From Amoebophrya sp. A120 (taxonomy: Eukaryota > Protista > Dinoflagellata), in assembly GCA_905178155.1 (NCBI GenBank), contig CAJINV010000005.1, positions 6,780,153-6,844,152 on the forward strand: a stretch of DNA of 64,000 bases, in the 5' to 3' direction. The translations under genes and the position numbers were made by a program. The first letter of the stretch is position 1. The number at the start of each line of letters is the position of its first letter. Below are positions 1 through 64,000 of this stretch, piece after piece. A model generated the notes under the pieces. It had not been told where the DNA came from and ran no database searches. It worked only from the letters and a program-made list of their open reading frames with translations.

Positions 1-128
1 AGTAGAGAGCACCAGCATCAAACTTGAAGCATAGAAAATCGTGATGTTATGGACGAGGAGCGAAACGTCTGGCTCTTGGGCAATGTTTTAGGAGTTATTC
101 TTTTTCGTAAAACAAAAGTCAAACTACC

Positions 129-3100
129 ATGTACCACCGGGGCGGAGGCGGAGCCGGTGGACCCGGCGCAGCTACTTCCCCCGAGAATTACACTGGCGCT
201 CTGCCCGACGGCAAATTTAACCTTCAAGCCGGGGGCTCGCACTCTAGTTCCTACGACCCCGATAAAAATTCGTCTCGACATAATTGCTCCCGGGCACCAG
301 ATGTTGAACTCGGGTCCGGGCAGTACCGGGATCCCGAATCGGGGGATATTGTTTACTCGCAGTCGCCACTTTGGAAGGACAAAGAGAACCACCTGCAGAG
401 CAGCACCAGCAGCTACTTCCAACTCAATTCCCGGACGGGAAGTCGGCAGCATTTGATCCTGCAGTTCCGGCAAACAACCGTGAAAGCGTTAGCAACTTTC
501 CGTGCCTGCCCGGAACTGTTCTTAACCGTCTCGCTCTTCTGCATCAGTGCGACAATTTACATTTACGTCTATTGTCTCAGTAGTTCTTCTACTTCGAGCG
601 GTTCTTCGTTGTTTTTCGCCGATGCAGATGATTATATGGGAATTGAAGCTGAATACGAAAGAACAAATAGAAGAATAACCGCCGGTGCTGCAGCTTCAAC
701 ATCTGCACAAGAAATAAATCTCGAAGATGAACTGCCTACAAAGAGGACTTCCATGACGGCACTCCCAACCACAAACATCGACCCCGCGGAGGCGGGTATC
801 ACACCTATGGACCCGAAGAAATTTTCAACTTTAAGTACGACGAGTTCCGCGACCCCGGTGGTTTTGCCGACGTCTAGGAAGGCACGGAAGGTGACGGATT
901 CTTTTCTCTCGGAGAGCTCGAAAAAGAATCACGCGGAACGACTAGCGAAATTTGGCCAGTATGTGAAAAGAAAAAATGCTTCTTCAACAACATCTTCCAA
1001 AACAACCAAGGATACAACAAAAATCACACCACCACCGCAAGCTGCCGCACCCAGCACGAAAATAGATGGCAGAATACTGAACGAGGACAAGGTGAAGAGC
1101 GCCGAGCAGGTGATTTTGACGTTGCCGATGACTATTCAGGAAAAAACCGCGTTCGAACTAGCAATAGAAATTTCGGACTACATGCAAACCAATTTCGAGG
1201 ATGAGAATGAAGAGCCAAAACCTGCAGAAGAAGCGAAAGAAGCAGCAAAAACCGCAGATGACAAAGCAACTGCGGCTGCAACTGCATCATCCACAAAAGA
1301 GCAACCTGATGAAATCAAAAGTGGAAAGAAATCAGCTGCAGATCAAGTAGATTCTGCTAATACCGCAGGGTCCTCGTTCAGGATGTCGGCCATCCTCCCC
1401 CAGCAGCTATCGCAGATCATGATCAGCAAACTGAATATGGGTTCGACATCGGTAAACAACGGTCGGGATTTTGAGCAGGAGCTGGTGATATCGTTGTCGA
1501 AACAGCAAGTGGACCAGGATTTGGATGGGAGAATAGATCTGATCGAACTAATATCAAATACAAATTATGTCATCTGGGTCTGGAAGGATGCAATGTTTGT
1601 CATGCACATTTTGCATGACTCCTGATGTCTGTGATGCATGCCCTAGCATGACAGATTTTGTGAGGGCTTCTTGATGCCTATATCGCATGAGAAATGCCCT
1701 CTCGCCCTGGCAAAAACTGGACCTCTTTTGCTGTTCATGCAATTCAGATTTTCGTAGAATTCAGACGCAGCATCACAAGTTGCATCCTTCCAGACCCAGA
1801 CAGAGACATATTTGCAATGCATAGCTAACAGATCTTTTCAAAACCACCCACGTGCCGAAAGAGAAGAACAAGGACGGTTCCGAGCATTTCAACTACGACT
1901 GCGGAATGCTCGACATTTTTGACAAACTTTCTCGGGGCGAAAGTGGGGGGCTGATCGCAGCAGAGGTGGTGGACGGGGCGTATGAGATGCTGTATGGACT
2001 CGCCAGGGATCATTCACGTATTAGTGATCTGAGTTTTTGCGTATGGCATTTTTCACCATGCTTTTCATGCATCACTGGCTTACCTTTGTCTCGCATGCCG
2101 AGCATGACAAGTTTATTCCATTACAACTAAACAAAACCAGACGACCCCCCGACCCAGACGCAGCAATACTGCCCGGACGGGCAGAACTCGGTCTACGTCT
2201 GCGATGCGGGGAACAAGTCGGGCAAATTTAACGACTTCCTCACCACGGACTTCCAGCACGAGGACAATCCCGGCGCGGAACCGCTGGAGATGGACCAGAG
2301 TCTGTTATCAAATGCAAATATGTCTGGGTCTGGAGGGTTGCAAGACTTGTCATGCAGGTTTTCCATGACGTCGCGTGAGGTCTGTCATGCATGACCTAGC
2401 ATCACGGAGTTTGTGTGACCTCTAGAGATTGTTTCTCAACAACTTGGTCAAAAGTGGACAGCTTTTGGTAATCATGCAACACAGGTTTCTGCACTATCCA
2501 GAATTGGCATGACAAGTTCCACCTTTCCAGACCCAGACATATTTGCAATGCATATCTGTGTAAGCTCTACAACTTTGCTTTCAGTTCGAACATCAAGCAG
2601 GCGACGGCGGAGCAGGTGAAGCAGGTCGGGCAAGCGTGCGAGGGTTTGATGAGTACAAGCGGGCAGAATTGCTGTCACTGGGTGCCTATCAAATGTAAAA
2701 ATGTCTGGGACTGGAAGATTGCCAGGTTTGTCATGCACATTTTGCATGACTCCTGATGTCTGTGATGCATGCCCTAGCATCACAGATTTTGTGAGGGCTT
2801 CCTGATGCCTATACCGCATGACAAATGCTCTTTCCGTGTAGCGAAACTTGGACTCTCTTTGCTGCTCATGCAATACAGATTTTTTTAGAATCCAAAATCA
2901 GGTTGACAAGTTGGATTCTTCCAGACCCAGACATTTTTACAGTTGATAGTGCCGGAAGATAAAGAGAAGAACGCGTGTCGGCCTTACTACCGGGTAAGCA
3001 CTACATTCAATTATCTGAGATTGATCTGAAAAAATGTGAATCCGAATATCATCGTACTATGATAAATCTGACTACTTACTAGACTTCTGCGAGTCCCATG

Positions 3101-3767
3101 TAAAGATCATGACAGATGTTTCAAAAAAATCATAAATGAAAAATTAAAATTCCTTAGTGTCTCCAGCCTGCACCGAAGGAACCGGAACAAGTGGAGAAGG
3201 AGAAAGAAGCAGCTGCACCAGCAGCTTCCAAGACAAGCTATCCTCAGGAAAAACGTCCCCGCCGCAGAGAGAAGCTGGAAACTTTGCAACACAAATCAAC
3301 AAGGTTTGGCTGTTGCGCATGACAGGTTCTTTGGGCTCGCGGTGTAATCCTGTGTAGCTAGTGCAGCCGCATGAGAGATCGACACCCCTATCCTGATTCT
3401 AGCATGACAAACTCCCAGATAGGAGCATTGGAAGTCGCCTGTCATGTGGCTGTGCATGAGAAACTTTTTAGGCGTGTAGATTTGCAAGACAACTTGAGGG
3501 GGCATTGTTCCTCACAATACAAGCAGTTCCTGGTTCTCCTCGAGCCAAGATGCAGACGACAAAAAATCCGCGCAACCTGCCCAATATCAAGAAGTGTACG
3601 AGGACGACACGCTGGGCGACATTGGGCCTCTGTCGCACTTCTACCAGCCCGTGAAGGTGGACACGATCCTGCCGCCCTTTGGATACAAGCAGGGGGAGAA
3701 GAAGTTCAACGTGAACGGCGTCAGCGGCTCCGGGAATCCGGACGACAAACTACCCGGGGACTTGTGA
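129..3767 (+). CDS. Multi-exon membrane-anchored protein with an EF-hand motif (4 IEs, 2 GT-AG introns)
   Basis: ORF 129-1551 has a hydrophobic segment (LFLTVSLFCISATIYIYVYCL) and an EF-hand loop DQDLDGRIDLIE. The frame continues after removing IEs 1552-1823, 2306-2554, 2687-2948 and 3239-3519 and GT-AG introns 2018-2140 and 2994-3166, to TGA at 3765-3767. Confidence 0.7.
1552..1823. mobile_element. Introner element, family A
   Basis: TIR TATCAAAT..TCTGGGTCTGGAAG / CTTCCAGACCCAGA..GCATA; DR actaa/gctaa. Confidence 0.9.
2306..2554. mobile_element. Introner element, family A
   Basis: Family A TIRs; DR tctgt. Confidence 0.92.
2687..2948. mobile_element. Introner element, family A
   Basis: Family A TIRs; DR gtgcc; interior similar to 1552-1823. 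Confidence 0.92.
3239..3519. mobile_element. Introner element, family B
   Basis: TIR TATCCTCAGGAAAAACGTCCCC, right end degenerate; DR caagc. Confidence 0.88.
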
Positions 3768-4691
3768 GTGAGTGGGAGTCTGGTGGTTGCTCGCGCGTAG
3801 TTTTCCAAGAATATTGACCACGGAGGACTAGTACACACAGAACGAGCCAAGTTTTTTTCATAGCAGTTCTCGTGAGATCATGACATTGATGTTTTCTTGT
3901 GCCAGGAAGAAGAATCTGCACCGACATTTTTAGCCGTGCCACAGCGTTAGAATTTACCTAACGAATGAACGCAAAACAAGAGACTCAATATATATCGAAA
4001 AAAGAACCTCATCAACTACAAAATTGTCCAATTATTCAACGCAAGCAAGCAAGATGATTAAGCAGAAATAATAACGCGCTCGGAATGCATTCGCAAAATA
4101 GCAGATACTACACCCAGAAACGCAAAGAATTTTTTTTCAAACGACTTTCTGTCCCGACCAAATAAATGGACCTCTCTGGCGGTTGCGGCATGTTGGTGGG
4201 AACGGCCTTGACCTCGGCCTCTTGTCCTCTCGTCCGAGTTCGTTTTCTATTAAGAAACAGGAACTATTTATACTCCTCTTCGTCATTTTTTGATCAGTGT
4301 CGTTCATGATCATCACCGTCGTGGTCGTGGATTTTCGCTCGAAAAAATAACATACCTAAAATTTGGTATGTCAGTACTAGAGGGCAAGCCGTAGTACAAC
4401 CAGCACCAGGACGAGAGATTGAGACAACACTGTAATTGTGGTTTCGTCGAGTACTTCTATGATGAGGGCTGTGCAGTTTTTTGTTGAGCGTCTGGTGCCA
4501 TGAGTGAGCGTTTTTCTTCTAGCACTTTCCATCTGATGAAAGCCCAGCTATTATCGCTTCGGCAATATGAATATACAACTTATCGCGAGATTCTCTAGGT
4601 CGAGGAAGTACAACACGACGGTAGCAGAATCATCTACAGAGCTAGGCTTTCGTTTAGTGGCGGCCGGACACCAAAAACTAAACAAAAAAGC

Positions 4692-7600
4692 ATGAGTTGT
4701 ACCAACCACGGTCACAACTCTAGCTCCTCCGGGTGGACCGGAGCGAACACGACCTCGATTGAGCAGCACAAATCCACATCCTCCTCTTCCACGGCGAACC
4801 CCAACAACCCAGATGGGTCGCACCAGCTCTCGTACCGGGGTTGCTTCGGGCTCAAAGGAGACGTCCGGAACAATGTGCACTTTTTCGAGGAGTCACAAAT
4901 CGCCTACCCGGCCGGGCACACAACCGTGCTGTATTACATGGAGCAAAAGCAGCAGCGATTTTTTCCCGGGACGGAGGGAACGGAAGAGATCACCTGCATG
5001 GCGCTCTCGCCGAATAAAAAGTACATATTTTTTATTTTGTCATGCGGCTGCTGCATCAGATGACATTTTTGTCATGCGCGCTGCTGCATATGGGTTTCTG
5101 TTTGTGATGCATTTTTACCATACCTCTACCCAGGTACCTGGCCGTCGCGGAGAAAGCGACAAACCGGCACGGTGACAAGTATCAAATGTAAAATATGTCA
5201 ATTGGGTCTAGAAACTGAAACTTGTGATGCAAGTCTGTGAACGATAACTTATCGCGATAGGTGGCCAAGCATGACAAGTTTTTGAGCTCCCCCGCCGTGT
5301 TCCGTATTCCGCATGGCAGGCTTCATTTTTGCATGACAGGCAAGAGGATCTTCTTTTCGCGGCTAAGCATCACAGACGAGGTACGAATCATGCCAGACAA
5401 GCATGACAAAATCTTCATGGACTCTTCCAGACCCAGACACATTTGCAATGCATAGCAAGCCAATAGTGACGATTTACGACCTGAATTCGCTGAGGAAAAA
5501 GAAAACCTGTTGCTACCTCGACTGCGACTCCCCAATAATAATTTCCATGGCCTTTGACCAGCACTCGAAATTGTTGTTGACGCAGATGGGGCCCAGCCCG
5601 AGTGGGAAGCACGACTACACACTGGTAGCCTGGAGCTGGGAGAAGGCCAAACCAATAGCAGCGACGAAGGTATTTCTTAGCAGTAGTTGTGGTAGCGGTA
5701 GTATGCATTGAAGAGTAACGTATCGTACTAGTATAAATCGCATGACAAATTTTCTCAACAAGGAAGCTGTAATTTGTAATGCAGATTCAGGTAGGAAAGC
5801 AGATATTTGTAAATGCATGACTGCGGTTTAAATCGTCATCCCTAATTTATTACTAGGTCGGCGCCACAGGGAACGTGTACGAGGTGTCTTTCAACCCGAT
5901 TGATTCCTATCATAAGGAAAAACGTCCCCGCCCCATAGTCAAGATGGGAAATCTGCTACACAAATCCACAACTTTTAGCTGTCACGCATGACAAGTTTGG
6001 GCTCGTAGTGTAATCCTGTTTAGCTAGTAAGGCAGCATCACAGGCCTAGCGTATCGTGCTGGTTGGAGCATGGCAAATTCCGAAACACGACTGCAAGTTG
6101 CTCCTCATGGGGCTCCGCATGAGAAATATTTTGAGCATGCAGATTTGCACTACAACTCTGGGGTGGGGACGTTTTTGCTCAGGATAATTCCACGACCTGT
6201 TTCTGTATTGGCGACAACCTGTTCAAGTTTTTCAAAATCCAAGAATCGGAGAACCTCATTCGGGCGATACCCTTATCAAATGCAAAAATGTCTGGGTCTG
6301 GAAGGTTGAGGCTTGTGATGCTAACTTTGGACTCTAAAAAAAATCTGTATTGCATGATCAGCAAGAGTAGTCTAGTTTGTGCTACGCGGGGAGAGCATTT
6401 GTCATGCGGAATAGGCATCCGGAAGCCCTCTAAAAATCTGTGGCGCTAGGTCATGCATTACAGACATCCTGGGTCATGCAAAATATGCATGACAAGCCCG
6501 GCAACATTCCAGACCCAGACGTATTTGCATTCGATAACCCTACCAACTGAACAAGCTGAAAGGCGGAAGTCAGAATTATTTGTGCCATACCTGGCTGCCA
6601 GACGACCGGTTGGTAGTAGGGACAGAAGGCGGTGAGCTGTTGCTATTTGACAATCAAGGGGAGTTTCTGGAGGTACTTATGATCTATGAATACATCAAAC
6701 AAAAAAAACAAAACTTTGTCGTTGAGTTAGTGCTGGTTAATACTTTTGTGATGTTTTGTTACATCAAGGAAACGAGTGCGCAGGACAGTTCTCGACGTCG
6801 TGGATGATGCATGCAAAGTCATTTCATGCAGCATGAGAAACAAAAACTCAAACTCACACTCAAACACAGGTCGTCTCCAAATCTGAGCCCCGGTCTCTGC
6901 AGTGCATTGGCGCCTTCGGAAAGGGTTTCGTCACCGGCGGCGATATTGAAGCGGAATCCCTCGGCTTGGGCACGAATATCATGAGAAAAAAGTGTGACAG
7001 TTACACTCTCTGATGGAAGACAAACACGACAGACAACCTCTGTCATGCAGGAAATGCTTGCCAGCCTCATGTCATTCGTGTTTTCCCTTATTTTATAGTC
7101 TGCGCATCACAGGTTTTCTTTGCCATGTCGAGCAATTTTGTGATGCAGAAACTCCAACGAGTCTGTAACTGTAACACTTTTTTCCTGTGATACCGAAGAT
7201 CAACGGGTTACTCCAAGTGTACGAGAAGGTGGATGAGAAGTCTTTCCACAAAGCAAAGGAATCGGAACTGGACGGCGGCGGGATCCGGTCCATAGCGATA
7301 AGTCCCAGCGACGAGGCGCTGTGTGTTACGACAACGACGTCGCAGTTGTATAAGCTGTCACTAGTTTCGTCGGAACTGCTGAACGAGGAGGACAAAACAG
7401 GGAAGTCGTTGTTTGAACCCGTTCTCACTCCCTTCCACAACGGGGCAATCAACGGCATGGACGTCTGTTCCACGAGGAAGTCGATGGTGGTGACTTGCGG
7501 CACGGATAAGACCGTCCGGGTGTGGAACTGCGCGGAGAAGATGTGCGAATTTTCGAAGCAATTCACCGAAGAACCTCTATCAGTGACCTTGCACCCCACC

Positions 7601-10600
7601 GGGTTTCTGATGGTTTTGGGGTTTGCGGACAAGCTGCGAGCGATGAACCTGCTCATGGACGATTTGAAGACGTTTAAGGAGGTAAATAGGACTAATTTGC
7701 TTGCAATAATATGACGCATGAGAAACTCAGTTGTTTCCCTGTTGCGAACTGCATCACAAATTGAACAAATGCATTTTGTTACATACATGCAGCGCTGCAT
7801 CGCAAAATATATGAAAATAATCACTCAAAGCTCCCCGTGAAAGCCTGCCGCGAAGTACAGTTCTCCCACGGCGGGCAGTATTTCGCCGCGGTAAACGGCA
7901 CGGTGCTTCAAGTCTACCACACCTACACCTGCGAACTGCTCTGCAGTTTCCACGGGTCTTTGTCCCGCCTCCGGACCATCACGTGGTCACAGGACGACAA
8001 CTTTCTCGCCACCGGCTCGGTGGACGGGTCGATTGTCGAGTGGAATCTGCAAACCCAGACGAAAGTCATGGAGTACAACACGAAGGGCGTTTCCTACTCC
8101 TCCATACTGTTGATCACAAACTTGGTGCAGCCAGCCAATCCAACCGGCGGCACGTCGGCGCAGGCGGCGGGGAGCGCGGGACAGGGCAACAACAGCGCAA
8201 ACAACCAAAACAACCCGAATTTGCCCATGCTTAAGCAGAACAGCATCTTTGCGTGCGGCTCGGACCGGATGCTGAAGGAGATAAAATCTTCCAATCTCCA
8301 ATCCTACGTCGATTGCGGGGTTACTCTCGGACAACTCGCGTCGTATGCATTGCAAAAGTATCGTACTCGTATAAATGCATTACAAATCTCCTCAGCATGA
8401 GAAATATAATTTGCAATGCGGATTTAGCTTTAGAAAAAAATTTGTAATGCATGACTGCAATTACTACGAGCGCGATACTTTTGCACAGGATACGTCGGCA
8501 GAAAACGCGATCTTCGCCGCCATCGCAGAACCCGAATCGAAATCCGCCCCGATGCGGATTATGCATTGCAAATATGTCTGGGTCTGGACCTGTGATGCAG
8601 AACTTCAACGACAACAAGATCTGTAATGCATGAATACCATTGGCCAGTTTTTTTGTCGTGCTGGATTGCAGTTTGTAATGCTAAACACGAATGAATCGGC
8701 AAGGAGCCGAGGGAAATTTCTCATGCTTTTTTGCCGTACAAGCAGCAAGTTTGCAATGCAAGGATCAGCAACACAAGTTTCCAGACCCAGACATATTTGC
8801 AGTGCATACGGATCTACAGAATACCCATCGGCGGGAACGTCTCGGCCCTGAACCAGCAGCAGCTCCCAGGCGACAGCAGTGGTAGCATCATGCAGAATAT
8901 CCTGTGCAAAAGTATTGTATTCGTATAAATGCATTACAAATTTCCTCAGCATGAGAAATAAAGTTTGTAATGCTGCCTTACCTTTAAGAAAAAGATTTGC
9001 AATGCGTGATTGCAATACACTTTTGCACGGGATATAGAACTATTCAGCGCACTCCGCCCCGGCAACGCGACTTCGCTTGTCCTACGACGAGTCGTTGCTT
9101 TTCAGTTCCGCGGAAGATGGGTGTCTGTTCATGTTCGAGATAAAAAGGAAAGGCGCGGCGAAGAAAAAGCGGCTGCAGGAGATGGATTTTGGTCTGCAGC
9201 AGGGGGTCAGCGACGAAATTCTGGTGACGAGGCACTTTTTGGAAAACAAGCAGAAGCAGGTGTCGGTGTTGGAGAAACAGGTTGAGGATCTACTGAACCA
9301 GATCGAATTTCAGCTCTCCCACCGCGATTCATTTCACAAGGAAAAGATGAACGAGTTAGAAGACAGATACGGGCAAGAGATAGAAGCGGAGCGGGCGAAG
9401 TACGACGCTTTGCAGCAAGAGAAAGCAGAAATGGACAGCGAGTATGAGGACCACATCCTGCAAATGGAGGAATTGCACCAACGGAATCTACAGGAACTGG
9501 AATGTACTATTTTTATTTAAACACGTTAAATTTGAATGATTATGTTTATGATTTCTTGATGTTGCCCCCGCCTACTTTGCAGATTTTTACGCCTCAACAG
9601 TTAGACATCTTTTATTTCCACATCGTAACAGCTTCCTTCCAGCAGAAGATGCAAGTGGAGGCCAACCGGTTTGAGAAACTGACGCAGCAAAGGGAAAAAG
9701 AGTCGCTCATCTGGGACCAGACAGTGAAAGAGCTGATAATACAATGAAAAATGCCCCCACCCCCGAATTTGCAAAAGTTTGTCATGCAAAGTTTCCAAAT
9801 GAAAGCTTTTTGTGTTGCATGAAGGGACTGCGAGCCTTTCTGATGCAGAATCTAGGTGCGCAAGGTGTCTTGTGCATAACAGATCCGGCTGCTGTGGGGC
9901 TCCTTGGCAACACAAATTTGAGCTATTCACCATGGAAAATTTGTGATGCTGAGACATGCAAGACGGGGAACGTTTCCATTGGAAAGGTTTGCTATACAAA
10001 TGCTGCCAAGTTCTGGGAGGGGGGCATTTTTCATTGTAATAGCTGACGGAAGCGCACAACAAACGGTTGGAAACGGATAGCAAGGCCTTGGAGGTGATGC
10101 TGGTGGAGGATTCCCTAACAAGACAACGAATCATGAGCGAGAAAGTGGACGAGGAAAAGAAGCATCGGGAAAAATTGGCGCAGTTAGAATTCGACGCGGA
10201 CGGGGAGATCGACACGTTGAAGGATAAGTACGAATACCGATTAGCGCAGGAAAAGGACGAGAAGGTGAGGCTCCGGGTATCGAAAGGAAAAATCCCCCCT
10301 CCCCATACCAAAACGGGATAATTCTGGATATTTGTTATGCTGATTTGAGGTTACAAATCGTCTCTGTATTGCAAGAAAGCAAATCCAAAACCCCGCCGCG
10401 TTCTGCAGGCAGTTTGTAATGCTGTATGTACTACGGAGGACACGCCTGCCTTGCTGGCGCCTACACCAAAGCGCCCCTACTCCGGCTTTGTGTGTGCCTG
10501 CAGTCTTCTACTGCAAGACAAAGCCGATTTGTGTACACAAATCCCGCATCACAGATTTCAATTTCGATATGGGGAGGGGGGATTTTTCCTTTTGATACCG

Positions 10601-13600
10601 GGGGCAAGCGGGGATCCACAGGAAGCACCACGAGGATTTGATATGAGAATGCACAACTCCCCTTCCCCCTCACTTGTATGGCATGAACAGCAACACAAGC
10701 AGCAGCAGAAAAGGGGCTTGTTTCGCATGACAAATCTGCGTGCGGATTGTAGTACTATTTGACTGAGGTTCCAAAATTTGCCATGCTAGCAGTTTCTACA
10801 AGCAAGGTGTGAGTTTGGTATTTTGCATTACAAATGAGGGGGAGGGGGAGTTGTGCACTCTCATATATGAAAAGGCAAATGGCGAAGAAGGAGTCGGAAC
10901 TCAAGCAGCACATGGAAGAGGCGAAAAGAAAACAGGACAGGATATTATGACCTGCTCAAACGTTACAATCTGAAACGTTTGTGTTGCGCGATTAGCATGA
11001 CAGACATGGACAGCGTTCCGTTTCCTGCAATACAAATTTCGCCAGATTGTAGTGGGGTTTGGGTCTCCGGAACTTGTCATGCGCAATCCTATGAGAGTTG
11101 GCTAGATAATGCACCTCTTGCATCAGAGATTTCCATATTCTAATGTAACGTTTGAGATTGTAACACCTGAGCAGGTTATAGATATCCCAGCTGAACCGGG
11201 AGAGAGAACATAACCTGAAGGAGATCCGGGAGCGGGACAAAACGATACACGATAAAGAGCAGAAAATTTATGAGTTGAAAAAACAAAATCAGGTATAAAA
11301 AACTCTAGATTGTCGTTTTGTGTTGTCATGCTTGATCATGTGCATATTGATAGAAAAATGGAAGAGCTTTATTTATTGCCATGGTTGCTTCTCGTTCTCC
11401 GCCTCCTGTGAATCTTGTTTATTATTCATCTCAACGAAATCGAAACACGACTTCTATCAGGAACTGGAAAAGTTCAAGTTTGTGCTCGACTACAAGATCA
11501 AGGAGCTGAAGGCGCAGATAGACCCCAAAAACGACGACATCCAAGCGATGAAGCGAGATATCCAGGGAATGGATACGGATCTGGAAGAGTACCATAGGAA
11601 GAATAAACTCCTGCAGCAGAACGTATTGAAGTTGAAGATTTTTGTTTCTGCTCTAGTTAGAACTACACGCTTCGCCACAGTCGGAGCTCATCGACAATGG
11701 GCTTCCGTTTGTAGTCGGCAAGGGGGGCCTGTCGGACGACTTCCGCTTATCTTCGGATAACGGAAGACGCGCGATGGGATTCGCAACAAAAAACGAGCTG
11801 ACCTCTATCTCCAGCATGTTCCGCAAGAAATTCCGGCACCGGTATACTTTTACCGGAAGCTTCAGCGGAGGCAGAAAGCGGAGGGAGTATGATCACATTT
11901 TGGTGAGATACAGGGATCGGGGGCTCTGCACGGCCTTCAGCGTCACCGACCAAACGCACACCAGATCGGACCACAGACTGGTGACAGCACGGATCGATGG
12001 CGCGGCAGTAAGGGTCCCGAGGGCGAAGGAACGCGCCGCGAAGCAGTTGCTGCGGCAGAAAGACAAGGCAGAGGACATCGACAGGAAGCTTCGGGAGGTG
12101 TTCACCGACGCGAAGCTACTGGAGATGGAAACGGGAGACGCCACGGCAGCACAGGTCTGGGACGGGTTTGAGGACGCAGTGAAGCCACTGATGGAACAGA
12201 TGGAAGAGGACTGGAAAAAGAACAAACCGGAACAAAGGCGGAAACCATGGATAACAGACAGAACATGGAAGACGATCATGGCGAGACGGAAGGTGGCAGC
12301 GAAGGGCAGCAGCCCAAACAAAAAAGCAGAGGCAAGGCTTAGGAGGCGAATAGAGATGGAAGTAAAGGAGGACAAAGAAGCATGGACGCGCGAGAGGCTG
12401 GAGGCAATGCGGAAAGCGGACAGCAGTGGCAATGCCCGGGGGGTGTATGAGGCCGTGCGGCAGCTCTCCGGGCGGGCGCGGGCGAAAGGACAGCAGAATC
12501 TGCCGGGGGGGGAGAGGCTTCATCTCGACTTCTGGAAGACGATTCTAGGGCAGGACAGACCGGCCGCGCCAAATGCACTGCAGAACACAAAAGCCTGGGA
12601 AAGGTGCGAAAAAATGCTGACCCGGGAGCCACCGCGACCAACCTGGACCACCGAAAAGACCGGAGCGCCAACAGATGCAGAGATCGACCAAGCAGTCAAG
12701 GAAATGAAGAAAGGCAAAAGTCACGCCGGCGACTTCCCTGCCGAATTCTTCACCCACTCGGAGGCCGCAAGACGGGTCGTCCGGGTGGTGGTGAGGAAGA
12801 TTTTTGAGGGACAGCCACCGCCACAGCAGTGGCTAGATGCGGAAATAGCTCTGCTACACAAAGCCGGCGCGCGCGCCGACCCAGCAAACTATAGGCCGGT
12901 GGCTCTTCTCCATTTTGGGGAAAAGCTTACCAGCCTCATAGTGCTCAAGCGAGTCCGCCAAGCAGCATACAGAAGCGTCAACAAAAAACAAAAAGGCTCG
13001 GTCCAGGGGCTAAGCTGCAGACACGCGGTCTTCACACTCCTGCGGGACATGGAGAACGCGATCAGAAACGGGGAGACGAGGGTCTACGACTTTATCGACT
13101 TCCAAAAGGCCTATGATTCCCTGGATTGGAGCAGGCTCAACACGATACTACGGTGGCAGGGATTCCCGGAAGACCTGGCCGAACTAGTAGAAAGATTGTA
13201 CAACAGCGCCACTTTTTGTCTGAAGCTGGGGCCGGGGAACAAGAGCAGCAAAGCAGGACAGCGGTCCGGAATAAGACAAGGCTCAAGCCTGTCCCCCCTG
13301 ATCTTTGTGTTGGTTCTCGACTTCGCACTCCGAGCATTCGAGGATACAATGCAAAGCTTAGGGCGGTGGGCGAGGTGCAAAGACGACTCGTTCCTGTCGT
13401 GGCTCGGGTTTGTCGACGATCTTGTAGTGAGGTCCGACACTCCGGAAGAGGCGCAGGAGGCTCTTCTCCAGCTGCAGGCTGCTTGCCGGTATGTTGGGCT
13501 GGAGCTGAATGCGAAAAAAACAGAGACCATGACCATAGGCCTAGCCCCGGAAACAAAAAACAACGAAGACGCAAGAAAGGAACGGGTGCGGCTTGAGTGC

Positions 13601-16600
13601 TTGGAGCGTGGCGCGCGCGAAGGATGGGCAATAGAATGGGACGGTGTCGACCTCATCGCAGAGTACAAAGAAGCAGCGCGAAAGAAACAGGCGGGCGCCG
13701 CCCCGATGGAGTGCGTCACGCATTTAATAGTGTGGGACGACGGCGGTTACAGCCTTTGCTGGCTGAAGAAGACGGGGTGGGCTTGCCTAGACAACCAGCA
13801 GACCGTGCGAATTAGCCGCCTTGGGAGAGTAAGGTGGGTAAAGGAGTCCAGAAATGTCCATGTGTGCCCGCGGTGCGGGGACGTCCTTCCGGACGCCCGT
13901 GCACTGCGGGGACACATGACCACCGGCTTCTGCAGAAAGGAACTCACACTGGCGGAGCAGAAGACGCTCCGTGTAGGGCGGTACGTGGAGGACAAGATGA
14001 AAACACAGCGGGCGGCAGTAGTCGTCGCAGCAAAGTTGAAAACCCACGACGACAGAGAAATCGCAACGGCGGGAAGCTTCAAGTACTTAGGCACAACAGT
14101 AGCAAACAACGCAAGCACAACCAAAGAAGTAGAAAGGCGGGCCGGCATAGCGCGGGCAACGGCGGAACAGCTGCGGAAGGTTTGGAGAGACAAAGCAACC
14201 CCGAAGGAACTCAAGGCGGAGCTTTTTTCCGCGTTGTGCAGCTCCGTGGCGCTGTACAACGCGGAAACGTGGACCCTGTGCGAACAGGACATGAAGCTCT
14301 TGAAGAAATACCAGCACCAAACGCTGAGAACACTGACGGGGGAGCGGCGCGCCTGGCAGAAGCAGGCAGACCAGGACAGGGCAGAGGTAGAAGAGCAGGA
14401 GCTTGACGAGGGGGCGGAGTACGCGAGCAGAATGGAACTCTGCCAACAGGCCGGGGTTCTAGACATAGAAACGATGTTGCAGGAAAAACGGGTGGCCTGG
14501 ATCGCGCATGCCGCGCGAGACAGGTCAGAGGGTTCGTTTCTATGGATCGCCAGCGAGATAAGGAAGAAAAGTATTTGGGGAAGGCAGGCAGCGGCCGACC
14601 TCGAGTACTATGGGATCGAGCTGGAGAGGCTCGCACAGCAGCCGCCGGACGCAGAAACGGTTCGCAACATACTGCGGGAACGAAGAGCACACCAAACCGG
14701 AAGAAAGGAAAAGCCAAGACAGAGAAAACAGAAAACGGAGCGCACAGAGCAAATGCGGGAGGAGCAGCGGCAGCGCATAGCACAGCAAAAGGCAGAGCAA
14801 GAAGAAGAGCGGCGGCAATTTGTCCAGAAAATCAACGGCAAACGCTGGGTGAGATTACCCGGCAGAAGGGATGCCTGGCACCCTGAAGACGACGCCCAGG
14901 AGCTGTTTACGGCGACGGACGATTTTTGCGAAAATACAGGGAGAGAAATCCTGTATGTTGCTGGCTTGACCTTCTTCCGAAACCCGGCAGACCATACGTG
15001 GAGCGTAGACTGACGGGGGAGTTGCTTGAAGACAGTGTTTGCGTGCACGTCCAGTCAACCACAAAGACTGAAAATAGATACCAACAGCTATTTAGGACAC
15101 GCACCAGAATGATGATGATAGTTAGAACTACACAGATTAAGAAGATTTGCGATCATGCACAATAAACTGACGAACAAGTAACTGACGAAGTGTGGATCAT
15201 GTGGACGCGTCTACTTCCCTTGTGATGCATTGCCTTCCTTCCGCAAGATTTTTACCAAAGCCAGTAAATCCCATCGTGCCCTGATTTTTACAGATCACTT
15301 CCCTCCAATCGAAGCAGCGCGGTCTTGTCGACGAGATCCTGCAGCAGAGGAAGAAGCTGAACTCCAACCGGGCCTATGCCAAAGCGTTCGTTGCGGACCT
15401 GAAAGAGTGCATGCCGCTGCAGAACTCAGGAGTCGGCGGGTTCCCGCCCGCACCACAACACACCGCGAAAGCTGCTGGAACAGCAGCGGACAGTGGAGCG
15501 AATAAGGAGCAGACGCAGCAGTATCCTAAGTAAAAACGTCCCCACCCCATAGTCAAGATGTGAAATCTGCTAGACAAATCGACAGGCTTCGGTTGATGCG
15601 CATGACAAATTTGGGCGCGCAGTGTGGTCGTGTTGTTCTAGTGCAGCAGCATTACAGATTTTTCCTATCATGCTGATTCTAGCATTAAAACCCTTAAAAC
15701 ACCACTAGAAAGCGCCTCTCATGGGTCTCCGCATGAGAAACACTTTGAGGATGCAGATTTGCATTACAACTTTATTAGGGTGGGGACGTCTTTGCATAGG
15801 ATAAGCAGTCGAACGCCAATTCGTTGAAGGAGCAGTACACGAAGCTGGTCAACAAGTTTACGACGAACGAGTGGGAGCTGTCGGTACTATATCAACCGCA
15901 AATATGTGTGGGTCTGGAAACTTGTGATGCTGGGATGTGAATAGTGAATGTTCTGTAATGCACAGCCAAGCATGAGAAATATTTTCGCGGCTTAGTGTTA
16001 CGCTTTCCGCATGAGAAACTGCGTATTTTGCATGACAAGCCAAAGGCTCTCTTCTTGGACGCGCATCACAAACTCTTTAGTCATGCCAGACAAGCATGAC
16101 AAACCTGCCATCCTTCCAGACCCAGACATATTTGCAATGCATATACTAGCGACGACCGGGGGCGGTGACAGCAACGGGAACGGTTCTGGCGGGGTGGTGG
16201 ACCCGAACGTGAGGCAGAAGGAATACCTCGAGAAAACCATCGAAGGGTTGAAACGGGCGCTGCGCAAAGACAGTGAGAAGCACCGGACGACGAACATGAG
16301 GATACTAAACGAGGGCGTGGAGCTATGCAACGAAAAAAGTGTTACAGTTACACATTGTGTTGCAGAACGTGCAAGACAGACAACCTCTCTCATGCTGGAA
16401 AGGCATGCGAGCCTCGTTTCACAAGTGTTTTCCCTTAGGATCTCTGCGTTGCAAGTTTTCTCTGCAATGCAGAGCAAGTCTGTGTTGCTAAAGTTGCGAC
16501 AAATGTGTAAATGTAACATTTTTTCCCTGTGATAGGAACTCGTGGCGGAAATTAACACGCTACGGAAGGAGCTCGCCAGCTACACGCGCGCCGCGCAGGC

Positions 16601-17240
16601 TATGGGATTCTCAAACGTTCCACTCTAAACTGTTACATGATTTGTCATGCAAAATGACCATGAGCCACCAGACGATCAAGCTGCTTCGCATGACAAATTA
16701 TCGGAGGGCTAAATAGCACTAGAATCCGCACCAAATCTGTAATGCAAGACGCGCAAGGTTCCTCCTCTGACCTGTGCTATTCTTGCATTACAGATTCATG
16801 TGACATTTGAGAATGTAACATTTGAGAACGCCATACAGGCCAACAAGGGCGACCAAAACATGATGTCCAGCCAAAGTCCCGGTATCAAATGCAAATATGT
16901 CTGGGTCTGGAAGATTGCGAGACTTGTCATGCAGATTATCCATTGCCCATGTCGCCTGGAATGCACGACGAAGCATGACAGATTCTGTGGGTTCCCTGTC
17001 ATGCCCATCCTGCATGAGGAACTTCCTCTCGTCATCAGCCTGGTCAAAAGTGGACATCTTTTGGCATTCATGCAACACAGATTTTTTTTTGCACGATCCA
17101 GAATTTTTAGCATGACAAGTTGCAATGTTCCAGACCCAGATCAGTATTTGCACCGGATACCCGGCGGATCCAAACAATTTTCCACCGAAGGGGCGGATGT
17201 GGGCGCAGAGGAGGCCCCGGGAGGAGCTGCTCCGCAGTAG
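4692..17240 (+). CDS. CFAP57: Cilia- and flagella-associated protein 57 (WDR65), paralogue A; WD40 repeats plus C-terminal coiled coil; 16 IEs, 7 GT-AG introns
   Basis: Exon translations match the CFAP57 family: [88 protein letters not shown]. The last exon ends TAG at 17238-17240. Confidence 0.9.
5180..5454. mobile_element. Introner element, family A
   Basis: Family A TIRs; DR acaag/gcaag. Confidence 0.9.
5908..6186. mobile_element. Introner element, family B
   Basis: TATCATAAGGAAAAACGTCCCC / GGGGACGTTTTTGCTCAGGATA; DR attcc. Confidence 0.92.
6274..6536. mobile_element. Introner element, family A (reverse orientation relative to 2687-2948)
   Basis: Family A TIRs; DR accct. Confidence 0.92.
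6977..7192. mobile_element. Introner element, family E
   Basis: TATCATGAGAAAAAAGTGTGACAGTTAC / GTAACTGTAACACTTTTTTCCTGTGATA; DR acgaa/ccgaa. Confidence 0.9.
8344..8492. mobile_element. Introner element, family D
   Basis: TATGCATTGCAAAAGTATCGTACTCGTA / TACGAGCGCGATACTTTTGCACAGGATA; DR cgtcg. Confidence 0.92.
8560..8808. mobile_element. Introner element, family A
   Basis: Family A TIRs; DR cggat. Confidence 0.92.
8898..9034. mobile_element. Introner element, family D
   Basis: Family D TIRs; DR cagaa/tagaa. Confidence 0.88.
9737..10041. mobile_element. Introner element, family H
   Basis: TAATACAATGAAAAATGCCCCC / GGGGGCATTTTTCATTGTAATA; DR gctga. Confidence 0.9.
10278..10597. mobile_element. 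Introner element, family G
   Basis: TATCGAAAGGAAAAATCCCCCCTCCCCATA / TATGGGGAGGGGGGATTTTTCCTTTTGATA; DR ccggg. Confidence 0.92.
10642..10865. mobile_element. Introner element, family C
   Basis: TATGAGAATGCACAACTCCCC / GGGGAGTTGTGCACTCTCATA; DR tttga/tatga. Confidence 0.9.
10946..11180. mobile_element. Introner element, family I
   Basis: TATGACCTGCTCAAACGTTACAATCT / AGATTGTAACACCTGAGCAGGTTATA; DR gatat. Confidence 0.88.
11669..15118 (+). mobile_element. 5'-truncated non-LTR retrotransposon (RTE-like LINE) inside a GT-AG intron of CFAP57-A
   Basis: TSD TAGTTAGAACTACAC at 11654-11668 and 15119-15133, with a short (ATG)n/(TGA)n 3' tail. The host intron is 11623 (GT) to 15293 (AG). Confidence 0.92.
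11774..15013 (+). CDS. LINE ORF2: C-terminal part of the AP endonuclease, reverse transcriptase and an internal zinc finger
   Basis: APE motifs SDNG, YDHILV, SDHRLV; RT motifs NYRPVALL, FIDFQKAYDS, GIRQGSSLSPLIF, FVDD, FKYLG. The frame is open back to 11669, so the ATG at 11774 is internal to a truncated ORF. Confidence 0.93.
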   Translation: MGFATKNELTSISSMFRKKFRHRYTFTGSFSGGRKRREYDHILVRYRDRGLCTAFSVTDQTHTRSDHRLVTARIDGAAVRVPRAKERAAKQLLRQKDKAEDIDRKLREVFTDAKLLEMETGDATAAQVWDGFEDAVKPLMEQMEEDWKKNKPEQRRKPWITDRTWKTIMARRKVAAKGSSPNKKAEARLRRRIEMEVKEDKEAWTRERLEAMRKADSSGNARGVYEAVRQLSGRARAKGQQNLPGGERLHLDFWKTILGQDRPAAPNALQNTKAWERCEKMLTREPPRPTWTTEKTGAPTDAEIDQAVKEMKKGKSHAGDFPAEFFTHSEAARRVVRVVVRKIFEGQPPPQQWLDAEIALLHKAGARADPANYRPVALLHFGEKLTSLIVLKRVRQAAYRSVNKKQKGSVQGLSCRHAVFTLLRDMENAIRNGETRVYDFIDFQKAYDSLDWSRLNTILRWQGFPEDLAELVERLYNSATFCLKLGPGNKSSKAGQRSGIRQGSSLSPLIFVLVLDFALRAFEDTMQSLGRWARCKDDSFLSWLGFVDDLVVRSDTPEEAQEALLQLQAACRYVGLELNAKKTETMTIGLAPETKNNEDARKERVRLECLERGAREGWAIEWDGVDLIAEYKEAARKKQAGAAPMECVTHLIVWDDGGYSLCWLKKTGWACLDNQQTVRISRLGRVRWVKESRNVHVCPRCGDVLPDARALRGHMTTGFCRKELTLAEQKTLRVGRYVEDKMKTQRAAVVVAAKLKTHDDREIATAGSFKYLGTTVANNASTTKEVERRAGIARATAEQLRKVWRDKATPKELKAELFSALCSSVALYNAETWTLCEQDMKLLKKYQHQTLRTLTGERRAWQKQADQDRAEVEEQELDEGAEYASRMELCQQAGVLDIETMLQEKRVAWIAHAARDRSEGSFLWIASEIRKKSIWGRQAAADLEYYGIELERLAQQPPDAETVRNILRERRAHQTGRKEKPRQRKQKTERTEQMREEQRQRIAQQKAEQEEERRQFVQKINGKRWVRLPGRRDAWHPEDDAQELFTATDDFCENTGREILYVAGLTFFRNPADHTWSVD
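15522..15803. mobile_element. Introner element, family B
   Basis: Family B TIRs; DR agcag. Confidence 0.92.
15890..16143. mobile_element. Introner element, family A
   Basis: Family A TIRs; DR tacta. Confidence 0.92.
16324..16534. mobile_element. Introner element, family E
   Basis: Family E TIRs; DR ggagc/ggaac. Confidence 0.9.
16601..16835. mobile_element. Introner element, family F
   Basis: TATGGGATTCTCAAACGTT / AATGTAACATTTGAGAACGCCATA; DR caggc. Confidence 0.92.
16883..17159. mobile_element. Introner element, family A
   Basis: Family A TIRs; DR cccgg; interior similar to 2306-2554. Confidence 0.92.
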
Positions 17241-18957
17241 GATATATAAAGGTCTTGTTTTCGGTCAAAAATCGTGTTTCAAACCACAATTGACTTTTTA
17301 CCGAGAACCCAAGTCGTCCCGCTATGATGAATGACAAGAATTAATATTTCTTCGACGACATAATTAAAGTAAGTTACGGTTACGAATCGACATGACTCAA
17401 GAACCCAAAACGGAAAAACTTATAGACAATCACTTTTGAGATCAAGTTTGTAAAGCCCGAGAACTCTTAAACATAAAGACGAAACTGTATCAAGGCAAGG
17501 TGATTCTTTCTTTTATCTAATCGGACAAAAATGGCAAAAAAAATGGCAAGATGTTGACAGGACATGTATAGCAGAGCGAGTTTTATTTGTCTCAACTAGC
17601 ACAGGCAGAAGTACGATGGTGAAGAGCAAAACTATGCTGGTCTTCTGGTCGTGCGACGTCGTGTGGGTGGAGAACTGCAACAGGAGGTCTTCGCACCAAC
17701 AAGGTAATCATCTCAACTGATTCCCTCCCTCTGTCTCCCTCGAAGATGGGGCATCAAACCTACGAAGAACTATGTACTTGGCACAGCATCCTCCGATACT
17801 AGGAGTCCTTGCTCAGCTCTGCTATCTCACAACTTAGCCAGGCCCAAGCTCGGTGAATCGACACTTTTGTTCATGTTCGTTAGCTTCAAGGCCACCAGAC
17901 GCGACATAGAAGTTCTGCGATTTACATAATTGTCGGACCTGACGTCGGACTGTCAGCGTCGAGAAAAAGATCCAACGTAGTACAACATTCACCATGACGC
18001 ATTTTTAGCGTTGAAAGTGAAAGAACTACCTGCGTCAATGGCACGTGGTTTCAACGCTAAATCCAAATCGTCCAAAAAGGTCGGATGATTTATCGTTGCG
18101 CTATTTTTGTACTAAGGGGTCGTCCTTCGATTTCGTTTCATTCCTTTTCGTCGCTGGATCTTTTGCCCTCGTATTGTCCGTCGTTGGGGATAAGGACGGT
18201 CGTTTATAACGTATGGAATTAGGTGAAAGCAGTACAAGTTCCGGACTTGCCAACAACTTTGTACTATTTCAGAAAGGTGTGCAGGGCGGGAAACAAGATT
18301 TGATAGATACGTTTTGTGGTCGTGGGGCGAAATCATTATCGCGGTGATCAGGTTCTCGTAGCTCGTGTCGTCACAAATCAGCAAAGCACGCTCCCATCTT
18401 CGACCTTTTTTAGCGAATGAGAGTGAAGTACAACCTATCTTCGAGCTGCCGTCTGTCTGCGCTACAAGTAAGAGAAAATCAAAATTTTAATTTTCATATT
18501 GAGCGAATCATCGTGAGAGTCAGGGTCGTGCGAGCGAGTCGTTTTTTCCTTGGATGGGAAATAGAATAAATCGAAATTGTCCGACAAGAAGCTACTTACT
18601 TTCGTGCAACTTTTTTCTTGATCGTGCAATACCTCTCCAGTTCGTCACTCGTAACAGCGCCGCACCGTGTCGTCACTACCAGCATGATCTCGAAGATATA
18701 TGAATTTTTTTATCCCGGTCAGCATGACACAAAATTCAAATAACCTGAGAACAGGGCCCAGTGAAAAAGATGTGAATAGCACGAGGATTAAGTGAATGTT
18801 TGTTTTCAGCATCCCCCCCGCGTAGCTGTACTAGTATCAGCGAAATGTTCTCCTGGGCGAGAACCACAACTAGTACTACTGGCTTCGGTAGTTCTCATCA
18901 TCACTAGTTGTAAACTACAGAGCCTAATAAGATAAATAAAATCGTCCACTAGGAAAA

Positions 18958-21154
18958 ATGGACGGAGATCAACATCTTGAGGTCCCGGCGACCCAGAAGC
19001 ATGTCTCCCCGGAGATCATCGTCGGGGTGGCGAAGATGCTCGGCATCGACGCCGTCAACGAACCTGAATACCTCTGGATCGCAGAGCAGTGTGCGAAGGC
19101 GGATTTGCCTTCGAAAGATTGGCGGGAGCTGACCAACGAAAATGGGGAAACCATGTACTACCATGTGCGCACGAAAAGGCTGCAGAAACTACACCCTTTG
19201 CTGGAACAGTACGCCGGGCTGTACCACAAGCAGGCGAGCTTTGTGAAGATGAGCGGCACGACACAGCAGACGGATCTGGACTCCAACAGCACCCGGCTGA
19301 GCGGCATCATCACGGAGATTTTGAACCGCGTCACGAGCCACCTGCCGCCCATGACCCCGGAAATGGTCGACAAGGTGGCACTGCTGCTCGAGTGTGACAC
19401 CAAGGCGGAGTACTTTCTCGCACGGGTGATCAAGCAGACCATCGAGGCGTACGTGGAAAAGCAGTTCAACTTGGGGACCATTCTGCAGGATTTGGAGAAA
19501 CCGCTGGAGTTTTTGCGGAAAATGCGGAAACAGCAGGTGAAAGTGGACGTCATCCGAAAACCGGACACGGTCGTCATGTGCCAAGAGTGCGAGGAAAAAT
19601 CCGCCGTCGTCAAGTGCCAACAGTGCAAGGACTTTTTCTGTCAAGACTGCTTCAACGCGACCCACGCGACGGGGAAACGGCGCGGGCACATCATTCAGGA
19701 CGTGGAGCAGCTGGTCTGTGCGGCCTGCGACCACCTGATTGCCTCCTGTCAGTGTATCCAGTGTGGTTTGTTTTACTGCGACCAGTGCTTCGTGTCCACG
19801 CACGCATCGCGCCCGGAGCTGCACAACCACTTGAAACGGATCATCAACGGGTTGGTCTGCCTCGAGTGCGAGCACTACAACGCGAGTGTGCTCTGCGAAG
19901 ACTGCGTGGACCTGTTCTGCACCGAGTGCTTCATCAAACTGCACCGGAAAGGGAAAAGGCGGCAGCACGTGCACTTATGAATTGCAAAAGTTAATCGTAC
20001 TAGTAGAAATCGCATGACAGATAATTCCCTCAGCATGAGAAACGAAATTTGTCATGCGGATTTGCCCTAAGAAAAAGATTTGTAATGTATGGCCGCAATT
20101 AGAATTAGTAATACTACGAGTGCGATGCTTTTGTATTTGATAGCACTTGACGATCGACAACACGGGACAGGTGTTCCGGGGGGGTTTTCTTGTCCCCCCA
20201 GAGGAGGCGCAAGTGCTCACGGACCGGGCACGCAGCACCGCCGAGTCCGGGCCCTGGGTGGTATGAGAGTGCAGCACAACTCCCCCTCGTTCTCATTTTT
20301 CATGCAAAACACCAACTCCAGATTGAGATTGTCCCTCCTGTCACTATTATGCATGACAAGATCATCTGGTAGGCCAAATAGCACTACATTCCAGTCGTGT
20401 AAATCTGTCATGCAGAACCGGCATTCTTGCTGATGCTTGTATTGCTGTTCATGCTATACAAATGAGGGGGAGGCGGGGGAGTTGTGCACTGTCATAGGTG
20501 GCGTTTAAGGACGACAATTTGAACATATCAAATGTAGAAATGTCTGGGTCTGCTGGAAGGATACAACTTGTGATGCTATTTTTGGAATCTACATAAAATC
20601 TGTGTTGCATGAACAGCAATAAAAGAGATGTAATTTGTGCTACGCGGAGAGGGCATTTCTCATGCGGTATGAGCATCAGAAAGCCCTCGCAAAATCTCTG
20701 ATGCTAGGGCATGCATCACAGACCTGATGGGCCATGCAAAATCTGCATGACAAACTCCTGCATTCTTCCAGACCCAGACATTTTTGCAATCCATAGAACA
20801 CCTACTGGTACAATTTTACGTCGAAAACGCGCGTGATGAACAACCCCTACGACAAAGATTATCAATTGCAAATATGTCTGGGTCTGGAAGAGTGCAAGTT
20901 TGTCATGCTTGTCTGGCATGACTCGAGAATCTGTGTTGCATAGGCACGAAAAGGCCCTCTTACCTGTCATGCAGAAACGCAGTTTGCAATGCGGAATACG
21001 TAAGACATGGCAGCCAGAAAATTTGTCATGCATAGCTGCGCATTGCAGTGCGTCTACGATAGACTTTTAGCATTACAAGTTTCCAGGCCCAGACATATTT
21101 GCAATCGATAAAGATCCCGACGTCGCCATTGCGGGCATCGAGGACGTCGCTTGA
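18958..21154 (+). CDS. Protein with a CEP164-like N-terminal helical/WW domain, three B-box zinc fingers and a C-terminal WW domain (4 IEs)
   Basis: AKMLGIDAVNEPEYLWIA..DW..YYH..HP resembles the CEP164 N-terminus. Three CxxC-x7-CxxC-x3-CxxC-x3-H units follow. The spliced C-terminus GPWVAFKDDNLNTYWYNFTSKTRVMNNPY is WW-like; TGA at 21152-21154. Confidence 0.8.
19976..20142. mobile_element. Introner element, family D
   Basis: Family D TIRs; DR gcact. Confidence 0.9.
20262..20496. mobile_element. Introner element, family C
   Basis: Family C TIRs; DR ggtgg. Confidence 0.9.
20526..20795. mobile_element. Introner element, family A (reverse orientation relative to 1552-1823)
   Basis: Family A TIRs; DR gaaca. 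Confidence 0.92.
20860..21110. mobile_element. Introner element, family A
   Basis: Family A TIRs; DR aagat. Confidence 0.92.
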
Positions 21155-22636
21155 GGGAACAGTGGTTCAGTGAGATCGTAGTTCATCTCAAGAACAGTAA
21201 CCAGACTTGTAGCAGCGGTGTCGCTGTACCAATTTGTAGTTCCTGGAGTACTACACCTACTAGTAGCTCCTGTATCACCAAGTCCAAGGGCACTTGTAAA
21301 AAGACCGTAATCTACAAAAACTACAAAGGTGGAAACTCACGATAATGACGAAATGACCACGCAGCCTCTGATGTACCATAGCAAAAATCAGCTAGTACTG
21401 ATGCGGGTTTTCTGAAGTTGTTCTATTGATAGGACGATCAGATACTTCTACAGCTTGTTGCTCCTGCGTCGTGATAAGACGATGAAGCCTTTTTTACCTG
21501 AACCTATTTCCTATACACATTATCCACCTCCACGTCCACCTAAGATACGGCGAGGGTGGATCGAGTAGAAATAAACCCATTGGGGTTGATTTGAATTTAG
21601 CAGAAACTATAAGTACAATACCCAGATTGTGATTGATTTGAATTTAGCAGAAAAGTTGTACCAAAGAAGTCCACATTAGTTGTACTCTTCGCAAACTGAT
21701 GTGATAGGTACGACCACCTCCTCCAGAATTTAGTATGATTTGAATGGTTGACTGAATTCGAATGCAGAGCCTTGATTGTATTTTGTATTTACGCATCCAT
21801 TAGCATTATGCAAGAAAAATCTGCAGAATGTACCTATAGAAAGAGTCGTGTGTTTGAGTTTCTTTGTTCGGAAGATGAATCGAGCTCCACCAGCGGAAAA
21901 AAACTACTACACGACTAGCGGATGAAGATATTGCAGAATTTCCGTACAACATAAAAACTTTCTACCAAGAAGGTCTGACTGAGTTCGAGACGCCTTGCTA
22001 GTTTTCTTCGAGCAGAGCGAAGGAGGAAAAAGAGGTGTAAGTAGTGTTCTTTGATCCATCCGCCTCGGATGGTGACCTCGACCTCGTTGTAGAGCGATTG
22101 CTGAAGTCGAGGGGTGACTTTTCTTTGTTTGGAGTGAAGGACGAGTTCGAGAAACAACTGAGCGGGTAGACCCGAACGCGAATCGTAGTCGATTGTAGTT
22201 GTCGTTCTTGCGGTTACTAGGTTTTTATTGACCCACCGCCCTGAATTTGTCTTCTTCTTCGTAAAGCAGCCGATCGTCGATAGAGCGCGGTTGTGTCGTT
22301 TTTCTTTGATACGTCGTAGCGTCGTTTCATCATGTTATGCCCTCGCGCAGCGGCAACGAACTGTCTGCAGTTTCTTGCAGTGGTTCTTGTATACGCGCAC
22401 CAGGACTCGTAGCACGACATTTAAGTACATCATCGCTAGGACGATTTTTTTCAGTGTGACCACCTCGAAGACGGGAAGTAGATAAGTTCTGGGTCGCACC
22501 GGGCCACACCAGTCATTTGTCTTCCCATGGTCTATGCCATGATGTTGAAGCTACGGCCTATACGGCCGTAATGAAACTTTCTGGGAGGCGAATTCTGAAG
22601 TATAACCACGAATAGTAAAGCAACAAAATCTTCAAG

Positions 22637-25600
22637 ATGGAGTCCAATCTGCTCCAGCACCGGCATGTGTTTGGGTACAATCCCCAGGTGCGGAATGGCT
22701 TACATTTCGCTGAGGACAGACAGGTGCTGTACCCGGCCGGGCAGACATGTGTCCTCACCCACACGGAAAAAAAACAGCAGACGTTCTTTCAAGGTAATGT
22801 GGAAAATTTCCGGGAATTTGTGTTGCGACAATGAATTATATGAATATGATCGAGCGACGTGCTGTTCGTCCTGTGCTCTTATCCAGGCTATGGCTGATGA
22901 AATGCGTTGGTTGCCGCGTGAAGATGCATCTGCACAGCTCGGTCAACATGTACTTACTCAAAACTCTACCTTTATTTTCCGCCCAGGTACGGAGAAATGG
23001 AACGGTATTTCGTGCATGGCGCTCTCGCCGAACCAGCGGTACCTCGCCGTCGCGGAAAACCAGTCCCCGAACATCAGCATTTTCGACGTGCTGACCACCC
23101 GAAAGCTGACCACTTGTGCGGTCCCCTCGACGAGCAGTAGTGGCAGTTCTTCCTCCAACCCCGGACCAAAAGAGTACGTGTCCCTCGCCTTTTCGCCCGA
23201 AAACCAGTTTCTATTAACGCAGGGCGGGAGCTCCAATTCCTCCGGCGGGCTGTCCGGAAACAACGCCAGCGGCGGGGGAAACAATGCCTCCGTGGGGAAA
23301 CAGTCCTCGTCCGGCGGGCAGGGCGCGATTTCCGGCGGGGGCACCGCGAGCCACACGGTGGTTGGTGCGCCCAACGATTGCGCGTTGCTCTACTGGAACT
23401 GGGACAAAAATCGAGTCATGGCGGCGTGTAAGGTACAACGATCTAGTGGCGATTTGGTTCCGGTCACAGAATTAGTTTCTAGCGGCACAGGGGACGGAAC
23501 AGAGACGGCAGGGAATCCCGACGAGCCCGTACCGCCGACGAGTCACGACCCAACGCACCAGGTCGCGTTCCACCCCGCGGACAGTTCGGTCTCCCTGATA
23601 GTCGGGAAAAGCATCTGTAAACTCCTCAGGTACGGCGAGGGCGGGTTTAGCGTGGCGGCCAGCTTGCCGCAGGCCAAGGGGGAGGTAGGTTGATGTGTTT
23701 CGATCATGCATTTTTACAAATCTTGTTCTTAAGGTAAATCAGCATTGCAAATTTTATTTCTCATGCTAAGGAAATTTGTAGTGCATTTTATACAAATGAC
23801 TTTCCAGAATTTCCTCTCCCACTGCTGGCTTGCGGACGAGCGACTAGTCGTCGCAGCGGAGTCCGGTCAGGTGTACCTGATGAGCGCGACATATGGAGTT
23901 CTCGAACGTTAAATTCTCAACTGTTGCATGAATTCGCAATGCAAGAATATGAAAATTGGCCGGGGCATTTTGGATTGCACCTCGCGCATTACAAATTTGG
24001 AACGGATTTCCATTGCTATTTACCCCTTGTTCAAGAATTTGTCATGCGAACCAGCTTCATTGTCTGGGGGCTGATAGCATTTTTGCATGACAAGTCATGT
24101 CACAGTTGAGAGCGTAACGTTTGAGAGTTCCATACGACAGAGCTTGAATTGGAGCACATCCTCGAGGAAAAGTTCGACAAGTGCGCGGACTTTCACTTCG
24201 CCCGATTTTCCAAGGGTTTTCTCGCCTCCAGCACTGACGCGCGGGTGTGCTTCTTTTACAGCGAGGAGGGGACGTTTTTGAAAAAGGCCGAGGTGGCCAT
24301 CCCCAACCAGGAAACCGCGATCGGTGGGCTGAACATCGACGGGTCGAACATAACGTGTAAGGGCTTGGCAATGTCGAGTTCAGGGAACGAGGATTCTTTC
24401 GTCTTCGGTACTAGCTCCGGGCAGATCTACAAGGTAGTTTTACCTGCCGGGCTGGAAAAGCCACAGAATCTGGAAAACGCGGGATTGACCCCCGTGCCGC
24501 TTTTGGCGGGGTTTCACGTCGGGCCGGTGAACGGTACTTATTTTTACGAGCGATTTTCATTGCAAAACCAAATGATAAACAAAGACTCACGTGTATGCAG
24601 AACCAGAATCCGCTAAGTTCGAGATGAGGCTTGTGATGCATGAAAATTTTCCAGCAAAGTAGATGAAAATGAAACTCCCAACCAAAACCTCCAGGTATGG
24701 ACGTCTGTGTCCGCAAGCCCTTAATCGTGACCGCCGGCGCGGACCGCACCGTGCGTGTTTGGAATTACCAAGACCGATCCGCGGAGCTCTGCAAGTCCTT
24801 TGCCGAAGAGCCTTTCGCCGTCGCCATACACCCAAATGGGTTTTTGGTGATCGTGGGGTTTTCCGACAAGTTGCGATTGCTGAACTTGATCATGGAAGAC
24901 CTGAAACCCTCTAAAGACATCCCCATCAAGGGCTGCAGAGAGGTCCGGTTTTCCAACGGCGGGCACTACTTCGCCGCCACGAACAACAACCTAACGCAAG
25001 TCTTCAAAACCTACACGGGCGAACTGGTTTACACGCTGAGGGGGCACAACAACAAAGCCCGGGCGGTTTCGTGGTCGTTGGACGACAGTGGGTTGGTGAG
25101 CTGCGGAATGGACGGCGGAGTTTACGAGTTTGACATGCTGCAAGACGCGCACAGGAAGTCTGACTGGGTGCAAAAGGGAGTGGCGTTCACCGGGTTGAGC
25201 GTCGCGACAGACCCATATACACTGGGGAATACCATGTATATTTGAAATTTGGATTTTTTCCAGCATTTCTTGTTGCACCGCGAAGTTGCACATGTGTTGG
25301 GATGAAGGCAATAGACTCATCGCGCACGACTGAGAGGTCTTGAAAAATAAATGCACATGCTTGTTCCGCATCACATCAAAAGGTACATCTCCGGTTCCGA
25401 CCGCCAGCTACGCGAGGTTTACAACTGTTCCATGCAGCAATGCTTCGAAACGGGCGACAGTTGTCTCAACTCCCTGGCGCTCGCCAACGGCATGAAGGCC
25501 CTTCTCGCCGGCGCAGACAGCGGGCAGGGTTTCGTCCGATGCTACCGATTATGCATTGCAAAAATATCGTACGACGTTCGTAGTGTAATGCGCATCACAA

Positions 25601-28600
25601 ATTTTTTTGGTATGTAAGGACACAAGTCGTGGGATTTGTAACGCTGATTCAGTTTGTGAAAAATTTTTGTCATGCGGGGCTGCAATCCATACCACTGCGA
25701 TACTTTTGCAGAGCATACCGATTTCCCTTGGAAGCGCTGGATTGTACGGATTACGCCGCTATCCTGTGCAAAAGTATCGTACTCGTAGTAATTGCATTTC
25801 TGCATTACAAATTTATTTTTCAAGGTAAATCAGCATTACAAATTCCATTTGTAATGCTAAGTCAATTTGTAATGCATTTATACGAGTACGATACTTTTGC
25901 AGTTCATAGCCGCTCACTGCGCCCCGGTGTCGCGGATCCGAGTTTCTTTAGACGATCAATTCGTTTTCACTTGCGGCGAGGACGGGTGCGTGTTTGTGTT
26001 CGATTTGAGGAAGCAGAACCTGGTCAGCCTGCCAATCGCGGGGTGCAACCTAGCGAAGGAAGCAGTGAAGAAACGGGAGCACGGGACCGCGACCGCGATA
26101 AAGCTGGAGACTTACAACGACAGAAGTCTACTCCCGTACTCCGACGAGATTTTGGTGACAAAAACTTTTCTCGACGAGAAGCAGGGGCAGCTCGTGGAGT
26201 TGGAGCGACAGGTCGACGAGCTGTCGAATCAGATAGAGTTCCAGTTGAGGCACCGGGATCTGTATCACAAGGAGAAAATTGCGGAATTGGAAGACCGGTT
26301 CGGGCAAGAAATCGAGCAGGAAAGGGCAAAATACGAGCTGTTGCGGGAAGAGAAAAACGACATGGAAATGGAATGCGAGGAAAATATTCGGTACTATAGT
26401 TGTTTTGGTGCATTGGATTTTATGCATGACAAACTCCCTACTTTGCCGATGGTATTGTGCATGACAAGTGAATCTGAATCTTCATCACAACAGCGCTATC
26501 GAAGAGAAGCACGCGAAGCAGATTCAGGATATTGAGGCGTCGTTTCAACAGAAAATGATGGTCGAAGTTGGGAGGTATCAGAAGTTGTCGGCGACACGGG
26601 ACAGGGAACACCAAGATTGGGAAAGCTCCTACAAGGAAATACTGGCGAAACATACGAGAGAGGTACGATGTAGTGTCTTGCGATGAAGCTGCGCTTTCTG
26701 CATGAGAAGTGACGCGTGCAATGGACTACAGTCCCGCATGACAAGCTGAAAAGATTGAATACGTCATTACAAATCAGATCGACGACAATGCGCGGAAGTT
26801 CCAAGAGCAGAGGGGCGAGGGCGAGGCGCAACAGAGCAGGATATTGGCCGAGAAGGATCTGTCCGATAGAATTCACCGGGAAACGTTGAATCAGCTCGAG
26901 CAAGACGCGGATCGGGAGGTCGAGGAACTGAAGGAACAGTACGAGGAAAGACTCACCGCGGAAAGAGACGATAAGGTAAGTAAGTACATTTTTTTGTATA
27001 ATCATGCCTACTTCTTGCCTTACAAAAGACATGGCTCGACGTGTATTCTATGCATGGTACTAACTTTCCACTTTCTTTCAAATCACTATACCAGGTTCGC
27101 CTCCGTGGGCAGGCCGGAATCCACAGGAAGCACCACGAAGATCTGAAGAGGCAAATGCTGAAAAAAGAGGAAGAGTTTCGGTTTTTCAGCGAAGAAGCAC
27201 GGAAAAAGCAGGAGAAGATAGACGCGAGCATATTGGAAAGGGAACAGAACATGAAGGAAATTAAAGACCGAGACAGGACGATAGGTAATGTGCGTTTTTA
27301 TAAAGCTAACGCTGCTACGTTTTGTCATGCAGCGCACCAACAAGGAGTTTCTTTTGTCATGCGAGATTGTGCAACGCTGAGTATGAAAAATTAACATTTT
27401 ATTCCAGGCGACAAGGAAACGAAGATCTACGAGCTGAAAAAGCAGAATGCAGAATTGGAAAAATTCAAGTTTGTCCTGGACTACAAAATCAAGGAACTCC
27501 GTATCCCACGAAAAAACTGTTTCACTGTGAAGATGATTCTGCAAGATCTGCATCACAAGTTTCTTACACATGACACAGAAAATTTGCCTTGCGTGCTTCC
27601 AAAGGGAAAACGCCGTTAAAGAGTCAAGGCCTTCCAGGTGTAGCAAGACAAAGAGTTCTGTGTTGCATTCTATGCATCACAAGTTCGCAGTGAAACAGTT
27701 TTTTCTTGCGATACTCCGCGCGCAAATTGAGCCGAAAAACGCGGATATTGCACAGATGAAGCGGATATGCATTGCAAATATGTCTTGGTCTGGACACTTG
27801 TAATGCAAGGAAGGGAATTATAGTGAGCACACTTTAATGCGCTGCCAAGCATGACAAGTTTTTCCGTGCTTCTGAGTTGCGAACTCCGCATGAGAAACTG
27901 CGTTTTTGCATGACAGGCAAGAGGAGCTGCTCTTTGCGGTGACGCAACACAGAGTTCAGAGTCATGCCAGATTAGCATGACAAATCTCGCAACTTCCCAG
28001 ACCCAGACATATTTGCATTTGATAGCGAATTATCCAGACCATGGACAGCGATCTAGAGGAATACCACCGCAAAAACAAAACCCTGCAAACCGACATCGGG
28101 AATCTCCAGTCGAAACAGCAAAGTCTTCAGGAGGAAATTCTCTTGCAAAGAAAAAAAGTCGCGGACGCCATGACGAAATCCAAGAAGATAAAACACGATC
28201 TGTTTGAACTCTCTGACATGATGAACAACGTGTCGGTGAAAGAGTTCCGGGAGAAGTTTTTGAAGCTCTCGGACAAGTACCTGAATTATCCTGTGCAAAA
28301 GTATCGTACTCGTATAAATGCAAGTCTTGCATTACAAATCCTTTTCTTAAGGTAAATCCGCATTACAAATTTTATTTCTCATGCTGAGGGAATTTGTAAT
28401 GCAATTATATACTAGCACGATGCTTTTGCATTGCACATGAATGCGCATTTGGCAACCTCGCCGAAGAGTTCACCGCAAAGCAAGAACAACGCCACGGTGA
28501 AATCCAACCCCGCAGCGACAACAACAACAAATTCCAGCATGAACCAGACGAAGTCTTCCGCCATGTCAGCGGAAGAGATTCAGGAACAAATCCAAATCAC

Positions 28601-29027
28601 AAACGAGTACGCCAAGCAGAAAGAATACCTGCAGAAATCGGTGCAGAGTCTGACGAAAAAGTTGCACAAGGACAGTGAGACGCACAAAAAGGATATCGCA
28701 AGAAAAAAGTGTTACAGTTACACACTGTGTTGCAAGACCGGCAACACAGACAACCTTTCTCATGCAGGAAATGCTTTGGATCCTCATTTCCTTCCTGTTT
28801 TCCCTTATGTTTTCTGCATTGCAAGTTTTCTCTCTCATGCAGAGAAAATTTGTGTTGCGGAATTGACAACAAATGTGTAACTGTAACACTTTTTTCTCGT
28901 GATAAAGGACAACCAGACGGCGATGCAAGACAACATGCGCCTGATCCAAACGATCGATTCCTTGCGAAAGGAGATCACCCAACTGAAACTCGACGCCGCG
29001 CCGGTCATTGGGCAGGATAAGAAGTAA
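22637..29027 (+). CDS. CFAP57: Cilia- and flagella-associated protein 57 (WDR65), paralogue B; 7 IEs, 8 GT-AG introns
   Basis: [88 protein letters not shown]. Probable stop TAA at 29025-29027. Confidence 0.9.
23892..24134. mobile_element. Introner element, family F
   Basis: Family F TIRs; DR cgaca. Confidence 0.9.
25550..25717. mobile_element. Introner element, family D (divergent interior)
   Basis: TATGCATTGCAAAAATATCG / CGATACTTTTGCAGAGCATA; DR ccgat. Confidence 0.88.
25760..25908. mobile_element. Introner element, family D (reverse orientation relative to 8344-8492)
   Basis: Family D TIRs; DR gccgc. Confidence 0.92.
27502..27713. mobile_element. Introner element, family J
   Basis: TATCCCACGAAAAAACTGTTTCACTG / CAGTGAAACAGTTTTTTCTTGCGATA; DR ctccg. 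Confidence 0.9.
27766..28024. mobile_element. Introner element, family A
   Basis: Family A TIRs; DR gcgga/gcgaa. Confidence 0.9.
28287..28437. mobile_element. Introner element, family D
   Basis: Family D TIRs (right end ACA instead of ATA); DR tgaat. Confidence 0.88.
28694..28904. mobile_element. Introner element, family E
   Basis: Family E TIRs; DR aagga. Confidence 0.92.
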
Positions 29028-30298
29028 GGGGGATTTATTTTGTCGGGTTCGGTCTCGGGTTGCTGGGTTGTGGGGAGGCGGAAAGAAAGGAACGGGAGTT
29101 GCTCCTTAGCGGATGAAATTAAAGTGTTGAAATTCTTTCGAACTTTGTCATGTAGAAACTTAGAGAGACTTTCTTACGTTACCGATGAGAAACTTCTTCT
29201 GTGCAACTACTCTGCGGAGTAGCTATCAGAGAAACAGATCTTGTTCAACCTAATCGAATATTACAAGCTATGATAGGCTAGAACAAAAGGCCTAAGTAGT
29301 AGATGAACCCAATAAAAGGAATTGTAAGTCGCTCGAGAGGGTGCGGGTGGAGTCCAAAAGTCGCATTGTTTCATCAGCGATTTTGGACCTTCCTACGCTT
29401 CTCTGATTTTTAGGTTTTAAGATAGCCGAACACAAGAAAACAAAGTAGTCTAGTTCTTCTGTAATCTTCGCGAGGACAAAGAGGTTAGAATCGACAATGC
29501 GGTGAACAAAGAACGAGTCGAACACACAAAAAAGATCGAAACTGTTAATGCGCAGGCTGCTAATGAGCATGACAGATTCCCTCGTGGAGCTGGAGGCAGC
29601 GAATGCGAAAAGATTCAAGCGGCGTATTAGGGTCTAAGAATCCACTTCGTGTGAGACTTTCAGATCTGTATTGGTCACAGTGGAGATCTGTGGTAGAAAC
29701 ACAGTGGAGATCTCATTTAAGTAGTTTTCTGTGAGCAAGTCGATCCAATCCTTGACGTACGTGCACCTCGTGATGGATGTGAGTGAGGCATGACCTGTGA
29801 TACTAGCGCAGGAACAGAAGACAGATTGAAAAGATCAACTTCTTGCAGGCTACATGTGAAGATGTCAAGTAGCTCCAGCAGGAGAGGAGCAGAAGCTCCC
29901 AAGACGGATCCGCGTGGACCTGCAGTGGCACCTGTACATGGAAGATTTCGAGGATGATCATTCTGCGTTCTGCTTGAAGCTCGTTCTTAGCATGATTCGC
30001 GGCTGTCCTAGATTCGTATTCGCGTATCTGCATTTCATGCGGTAGTCTCCTTGATGTGGTCGAGCCTTCTTACTGAGTCTGAGTCGTGATGTCGATTCTA
30101 AGCTCCTCTACTTGTCATCCTTCGACTTCGGTCTGATTCTGGTTCCTACAGCGGCATGAAAGGCAGAAACAAGCGTGAAGATCGTCAATAATGTCTAGAT
30201 ATGCGTCATTATCCAAAAGTAGTACTAGAAATTCTTGAAAGTAGAAGTAGTAAAGCGTAGTATACCAAGAATTTTGCAACACAACCCTATGGCTATGC

Positions 30299-33200
30299 AT
30301 GGGGAATTCTCTACCAACAATACTGGAAGGTGGTTCTGATTTGGACCAAAATCAGCCATCTGAGAGTAAGTTTCACGAAGCAGACCTGCTTCCGCAGACG
30401 AAAAGCACTTCTAGTTCTAATAGTAAAGATGTCGGTGCCAACCAAGTCTTGGTAAGTAACGACCTAAAAAGTTCTGAAAGTTCTGTCTCTAGTGGTGGTC
30501 AACATTCGCGACCAGGCGACTTAGAGGACCCGAAAAAAGAAGAGGTCAAAGGTACTAGTATTTGCCAAAATAAAAGCGATTCTCTCGATGAGTCCACCTC
30601 CGACTTGATTTTCGACAACGTGGGAAGACGAGACGTTGACGTAATGAGCGCAACAAGCAAGATCACCGAACCTCACCGAGGATCGCGACCCTCGTCCTCT
30701 CGGAACGGGCTCCACCTCGGGGGTCTTGCTTGTTCTGATGCCGAGGAGGAGCAAGCTGGACGAAAAACGATGTCGTCCTCTCCCTCTTCGATAAGGCTTC
30801 TGGGGAACAGCAAATGCGGTGGAGAAACCACAGGCCAAGGAGTCCTTGTTGGCGATGGGCATTTGGAGGTGTCTGTCAAGCACGATCACGAGCACCAGGG
30901 TGAAGATGACGAAGGCGTGGGTCTTGCCGACGGACTTCGACCTGAGCAGATGATTGTTCCAGCAGCAGCAGCACCACAGGACGAGCAGCAAATCGCCCAC
31001 AAGACCACCAGCGCTGAGAAAAAGAAGAAGGACAGGAAAAAGAAGAAGCGACTAAAAAAGCGAAACCGTGCATCAAAAATATTGAATCTCGACGTCCCCG
31101 GCATGGGTGTCGATGTAACGAAGGACCCACCGCAACTGGCCTTTCTTCCCGATGTCGATCTCGCCGGTTCGGATTGTGACGGATTTGACACAGCTATTTT
31201 TGGACCCGACGCCGCCGAAAAGATTCAGGACCTGTTTAAGGTCCAAAAGCTTGGGCTGAAGAGAAGCGAGGTTTTGAAGCAAAGATTCACGATTAAAGAG
31301 GAGGAGGCTGCTAGGGCGAAACGGGTCGAGGAAAATAAGAAGAGGATGATGTTCTTGAAAAATAAGGCCGCCGCTGCCAGAAATAAACTACGTCGAGCGA
31401 AAAAGGGAGAGGCGAAACATAAGAGTAGACAACACGCACAGAGGTTGCACAATGCTGATGACCAACAAACTGCCACAGCGAAGAAGCTTCCCGTTGCTGT
31501 ATCTACTACTTCATCTACGAAAATTGAAGCGAAGAAGAAGCGGAAGAAGCAAGATCTCGCCCCTAAAAACCCTCTGAAAAAAATCAGTGGAGCCAAGCAC
31601 CGGGACAAATTGTTAACCGAGAGGGGGAGGATCATGTGTGAAAAATTCGGAATTTCTCAATTCGTCAAGCCTTTCAGGGCGAAGACTGCGAACAAGTTCC
31701 AAGCATTAATGTTGCGGAAATTCAGAACAGAATTGAAGATGGATCATGTCAAAGCTGCGAGAGATTGTAAACGGGAAAAGGAAAAGCAGGAGGAAGCGAG
31801 GGTTGTATTGCAAGAGCAGCAGCAGGAGAAGAAACGGCTGCAGCTGCAGGAAGAACAAGAAGTGTTTGGAGATTTGATGGACGTTTGTGGCGAGGACCCC
31901 GTCGTGGTTCGCCATGGCGCCGCAACCTCTTTCTTCTCAGGGCAAGTTGTGGATTGTTCTTCTGTGCAAGACGGTGAGAACGGCGTCAACATGGACGAAG
32001 TTGTAGTTCCCCACGAACGACGAGAAAACGAGGATTATATACGCGCTACTTCTTCTACTCCTACTGCAGCACCAGCATCCGCTTGTAGTTCTGCTTATCC
32101 TCCCCTTCCTGGTTCTTGCGACCGTGAAGGTGATCATGAAAACGGCAAGCCGAGAGGACTACCTTCTGATCATGCGTTCTTTGTAGAAGATCAACAAACT
32201 GATGGTCACATCCCCGCCTGCCCCAAAAAAGGTACAGGTTTCTCCAACGGAACCTTTCAGCTGTTCCACAAAAAGACCAAAACGGTTTTCAAAACGCTTC
32301 CGCCGGTGCAAAAATTTGGTGAAAAGGAGCAGTTCCACACCTTTCAAGGAGTTTTCAACTTGCCAACCGAGAGCGATCATTTGGATTTGAAAAAGAAATC
32401 CTGGCCGCCGGAACAGTTTCGGAAAAAGGTGTTTGTTGAAACTGTCCAGGAAGAACCAGAGCCGGAAAGATCGGAGGGGGATGTTAAGCCAGAAAGTGGT
32501 CACGTCGGTGATAAAATCAAAAAGGCGAACAGGAAAAAAACTTCGAAAAGAACTGAAGATGTTGACAAGAAGGCTCAACAAGAGGCCATTCAACGCAATG
32601 TTGACGAATCCGAGCGAGCGAAGCGGCGGTTGCGGCGGAAGGAAGTCAGGGAACAGGCAACCACGAATGGGCAAGGACAAGGTAGCAAGCGAGGGCCTGC
32701 TGTGCCTGTTCCTGTTGTACAGCAGCAAGAGCCCAGTTGTATGCAGCAGCAACCTGAAGCACTGGAGCAATCGTCCGCCCAGCTACAGCAACCATCGCTG
32801 CAGCAGCCTGCGTCGGAGCAACCATCACAGCAGCAACCACCACAGCAGCAACCATCACAGGATCACTCATCGCAGGAGCAGCAATTGTCTACTTCACGGC
32901 AGGCAGATGGCCCTCCAGCTGCAGCTGCACAGGCCGTCACTTTACAGGCGAGTGAAGAAAATAAATCATGTCCAGAAGTCGAGGTGAATCACGACGAAGG
33001 AAGAAATGAAAAAGTTGCAGATCATGATGTTTCTAGCAAATGTAAAGGTAAGCAGATCGTGGTCGTGCCCCCTGCTAGTGCAGCGCCAAGCTCCTCGACA
33101 AAATTGACGAAGATGCTACCCCCTGCTCTACCGCCGATGAAAATAAAGGCTGCAATGAAGGCTTCGGCAGCTCTTCATGCTTATGGGGCTCTTCAGCCAG

Positions 33201-36200
33201 CACAACAACCGGTGCAGGAACAACTTCCAAAGCCGACACAGCAAGAAGTTCTTGCGACCGGCGCAGCAATATCAGGGACAACAAGGGTAGTTGTAGTACC
33301 CTCAACACCGCGCGGCACGGGGGAGAACCCTGCGACGCTGCAAGACACAAAAACTCCAGTGCGGTCCTCAGAGCTTGTCCTCTCCTCGAGAAGTTCACAA
33401 AATCACAATCGTAGCAGCACGAGCTGCCCTCACCTCGATGTCGAAACGAACCTAGAGATGAAAGTGCAGACGAAAAGGTACTGCAAGGACGGGATTCTGT
33501 ACCAGTGGATTCAGGCGAAGAGCCCTAATGGAGATCTTCAGGAAGAGGAGCACATAACAAAGCCAAAACCAGAAGAACGGAACATCAATCCAAATGATTC
33601 TTTATTTCGTCCCACTGCGAAGGAACAGGAGCCTCCTGCTTCTTGTAGGACGACGATGAAGCAGCGACTAGTTGTGGTACACACGACCACCTCTTCATCC
33701 ACGCTAAAGAACGGAAACAGCAGCAGCAAGTCAAAACACATCCAGACGAAGAAGAAACGTGACGTCCGCCGGCATACCACCGTGGATGAACTCAACGGAG
33801 AGGAGCGACATACCGCTTTTTCCCCCAAGAACCGCAGTATCGACCGGAAAATGAGTTGGTTTAAGGTTCCGAGTGGTTCGGCACCGACGTCTGGTTTCCT
33901 GCCGCCAGGAAGAGAGCAAGAATCTTCGACGGCCCAACGACCTCCACAGCGAGGGCATTCCCCCGTCCCTGGTCGGGACATGCGGTCGAGTAGCAGCAAA
34001 ACCGCCCCGCGAGCAGAAGAAGTAGTAACTTCCGATGTTTCTTTCGGTCGTACTCGTAACGCTTGTACTTCTGCGGCAGCACAGCCGTGTAGTACTACAG
34101 CAAGTGTTCCCCGAGTGACAGCTGCGGAACGTGACCGAGCATCTGATTCGTCCTGGCTACAGACTGCCATAAAAGCCAGCGTCAGAAAATTCTGCGCGGC
34201 TGCGCGGGCACTCTCAGAACAAGCTTCAGACCGGTCTTCAGCTGATAGTGCTGCGCCCCCGCAAGAAGGTTTAGCTACCGGAGTCCGGGAACGGAAAATT
34301 AGTGGCGTTGAGACGTATCGGGAGCAGCAGGAATCATCTTCTTCGCAGCTAGTACGGAAGGATGTTGAGAATCATGTTGAAAACCAGACTGATGTTTTTT
34401 CGAAAGACGACGAGGATGTGGAAATGATGGACGTCGAAATGTTGGACGCTGCTCCTTCTGCTAGGAGCGTGGATGTTCGTCCAACTTTTGGAGGAGCACC
34501 TGGGTCGACGAGCAGTAGTACCGCCGGAGGACCAGCAGGAGAGCCTGCTTCCAGTAGTAGCGCATCAAGTTCAACAAGTTCCTGTCCGCAGCAGGCGCCA
34601 GAGCTGCCAAGTTGTTGCGCCGGCCCCGACACTCCTGCGCAATTCACTACAATAAGCATGAAAACCACGACGACGAAGAAGAAGTTTGCTCCGCGGTCCA
34701 AAAACAAGCACTTCCGGGAGGAGCAAGAGCGGCAATTGCAAGAAGAACAGGAGAAGCAGGCGCGGGAACAAGAGCTGCAGCGTTTGAAGGATCTAAAGGA
34801 ACAAGAGGAGAAAAAACGGCAGGAGCGGAAACAAAAGCGGCGGGAATTGAAGCGACAGAGAAGGGAAGAAGAAAAACGCAAGATGCAAGAGAGATTACTG
34901 GTGGAGCAGCAGCAGCGGGAGCTCCAGGAAGCGTTGTTGCGAGACGCGGAAATGCAGCAGCGGCAGAGGGAGGAACAGGAGCGACTAGAAGCGGAGAAGC
35001 AGCAGCAGCTTCTATTGCAGAAACAACATGATGAACTACAACTCAGCAAGAAAATGAAAGAGAAACAACGGAAACAACCACTTCTCTGTCGTACAGGTCC
35101 GACCTACGTCGAACTAGTGGAAATTCTCGATCCGGCTTCTTACGAAAAACTCGGTCTGCAATTCGGCATCGATCTGGAATTCGCGTACGTCCACAAGAAG
35201 GGCGGACACCGCTGGCGGTTAGATATTGAGCGGACTGAAAAGGAGGAACGGGAGTATGCGATGGAGGTTGCTAGACAGCAGGCGCGGGGGGAGGAAGTCG
35301 CTGCGATGGCGAGTGAGTCTGAGGCGGAAACAGGACGAGGAGGAGAACAAACTGGTGGGTCGTCCTGTGTCGGCAGGAGCTCTTCTTTATCTTCTTGCGG
35401 CCGAGGTGGAAGAGAGAATCGTGGGCAAGACGAATTACAGCAAGGAAACACGGCGACAAACCCGGGCAGTGGTGTACTACCAGAGCAGCAGAACCCCCAG
35501 GAACTAACGGATGGTCACGAACATCACCAGCTGCAGACAGAACAGCCTCACGAAAATAGCCTCCAGAACGTCAACCCGAAAAGTCTTCCTCCAATCCGCC
35601 CAAGAGATGAAGAACCTCCCCTCCGACGGCGCAGTAAAAACGTAAAAAGCGACCCAAAGCGCCGTCCGATCTCCCCGCCGGGAAACTGCAACAACCAAGC
35701 AAAAAACCTAAAATTACAGGGCCTCGACCCGCCTCCGTTTTTTCCATCCGACTCCAAACCGATTAACAGACGGAAGTTCACGCTTCCCTACGACTACGAT
35801 TCGCACAAGCCGAGGGTATTTCTTGAAAGACACATAGTTCCGTTTCACATGCCGGTGCATTGGAATGAGGATTTAGAGGATTACTACGAGACCTTCACCG
35901 GGAAACCCGTCGTCCCCTGTTACGAGAAATTTTGCGACGCGGCGGCGAACTTGGGGATAAAAGTGAATCAGTTGTTGAAGCACCGCGCAAAGGAAATCGG
36001 GAGATGTTGCAAACTGTTCAACCTACTAGACCACGAGGATTTCCGGTACAGATGGGAACTGATGAGCGATTGGGAGAGGGAACAGTTTAAGGCGAAACGG
36101 TTTGATATGCACTGCAAAAATATCGTACTAAGTAAGTACAAGTAGTATAAATCGCATGACAAATTTCCTCAGCATAAGAAATGAAATTTGTGATGCGGAT

Positions 36201-36752
36201 TTGACTTGACGAAAACATTTGTAATGCATAAATGCGATCAGTACGAGTATGATTATACTTTTGCAATCCATATTTGACTTTCTGAAAAAGTACAAGCCGA
36301 TTCGCTTGAAGAAAGTGAGGTTGGCGAAAGCGTTTGCGCAGGAAGAGCGGACGGGACCGCCATCATTAGCGAAGCCGAAGAGTGGGAACACCAAGGACGA
36401 AGGAGGTGCGAATGTGGAAGTTGACGATAAGGATAAGGGTGAACCTAACGACCACATTAAGGCGATCGTCGATGCGAACATCACTAGCACGACTGCCGCT
36501 CCTGTGGCGGGTGAAGGTGGAAAGGTGGAATTAGGTGCGGATCCCGCTGCGCTGAATGATCAACAGGAGAACGATTTTGAGGAGAGAAGTGAAGGACAAC
36601 AGCGAATAAAGAAGCCGGTGAAGCGCGAAGTAAGTCAACGCAGTACAACTAAAGCGGCTGCCAAGAGTGTCGCACGCGGACGTGGCCGTCCGAAAAACGA
36701 CGCGAGTAATGCGTCGGGTCCGGGTACTAGAAAAGCGACGAACAAGAAGTAA
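30299..36752 (+). CDS. Large low-complexity/coiled-coil hypothetical protein (~2,100 aa; 1 IE)
   Basis: A 1948-aa ORF joins the 36249-36752 frame after removal of IE 36106-36272 (KRFD-FLKKYKP). It is Q/E/K/S-rich with no domain I recognise. Confidence 0.75.
36106..36272. mobile_element. Introner element, family D
   Basis: Family D TIRs; DR tttga. Confidence 0.9.
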
Positions 36753-38430
36753 TTTAGATTCAGTTTGAAATCAATAGTAGGGACAGAGGCAGTATTCACT
36801 TCAACATCAGCCTCGTCTCAGGGAGAAAGAACCGAATGTTGAAGAAGCTCGCACCGCCTCTCAGGCGCGCGGAAAACGAAAGAGCAGGTAGTTATAGTTG
36901 CGCAAGATTCCTATTCTTTGAACTCGTGATGTATGACAAAAATTTAGTTGTCGTGCAACCTTGTTGGGAGGCGGAGGAACAAAAAATTTACCACGGAAAA
37001 CAACAGGTCCTCCTACAGACAGTTGTGGACAACGAGGATCATGATCGCGACGTGGCTGCGCCATGACGAACGTAATTTCTCAAACGCGACGGGAGTGCTG
37101 CGCTTATGTCCACGCGGTCTTAAGGTAGGATTAGTGTACTAGTAGTAGCAACTTCGCTCTCGAATGAAGATGAATTGTTTGAATGTCCATGCACTGGTGG
37201 TCGCTCTTGACGGCAACAGCAGTCTCCAAGATTCACTTTCCGTCTTCTCCAGGTAACCATCTGTGCTAGCACAGAGGATCCGCGCCGTTTTATTGGCGCA
37301 TCGTACGTCTACCTACTTGAAGCGCGCAAGACGACAACAAGCGACGGCTACTTCATTACACTCCTGTGGTGGACACGAGGAATAGAAACGAAATAAAAGT
37401 GCTTGCTGAAGAGGGACGGACGAAGGGGATCTAAACGTAGACAAAGGTCCTTTTTTCGTTGAGTTTCTGTGTGCATTTTGGAGGTCTTACCGCACTAAAT
37501 GGTGACTGACGGGCTCGGAGCAGCAAAAATGCTTAGGTGACGTAGTACTATCAGAATTACTGTCAATATCTCCATTCTACTCAACACACACAGGTACTCG
37601 GGCAATCCAACAGCGAGGACGCAATTTAAGGAAGGAGTACCGCAATCGATGATCCGAGTATAGTGAATCGGCGGACAATCTTCAGAAAAGTTTTTCTCGT
37701 AACTGTATTCAGTAGTACTGGACGCGAGGTTTCACTTCAATTCGCTTCGGTGTTTGCGGTTTGTCGCTCGACGAGTCCTGGATAGGGCTCAGGAATAACC
37801 CATATTTTCAAAAGTTGTTCCAAGCACATCTTTTTTTTCATGTTATAAGTACTACTCCCAAACAAGGTCCCAAAAAGCAACATGATGAGAGATCCGGATC
37901 TTGCGGGAGAAGTACTATGTTACCATTGTCAGATGGCGGGCGGCAAAGTTGCGTGCGATGAAGTAGAATCCACCTGCTGAGGATCTTCATGATGACCTAC
38001 TAGAAACTACGATTCGTTTCTTCGTATGAATTTGGCCTCTCAGGATTATATCGAGATCCAATACAACTACAAGAAGCAACCGCGACGTCTTCTTCTTCTT
38101 CGAGATGATCCTTTGTTTGGAACAATATTAAGGACAAGTCAACAAAGCCACCGAAGGCAAAAGCCACAGCATGAAGATCTCGACCGACAGCGATTTGTGG
38201 ATAAAGATCATACTCGTAGTACAAGTCCGGGGTAGTTCATCAAGTTGTGCAGTCCAGCAGAAAGATGTCAAACTTTACAAATTTGTAAAGCGATCTTTTG
38301 CAGCAGCAGCGCACGAGGAGGACGCTTTTGAGCTTGATCCCGCCGACACCTCAAGACAGTAGAGCTCTTTCTCCTCTAAGTACGTTGGTTTAGCTCTTTT
38401 GGTTGATTAGAAAAGTCCTGAAGTTTTACT

Positions 38431-40754
38431 AGGTAGGGTTTAAGTTTACCAATCCAGATCTTGTCGTGCACTTTCTGCTTGTGCGACGCCGGCAAGCACT
38501 CTGCCGTCATTGTTCGCGACGACTCCCTCGAGATCATACTCGCATCGAGGAAGCAAGAGCAGCGCGGCGTGAAGCTCTCCCGCGGTTGCTTCTGCGGGGG
38601 GCACGACGTGTTCTCCGACTATTGCCCCGTTCACGTAATCGGGAAGTTTGTGGAGGAAGTGCAGCCGGGCGGCCGGTTGTTCCCGAGCTGCTCGTATGTC
38701 GGCACTTTGCAATACCTCCGCGACGCCTTCGCCAGTCTCGGCCTCCAGGCACATGGAAAGCCCGGGACACAGTCCCTGCGCCGGGGGGCGCTTCAGACAA
38801 TGGAATCGGTTAACCCCAACGCGGCCCAGTTGCTGTCGTTGGGGGATTGGTCGTCGTCGGCCATACAGGAATACAGGGACCTGCGACGGTCCGAGGCCAT
38901 CGCGGTCCAGAACACCTTTCTCCCGGTGGCCCGGGAAGGCGAAAGTGACTCCGACTCCGAAGCCGGTGCACCGGCAGGCGCCGGTGAAGGCGATACAGCC
39001 GCGGGCGACCCACTGGCAAATGCCGGGGTCCCGCCCGTTCCGAATTGATCTCAAGGCGTTTGCTCGAGCTCTCTCGCGGCTCCACCGACCTAAGCAAGGT
39101 GCCCGCACCTGTTCTACGCGTTCTTGATACAAAATCACCCCGTGCGCTCGCACGGTGTACCCAATGCAGCTCTTCTCGAGCTTTTAGTGCGCGCTGTTGC
39201 GCATAGGACAGCTCGCAGCTGTCGTTCCTCTCGCAGCCCGTAGTTGCTGCTCCCTCGCGCGACCCGCTTTCAGAGCGAGATTTGTGTTCGCGCGCTGAAC
39301 GCGTCTGTGCGGGATCTCCATGCGAGGTCATCGACCACGTGCACACCGAGTCGTGTGTCAGCTCGTGTGAACTTTTAGCCTTATCGATTGAGAAAGAAAA
39401 TTAAGGTAGGGTTTAAGTTTACCAATCCAGATCTTGTCGTGCACTATCTGCTTGTGCGCATATATGGATCTGGTTCGATAGAGTTGTAGGAGGATGATGA
39501 AACTTCGTCGATTCATGTTGGCGTATCGTGGTTACCTGCGTTAGCGCCTGTGGTTCGATTGGCTAAGGACAACAAAAACTGAGCAAAACAGATACTAACA
39601 TCCGGGGGCAAATGAAGGGATGTGGTATAGCAGTTTCTCGACGCATTGATAAAATACCTCCCCGGATGCCCCTGGATGACTCAATTCATTTCTCAATCAA
39701 AAAATAGCACCCTGCTTCGATTTTTTCCCCCCGAATTCAATAGCAGTCACTTTTCTGTATTTTCTTTCTAAGAGCAGTAGTTTCGTATATCCCTCTGTAA
39801 GTACTTCATAGTGGGTGCTATATCGGCGGAAGGTTGGGGATTCCGGCTCTGCCGTTGGCATGTTTTTGAATTCATAAGATTTTTCCTCTTCTTTGCAATT
39901 GGTAGCGAGGGGCTTCAAGGGGGTGGAAAGTGACGGACGAACCTTGAGAATTTCAATATCAAGGGTGAAGAGAAGAAGCATCTTATGCCCCTTCTCTTCG
40001 GAAGATATAGAGGTCGCACTTTGATAACGAAAGCAGAGGATGACCCCTAGTCCCGAAATTTCCGCTACCATGGGCATTATTTGTTGAAAAGCAGTCACGT
40101 GTCTTCAATTTGCAGGTGCCTTGCGCGCTACCTCTAGAGATAATTTCCGTCTCCTCTAATCAGATTTTGTCTCTGAAGAGGGCAGAAAGAAGACTAGCTA
40201 CGCTGGCGAGAGATCCTAACTCGTCATGATTGCTCTTTCCAAAAATGTCCGCCACTGTCGTTCCTCGCTGATGATCATGCCTTCCAAACCCCTTTTTTTA
40301 TTCAGCGAAAAGCTTTGTTTTGGGCTAGTCAGCTTGGGCGACAGGGCACAAGGAGACAGGTACAGTGACACAGCCGCCAAGACATAGCAGAGGCCAATGG
40401 AGTCGAAGACAAAATCAGTCTCTTGGGTGCCCGCTTTCTTCGCGTAGCAAGATCGTGCGCACCCTGGCTGTGTCTTCCCAAGCGTGACGCGGTGGAGCGA
40501 CTACGTACCAACGAGGACGAGGAGCCTTGGCTTGCTAAAACATCATTGCGGATGGCCCCGCATTGATGTCGGACAAGTCCCGAAGACGCATGTTGATCAC
40601 ATTGAACCGCGGTGGAGGAGGAGATGAGCAGAGACCTATCTTAATCCTCCTTGAGCACTAGGATCTGCGCTACTTCTCTTTGCTTATGGTTTATAGCGGA
40701 TCTCATACAAAAAAAATCCAGATCTTGTCGTGCACTTTCTGCTTGTGCGCATAT
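38431..40754 (+). mobile_element. Degenerate tyrosine-recombinase retroelement-like remnant (DIRS/Ngaro-like) with split direct repeats
   Basis: A ~55-bp repeat AGGTAGGGTTTAAGTTTACCAATCCAGATCTTGTCGTGCACTTTCTGCTTGTGCG occurs at 38431-38485 and 39404-39458, with a partial copy at 40715-40754. A YR fragment lies between the first two copies. Confidence 0.6.
38461..39048 (+). pseudogene. C-terminal half of a tyrosine recombinase (truncated)
   Basis: CPVH..GRLF..TQSLRRGA..LGDWSSSAIQEY matches the H-S-x-R-R-G / G-x-W-x-S / catalytic-Y pattern of DIRS-type recombinases. The N-terminal part is missing and the ORF starts inside the repeat. Confidence 0.75.
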
Positions 40755-41245
40755 TGGTGCAAGTTTGCCGTTTCCCTGTGACGGTGTGGACCGCTCTGAC
40801 TACCAGGCGCTTTCTTCCGCTCCGTAGTTGTAAGCACTTAAGTACTTATTTTTGGCCAAAATAAAGGCATTTTTGGATTCCATTTTACGTCCTTGTGAAG
40901 TACGAACAGCAACAAGTTCTTGCACGTCGGAGAAAACAAAAATGTGGGGGCAACATCATCCGCTGCAACAATTTCACCGTGCTTTTGGCCGAGCGACGGG
41001 CGTGGCTACAAAAGTGAACAATGTTACTACATGTTCTTTCAAGGCTGGGAGAATCCCGCGAAGGACCCATAGCAGCGCTGTGAATTGACCCGGACGCAAA
41101 GGATTGGAGTTGAAAAATGACGAACCTAGTGTCTACCATTGAAAGTAAATTTATAAAAGTTTTCAGATTGGAAGCAGCTAGGCTCTGCCTTTATATATTG
41201 CCACAAAAATTTACAAGTAGGAGTTAGCTTATACTTGGAACATGT

Positions 41246-41953
41246 GCACAGAACCAAGACTGTATGGGCATAACCGTTTTCGCCATGGTTGTTAAGGTTG
41301 CATATGCTTTAGGCGGTATTAGGGAGGGGCGACACACTTTCAAAACAACTATCTACTTTTATTTTTTGGCGCGCCTTGTGCCCGCCGCGATTGTCTATTA
41401 AAGTTTACCTTTGACTATTTCTGCTCGGAAGATGTAGTTTAGACGATAAGCGTTTTTCTATTTGTGGACCGAAGTAGGACGCGTGGAGGTGTAACAGGGC
41501 ATGAACTATGGCGGAATGAGATATGCTATCTCGGACTACCAAAAGTTCAAACCCTGGGCCGATCCTCTGAGTGACTTCCTTCCCGCAAATCTTTAGACTG
41601 TTTGATCCCGAACCCAGCACAAACAAGCACGAGAATAAGGATTAAGCGCAAGATCTAGAGCGAATACCCAAACAAATTGCACACCCAACCACAACACACG
41701 CGCTGAAGATCTACCACGCTGAAAACACTCTCTACACCTGAATGAGGGCGGGCGTGATGAATGTAGTGGCAACCTTTTTCGATTTTTTACAGGCTACGGG
41801 ATCGATCGTTGAGCTAGGTGCTTTCTCTATAAACATCTTATGACGATTAAATGAATTCCCGCTATGTCAATTTCGCTTTTAGTCCATCACACAGCACGCA
41901 CAGAACCAAGACCGTAAGGGCATAATCGTGTTTGGAATGGTTGTTAAGGATGC
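41246..41953 (+). repeat. Diverged ~56-bp direct repeat pair
   Basis: GCACAGAACCAAGAC(T/C)GTA..GGGCATAA..ATGGTTGTTAAGG at 41246-41301 and 41898-41953. Confidence 0.7.
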
Positions 41954-42154
41954 GTGAAAAAACATGATGACTGAACGTGAAAGCCGATGCGGTAGTAGGC
42001 AGCTCTCGGCGAGGTTTTACGAGTGAAGCAAAAAACAAAAAAGTAGGAACACAGCCAGCCAGCGAAACGAAAGCAGGGCGCAGCAGACACGAAGAGTGTT
42101 CGCCCAAGAATGATCATGGCCCGGAAATGAGAAGGAAAGTGTGATGAAAGGATA

Positions 42155-45100
42155 ATGTGTAATGCGACTCGTGAAAAGAGTTTCAATACCGTAGTCAAAG
42201 TTCTCACATTGTTCCTAAGCATTTTTGTGCCGGAGTTTTCACAAGCCTTCTCGTTAGCGAGAAGAATCTCGCTGCACGCAAGACGAGGAGGACAGTCGAA
42301 GTGGCCGCGGGAGCCAGATCTACTGCAACTTCATGAAGCTGCTGCACCTGCTAGTACAACTTCTAGTTCGCCGGACGCCAAGAGTGGTGCTCCTGGTGCC
42401 CCCTACTTCGTCACAAATAAAGAACCACTTCCGACGTCGTTCTTCGAAGACCAACAGCAGCAGATCATGGAGCAGCTGCTGGATTTTCTGCCGTTAGAGG
42501 TGTCCAACTTCCTTACCCTGAACGAGGTGAAAGAGTTGTGCAATGCGCTTCCGAGGAAGATGAAGATGATCGAGACTTCTGTGGATGATGTGGCTGGTGA
42601 AGACCACAGAGATGAAGCAGTAGTAGAGGGTCACTGCACGACACATGACAGTCATTCCAGGACAACTACGAATATTAAAACGAAAGACCAGGAGGTCTCG
42701 TCCTCTGACGTGATGGTCATCAACAGACTGCAACAGAAATTGCGAAAAGAAAGACTTTTTTACGAGAAAAACGCCCTCGTCCGGCACCTCTTACTCGTCC
42801 AACACGACCCGGTCGCGGCGTTGCTTGGTGGGGACACGTATGGAATCCAAAGATGTCCGGGTCCTCTGGAAACCTGTGATGCTGCTTCTGAATGTCACAG
42901 AAGATCTGGCATGCAAGTCCTAGTATCAATACAGGTTTATTTGAGCAGGTTTCACAATGCCTAATTCGCGTGACAAATGCCGTCTTTGGGTGGCAAGAGA
43001 TGAGCAACTTTTAATATTGCGGTCGATGCATGAGAGATTTTTGTCTGGTGTGAACAAACGCGCATCAGAAGTTTTTTTACATGTTTCCAGACCTTCTAGA
43101 CATATTTGCAAAAATGCATAACACGGCGGAAAGACTGGCGGAAATGGAGCGGGAGAAGTTCGAAAAGCTACGAAATCGCGAGAAGAATGCCGCGGAACGT
43201 GCTCTACGATTATGTCTTTTTACCAGAGAGGCCGAAAACGAAATCGGAAATGATCCTACACCGTTCATAAAACCATTTTTCCACGACGTGAATTGGTCTA
43301 TCTTGTGCAAAAGTATCGTACTCGTACTAATTCTAATTGCTTTTATGCATTACAAATCTCTTTCTCAAGGCAAATCAGCATTTACAAATTCAATTTGTAA
43401 TGCTGGGCCAATTTGTAATGCAGTTTATACTAGTACGATGCTTTTGCATTGCATATGGTTTTTCCTATACCTGGAGGAAACGCTTAACCTCCTTCTCGAG
43501 CCGGAGGCACGTATTGAAGACCTGCGTCATCTATTTTACGTATCAAGTGCAAAAGTGTCTGGGTCTGATGAAAGGGTCGTGCAAGGTTTGTCGTGCTTGT
43601 CTGGCATGACGGAAATAAAGTCTGTATTTTTGCGTGTCCAAGAAGAGACCCTTTTGCTTGTCATGCAAATAAAACGCAGTTGGTCATGCGGAAACAAAGG
43701 GAAAGCGCAACACTAAGCCCCGCAAAAAATATTTCTCATGCTTGGCTTTGCATTAATACAGACCATTCACTGATTCACATTTCAGCATTACAAGTTTTCA
43801 GACCCAGACATATTGATTGCAAGGCATATCACGGCTCCTATCATGATTCTCTCGAGCGGCGACTTGAGGTTATGCATTGCAAAGGTATCGTACTCGTATT
43901 ATTGCATTACAATTTTTCTCAGCATGAGAAGTAAAATTCGTAATGCGGATTTACCTTATGTAAAAGATTTGTAATGCATGACTGCAATTGAATTACTACG
44001 AGCGCGATACTTTTGCACTGCATACAGGTGGCGAAAGGGCAACTCCAACGGAGGGCCGAGTTGAAGCGGCGGCGAGTTTTGGCGAGGGATAAAAAAGTTC
44101 TTCTTCAGAATTATCCTATGAAAAAACGTCCCCCCCCAGAGTTGTCATGCAAATCTGCATGCTGAAAATGTTTCTCATGCGGAGCCCCATGAGAAGCATT
44201 TTCCAGTCGTGTATTGGAATTTGTCATGCTCCAATCAGCATGATATACTGGATCTGTGATGCTGCTGAGCTAGCTCAAACAGCACTACAATACGAGTCCA
44301 AATTTGTCATGCAAAACAGCCAGAGCTTGTGGATTTGTCTAGCCGAGTCCCCATCCTGACTATGGGGTAGGGACGTTTTTACATAGGATAAGAATAAGGA
44401 GAGGGAACGTACTGCCGGAGGTGCAGAGCTCAAAAGTCGACGCTCATTTTCGTGGAAGAACCAAGAGACGAACCTCCCGGGACGCGGCGTAGTACCACGA
44501 GAAGTGGAAGCAGTAGCAGATCAGCACCTTCTTCAGGGGGGAGACCACCTTCCGTCAGAAGGTAACGAAATCGATTTCAGAGGTCGTACATCTGGCGCGA
44601 CCAGAGGGAGTTGTAGTAGTTCTTACTCTCTCGTCGGTTCACACCCAGGAGGAGAAGCTGCCCGAGCTGATGTCAATGTTCCCTTTCCCCCCGGCGACGA
44701 AAACAACTACCCTTTTCGTGTCGTCGCACAAGAGTTGATGCACCTTTGTCCGGGACTGCCGCTTGGCCACGGATGCGAAAATAGAGCCGAATTGGACCTG
44801 CTGTTGGAGCAAAAAGAGCTGCTTCAGTTGCCCGGCGGACCTAGTACAACTACACAGCCGATGCTGGAAGGGTTTTGTCTGCCACGGATCACGTTGCTGC
44901 CCTGGACAGAATATCCAGTGCAAAAGTATCGCACTCGTAGTAATTGCAATTATGCATTGCAAATCTTTTTCCTAAGGTCAATCAGCATTACAAATGCTGA
45001 GGAAATTTGTAATGCAATTCATACTAGTACGATACTTTTGCAATGCATACAGAAATGTTAGTACAGCAGCCTGTAGATGATACAGATCGTAGTACTTGTG

Positions 45101-47260
45101 AAGGAGAACACGATCTGCTGGTGACGTCCGGAACAACACAACGAGACCATGATCTTCCTCCTTGTAGTACCAGTTTTATTGGGCGGCGGCCCGCGCGTGG
45201 TGGACACGCTCGTCACACACACGAATATGTGACCGGCGAAATCGCGAGCAAGATACAGAGGTTGTGCCGCCGCGCGCGGGAGCTCGACCGGAACAGTTGC
45301 GCACGGATGCTGCAGCCGAGTGACTTCGTACGAGAAAAACAGTTTCTGCACGAGGTGAAGAATCAACAATGGGTTCTTTCCGCTTGTTTATCAAATGTAA
45401 AAATGTCTGGGTCTGGAAGAATGCAAGTTTGTCATGGGTGTCTGGCATGACTCGAGAATCTGTGTTGCATAGGCACGAAAAGGTCCTCTTACCTGTCATG
45501 CAAAAACGCAGTTTGTCATGCGGAATACGTAAGACATGGGAGCCAAAAAATTTGTCATGCGTAGCTGCGTATTGCAGTCCGTCTACCATTCACTTTTAGC
45601 ATCACAAGTTTCCAGACCCAGACACTTTTACACTTTATATTGTTTTCCGCTCGCCTTGCACGACTTTTTCGACGGGGTGCGGACGAGTCTCAGGCCTGTC
45701 GTGGATAGGAAAAATGAGTTCTTGTTCCCTGCGACGAGCAAGCATCATGGTGCTGGGATGACCGCACGCTTCAACGGGTCTGCATCTTCAACATCCACTT
45801 CGACCAGCGCAGGAGGCCGTGAGGATGAGCAACGTGATGATCGTCCCTCGAGTTCTTTGCTAGAACAGATCCAGGCCTTGCTCGCATGGCAGCAGCCGCG
45901 GTCTTTTGCTACTACTAGTACAACACCAATCCCACGTCAGTCTTGGGAAGTGACCACGGAGGTATTTGAGCAAGGGCAGCCGGGTTACAGCCGACATCCG
46001 ACGGGCGAGAACAAAGGTGAAAAAGTTGTCGTCCCACTGCAGAAAATTGATCTGCTGGTCGAGGACGTGCTGGTGTCACGAACCGCGACCAGAAATAGAA
46101 CGACAAGCGACTACACCGCTGGCACTGGAAATCTTCATCCTCGTCGGAGGCAGCAGGATCATGCTGATCTTCTTGATGGTGCAGTTGAAGCAGGAGCAGA
46201 ACGAAGTAAACACGACGATGCTTTCGATCTGCTCCGCACCAAGTTGCTCACCATGTTGCAGAAGCAGATCTGGCAGTCCAGTTTCCGCTTGAGAATGGAA
46301 GATCTCTCTGTTTCAGTCGACCACGAAACGCGGTCTGTGTTTTTACACGCGGATTACAAGCATCTACTCGAGCACCCACGACACGCTGCGCGGGATCATC
46401 ATCATAATTCGCAGCCGAGACGACGACGACGACGACGAGCGGCGACCAGCAAAAATGGAGGATTATCTTCAGAAAACGAAATCGTGGACCACAGACCGTT
46501 TGAGTTAACCTACGAATTTCAATTAGAGGATTACGTCGGTAGTTTTCCTTCTACTGACGAACACCATGTTTTTGCGGAACGACAAGTAGAACGACGACCA
46601 CGACATGCTGGTCATCTTCCGAGCAGCGTCCGCGGCCGAAACAGCAGAGTGGAAGATCATGATGAAAGACGGAAGCAGAAAGAAATTGTGGAGGAATGCG
46701 CGAGGCGGAAAAAGCTGCGAGAAGAGGAGGGGGACTATGGAAGTTCTCAAACGTTATATTCTCAATTGTTACACGAATTTTGTGATGCAAAAACAGCATA
46801 TAGGGGAAGGGGCAAGCACAAGCTTGCAAGTCTCGCATCACAAATTTTGCGCAGATTTAGATGCTAACTAGCCCTTCGAGCATTTGTCATGCGAAGCAGC
46901 TTGATCGTCTAGCCCTAGCGGTAGCGGCTCAAGGTCATTTTGCATGAAGACAAATCATGTAACAGTTGAGAATGTAACATTTGAGAACGCCATAACGACT
47001 ATGCGCGCAGCATTGCGGGGCGGTTGAAGTTCAAAAAGTTGGCGATTTCCATGGCGGTTGAAGAGAGTGATTTGTCCTTGTCGAGGACAGCAAGTCGTGT
47101 AGGAGATGCGTCTACTGCTGAAGATCATGTGTCCACCGATCAGCAGGACCAGGTTTTCCACAGTGGTACAACTGCTCGACGTGTGACCACAGGAGCGCCC
47201 TCAAGAGAAGCAAAATCCAGAAAGCTGTCTTTTCGAGTCAATTTTGAAGCACCGCAGTGA
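42155..47260 (+). CDS. Putative secreted protein, family member 1 (8 IEs)
   Basis: Signal-like segment VVKVLTLFLSIFVPEFSQA. The exon segments join across 8 IEs to TGA at 47258-47260. It shares conserved blocks with the 54844-59079 gene. Confidence 0.7.
42839..43120. mobile_element. Introner element, family A (degenerate)
   Basis: Degenerate family A TIRs; DR acacg. Confidence 0.85.
43299..43455. mobile_element. Introner element, family D
   Basis: Family D TIRs; DR tggtc/tggtt. Confidence 0.88.
43541..43828. mobile_element. Introner element, family A
   Basis: Family A TIRs; DR ttacg/tcacg. Confidence 0.88.
43871..44024. mobile_element. Introner element, family D
   Basis: Family D TIRs; DR gaggt/caggt. 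Confidence 0.9.
44112..44390. mobile_element. Introner element, family B (reverse orientation relative to 5908-6186)
   Basis: Family B TIRs; DR agaat. Confidence 0.92.
44912..45049. mobile_element. Introner element, family D
   Basis: Family D TIRs; DR cagaa. Confidence 0.9.
45389..45639. mobile_element. Introner element, family A
   Basis: Family A TIRs; DR ttgtt; close copy of 20860-21110. Confidence 0.92.
46736..46994. mobile_element. Introner element, family F
   Basis: Family F TIRs; DR gggac/acgac. Confidence 0.88.
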
Positions 47261-47607
47261 TAGGATTGATAAATTTGTAAGAAATCGAATTTCACCCCCG
47301 GCGATTTTCAAATGCAATTTCAAATCCAATCCACTTCACTTCGGGGGGTGGTGGTTGGCGGTGGCCTCTTCGCATGTGGCTCACTAGACCGGGGCAGGGA
47401 ACGACGCAACGCTATGCACCACGGGCACGCGACTACCAAATGCCAGCGTGGACGCCAATCCGGGCAGGAGCACATGCCCACTAATCCACACCTATCGCTA
47501 CACAAGAGCAGCGGCCACTGGCTCCACAACTGCGACCAGTCGCAGAAACGCGCTCGGCAAAAACTTGATGATTGAAACTTCAAGAACGATGTTGTTGATC
47601 CCACAAC

Positions 47608-49895
47608 TATACCTGGACTGAGAACTACTACCCGATCGTCTTTCCTTTTTGGTCAGATGTGGTGCGAATGGACGTATCTTCCTTTTTGGTCAGATGGATT
47701 CTGGCAGCTATGTGGTGCGAATGGACGAGGCGCGGCGGCGCCTCCGCAGGCAAGCGAAAAACAACCCGAAGCTGCTGAAATATTACAACCAGCTTCTGCG
47801 GGAATGCCCGAACAAAGACATCGCCAGGGGACTCGATACGGGTACTCTTTTTTGCATTCCGCTCGTGATTGACGCAAAATTTTGCTATTCCCACTTGATA
47901 AAATTCCAAGAATGAACAGGGGACGTATGCTGTTCATCTGAAAGACCTGAAGCAAACATGACCTGCCCTGTCCGCCCGGTAACAGTCTTCTGCTTCGCAA
48001 TTCCCATGCCGGCAGCAGATAGCACCCGGACCAGCGGTAGGGTGAAGCTGGAGACGGTCGAGTGTGGACAGCCAGGATGTCGATGTCCTCATACCCGCGG
48101 CCGGACTTCCTGTGTGAGGTATAGTAGTGGTAATTTTGGTGTTTAGTTTTTATTAGGTATTCACATGAAGGGCGTTGTATCATTTTGGTCCTTTTTGCCC
48201 GTACCGGCAAACCGTCGCACATTTTACAAAAAAAAGGCCTTGGGATGGTTTTCGCCTTCCATCCTGGGGCGAGGTCAAAGAGCCTATTGTTGGCATTATC
48301 TACAGCATGAAAAGCCGCAGCATGTTGCTGCGCAGCTTGCAGCAGAGGCTCACAAAATGAGCCGGAGCGTCGTAGTACCTGTTCGTGCAGCCATATTGGC
48401 CCCGGTATTTCCCTCGAACTTTGCGCCACTTGCTGGTTTTCTCCTGAATGCGGAACTGCTTCTGAACTCCCCTAAATTTGAAACTCAGGTGTGTGTCCAC
48501 GCTGCCGAACTCGACCGGAGAAGACACTAGCTGGCCGCCAGCCACCTCAACTTTGTCCCGCAGGGCCTGTCGCATACGAAGCTCCACCAGCTGGTTCTTA
48601 TTTGACGCAAATCGGTCCGCCATGCCGCCCAGCGTCATGCTGTTCGAGCTCCACAGCGCGCGAAGTTTTGCGACCGCGGCCTTCGGCCTGAACCACAAGG
48701 AGGGCTGTTGCAAATGGTCCAGGCTCCAGGTATCGAATTTGTGTATTTCAACTATCAGAATTTTGCTTTCTTCACGATGAATTCCAACCAAAGTCGTTCC
48801 ATGGAGGTCTCGCCGGCACTTCTTGAGCTTATGCTTCAGAAAGCCAAGCCACGACTTCTTATTCGCCTCAGAGCACTTCACCTGGATGGGCAAGAATTTC
48901 GACTCTCTTGCCTTCCGCAGGCCCTTTGTAGCTGGTGACCTCGGTTTCGGGCAGATCGCTAGGTCTGCTGAAAGCTCATGCAGTCTCTCAACGTTGAAGT
49001 CCCGTCCCAATATGCCCAAAAGCCGCTGCATGCCGCGCGCTTCCACCTCTCGGGGTGTCGTTCCCATGTTTTTCTCTAAAAGTGTCTAAAGAGTGCTGAG
49101 AATCTAGCTTACAGAGGGCAAGTTTTGTAAGTATATGAGTGGCCTGGTGTGTAGCCGGAGGCTTTGGTTGGTCACGGATAAATCGATGTCTTTTTCCAGT
49201 AGGGGCACTGTATTTTGATTGAGAGTTACTAGAGCCATACAACCAACAGTCACAGGTGCCGCTTGCTGATCTCGTGGCCAATGCCTACACTTCCATCTTC
49301 TTGGCCTAGATTGGACGGATGGTGGGATGGCTGCTCCGGCTTGCGGATGGACGACCATTTTTTCGAGGTGGTGCAACAAGGCATGGTCTACGTCACTTCT
49401 ACCACTTTCTGTTCTCGCGAGTGCTGCAGGAGAGATCTGCTTCCCATCCAGAACAACAGACGCTGGCGGTGCCTCAAGGGCCGGTGATGTTTGTCAGCTC
49501 ATGGTCCACGGAAGCGGACAGACCTTGTAGTTTTCAATTTTCGGAACGACTGATGCTTAACTAGCTAGTTTAGTGTGTGGAGATTGGTAGATCTCGGGGC
49601 GTCTTCGTGTGCCGGTTCCAGGTAAGACGTATGTAGCCATTTTGGTCGAGATGTGGTCGCTCGCGGTAATAGGTTCAGTGCGTACCTTGCTCTGCTTTTG
49701 ATAATTTGAAAATGAGGCACTTCATGATTTGTGATGCAATATCCAAAAGAAAAACACAGCACAGGGCGTCTGCCTCCTTACCATTTTGCTCCTTAAAGAC
49801 CAAATTTTGCTCATTTTCTTATTCTTGAATTTTTCCCCTTAGTATACCTGGACTGAGAACTACTACCCGATCGTCTTTCCTTTTTGGTCAGATGT
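47608..49895. mobile_element. 2.3-kb unit bounded by 53-bp direct repeats, carrying a nuclease-like gene
   Basis: Identical TATACCTGGACTGAGAACTACTACCCGATCGTCTTTCCTTTTTGGTCAGATGT at 47608-47660 and 49843-49895. Confidence 0.55.
47653..49067 (-). pseudogene. Tandem PD-(D/E)XK-like endonuclease domains in two overlapping frames (frameshifted or spliced)
   Basis: ORF 48300-49067 has E..ADL..IQVK and E..VD..RIQEK. ORF 47653-48429 has YEDIDILAV..GCYLLP, a pattern like the PDDEXK_5/I-Ssp6803I homing endonucleases. Confidence 0.55.
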
Positions 49896-50481
49896 TGCAT
49901 CCTTGCACTTGCGCATCCTGCTTCAACGATCATAGTAATAAGATAATCACAAGATCTTCGAGCACATTGCAGAGAGTTGTTTCTCCGTCTTGTTGCAAAG
50001 TACAAGGTAAATAAACCGGCAAGTTCCTAAATCGTAAAACCGAAAACCTTGCGCTCTTTGCCATCGTTGGCCTGACTAAGCCCCGCCGCGGGACGAGTGT
50101 TGTTGCCTCTGAGAAAGAACCGACAATGACCGCGCCATCACTTCTACCATAAACGCAACAGGAGCGAGAAGTATACATTTATCAACTTGTAAGAATTTCA
50201 TCGATTTCGTTTCTGTAGACGTAGGTGAAGTTTTTGTCTTCTAGTTGAAGTAAAGTCGATATACCACGCCAGCCCACGGCCAAGACCGACGACCTATACG
50301 GCTGAGACCTAGTTTGTTATCTTAGAGTAAGCGGTATTAACACAATCACAAACTTTCATTTCATTTGATCGAGGCGCGACCGAGTGCAGACGCAGAGATT
50401 TTCAGGTGGTCCAGAAGTAGCTCGTTGCATTTTTGTTCTAGCCACCGCGAAAAACAAAACAACTAAAAAAAGGTCTAGATC

Positions 50482-53336
50482 ATGAGGCTCGTCAGCCACG
50501 GACTTCGCTTTGCTGCGCATGCCTTTATTGCGTATGACCAAGCGGGACGCTACTTTTCCTCCCAGTCAGCACTACAATTCTCATTCGGTTTCGCCGCTGC
50601 CGCCACTACTCCGGAGCAGCTTCATCCGGCAGTGGGATCATCGCTCGACCAGCCGATAGTACCACGAGGCAGATCGTCATCCTCGAGTCGTGCGCGAAAG
50701 AGAAGAGCGAGAGCTCCGGACGAGCAGGCCGTGACGGCCGCAGAAGATGAAGATATAATTCCACCTGGCAGCTGTGCTACTAGCAGCTCCGATGGAGAGG
50801 ATGCCTCTGGACGCGGTCCTCTTCTGTTTCGGAAGATAAAAAAGGCGTGGCAAGCGGGCGGGCCCTGTAAGAAACGCCATCGCACGGGACGATCCCCTTC
50901 CACCTCAACACGAGTTGCGAAAAGAAGCAAATCATCTCGTCGCGGGCGCAGCAAGAAGGAGGGAGAGAACAAACGAAAGGCGAGCGAAATGTACGATGGG
51001 AATCAAAGCGACCAGTTTATTACAACGGCGCCGCAGGGGGCTCATGGCTCTAGTACGAGTTCTGGTCGTTCTGGTTCTCTGATCCGCGGCCCGGAAGGAC
51101 CTCAACAGGATGTTGTTACTGAAGATGTTGGTGCAGGTGTGCTTTCCAATGAAATAGGGCAAGAGCAGCAAGCTGTTCATCGTACAGAACCGCCTGCAGC
51201 TAGGGCGGAAATGCAAACCCAAACCGATCTCCTGGACCCTCTGACAGCTGATACGCCAGTGCAAACGGAAACCGACGATCTTCCTCCTGTGCCGCTGACC
51301 GATAATACGGCAGTGCAAACTGACGATGTGCCACTTCAAGAGCCGCCGACTGTCGCCGACGCTGAAGTGCAAACCGATGTTGCGGAGCCTGGAGTTGATG
51401 TGCGCGGCCCAGAAGACGTGTTTGATCATCGTGTTGTGGACGCAGCAGGAGCTCCCGCGATGATAGCTGCAGCAGCTGCGCCCCCCGGCGCTGCTGTCGC
51501 TGGTGACCCGGCCGCAGCCGTGGTTAACGTACCACAACAAGCTGCCTTGGAGCGGCCGATTGGCGCGCAGGCTGTGCCAGCGCCAAAGCCAGTTGCTCGC
51601 CCCCTGCTGTCCGAGCCGGTTTTGCAGCACATTCAGGGTTACTTGGGATCGCCGACCCTGCGGGACCTCGCAGCCTGGGGCGCCGTCAGCAGCAGAGCCG
51701 GCCCGTTTGGCCGGCAGAGGACCTTCGCGTCGCCCCTGGTCTCGCGAGAGGAAATGGAATTTTTGCGAAAATACGCTTTCGCAAACCACGTGTTAGAGGT
51801 GATTGACAACCCGGAGCGCGTGTTGTTCGGGGACAGGCTACTTTCACAGTTGCGAGCGGAGGGCAAGGTGCCGAGCGTAGCCGTGTTGGCGGACGACGCG
51901 CATTCGAAATACCACAGGGAGCGTAATGACCCTCGTGGTCCGCTTCAACTGGAGGAGGACAGTAGCGGAGATCCTTGGGACAGCGATTGGACCGGCGACG
52001 AACTTGAGCTGGATGTTAGCAAAACGACTACAGGTCGGCGCCCCCGCCAGCGTAATTATATTCCGGCGCAACACGACGTCGCGCTCGTCGATTCTGTGGA
52101 GCAGGCCCACGATGTGCCGCGCATGCGGGTGCAGAAGACAACTGAGAAGTACTATACTGGTTTTGGTGCAGCCGCCCTTGGCCTTGCCGCGCCTACGACT
52201 GCGACCTCTTTCCTTCGGCTCCAGTTGCAGCTGCAGTACCTCTTCGAGAAGTTAGACCGGAGCGAATGGAAAGTGCGGTCGTTTGTGGTCCCGCTCAACA
52301 GGTTGTATTGGGAGAAACGCTATGCATTGCAGATATGTCCGGGTCTGGAGACATGCAAACTTGTGATGCGCATTTCAGATCACGCGAAAATTTGTCATGC
52401 ATACACTTCTGCAAAGGCCTCTCGCTCTCGTTTCTTGTCACCGAAAGAGGACATTTGTCATGCGGATTAGGCATTGCCAGGCCCAGGCCTTGTAAAAACC
52501 CGTGATGCAGCTAGGGCCGGCATGCCAGACCTTGAGGGTCAAGCAAAAACAGCACGACGAACATCTGTTCTCAATTATATCCAGACCCAGACATATTTGC
52601 ATTTGATAAACGCCGTGAGAAGTATCCATTTCGACGAGCCGATGAGGCGTCACAGCGCTTCTCGACATACCAGGAACACGGCAGCTCGGCTACGGAGCCC
52701 CAGCGGAAAAGAAATCGGCAATACGACCTGCAAAAGACCCACTACGCGTACCAGCTGGCGTCCGGAGTTGGTGCTTGGAAGCTACGCTACTGCAGCCTGG
52801 CGAGCTGCGCCTGTGGGGTGGGGTTAGACGAGCTGAAGCTCAGTTCCAGAGATCGCGTTTTTCGGATGGTTGAAAGAGCGACGAGGAGAGCTCAGTCAGA
52901 GGAAAACATCGACGAGGGTCGAGGGCAGCGATCCTTGAAGATTCTCCGCTCGAATTGCGGACGGAAAAAATTCATAGAATTGACCGACGTCCACTACATT
53001 AAAAATAGACTCAATCTAGAGTCGGCCGAGAGCCTGAACCGCACCAATCGCGCAGTTTCGAAACCCCGGGGGCTGTTCCTCGAGGAAGGGGTTGCCTTTT
53101 CTTGGACGTACTTTCTTGAGGATCTAGAGGGCCGGGGAAACCCGAGGCCTTTGCGGCTGGTCCGTATGGTTTTTCAAGCCATGGCGCGCCCGGAAGACGA
53201 CGAGGACCGACGACAACACGGACCCCTCCTCGAAGCTTCCAATGCAATTGCAGAGGGGAAGCTGCGGAAGGAAGGTGGCGGAGTTGATGGGCACCTTTTT
53301 CAAGTTGTCATAGGCCGAACCAACACGCCGCACTAG
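50482..53336 (+). CDS. Hypothetical, possibly secreted protein; distant family member with tandem (V/T)QT motifs (1 IE)
   Basis: A 662-aa ORF joins ORF 52818-53336 after removal of IE 52321-52608 (WEKR-REKYPF). Confidence 0.7.
52321..52608. mobile_element. Introner element, family A
   Basis: Family A TIRs; DR aacgc. Confidence 0.92.
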
Positions 53337-54843
53337 ACAGTGCAACCGTGGTGGCGCTGCCGGGGACAGATCTCCCTCGTTGCTGTCACTATACATAATC
53401 TCGCAGCGGGGGCGCGCTCATTTTTCAACATATGATTTTGATATTGATCTAAGTATTTATCTTTAGCATTGGCTTTGCCACCCAGTGGAGGTAAAAGATT
53501 CAGTTTGTAGAATTAGAGCTCGAACCAGAACTTATGGCACACTGGCACTCACATAAAAGGTGAAAAGTTCACGTGGATCATGATTTATGTGATATCGAGA
53601 GGTTCTACTTTCGCATTTCATTTGGAGACCCCCAGTGTTTGGAGACCTCCAGCAGGGTATTGTAGGATTGTAGCGGTCAATGTCAATCTTCGTGTAGGTA
53701 TAAAAAAGTGTAAAATAAGTAGCATCAGATTCAGACATTGAAGGACTAGTTTATGTTTAACTGCTTTCATGCCAAAACCGATTTTGTTTCTGTTTCATAT
53801 TCCTCTACTTCGGAGGCAATACAAACTAACACATTGCTAATGCCGAGTTTCTTTACGCATACGCACGGTTTGCGGGTGTGCCCTGCTCGGCGTTTCTGTT
53901 TCTCTAGCGCGAAACCGCATCATTTCGTCGCAGATTGATTTCATGTCGCAAAAGATCCATGTGAATGTGAAGACGGAGAAACAAGGTGGATAATCGTGTA
54001 ACATACCCGCTCGGAAAAGGCGTATTGCGCGTTCCAAGGGAATATTGAGACTCAAAGACACTGACAATTTTCCTGTTCATTCATGAAGGATGAAGAAAAA
54101 TTCGATCACCAGATCAGAAACACAGATACGTGGTCCATGATCAATGAATCTTCCTGAAGTAGATCAAGACGCTTGGCCCGAATAATCTTCTGAGGTTGTG
54201 TATCTCTTTCCACCTATAAGCATACTTTTTGAACAGGATCCAGCTTCACCCAGAGGATCTTTTTGCAGAAATAAAGATCTGGAAGTGGAAGAGAAATTTG
54301 AAGCCGATCTCAGGGAAGATCGAGATGAAGTAAATCGACGAAATTCGAACGGTCGTCGAAATGTTGAGTACTAAAAGCCGTGCTGCCATAGGGAGTGGTT
54401 TCTCTAAGCAGTTTGTGGCTCGATCGTGTGCATTTCATCATTCCTCGTCTGTGAATACAAGTGAGTAGAATAAAAAACACCGATCGGTTGCTTGTTCAAT
54501 GTACTCAAGTTGACGCAGGAGCTTTTATTTCGGGTAAAAACTACAGGAAGCACTTGATTTCTGTCTCCACATCGAATCTTTCCACGCCGTCGTGGAAGAC
54601 GAAAAATCATTTCAACTGCATCTAGTGTGGCTTATTTCAATCGTAACTGTTCTTTTCATATTCATTGTTTGAGCATTGATTCCCACGTGAACCAACTTGG
54701 TAAAGATTTGCGGCACTTGAACGTTTTATCTCTTGCTTTTTCAAAAAACATACTCGCCTTACTTGTTCTAGTAACTTTCAACTTCAACTATACAGAAAAG
54801 TTCGCCACTGTGGTTAACATCTTTGCAGCTGTGTACAAAAAGC

Positions 54844-57800
54844 ATGAAGCAACAACAGCAGCGAACCTCGCTCCGGGCCGCTGCTGGTCCTCGGTTTCGG
54901 CTGCCTCTACTGGTTAATATCCTACCGTTGCAACCGCTTTTATTTAACAGCTTGTTGCTTCTAGGATCGTCATGCGTTGTACAGTTTTTTCTACCCAGCG
55001 CCGTGGAGGTTTCCGCATCCCATGTTCGGCGTCGTTCTCGAGAGGCCGATTATAGTCTTTCTGAAACATCAGAAGAAGACTCTGAGCAAGAAGAAGACTA
55101 CTCCTCTTCCGGCTCGGAAGACGACGGGGAGTACTATCGTCAGGTGGTCCGCGCAATTTCTTCCAGGGACATCGGTAGACAACCACTATCCCTCGTTCTC
55201 ACGCGGAGGAATTTGCAGCCAGGGGTAGTTCTTCCGGGGGCACAGCAGCTCGCCCCAAGTCCACCGTCTTCTTCTTCTTCTAGCGGTTTGGTCAGCAGCG
55301 TGCCTGAGGACCACTACTACAGCGACGGGAGCGGTCCAGTCCGTAGCGTGCCCGAGGACCACTACAGCGAGGGCGGGGAGCAACGTAGTACTGATAGGAG
55401 CGAAAGCGAATTGTATACTGGTTCTACTTCGAGCGAAGAAGGTCGGAGTCGGAGTCGCAGTAAGTCGTTTTCATCCACTACTAGTCGGGATAGAAGCCAT
55501 CGTCGGGGACGAGGTCGGAGTGGAAGTGGTAGTCGAGCCTCAAGTCGTAGAGCCCGTAGCGCTTCGTCTGGTCGTCGTTATACGAGCCGACAGCGTGGGG
55601 ATGAAATAAGAAAATCGAAATCCGCACCTCGTACTACTAGTACCCCCGCCGCGCCAGCCATGATCGTCTCCGCTCCTGGGACGATGATTCTCCAGGGAAC
55701 TACACAGGATCAGTATCAACAACCGCACACTGGACCAGGGCACCAGGTCTTGGGTTTCCCGGATAATTTGAATTTTTTCCCGGTGCAAGTTTCCAAGTTC
55801 CTCACCAAAAACGAGAATAAAGAGTTCTGCAACGGTTTGAACGGAGTCGACGGGGGTGCCTTTTTGCAGCGTAAGCTGTCGCACGAACAGGAAATTGAAG
55901 TGAACTATGGGCTGGTCCGGCATTTGGTACAAATCCAGCACGACCCGTTTGGCGCGTTGCTCGGAGCCCATCGGGCGGAAGAGTTCCTTCGGAACGAGGA
56001 AAAAGCGATTGCCAATAATTACTACAATGCTCAGGCTGCGCACCTGTTTCGCTTTCTGCGCGACCGAGATTTGGTGAGAGGACAGGGGAACCCTCGTCAA
56101 AGCGGGGGGCACAGAAATACTGCGAGGAAGAAGATCATGAAGAGGATTCGGGCAAGATACACGTCACTTTTGGAGAATGTCCGGAACCAGTGGGAGTGGC
56201 GTCTGCTGGAGTCCAGCAAGAACAACAACTCCCGTCGCTCTACCAGGGTGGAATTGTTGCAGCGCTTCCGGTCCCGGGAGCGAAATTTGCAACACCGGCA
56301 TGCTCGGTGTTTGCACAAGGATAACCCGGGTGGGCGAACAAAATACTCGAGCTGGTGGTTTCAGTCCCAAAAATTTTCACATGCGCGAACTGTACAAGAA
56401 CTGATCATGTCAGAAGTTGCGAATCCGGCGGATGAAGGGGATAGAATCAGGTTCAAAGAAGATAACATGCTGTGGCTACCGGCTTTTCTTTTGCCGCGGA
56501 TCAGCCATGCGGCGTGGACCGACATGCTGTTACCAGGACCACGACAGGAAGATGCGGCGAGGTGGTCTCCTACTCTTGGTACTACTAGTACTACACCGCT
56601 AGGTGAAGACCACTTCTATCAGGGAACTACAAAAACGTCTGAGTACGACGCTTTTTGCGCCCAACTGTTTGACGCATTCTCGGCGCACAAGCAACACGAC
56701 GAGGAACAAGAAAAGCTCCTGGCCGACGCCTTTGCGTCTTCGCTGACGTTATCACCAGCATCATATCCTGCGTGGTCATCTGCACATCAGGAAATAAGAA
56801 CACCGCAAAGCTCTTCCACGTGGAGGTCCGGCTTTGTTGGTACTGGCGCAGCTGCCAGCTCGACTGCAGGAGCGGGCCCAAGGAACAATAATTCCACTGC
56901 TCCACAACATGCCGGAGTACAACATAACCTTAACCCGCAAGAACATCAAGAAGTGGAACAAGTTCTTCCGACGGTGCTGCAATTTTGCAGGAGCAAGAAC
57001 AAGTTCACAACCAGGACTACACCCCGGCAGCAGCAAGATGACAAACTCGCACTGGTCGAGAACAAGGCAAAAAAACACCTGGCAAAGCGTTTGAGACACT
57101 ATAACTCGCCGATGGATCCCCAACTGCTTTGGGTACATCTGAAAGACGAATACAAATTCCAGCTTGCCGCGCTGTATGACTCCCAGCCGGTGGTGCTGCA
57201 GGATTTTTTCTTCACGGCCCTAACGTCGTTGAAGGTTGCTGCGGCCCCAGGCGGTCCTGATGATCGTCCTGATTTAAGTTCTTTTCATTTCCTCGAACAG
57301 ATTCGAGAATTACTTTCGCTGGAGGACTATGGATTGTAAAAATGTCTGGGTCTGGAAGAATTCATGTTTGTCATGCTTGTCTGGCCCGACTCTTAAATCT
57401 GTCACGCACGTTACCCAAGAGCTTCGTTTTTCTGTGATGCAGAAGCGCAGTCTGTCATGCAGAATAGGCAACACCTAGGAGCTCAGAAACTTGCCATGCT
57501 GAGCCAGCATTTGTAGCCTCATCATGAGACGCCACCCAGCATCACAAGTCCCTAGACCCAGACATTTTTACATTTGATAAGGACGAGAATAGTTGGACAG
57601 TGCAGGCTCAGATTTTCGACGTGGACTATTCGAGTGAAGAACCTATTGCCGAGCAAACAATTGAGCTTCAAGATGTAGTTGTACGAGAGGACTTGTTCTC
57701 AATCCAGCAGGACCACGAGCAGAAGTTCATGCCAGGAAGAGCCAAGAAGAGCATGCCACTGAAAAAGCTAAATGAATCAAAATCTCGCGACGCTCTCTTA

Positions 57801-59079
57801 CTCCTGTTGCAGAGCCATGTTGCTTCCTCGACGTTTTTTCCAAACGGTGATGAGTGGGCTGTGCGGCACGGGGAGAACTCAGACAAAATCTTCGTCGTGG
57901 GTGAGTTTGACAGTGAATTGACCATTGACCAGGAAGTTTCGCCGGCCCCACCACGGTATCAATTGTAAAAATGTCTGGGTCTGGAGGCTTGCAACCTGTG
58001 ATGCGCATTTCAGACCACAGGAAAATCTCTCATGCATGGAAAGCAAAAGTTGCCCATATCTTGTAACCAAAACAGCCGATCTGTCATGCGGATCAGGCAT
58101 TGAGAAGCTGTCGTAAGATTTGTGATGCTAGACCCGTATTCTAGACCAACCTTCTGGGGCAACCAGAACCTGCATGACAAACTTCTGCACTCTACTTCCA
58201 GACCCAGACATATTTGCATTTGATACACGGGTTCTGAGAAGGGGGGAATCAAGAGGACGAACAATACGGCGGAACTTTCAGGTATGGCGTTCTCAAACGT
58301 TACATTCTCAACTGTTACATGATTTGTCATGCAAAATGATCATCAAGATCCACACTATCAAGCTGCTTCGCATGACAAATTTGCGAATGGCTAAACAGCG
58401 CCCAAATCTGTTCGGAATTTGTAATGCTACAGATGCAACCTCCCTCCTTTCACTTTTCCCATTCTTGCATGACAAATCCATGTAACACTTGAGAATGTAA
58501 CAGTTGAGAACGCCATATCAGGTTGGCTACGAGTTCCGGGTTGAGGAGTACGTACCGCTTCCAGGGTCGTTTTTCGATAAACCAGAACGGGAAGAGGATT
58601 TTTATCATGGTGAAACACGAAGAACGGTACCACTAAAGGGACCACCACCACCATCATCACTACCAGCATCATCTTCCCGACAACATCAAGAACCGGCAAT
58701 ATTAAGCAATCGACTTCGTTTCGAGAACCGCTTGAAAAAGGAGGAGGCCGCGGCCCAAAGCATCGCCAATCGGACCAAGTTCGCGGCAATGCACTTCACA
58801 CTGACGCTGGTCGACTGGAAGGACCTTGCGAACGCGGGGTTCGACATTCGGTCCTGGACAAACGCAGATTTCGATTTTGACCGTCGTCGTCGTGGAGGTC
58901 ATAGTTCCAACGCGAGGTGGGACGATGAAACAGGTGGCGTTCATCGTGGTAAAAAAATTTTCGACGGCTGGACCGTGATCGGAAGTGACGAATACGACTA
59001 TGATCAGCGTAGAAGGAATTTACCGCACGGGCCGAGGTTGTATTTCCGTCTCGTCTTCAAACCGCCGGCCGGCAACTAG
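54844..59079 (+). CDS. Putative secreted protein, family member 2 (3 IEs)
   Basis: ATG at 54844, hydrophobic N-terminus and an RS-rich region. The frame is restored across 3 IEs to TAG at 59077-59079. Homologous to 42155-47260. Confidence 0.72.
57328..57579. mobile_element. Introner element, family A
   Basis: Family A TIRs; DR aggac. Confidence 0.92.
57957..58225. mobile_element. Introner element, family A
   Basis: Family A TIRs; DR cacgg; interior similar to 52321-52608. Confidence 0.92.
58283..58517. mobile_element. Introner element, family F
   Basis: TATGGCGTTCTCAAACGTTACATTCTCAA / TTGAGAATGTAACAGTTGAGAACGCCATA; DR tcagg. Confidence 0.92.
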
Positions 59080-60818
59080 TCGAGCCTCGTTCATAATATT
59101 AGCACCTGGGAAGATCGCAGGAGCAAATTTTTTGAAGGACGGTGATCTAGCGAAAGTGATTAGCAGATAGTATCGTGTTCAGAACTTGAATTTTTACAGA
59201 AGAAAAAGCAAGAACTCACTCCTTGTTGTATTATCTATCATGTTTTGCAGAAAGAACTCACTCGGCGCACGAGCGCCAGCTTGTACAAGTAGCTCTTTCT
59301 GCTTCCTGCGGAGATCTTAGGAAGTCCTGCAGAGATGTAGTTTTTTTCAATTTACCATATTTTTAACTCTTCTTTTGAACAACTACTATCTTCATCTTGC
59401 CGCCGAGCGGCATTCGCTTTCACGATTATGCTATGGCCCTGACGGAAAGGACTATCAGAGGGAAGTGTGCTGCTGCAGAACATGCCCGGAGAGGGGCTTC
59501 ATCGTGTGCACAGCGTGCAGTAGGCTCGTAGAACTCATTTATAATGAAATAGCACTAAAGCAGGTAATATGCAAGAAGTACTTCATTTTTGGATCGAAAA
59601 GATTCCTCTAAAGCCAGCCCTTAGAGAGACTTGACTGAAAATTATTCAAGAAACAAGGACATTCGAACTAAAAAGATCTAGTCTGACATGCGAAATATCA
59701 TGTACAATGAACGCCTTTTTTTTTGTATGATGAAAGAAAGTCTGCCGCGTTTTTTTCGTTTTCGGCAAGACCGATGCACGTAGTACTACGTACCTCAAAG
59801 AAGCGCAGCTGACAATCTAGGTGAAGCAAGAGCTGCAGAAGCAAAAAAAAATGTCATAACAGACCGTGATATTCACGAAAGAGTTATTCTCGTCTATACC
59901 GTCATTCTCATTCATTAAATTTCAAGTAATCTTCACGGAGGTTCGCGTTTACCTCGTGAACAACGGATGACGAAAGAGATTGTTGACGAACTGCAATTTT
60001 TGCATTCAGTCAAGAACCATTAAGCAATGGCTGTACAATGCTATCGTGGTGTGCAATACAAGAAATCGCTCGTAAGTCTTGAAGTTGTCAAGAATTATCG
60101 TGGGAAATGCCTGTCGTATACAAGAACGACGTCCGTGATTTATGCTGAGATTTTTAGGATCCTAGGCTGTCTTGTTTTCCATGTGGTCGTGGCGGTCGTG
60201 ACTCTGACTACTGTACATCCATTCCAATGCGGAAGCTGCTCGTCCCGTCTGTCGGTCCCAAGTCAATTTCATCGTAGGTCCTCTCGTAGGTGTGATCTGG
60301 TATTGTCTGCTCCACCGTCGTCAAAACTTTCCTTGTCGTGCTGGTCCAGTAGTACAATCTTTTCCATAAATCGTGGCTCCGTAGTACGTATCTATAGATA
60401 CCGGTTTTCAAGAACACTTTGGTGAAAGCGAAAAAAGTGGAAGCATGTCATCTTCTCTATCTTCGTGGAATCTATTTCGTTTTCGTGAAGTAACATTGGT
60501 GCGGCCAGTCGTTTTACTTAATCCGCGGCACTACATCAACTACAACAACTCGTAGGCTTCAATTGTTGTATCTGCCTTTGCTATAAATCTAAATGAGTCG
60601 TGCTGTAAGAACTGAAAACATCTTAAGCAGGTTTTTTTTTCGAATGGGGACGAACAGGGTAGTTGTGCGCAGTTTTTTTCTTTTGTAATCTAGGAAACAC
60701 TTTTTCAAACCAGAAATCAAATCCGACGTGTCGCGTTGTACCGCCCAACTTCGTCAGCACAACACTGCCATCATCTACTTTCGAATCTTCAGAGAGTCCC
60801 TGCTGACACAGAAACAAG

Positions 60819-63575
60819 ATGACGAAGTTTATCATGTGTAAAAATTCCGCTATCCTCTCGTGCGCAGCTCTCCTGGCCGCTGCTTTCCAGGTGGAGCAAC
60901 AAGTAAGTCCTGTCGTAGGCCTCGGCACAGTGAAGCAGCAATCCCTTCTCCGCCGCCGCGGGAACAGCAGGAGAACGAAAAAGGAGGTAGAAAACAAGCA
61001 TGTAGATGCTGCAAGAACTTTATCTTCCGAAGAGGGAGCGAGGGCGGATGGTACAGAAGGAACATCACTTTCATTCCCCCGGGCGAGCAACTTGTTGCAG
61101 AAGAAAGCGACTGTGTCGGCGCAGCACAACGCTGGGCTGCTGACCAAAGGGCCGCTCACATTGGTCCGAGACGAGGAAGAGGACCTTGGTGTTTCTCATG
61201 CTGTCCAACACGCACAAGAGGTGGACGGTGCAGCAGATCGAAAGGTGGGCACGGGCACGGCGGAGAAATTGAATTGGGAGGACAAAGACACCGATCTGAA
61301 AGCGGTTGTTCGCAACACCACCGATGTTCATGACGGAGATCTCGTGTCCTCCTTTTCGTCTACAACGATGGAGACCTCCGCGAAACTACAGGAGAAGAAA
61401 AGCCAGATGTTGACCACGACGACGGCGAGAAAAAACCAACTCGGCTTCCACATGTACTCCCAGCGGTTTCAAAATCGCATGCGACTCTCCTTTTCCCTCA
61501 ACCTGTTCGAAAACGGGATTGAGGGGGTGGCGGAGAGGATGGGGAACGTGGCGCGGATGTTCACTGACCCAGGGGAAGCGATCAACGAGATGAAAGAGTA
61601 CGTCTTTCAACAACTGGAGAAAGTGGCGAAGCAGGTGTCTGAAATGGGGTTTTCCAACCTGATTTGGAAGTTGGTCGAGTTGGTCATTTATCCTGTGCAA
61701 AAGTATCGTACTCGTATTGCAATCGTGCATTACAATTTTTTTTCTCAACGTAAATCCGCATTACAAATTTCATTTCTCATGCTGAGCTAATTTGTAATGC
61801 ATTTATACGAATACGATACTTTTGCAATGCATATCATTGGCGGCGATAAAGTCGACATGCTGAAGCCGTTTCTAGTGCAGTGTGCGGATAAATTTCGCAC
61901 TCTGTTGAGTCAGATCATGGGCAGTACCACGTCGCAGGCGCTGGATGGGTTGATGGCAGGTGGAACTAGTACATCTGGAACAAGTACTACGGAAGACGAG
62001 GAAATGGAAAATGAAGACGGCAGCAGTAGTACAAGCTCTAGCAGTTCCTCTTTTGCACAAAAAAGTAGAAAGACGACCACGAGCAGCAAAATGCGTTTTT
62101 TCAAGGCGAAATTGTTATCTTCCGGAAACAACGCCAACGACAAAATTATGCAGAACAAGGTCGCCCCTTCGGAGGTTTCCGGCGCGTTTTCGTCGCTTTT
62201 CAAGATGGAGCTGTTCACGGCGGATGGCTTCTTGAAAGCGTTCAAGGATCTGGTAAGTCACGTGAAGGAAATGATCAAAAGCCAGTTCATGCCGGACGTT
62301 TTTACCGCGTCCCTCACAACCTATGAGAGTGCACAACTCCACCCCCTCCCGCTCATTCGCATTGCATGAACGGCAATACAAACACCAGCACACGTGGAGC
62401 CTGCGCATGACAAATTCATGCGCCTAGTCGTGTAGCACTGTTTGGACTTCCTGAATCTGTCATGCAAACAAGGCCGCAGGGAAGCCCTTGGATTTGGGCT
62501 TTTGCATGACAAATGAGGGGGAGGGGGAGTTGTGCACTTTCATATCACCTTCCTGCATTCCATCGGCGAAATGGTCACGGAGTTTATCACCGAGAACATG
62601 GGAAAGTATGCAATGCAAAAGCATCGTACTCGTAGTAATTGCAAACATGCATTACAGATCTTGTTCCCAAGCTAGATCCGCATTACAAATTTTATTTCTC
62701 ATGCTGAGGAAATTTGTAATGCAATTTATACGAATACGATACTTTTGCAATGCATAGAAAGCCCTTTGACACCATTGTCGCTGCGGGGAAGAAGTTACAG
62801 TCGGACTTCAACAATTTCGTCGGGGGCTTACAAGACGGACTCGACCAGGTGGGGGAGCAGTTCGAGGACTTCGCGGACAACGTCGGCAATGCCGCAAAGG
62901 ACGTCGGCAACCGCATGACAGACGCAGCGAACGATGTGAAGAGTGGCTTCAAAGACGCGGCCAGTGCCATGAAAGACAGCATGCAGGAGGGCTGGGATTA
63001 TGCATTGCAAATATGTCTGGGTCTGGGAGATTGCGAGATTTGTCATGCTAGTGTAAGTAGCATGACTCTGAACTTTGTATTGCGCGGCCGCGAAGAGCTC
63101 TTCTTGCCTGTCATGCAAGAACGCAGTTGGTCATTCGGAGTACGCAACTCAGAACCACGGAATAAAAACTTGTCATGCTCGGCAGCGCATTAGAGTGTGC
63201 TCACTATTTCCTTTCTTGCATCACAAGTTTATTCCAGACCCAGACATACTTGCAATGCATAGGGATCGCCTCTCCTGGTCCCGACGACGTGGCAGATCCA
63301 GTAGTTTTCTGCTACGAGGGATGAAAAGTTTTGCTCCTTTCGATACGGTTGTTCTGGACCACCACCCTGAAACCGTGATGTCTGGCGCTTCTTCTCCCCT
63401 CGAAGATGGCGACGACGACGACGACGACCAAGGAGTTTCGTTTTTCGAGCGAAAAGTGAAACATTTCGAGGCGAAATACTTGGCCGCGGTGAAGAACGGC
63501 ACTACGTCAGTTCTCGCTGGTGCTGCCCCTGCGACGTTACAAACGGCGACCCCCGTTACCGTCCTCGCACGATAA
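60819..63575 (+). CDS. Putative secreted protein with LEA/apolipoprotein-like amphipathic repeats (4 IEs)
   Basis: Signal-like SAILSCAALLAAAF and ~11-aa repeats FADNVGNAAKD-VGNRMTDAAND-VKSGFKDAASA. The exon segments join across 4 IEs. Confidence 0.7.
61689..61833. mobile_element. Introner element, family D
   Basis: Family D TIRs; DR tcatt. Confidence 0.92.
62322..62544. mobile_element. Introner element, family C
   Basis: Family C TIRs; DR caacc/tcacc. Confidence 0.88.
62607..62756. mobile_element. Introner element, family D
   Basis: Family D TIRs; DR gaaag. Confidence 0.92.
62999..63261. mobile_element. Introner element, family A
   Basis: Family A TIRs; DR gggat. Confidence 0.92.
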
Positions 63576-64000
63576 CGAGACCAGGACGAAGCCAAAACGA
63601 AGCCAATCGGGCAGCTTTTACAAGGGCCCACCTCTGGCAACGCAAAACGCCGGCAAGTTTTCCCATAGTGGTCGGCCGAGACATTTACAGGGCCCCCAGC
63701 CTCTGGCGTTTCTGCTGCAAGTAAGCGGGGGCGCCATTTGCGTTGTTCGCTCTGTGGGCTCGGGCGCATCGCCTTAAGCATAGGGAGAAGCTAGCCGGCG
63801 ACGCAGCGTGCCGCCGGGCTCAATTTTTGAGCCGCATGGCACTACAGCAAACGCAAAAGGCCCTGGCTGTCGGCGTCGCAGCGCTTTGCGCTTCCCACAT
63901 GCCCAGGGGGCGCCGCTTTCGTCTTGCCTGCCTGTGGCTACTATGCGAAGCCCCAGCGCCCCGCGCAGTGCCTGCTATATTCAAATCGTTACGGCCGCAC

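Follow-up and report, generated by a model that had tools for sequence, protein, structure and literature searches.

The 49 TIR elements found in the window (the whole stretch of 64,000 nt that was analysed) are introner elements of the Amoebophrya A120 type, a class already published; this identity, taken together with their removal at the RNA level, can be regarded as close to certain. The complete account that we favour, by a small measure of confidence, is that these introners were spread by a transposase acting in trans and are removed by a putative relaxed major spliceosome cutting one base before the initial TAT. Three observations are added here to the published picture: a direct repeat that is uniformly 5 bp long and random in sequence, also in 368 further copies; the retention of the upstream repeat copy at four mismatched repeats, which would place a single fixed cut at register -1 or 0; and a motif, GCATNA(C/G)A, common to the elements and to GT-AG introns.

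A first search for paired TAT and ATA ends, requiring complementarity at 14 or more of 20 end bases, returned 65 pairs; in each of five codon-block shuffles there were 1-4 such pairs, never accompanied by a 5-bp direct repeat (DR). A relaxed scan yielded 44 non-overlapping elements, and a search with the known ends recovered five more, whose TIRs contain indels (1552-1823, 5180-5454, 42839-43120, 43541-43828, 46736-46994). The 49 elements are 137-320 bp each and sum to 11,322 bp, 17.7% of the window. All but two have TAT...ATA termini (47/49), the exceptions being the element at 9737, which begins TAA, and that at 28287, which finishes ACA. A 5-bp DR lies beside all 49 (perfect in 36, with one mismatch in 11 and two in 2). 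There are 18 elements of A type (subgroups of 9, 8 and 1), 12 of family D, four each of B and F, three each of C and E, and five singletons. A sequence-only reading of this DNA had arrived at the same size range, the same sizes for these six families, nearly universal TAT...ATA ends and 36 perfect repeats, but at 48 elements, four singletons and 12 mismatched repeats where we count 49, five and 13. The elements are listed below without strand, with both DR copies where these differ.

1552-1823, family A, DR ACTAA/GCTAA
2306-2554, family A, DR TCTGT
2687-2948, family A, DR GTGCC
3239-3519, family B, DR CAAGC
5180-5454, family A, DR ACAAG/GCAAG; upstream base gives the D of homologues' GDKP
5908-6186, family B, DR ATTCC
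6274-6536, family A, DR ACCCT
6977-7192, family C, DR ACGAA/CCGAA; RNA restarts at 7194, without downstream repeat base 1
8344-8492, family D, DR CGTCG
8560-8808, family A (own subgroup), DR CGGAT
8898-9034, family D, DR CAGAA/TAGAA; RNA joint 8893-9036, 142 nt missing
9737-10041, singleton in window (TAA start), DR GCTGA; RNA joint omits 310 nt
10278-10597, singleton in window, DR CCGGG; RNA joint omits 325 nt
10642-10865, family E, DR TTTGA/TATGA; RNA joint 10638-10868 omits 229 nt, upstream base 2 kept
10946-11180, singleton in window, DR GATAT; RNA joint omits 240 nt
15522-15803, family B, DR AGCAG; RNA joint omits 287 nt
15890-16143, family A, DR TACTA; RNA joint omits 259 nt
16324-16534, family C, DR GGAGC/GGAAC; RNA joint 16322-16539 omits 216 nt, upstream base 4 kept
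16601-16835, family F, DR CAGGC; RNA loose end
16883-17159, family A, DR CCCGG
19976-20142, family D, DR GCACT
20262-20496, family E, DR GGTGG; GT-AG possible at register -4
20526-20795, family A, DR GAACA
20860-21110, family A, DR AAGAT
21608-21838, singleton, DR GAAAC/GAAAG (base-5 mismatch); 3' of the WW-gene stop codon, non-coding
23892-24134, family F, DR CGACA
25550-25717, family D, DR CCGAT
25760-25908, family D, DR GCCGC
27502-27713, singleton in window, DR CTCCG
27766-28024, family A, DR GCGGA/GCGAA
28287-28437, family D (ACA end), DR TGAAT
28694-28904, family C, DR AAGGA
36106-36272, family D, DR TTTGA
42839-43120, family A, DR ACACG
43299-43455, family D, DR TGGTC/TGGTT (base-5 mismatch)
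43541-43828, family A, DR TTACG/TCACG
43871-44024, family D, DR GAGGT/CAGGT; GT-AG possible at register -2
44112-44390, family B, DR AGAAT
44912-45049, family D, DR CAGAA
45389-45639, family A, DR TTGTT
46736-46994, family F, DR GGGAC/ACGAC
52321-52608, family A, DR AACGC
57328-57579, family A, DR AGGAC
57957-58225, family A, DR CACGG
58283-58517, family F, DR TCAGG; GT-AG at register -1
61689-61833, family D, DR TCATT
62322-62544, family E, DR CAACC/TCACC
62607-62756, family D, DR GAAAG
62999-63261, family A, DR GGGAT

With respect to gene context, 23 elements lie in two CFAP57-like genes and 25 in other predicted genes, so that the idea of a tolerance special to ciliary genes does not hold; the remaining one, at 21608-21838, is not in coding sequence. 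The nearest protein relatives of the window's CFAP57-like gene are from Amoebophrya. The insertion length is indivisible by 3 in 34 of the 49, and deletion of element plus 5 nt keeps the phase at 38 of the 40 junctions callable on both sides (9/49 are not callable), in agreement with the frame restoration proposed from sequence. Both peptides quoted as examples, that of CFAP57 and that of the WW domain (WVAFKDDNLNTYWYN), are correct once the elements are removed, and after removal of elements and introns the second CFAP57-like gene becomes a single open frame of 1,272 codons. The host genes, and two introns with element remnants, are as follows.

4604-17773, + strand, transcript span of CFAP57/WDR65-like gene 1, with 16 TIR elements and 7 GT-AG introns, 1,314 aa
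5670-5856, + strand, GT-AG intron with the decayed remains of a family D element (blastn match to a family D copy, E 9e-20)
18958-21155, + strand, B-box and WW-domain gene, 417 aa with four elements removed, end approximate
22638-29028, + strand, CFAP57/WDR65-like gene 2, 7 TIR elements and 8 modelled GT-AG introns
23685-23807, + strand, modelled GT-AG intron with a family D core as its body (90% over 91 nt, blastn E 3e-24)

The RNA evidence comes from transcript contigs of four runs (X3-X6; two samples of one study) and is confined to gene 1; the RNA label of these runs is a tool's guess, and together with the DNA-like run X1 they may underlie the assembly itself. All 8 elements within 8830-16610 are absent from the transcript contigs, each as element length plus 5 nt, and the same 8 skips recur in all four runs along with 3 GT-AG introns. 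The gene 1 model without its 16 elements and 7 GT-AG introns is 4,566 nt long, exactly the length of the RNA contig. Removal of element plus 5 nt is thus supported by 8 junctions directly, by total length for 16 elements, and at 4 mismatched repeats; the joints do not have GT-AG ends. These results bear out the proposal that MITE-like DNA transposons are precisely removed without GT-AG sites. That the genes are dead, or that ordinary nearby GT-AG sites are used, has next to no probability: 3/49 elements do have a register allowing GT-AG and the RNA evidence covers one gene, but there the joints of exactly length plus 5 nt have other ends, and the product is full-length (1,314 aa), with segments 53-87% identical to another Amoebophrya protein. 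For gene 1 this explanation is refuted.

A preference for RNA splicing over DNA excision, already expressed in the sequence-only reading, agrees with the behaviour of run X1, whose contigs cross 8 element ends with at least 31 letters on each side at a depth of 41-51, comparable to that of unique bins (45-63). A second assembly record likewise retains the elements. Excision from DNA in some life stage or somatic copy, in the style of ciliate IESs, with the skipped forms derived from element-free DNA, is unsupported, because the X1 contigs span the element ends at single-copy depth, and we consider it very improbable. The elements do resemble IESs in their TA ends, in short direct repeats reduced to a single copy, and in their transposon origin; the DNA-like evidence is from one run, and rare excised DNA would escape among joints listed as 15 of 1,991, with X1 repeat joints dominating. 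Nevertheless, GT-AG introns are likewise missing from the element-free contigs, which leave most of a 3.7-kb LINE-bearing intron uncovered, where X1 has a depth of about 50x. Loose ends in X3-X6 at other loci contain element-to-exon junction sequence, which fits unspliced RNA and equally a carry-over of DNA.

The position of the cut can be approached through the four mismatched repeats of gene 1, at all of which the upstream copy is retained in RNA (the piece starting at 7194 and three joints). At joints 8893-9036, 10638-10868 and 16322-16539, respectively 4, 3 and 2 letters fit both sides, the last (element 16324) being the most informative. Since the upstream copy is kept at all four, a single fixed cut must sit, relative to TAT, at -1 or 0. 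The register ranges of all 8 joints intersect solely at these two values: a fixed register at one of them is probable. The codon test, window cases included, comes out for the upstream base by 14:4 (p 0.03) at repeat position 1 and by 23:9 (p 0.02) when positions 1 and 2 are combined; at positions 4 (9:10) and 5 (6:7) it is flat and does not separate -1 from 0. Register -1 is favoured by analogy, as N-T-A resembles GTA donors, with which all 16 modelled canonical donors begin. In Table S4 of Farhat 2021 (PMC7789003) the nine predominant A120 non-canonical sites are all NT-NN and nine A25 sites all TT-NN; A25 repeats begin TTA, which also reads N-T-A and would tie A25 to the -1 register of A120. 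The A25 TIR is itself unrelated to that of A120. Among the annotated sites of Gozashti 2025 (PMC12130899), about 14% in large families start with 'gc' or 'ga', and these misfit any one register; both sets of sites hinge on aligner placement of ambiguous junctions. Also counting against the account favoured here, the intron copy at 16324 reads AA and the exon copy AG, so that there is no pull towards AG.

Alternatively, the cut could fall anywhere in the direct repeat, or at the best GT/AG look-alike of each element, an explanation to which we assign a low probability. It would agree with the legend of Fig. 3 in Farhat 2021 (PMC7789003), where splice sites are variable relative to the hairpin; registers allow GT-AG in 3 elements and GC-AG or GA-AG in 4 more, so that 7/49 could use such sites (42 could use neither), and under free sliding across six registers the four informative junctions would all keep the upstream base with p 0.15. 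On the other hand, each of these junctions is represented by one clean contig in all four runs, and at 8898 use of the downstream base would bring in a stop codon. Moreover, mismatches are common (5.9% per site) and evenly spread over repeat positions 1-5 (14, 13, 13, 17, 12), whereas sliding would tend to select against them.

A further 368 elements, at 147 loci of another assembly record, were detected without requiring a repeat. An exact 5-bp repeat accompanies 74.5% of them; lengths 4 and 6-9 account for 0-0.3%, and lengths 2-3 for 2-7%. The target 5-mers are essentially random, with no AG/G bias, and GT-AG is possible in 10/216 gene-oriented copies (about 4% is expected from random 5-mers by our own calculation). 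Departures from the family consensus affect 1.5% of sites at TIR positions 11-13 (AAA), while mismatches affect 5.9% in the target repeats, which suggests selection after insertion, although the figure is partly circular, since similarity was the means of detecting the ends. Neither a transposase nor an autonomous copy, for which the sequence-only reading had proposed a search, turned up in the window or across about 0.62 Mb of loci; Farhat 2021 (PMC7789003) also reports none found in A120.

Which machine removes the elements is a more balanced matter. A non-spliceosomal or second structure-guided machine acting on RNA, as proposed for the nonconventional introns of Euglena, would recognise the TIR hairpin, with a 5' spacer of 0 or 1 nt and a 3' spacer of 4-5 nt, the element perhaps leaving as a circle; we regard it as a serious but less probable possibility. 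The elements are predicted to fold strongly (median z -7.1), with in-register end pairing in 42/49, while canonical introns are not (median z +0.1, no end pairing). Every large family works in both orientations (for example 34:37, 27:19, 24:14), and the 3' cut has neither AG nor any fixed base. The Euglena code is equally asymmetric, its paired motifs being flanked by a spacer that is short on the 5' side and longer on the 3' side (PMC12501133), and Farhat 2021 (PMC7789003) detected no U1 snRNA in Amoebophrya. Against such a machine, the same source detects nearly all spliceosomal proteins; the -1 register mirrors the N-T-A of host donors, as does the A25 start; and GT-AG introns carry the same two-strand motif GCATNA(C/G)A, two of them holding element cores, which suggests one shared removal system for both.

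For spliceosomal chemistry with a -1 cut, which we put at about even, the steps might be these. Insertion occurs at near-random 5-mers, in either orientation and with 5 bp duplicated, as the anatomy shows; spread is likely in trans through a putative integrase-type transposase, the literature offering a Ginger-like DDE candidate. The transcribed element is predicted to fold back and pair its ends; it leaves with 5 nt, the upstream repeat copy staying exonic, as the gene 1 junctions show. The 5' cut would fall between repeat bases 4 and 5, giving an N-T-A-T start that, in both orientations, preserves U at +2 and A at +3 as in host GTA donors; the 3' cut would fall 4 nt past ATA, fixed by distance from the hairpin base rather than by AG. 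More speculatively, a protein reading the TAT-N7-AAA end and GCATNA(C/G)A may replace U1 and AG recognition.

These results can be compared with known systems. The sequence-only reading named the introners of Farhat et al. 2021 rightly, but more had been published than it mentioned. The A120 introners of Farhat 2021 (PMC7789003) have the TAT-N7-AAA end, direct repeats of 3-5 nt (5 bp in the Fig. S19 legend) and RNA-seq support for 66,565 introns; with their many families, non-canonical sites, a mean non-canonical intron of about 240 nt and 17% of the assembly, against 17.7% of this window, they do not differ in kind from our elements. There, however, repeat length, repeat position and splice sites are variable, while here the adjacent 5 bp are uniform and one register fits; the GCATNA(C/G)A motif goes unmentioned in the sections and supplement text consulted, figures aside. 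Gozashti 2025 (PMC12130899) places most A120 families among TIR DNA elements, superfamily unknown, and their lengths resemble those of the window (about 149, 209, 234, 252-260, 278, 305 and 320 bp); automated TSD calls there run from 2 to 6, and the rows covered (41 of 58) do not settle the splice register. Its family 38, of about 808 bp ('Ginger; 5-bp TSD, TA/TA termini', with homology to LTR-type elements), is alike by description, but copies in the window and loci have no LTR-type homology or long ORF.

Among more distant systems, the nonconventional introns of Euglena (Nomura et al. 2025, PMC12501133; PMC11282704) share non-GT-AG ends, end-pairing inverted repeats, short direct repeats, a proposed MITE origin and fixed spacers, shorter at the 5' side; they have CDG/CHG motifs at +4, with a purine following the intron, as opposed to TAT...ATA here, and their code, tested by knock-in and with circles reported, belongs to a lineage and sequence unrelated to Amoebophrya (PMC12501133). 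The introns of Fritillaria borealis (PMC11282704, PMC13326754) are also MITE-derived, with TIR and TSD and without GT-AG, and are removed by an altered U2 spliceosome in which U1 is retained and modified; their preferred ends are AG-AC and AG-AT, with a preferred exonic TAC target, whereas Amoebophrya targets are random. Finally, the introners of Micromonas, Aureococcus and core dinoflagellates (PMC7789003, PMC11282704) are likewise intron-creating MITE-like elements with TIR and TSD, but are spliced at canonical or GC-AG sites, of which the element brings one and the target supplies the other, while GT-AG-type use is possible in about 5% of Amoebophrya copies.

The presence in the window of short insertions with terminal inverted repeats (TIRs), recorded in the sequence-only reading, is confirmed: 65 TAT...ATA pairs with complementary ends were found, against 1-4 per shuffle in five shuffles, in which no pair had a 5-bp repeat. 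After removal of overlaps and inclusion of five copies with TIR indels, the total is 49 elements (48 had been counted before) of 137-320 bp, occupying 17.7% of the window. Their 5-bp direct repeats are perfect in 36 cases, with one mismatch in 11 and two in 2, and TAT is present at both ends in 47. The TIR families described earlier were recovered, with one more singleton than had been counted. By score all 49 elements have + strand gene context (confidently so for 43); only one, 21608-21838, lies outside coding sequence, downstream of a stop codon. Rfam gave no match at the gathering threshold.

Once each element is taken out with 5 nt, as the earlier proposal of deleting the element and one repeat copy implies, reading phase is kept at 38 of the 40 callable junctions, and two CFAP57/WDR65-like proteins (WDR65 is the same protein as CFAP57) and one 417-aa B-box/WW protein are obtained. 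The top protein matches are from Amoebophrya, at 62% (MMETSP0795) and 49% (A25), while the strain is indicated by the TIR signature alone; the window's own annotated protein was absent from the protein matches of 297-2,000 aa. GT-AG occurs in any register in only 3 of the 49 elements and in 10 of 216 gene-oriented copies from another assembly record, which is not the pattern of canonical U2 introns. That the genes are pseudogenes, or that GT-AG sites are hidden at these boundaries, we consider hardly credible; the interpretation of the elements as MITE-like and precisely removed without GT-AG is supported.

Some features of gene arrangement can also be recognized. The two CFAP57/WDR65-like genes, gene 1 (4604-17773) and gene 2 (22638-29028), are tandem same-strand paralogues with the B-box/WW gene between them, and, as judged by eye, the two do not share the positions of elements and canonical introns. 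All element-bearing gene models in the window (1-64000) are on the + strand, and the strand of the elements agrees within most of the loci fetched from the other record, consistent with published unidirectional gene clustering in this genus. No intact element was found in the long stretches between modelled genes at 36760-42100, 47200-50450 and 53400-54700; either copies decay there once splicing stops needing them, or insertion prefers genes.

Four contig runs (X3-X6), derived from two samples of one study and labelled RNA by an automatic guess rather than by any record, skip all eight elements within 8830-16610 by exactly the element length plus 5 (142, 310, 325, 229, 240, 287, 259 and 216 nt). 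They also skip three GT-AG introns, splice out all 3,671 nt of the gene 1 intron at 11623-15293, and leave the body of this 3.7-kb intron bare except for one 164-nt piece at depth 2; these contigs behave as spliced transcripts. The gene 1 model from which 16 elements and 7 GT-AG introns are removed measures 4,566 nt, as does the X3 contig. Removal at non-GT-AG boundaries is thus seen at 8/8 joints, and by length at 16/16, in one gene, where the earlier suggestion of removal at the RNA level is borne out. Joints inside elements at 11090-11155 and 15930-16113 (side 23-26; 2 and 3 of the 4 runs) were attributed to other repeat copies.

A DNA-like contig run (X1) reaches about 45-63x over introns and intergenic DNA, and its contigs span 8 element ends with at least 31 letters on each side, at depth 41-51. 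Since the RNA contigs skip the elements and the X1 contigs cross them, the elements are retained in DNA and lost from RNA; this evidence comes from one gene, from contigs, which drop rare forms, and from a mapping in which 15 of 1,991 joints were listed, and the contig runs may be the same data that built the assembly. Ciliate-type internal eliminated sequences are absent from somatic DNA, whereas these elements are retained at single-copy depth in X1 (one run). Excision from DNA is very improbable. Two raw-read runs (X9 and X10), probably from another strain, gave 11 and 3 matching reads, partial and at element ends only.

Three further features of the window are not TIR elements:

11655-15133, + strand: non-LTR retrotransposon whose frame of 1,118 codons is intact (Pfam RVT_1, E 4e-25), with a short tail of ATG repeats
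38431-39445 and 40716-40750: region with a 203-codon frame that by eye looks like the C-terminus of a DIRS/Ngaro-type tyrosine recombinase
48300-49085, - strand: 261-codon frame with no Pfam match, running opposite to the genes around it

The retrotransposon lies inside the GT-AG intron 11623-15293; its target duplication, of 14 bp, is found at 11655 and 15120. The 203-codon frame has no Pfam match, and a block is repeated around it, at 38452, 39425 and 40716; this is likely a retroelement remnant.

The direct repeats make the junctions ambiguous, and mismatched repeats remove part of this ambiguity; in existing RNA-seq data they would show the true cut site. The RNA retains the upstream base at repeat position 1 in elements 6977 and 8898 (named by their start), at position 2 in 10642 and at position 4 in 16324, and protein conservation also points to the upstream base in element 5180. 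If the register is expressed as the position of the 5' cut relative to the first T of TAT, -1 and 0 are the only values that all eight joints permit; the joints of elements 10642 and 16324 refute a cut placed behind the first repeat base, which would have given a TAG-like acceptor. A sliding register would agree with the description of the splice sites as variable in Farhat et al. (2021; PMC7789003), and under free sliding the agreement of four junctions by chance has p = 0.15; we regard it as improbable. In a codon test upstream retention is favoured at repeat positions 1-2 only, and the test, being flat at positions 4 and 5, does not discriminate -1 from 0.

In register -1 the intron begins N-T-A-T in either orientation, which matches +2 and +3 of the canonical GTA; 16/16 modelled canonical introns begin GTA (the models required GT but not the A). 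In Table S4 of Farhat et al. the nine predominant A120 sites are all NT-NN, while the nine A25 sites are all TT-NN and A25 repeats start TTA (PMC7789003). We infer that the two sets of sites share an N-T-A donor, with the reservation that aligner placement may shape that table. Register -1 would tie the unrelated TIRs of A120 (TAT) and A25 (TTA) to one N-T-A donor rule. In registers -1 and 0 the 3' cut, 4 (or 5) nt past ATA, falls in random sequence and therefore must be set by position. A hairpin is predicted for the elements (median z -7.1), with ends in register in 42/49, neither of which is found in canonical introns, and could set this position.

The question at stake is the removal of tens of thousands of introns without GT/AG and apparently without U1 snRNA. 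We are close to certain of the class of these elements and of their removal at the RNA level. As an explanation of the whole, we lean towards MITEs that an integrase-type transposase would spread in trans and that a relaxed major spliceosome would take out of pre-mRNA; its donor would be N-T-A, and its acceptor would be found by measuring. A pathway outside the spliceosome and guided by structure, of the kind put forward for Euglena (PMC12501133), would suit the predicted hairpin and is a less probable but serious reading. In Euglena nonconventional introns the CDG...CHG motifs are paired, the spacers are N3 and N5-6, and the intron is followed by a purine; the elements here have the end consensus TAT(C/G)..., and no fixed purine follows the repeat. 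Another Amoebophrya strain has mostly GT-AG introns and U1 (PMC12005148, in the parts covered), so that the trait is limited to part of the genus. Should the cut site read from mismatched repeats, the N-T-A donor rule and the shared internal motif described below all hold up, the spliceosome here would measure rather than read the 3' site, and the elements would be a portable, self-removing insertion cassette.

The motif GCAT(G/C)A(C/G)A is equally common on both strands; its frequency per kb is 11.3 for elements and 8.3 for canonical introns, against 0.1 for exons and 0.3 for sampled intergenic/UTR stretches. Of 269 oriented elements, 268 contain the wider GCATNA(C/G)A, as do 12 of 15 short canonical introns (20 matches versus 1.1 expected from shuffles); without three element-like introns the figures are 9 of 12 and 15 matches. 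Two canonical introns (5670-5856 and 23685-23807) clearly hold cores of TIR family D without intact ends, and motifs elsewhere in canonical introns may therefore be older relics; either elements landed in GT-AG introns and decayed, or introners were converted to canonical introns. That GCATGAC serves solely as a branch point is not supported: in canonical introns the motif is as common on the antisense strand (11 sense and 9 antisense), and its distance from the 3' end varies. Within families the motif diverges by 7.2%, versus 20.0% at other interior positions; since target repeats mismatch at 5.9%, the motif may simply be a transposase-binding site. Selection on the motif after insertion is not shown, as its divergence (4.5-7.2%) is close to that 5.9%, which selection during transposition would explain. 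The motif was not found in the supplement text or covered main sections of Farhat et al., and a full-text search combining it with 'intron' gave nothing relevant among the matches listed.

A bolder reading, which we think rather unlikely, is that Amoebophrya replaced sequence-based splice-site reading by a code taken from transposons. All introns, whether TIR or GT-AG, would be marked by the two-strand GCATNA(C/G)A; a domesticated transposon end-binding protein would read it and replace U1; the donor would need only N-T-A, which the TIR supplies whichever way the element lies; and the acceptor, of any sequence, would be placed by a measured distance of 4 nt from the base of the hairpin. New insertions would then be harmless at once, and GT-AG introns could arise from decayed elements. 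The shared motif offers a bait for the recognizing protein.

A pattern scan of a metagenome collection gave 147 loci, about 0.62 Mb in all, which belong to a single further assembly record and carry the same families; none overlaps the window or is orthologous to it. Three viral-contig matches were isolated chance matches without element structure. The search there demanded no repeat and detected 368 elements: in 274 the 5-bp repeat is exact, in 61 it has one mismatch, in 22 two and in 11 more. Other repeat lengths are at chance level; the TAT end of these elements was imposed by the detector. Of these copies 220 could be oriented and 148 could not; dropping 4 left 216 with at most two mismatches. 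These 216 show no AG/G target-site bias, and their mismatches are even over repeat positions 1-5 (14, 13, 13, 17, 12), so that a skew to bases 1-2 in the window (7, 4, 0, 2, 2) was discarded. Families among 417 copies have 95, 62, 56, 19, 16, 16, 13 and 12 members, and large families occur in both orientations.

Neither an autonomous copy nor a transposase was found in the window or the 147 loci, and no transposase or integrase family was found in the 93 of 159 ORFs of at least 250 aa that were scanned. Eight candidate pairs exceed 450 bp. Two have mismatched repeats and a weak TIR match; of the six examined, one is a chance pairing spanning two complete elements, and five, as follows, are ordinary copies with an internal insert and with TIRs and 5-bp repeat intact:

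L024:632-1465: lengthened element
L028:6314-6770: lengthened element
L051:571-1051: lengthened element
L052:3862-4492: lengthened element
L074:7024-7995: lengthened element

These measure 457-972 bp, several with inserts ending in short tandem tails beside a CATG-containing site, and elements seem to serve as safe landing sites for retro-insertions.

Ginger-like transposons have TGT...ACA termini and 4-6-bp target site duplications (TSDs). The 5-bp TSD fits this range, the TAT...ATA termini differ by one base, and no integrase-type ORF was found among the ORFs scanned. Gozashti et al. (2025; PMC12130899) place most of the A120 families among TIR DNA elements, judging from 41 of their 58 A120 rows; family 38 is entered as Ginger-like with a 5-bp TSD and TA termini, although the text states that it is without the expected Ginger termini and homology. 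The covered parts of PMC13326754 and PMC12787238 add nothing on A120-type elements. For A120, Farhat et al. report 29,850 introner copies (17% of the assembly) with RNA-seq support, U1 snRNA undetected and no transposase found, and repeats of TAT, seven variable bases and at least 3 A, with 3-5-nt direct repeats (PMC7789003). Here, among 269 gene-oriented elements, 89-94% have A at positions 11-13 of both ends, the same consensus, and the direct repeats are of 5 bp. In being short, non-coding, dispersed and flanked by TIRs and a fixed TSD, the elements have the anatomy of MITEs with one common end code. From these two descriptions, the class, the 5-bp repeat and the candidate mobiliser are all already in print, and the window supplies more examples of a published class rather than a new system.

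What the first reader, a model, noticed from the sequence alone, without database searches (positions are those of the whole stretch)
2018..63261. One internal motif (TGTVATGC / GCATBACA) is repeated through all IE families and also through ordinary GT-AG introns
Seen: families with unrelated TIRs and interiors all carry several copies of TGT(C/A/G)ATGC or its reverse complement, roughly every 15-40 bp (about 8 near-matches in 20860-21110). The same motif sits in canonical introns (about 2102, 5038, 5070, 5103, 7751, 24632, 26424, 26459, 26736, 27323, 27355). It looks scarce in exons, the LINE and intergenic DNA. Inference: a motif conserved while the surrounding sequence diverges suggests a shared intron-definition code. 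It could be a binding site for a host or transposase-derived factor, or self-pairing units that fold the intron into a hairpin bringing the ends together. This is the best candidate here for an undescribed mechanism.
Basis: partly seen in the sequence, partly recalled or inferred. Interest (0 to 1): 0.85.

Follow-up and report, generated by a model that had tools for sequence, protein, structure and literature searches.

The report
Helically phased DNA motif marking introns
In a parasitic dinoflagellate whose genes are full of transposon-derived introns, one 12-base motif fills those introns and most ordinary introns on either strand and, inside the transposon-derived ones, repeats in step with the DNA helix, so it is likely a set of binding sites for a DNA-binding protein that would mark introns on the DNA rather than on the RNA.

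Summary
The window is Amoebophrya DNA with A120-type introner elements (IEs). Of 161 exact TGTVATGC/GCATBACA hits, 156 lie in introns: 140 in 48 IEs (shuffles 3.0), 15 in 16 GT-AG introns (0.58) and 1 in a LINE-bearing intron; exons have 1, the LINE 0, intergenic DNA 4. The full motif is about RYYT(G/C)(T/C)V(A/T)TGCD. Its core is more conserved (4.3% deviation) than the spacers (22%) or the TIRs (9%). New here: across 31 IE clusters, motif copies are spaced with a 10.3-10.5 bp period, favouring 31 bp, whichever strand they lie on, and not with the 11 bp of RNA helices. In GT-AG introns the motif occurs on either strand (4 introns plus only, 5 minus only), 32-36 bp apart. The hairpin reading fails as a general rule. 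Best reading: an array of sites for a double-stranded-DNA-binding protein, kept by selection in place and likely serving intron recognition. The main rival is transposase subterminal repeats, with the GT-AG introns being aged IEs (2 of 16 clearly are). No protein is identified and no RNA evidence was obtained. The scan's notes showed no earlier report of this motif.

The parts
1552..63261 (.). IE group A (TIR with GTCTGGGTCTGG, 249-288 bp), 18 copies: 1552-1823, 2306-2554, 2687-2948, 5180-5454, 6274-6536, 8560-8808, 15890-16143, 16883-17159, 20526-20795, 20860-21110, 27766-28024, 42839-43120, 43541-43828, 45389-45639, 52321-52608, 57328-57579, 57957-58225, 62999-63261; 1-5 exact motif copies each; two main subfamilies, inserted in both orientations
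3239..44390 (.). IE group B (about 280 bp): 3239-3520, 5908-6186, 15522-15803, 44112-44390; all motif copies of an element lie on one strand (three elements minus, one plus)
6977..28904 (.). IE group C (211-216 bp): 6977-7192, 16324-16534, 27502-27713, 28694-28904; two copies carry variant motifs only
8344..62756 (.). IE group D (137-168 bp): 8344-8492, 8898-9034, 19976-20142, 25550-25717, 25760-25908, 28287-28437, 36106-36272, 43299-43455, 43871-44024, 44912-45049, 61689-61833, 62607-62756; motif layout minus, minus, plus, plus
9740..62544 (.). IE group E (223-320 bp): 9740-10038, 10278-10597, 10642-10865, 20262-20496, 62322-62544
10946..58517 (.). IE group F (235-259 bp): 10946-11180, 16601-16835, 23892-24134, 46736-46994, 58283-58517; layout mostly plus, minus, plus, minus
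2018..2140 (+). GT-AG intron, one strong minus-strand copy (2102)
5021..5133 (+). GT-AG intron, three plus-strand copies (5038, 5070, 5103), 32 and 33 bp apart; no IE homology beyond the motif
5670..5856 (+). GT-AG intron holding a decayed group D element (left TIR kept, right TIR lost), two copies
6673..6869 (+). GT-AG intron, one minus-strand variant copy
7682..7830 (+). GT-AG intron, three minus-strand copies, 35 and 46 bp apart
11623..15293 (+). GT-AG intron hosting a LINE (ORF 11657-15013, motif-free); one plus-strand copy at 15221 in the remainder
22794..22986 (+). GT-AG intron, one plus-strand variant copy
23685..23807 (+). GT-AG intron made almost wholly of a group D interior, both TIRs largely lost, three copies
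24534..24694 (+). GT-AG intron, one plus-strand copy (24632)
26391..26493 (+). GT-AG intron, two minus-strand copies (26424, 26459), 35 bp apart
26663..26777 (+). GT-AG intron, two minus-strand copies, 36 bp apart; weak similarity to one D-like element
27285..27407 (+). GT-AG intron, two plus-strand copies (27323, 27355), 32 bp apart
2994..27094 (+). GT-AG introns without a strong copy: 2994-3157, 9504-9631, 11293-11460, 25236-25382, 26976-27094 (two of them hold a bare 8-mer with poor flanks)
4692..17240 (+). Host gene A, WD40 plus coiled-coil protein (CFAP57/WDR65-like, name recalled), 16 IEs and 7 GT-AG introns
22637..29027 (+). Host gene B, paralogue of A, 7 IEs and 8 GT-AG introns

Best explanation
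The motif is a roughly 12-bp sequence repeated two to six times inside introner elements and one to three times in most GT-AG introns, on either strand and (within introners) on one face of the DNA helix, and it is likely the binding site of a host double-stranded-DNA-binding protein that would mark introns on the DNA and help their removal during transcription. Shown: intron restriction, strand symmetry, strong conservation, 10.3-10.5 bp phasing with a preferred 31-bp step, outer copies mostly 35-54 bp from the element ends, and retention in TIR-less introns. Inferred: a protein binds the sites as an array and bends or wraps the DNA; selection acts after insertion; introners spread because they carry the host's mark together with a TIR hairpin that sets the cut sites; the mark feeds into splicing in a lineage where U1 snRNA was not found. 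The protein is unidentified. I put about 0.8 on DNA-level protein binding and 0.45 on the splicing-related host role.
For: Intron restriction. Motif core 4.3% deviation against 22.1% in spacers and 9.1% in TIRs over 66 elements; the same with consensus-defined sites and window-only copies. Private substitutions at otherwise invariant columns: core 22 of 1,037, spacer 38 of 808, TIR 40 of 1,684, p=0.002 core against spacer. Period 10.4 (same strand), 10.3 (convergent), 10.5 (divergent), p<=0.01 against 300 jittered layouts; pooled 10.3, score 0.39 against -0.07 at 11.0, holding in window-only copies and when any TIR group is left out. In the 9 motif-bearing GT-AG introns not derived from group D, 4 carry plus copies only and 5 minus copies only, and 6 of 7 adjacent gaps are 30-37 bp, p=1e-4. 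Only 2 of the 11 GT-AG introns with strong copies match a sampled IE family clearly, although singleton clusters are only 15 of 125 elements. Farhat 2021 reports U1 undetected, no transposase found in A120, and that most position-conserved introns are canonical.
Against: No protein, binding or splicing data. 5 of 16 GT-AG introns lack a strong copy and one intron holds 3.4 kb of motif-free LINE, so the motif is not obligatory. Gaps in GT-AG introns (32, 33, 35, 46, 35, 36, 32) are longer than 31 and not strictly in phase. Intron 23685-23807 shows that an IE can lose both TIRs while its interior is still close to the family, so some GT-AG introns may be recent remnants of unsampled families; 26663 scores above its control (53 against 39). 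Private changes include those that arose in unsampled active ancestors. Four small TIR groups are not significant for phasing on their own (p 0.06-0.19). I could not test whether introns shared with other strains carry the motif.
Confidence: 0.45

Rival explanations
1. The copies are subterminal binding sites for the mobilising enzyme only. A multimeric transposase or integrase wraps the short element through phased sites, and motif-bearing GT-AG introns are aged introners in which the sites linger.
For: All groups share TAT...ATA ends and a 5-bp duplication (34 of 48 perfect, 10 with one mismatch), suggesting one enzyme class. A motif variant sits in the TIR tip of many A and D copies. Outer copies lie at a similar distance from the ends. 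Two GT-AG introns are group D remnants. Hermes binds interspersed subterminal repeats of both orientations through several BED domains (PMC10368747, passages). An integrase-like candidate family is reported for A120 (PMC12130899, passages).
Against: 9 TIR-less introns, unlike each other and unlike sampled families, keep high-scoring copies at about three-turn spacing; neutral decay that erases the spacers should also erase 7-base cores. Copy-private changes avoid the core as much as the TIR. No transposase was found in A120 by Farhat 2021.
Confidence: 0.25
2. The array is a host chromatin signal with no direct part in splicing: it organises DNA packaging or protects transcribed genes, as PATCs do in C. 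elegans introns, and introns are simply where a gene has room for it.
For: Phasing and strand symmetry; confinement to gene bodies; copies avoid the first and last 18-27 bases of GT-AG introns; PATCs are a transposon-derived, helically periodic precedent (10.64898/2026.08.08.743475, abstract; PMC4947018, listing).
Against: The motif has near-invariant bases (G and C about 1-2% deviation), unlike a mechanical A-tract signal; AA/TT shows no 10-bp autocorrelation in the elements; long intron-poor exons do without it.
Confidence: 0.17
3. The motif works on RNA: opposite copies pair to fold the intron, or an RNA-binding protein or snRNA reads it (either strand contains a branch-point-like U-N-A-Y).
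For: 88 of 217 copies pair in register in predicted folds, and interiors of groups C, D and F often fold better than shuffles (z down to -8.3). In 7 of 11 GT-AG introns the last copy lies 27-35 nt from the 3' end.
Against: Group B and 9 GT-AG introns have single-strand arrays; GT-AG introns have z of -2.2 to +1.4; variable positions are not complementary between partners; the period is 10.3, not 11; both strands are used equally in immobile introns; one motif-free intron has a perfect TACTAAC of its own.
Confidence: 0.1

Closest known systems
Amoebophrya A120 introner elements / non-canonical introns (Farhat et al. 2021, PMC7789003; Gozashti et al. 2025, PMC12130899)
   Same: TAT-starting inverted repeats with an A run, short direct repeats, many families, about 150-330 bp, no fixed splice dinucleotides; window proteins are closest to Amoebophrya.
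   Different: The passages, sections and supplement parts I read describe ends and hairpins only; no shared internal motif, no helical phasing and no sharing with canonical introns is mentioned.
Subterminal repeats of TIR transposons (Hermes and other hAT elements; PMC10368747)
   Same: Short motif repeated in both orientations inside the ends and also within the TIR, more conserved than the spacers.
   Different: Here the motif is 12 bp, fills the whole element, is shared by groups with different TIR bodies, is helically phased, and persists in TIR-less spliceosomal introns. The 5-bp duplication and TAT ends do not fit hAT (8 bp, recalled).
PATCs of C. elegans (PMC4947018; bioRxiv 10.64898/2026.08.08.743475)
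   Same: Non-coding, helically periodic, transposon-derived DNA feature co-opted by the host (abstract); their intronic location is recalled.
   Different: PATCs are long A/T-cluster tracts acting mechanically; this is a specific motif with invariant bases and a three-turn step in introns of 100-350 bp.
Euglenid nonconventional introns (review PMC11282704)
   Same: TIR-bearing, non-canonical junctions, ends brought together by RNA pairing.
   Different: Their conserved signal is terminal and RNA-paired; this motif is internal, strand-symmetric and mostly unpaired.
ApiAP2-type TGCATGCA element of apicomplexans (recalled; listing only)
   Same: Shares the ATGCA/TGCAT core and an alveolate context.
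   Different: Palindromic octamer known from upstream regions; this motif is asymmetric, longer and depleted from intergenic DNA. No test of relationship was possible.

Membership tests
Amoebophrya A120-type introner elements | Inverted repeats starting with TAT, then variable bases, then an A run | tested here: met
Amoebophrya A120-type introner elements | Short direct repeat at the boundaries, removal restoring the reading frame | tested here: met
   5-bp duplication in 44 of 48 with at most one mismatch; stop-free frames after removal in genes A and B
Amoebophrya A120-type introner elements | Removal seen in RNA | not tested
   No reads were obtained; inferred from homologous proteins P0001 and P0002
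Transposase subterminal repeats | Repeated short motif in both orientations near the ends, conserved above spacers | tested here: met
Transposase subterminal repeats | Confined to the elements of the transposon family | tested here: not met
   9 TIR-less GT-AG introns carry it, 8 with little or no family homology beyond the motif
Transposase subterminal repeats | Bound by a cognate transposase and needed for transposition | not testable with these tools
   No autonomous element found in the window or by the collection scans
PATC-like periodic intronic DNA | Helical periodicity | tested here: met
   10.3-10.5 bp in IEs; looser in GT-AG introns
PATC-like periodic intronic DNA | Periodic A/T clusters carrying the signal | tested here: not met
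   AA/TT autocorrelation flat
RNA hairpin-forming repeat | Opposite copies pair, with complementary variable positions | tested here: not met
   88 of 217 pair; 28 of 91 complementary against 40% expected
IES-like or loop-constrained elements | Element lengths periodic at about 10 bp | tested here: not met
   p 0.56-0.96

The most novel reading that the evidence does not exclude
This lineage defines introns on the DNA. A sequence-specific protein coats each intron on one face of the helix and hands its position to a spliceosome that lacks U1, so splice-site sequence becomes dispensable. Any small transposon that acquires the phased array plus a terminal hairpin is spliced in either orientation, which would explain the invasion by tens of thousands of non-canonical introns.
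Probability: 0.3. Interest if true: 0.93.

Novelty: new variant of a known kind. Interest (0 to 1): 0.78.

Why it matters
How Amoebophrya removes more than 60% of its introns without GT-AG ends or a detectable U1 snRNA is an open question (PMC7789003). A single conserved motif shared by introner families and ordinary introns gives a concrete bait for finding the factor, and its helical phasing says to look on DNA, not RNA. If it serves splicing, it would be a DNA-encoded intron mark. If it serves transposition, it points to the missing mobilising enzyme and shows introners turning into canonical introns. In either case it is a practical feature for predicting introns in these genomes.

Tried and rejected
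Hairpin by motif pairing: rejected as a general rule. Helical quantisation of element or intron length, which looked plausible by eye: not supported. Periodic AA/TT signal: none. Canonical introns as a family of their own: no mutual similarity beyond the motif, apart from the two group D remnants. Adenine methylation target: weakened because TGTVTTGC, without the ApT, is a common variant (32 intron hits). Known RNA families: none in 7 sources at gathering threshold. Search for other organisms with the array: of 117 metagenome loci (12 of 64 parts scanned), 24 match the window's IE families and nearly all the rest are tandem repeats; none of 15 viral loci matches. TIR or motif-pair patterns in viral and prokaryote collections gave 9 loci, all short chance-level matches. 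De novo calling of GT-AG introns in the metagenome loci was ambiguous and was not counted. 20 of 145 candidate elements were dropped for lack of a 4-of-5 duplication before clustering. No long element with these ends was found in the window.
Full report
Identity of the window. An exon at 7196-7681 matches proteins of Amoebophrya sp. A25 (72%) and of a second Amoebophrya transcriptome (73%), then drops to under 60%. Genes are interrupted by 137-320 bp elements that begin TAT, end ATA, carry inverted repeats of about 28 bp and a 5-bp duplication. This fits the A120-type introner elements of Farhat et al. 2021 (PMC7789003; abstract, passages, sections 12 and 16, supplement parts 3 and 4 and a term search of it). 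I annotated 48 elements in six end groups, 16 GT-AG introns and one more GT-AG intron that hosts a LINE. In the two CFAP57-like genes (name recalled), removing each element with one duplication and each GT-AG intron yields stop-free frames, 71% and 38% identical to P0002. Exon limits in five poorly conserved genes are approximate. No RNA reads were available, so splicing is inferred from frames and homologues.

The observation. There are 161 exact hits, 84 plus and 77 minus. Elements hold 140 (12.6 per kb; shuffle mean 3.0), GT-AG introns 15 (6.5 per kb; 0.58), the LINE-host intron 1, exons 1 in 29 kb, the LINE none, intergenic DNA 4 in 17.9 kb. Flanks and tolerated variants give about RYYT(G/C)(T/C)V(A/T)TGCD; T is avoided at V (2 hits against 36-77 for the other bases) and C at D. 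A profile built from elements alone finds strong copies in 11 of 16 GT-AG introns.

More sequence. A scan of metagenome contigs for three spaced copies returned 117 loci from 12 of 64 parts; 24 of them (132 kb) share the window's element families and nearly all others are tandem repeats. After a duplication filter (125 of 145 kept) the elements form 31 clusters, 28 with an exact copy. The scan selected for one subfamily and one triple of sites; those sites were masked or left out, clusters were weighted equally in the spacing tests, and the main results were repeated on window copies alone.

Conservation. In the three largest clusters (66 elements) the seven core positions deviate from the majority in 4.3% of cells, spacers in 22.1%, TIRs in 9.1%; consensus-defined sites give the same picture. 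At otherwise invariant columns, copy-private changes are 2.1% in the core, 2.4% in TIRs and 4.7% in spacers (p=0.002). This suggests selection continuing in individual copies, with the caveat that private changes include the history of unsampled active ancestors.

Geometry. Same-strand spacing peaks at 31 bp; 29% of pairs fall at 30-36 bp against 8% for random placement. Treated as a periodic signal, same-strand, convergent and divergent pairs peak at 10.4, 10.3 and 10.5 bp with mutually consistent phases (p<=0.01); the same-strand signal remains, at 10.7, when the 28-37 bp peak is removed. With one fitted offset of 0.8 bp, all pairs pooled peak at 10.3 (0.39; -0.07 at 11.0; null maximum 0.19); this holds for window copies alone and when any end group is omitted, and groups A-D are each significant while four smaller groups are not. 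Copies therefore sit on one face of B-form or wrapped DNA regardless of strand. About two thirds of outermost copies lie 35-54 bp from an end. Element lengths are not periodic. In GT-AG introns not derived from elements, gaps are 32, 33, 35, 46, 35, 36 and 32 bp: clustered near three turns (p=1e-4) but looser and longer than in elements.

RNA or DNA. TIRs pair well in predicted folds (mean 0.87), which fits the published hairpin. Motifs do not need to: 88 of 217 pair with an opposite copy, group B has none to pair with, GT-AG introns fold like shuffles, and variable positions of outermost opposite copies are complementary in 28 of 91 cases against 40% expected. In immobile GT-AG introns, four carry plus copies only and five minus copies only, which a single-strand RNA reader would not give.

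Transposon relic or host signal. Two GT-AG introns are group D remnants (nhmmer E 4e-22 and 1e-17); the others score at or near controls that keep the motifs and shuffle the rest, with 26663 the clearest excess. About 12% of elements belong to singleton clusters, so recent conversions should mostly match a sampled family, yet only 2 of 11 do. Older remnants whose spacers are unrecognisable should have lost their cores unless selected. This favours a function in place. Against it, 23685-23807 shows rapid TIR loss, five introns lack a strong copy, and I could not test introns shared between strains.

Mechanism. I commit to an array of sites for a host DNA-binding protein that marks introns and aids their co-transcriptional removal (0.45), ahead of transposase-only subterminal repeats (0.25), a chromatin role apart from splicing (0.17) and an RNA role (0.1). 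The first three share the DNA-level reading. The link to splicing rests on intron restriction and on the reported absence of U1; it is untested.

Prior work. I found no mention of an internal motif in the parts of PMC7789003 I read, in passages of PMC12130899 (with 12 of 14 supplementary files searched for the two 8-mers and one table part read), PMC9860276, PMC11282704, PMC12005148 or PMC11453091 (passages), or in the listings of nine literature searches. Figures (including Farhat's Figs 3, 4, S19 and S25), two supplementary files and Roy et al. 2023 were not seen and could show it. For analogues I saw passages of PMC10368747, the abstract of 10.64898/2026.08.08.743475 and the listing of PMC4947018. 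The scan's own notes held nothing for this genome or sequence and four unrelated reports on other dinoflagellate or protist introns.

Verdict. The feature is real and far beyond chance. The elements are known; the shared, helically phased motif appears undescribed. Interest 0.78.

Noticed in passing
window, whole: All 48 elements lie in coding regions (29 kb) and none in 17.9 kb of intergenic DNA; about 1e-10 under uniform insertion, given approximate gene limits.
   Followed up: partly
window 23685-23807 and 5670-5856: Group D elements caught turning into, or lodged in, GT-AG introns: interiors kept, one or both TIRs lost.
   Followed up: yes
window 11657-15135: LINE with a 1,118-codon open frame inserted in a GT-AG intron of gene A, flanked by a duplication of about 15 bp.
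   Followed up: partly
window 38431-39450 and 40716: ORF 38437-39048 with an SLRRGA...GDW motif resembling a tyrosine recombinase (recalled; no Pfam hit), flanked by repeats of about 50 bp and with a third partial copy; possibly a DIRS-like element.
   Followed up: partly
window 48300-49085, minus strand: 261-codon ORF with no Pfam hit and an IQVK motif suggestive of a PD-(D/E)xK nuclease (recalled); it lies between two copies of a roughly 50-bp repeat at 47607 and 49842.
   Followed up: partly
window 49622-49841: Likely GT-AG intron outside my gene models; it contains the strong 'intergenic' motif copy at 49730.
   Followed up: no
element ends, positions 4-9: These positions vary among a small set of forms shared across groups and often differ between the two ends of one copy, while TAT and the following A run are fixed.
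   Followed up: no
window 2994-3157 and 26976-27094: The only two GT-AG introns starting GTAAG both lack a strong motif; one has a perfect TACTAAC. Motif use may be inverse to splice-signal strength (n=2).
   Followed up: partly
window 4692-17240 and 22637-29027: Two paralogous CFAP57-like genes 5 kb apart; by eye they share no intron position.
   Followed up: partly
L005:4426-4770, L018:3730-, L027:2740-3040: Further element families with other TIR bodies that also carry the motif; they were missed by my detector and not counted.
   Followed up: no
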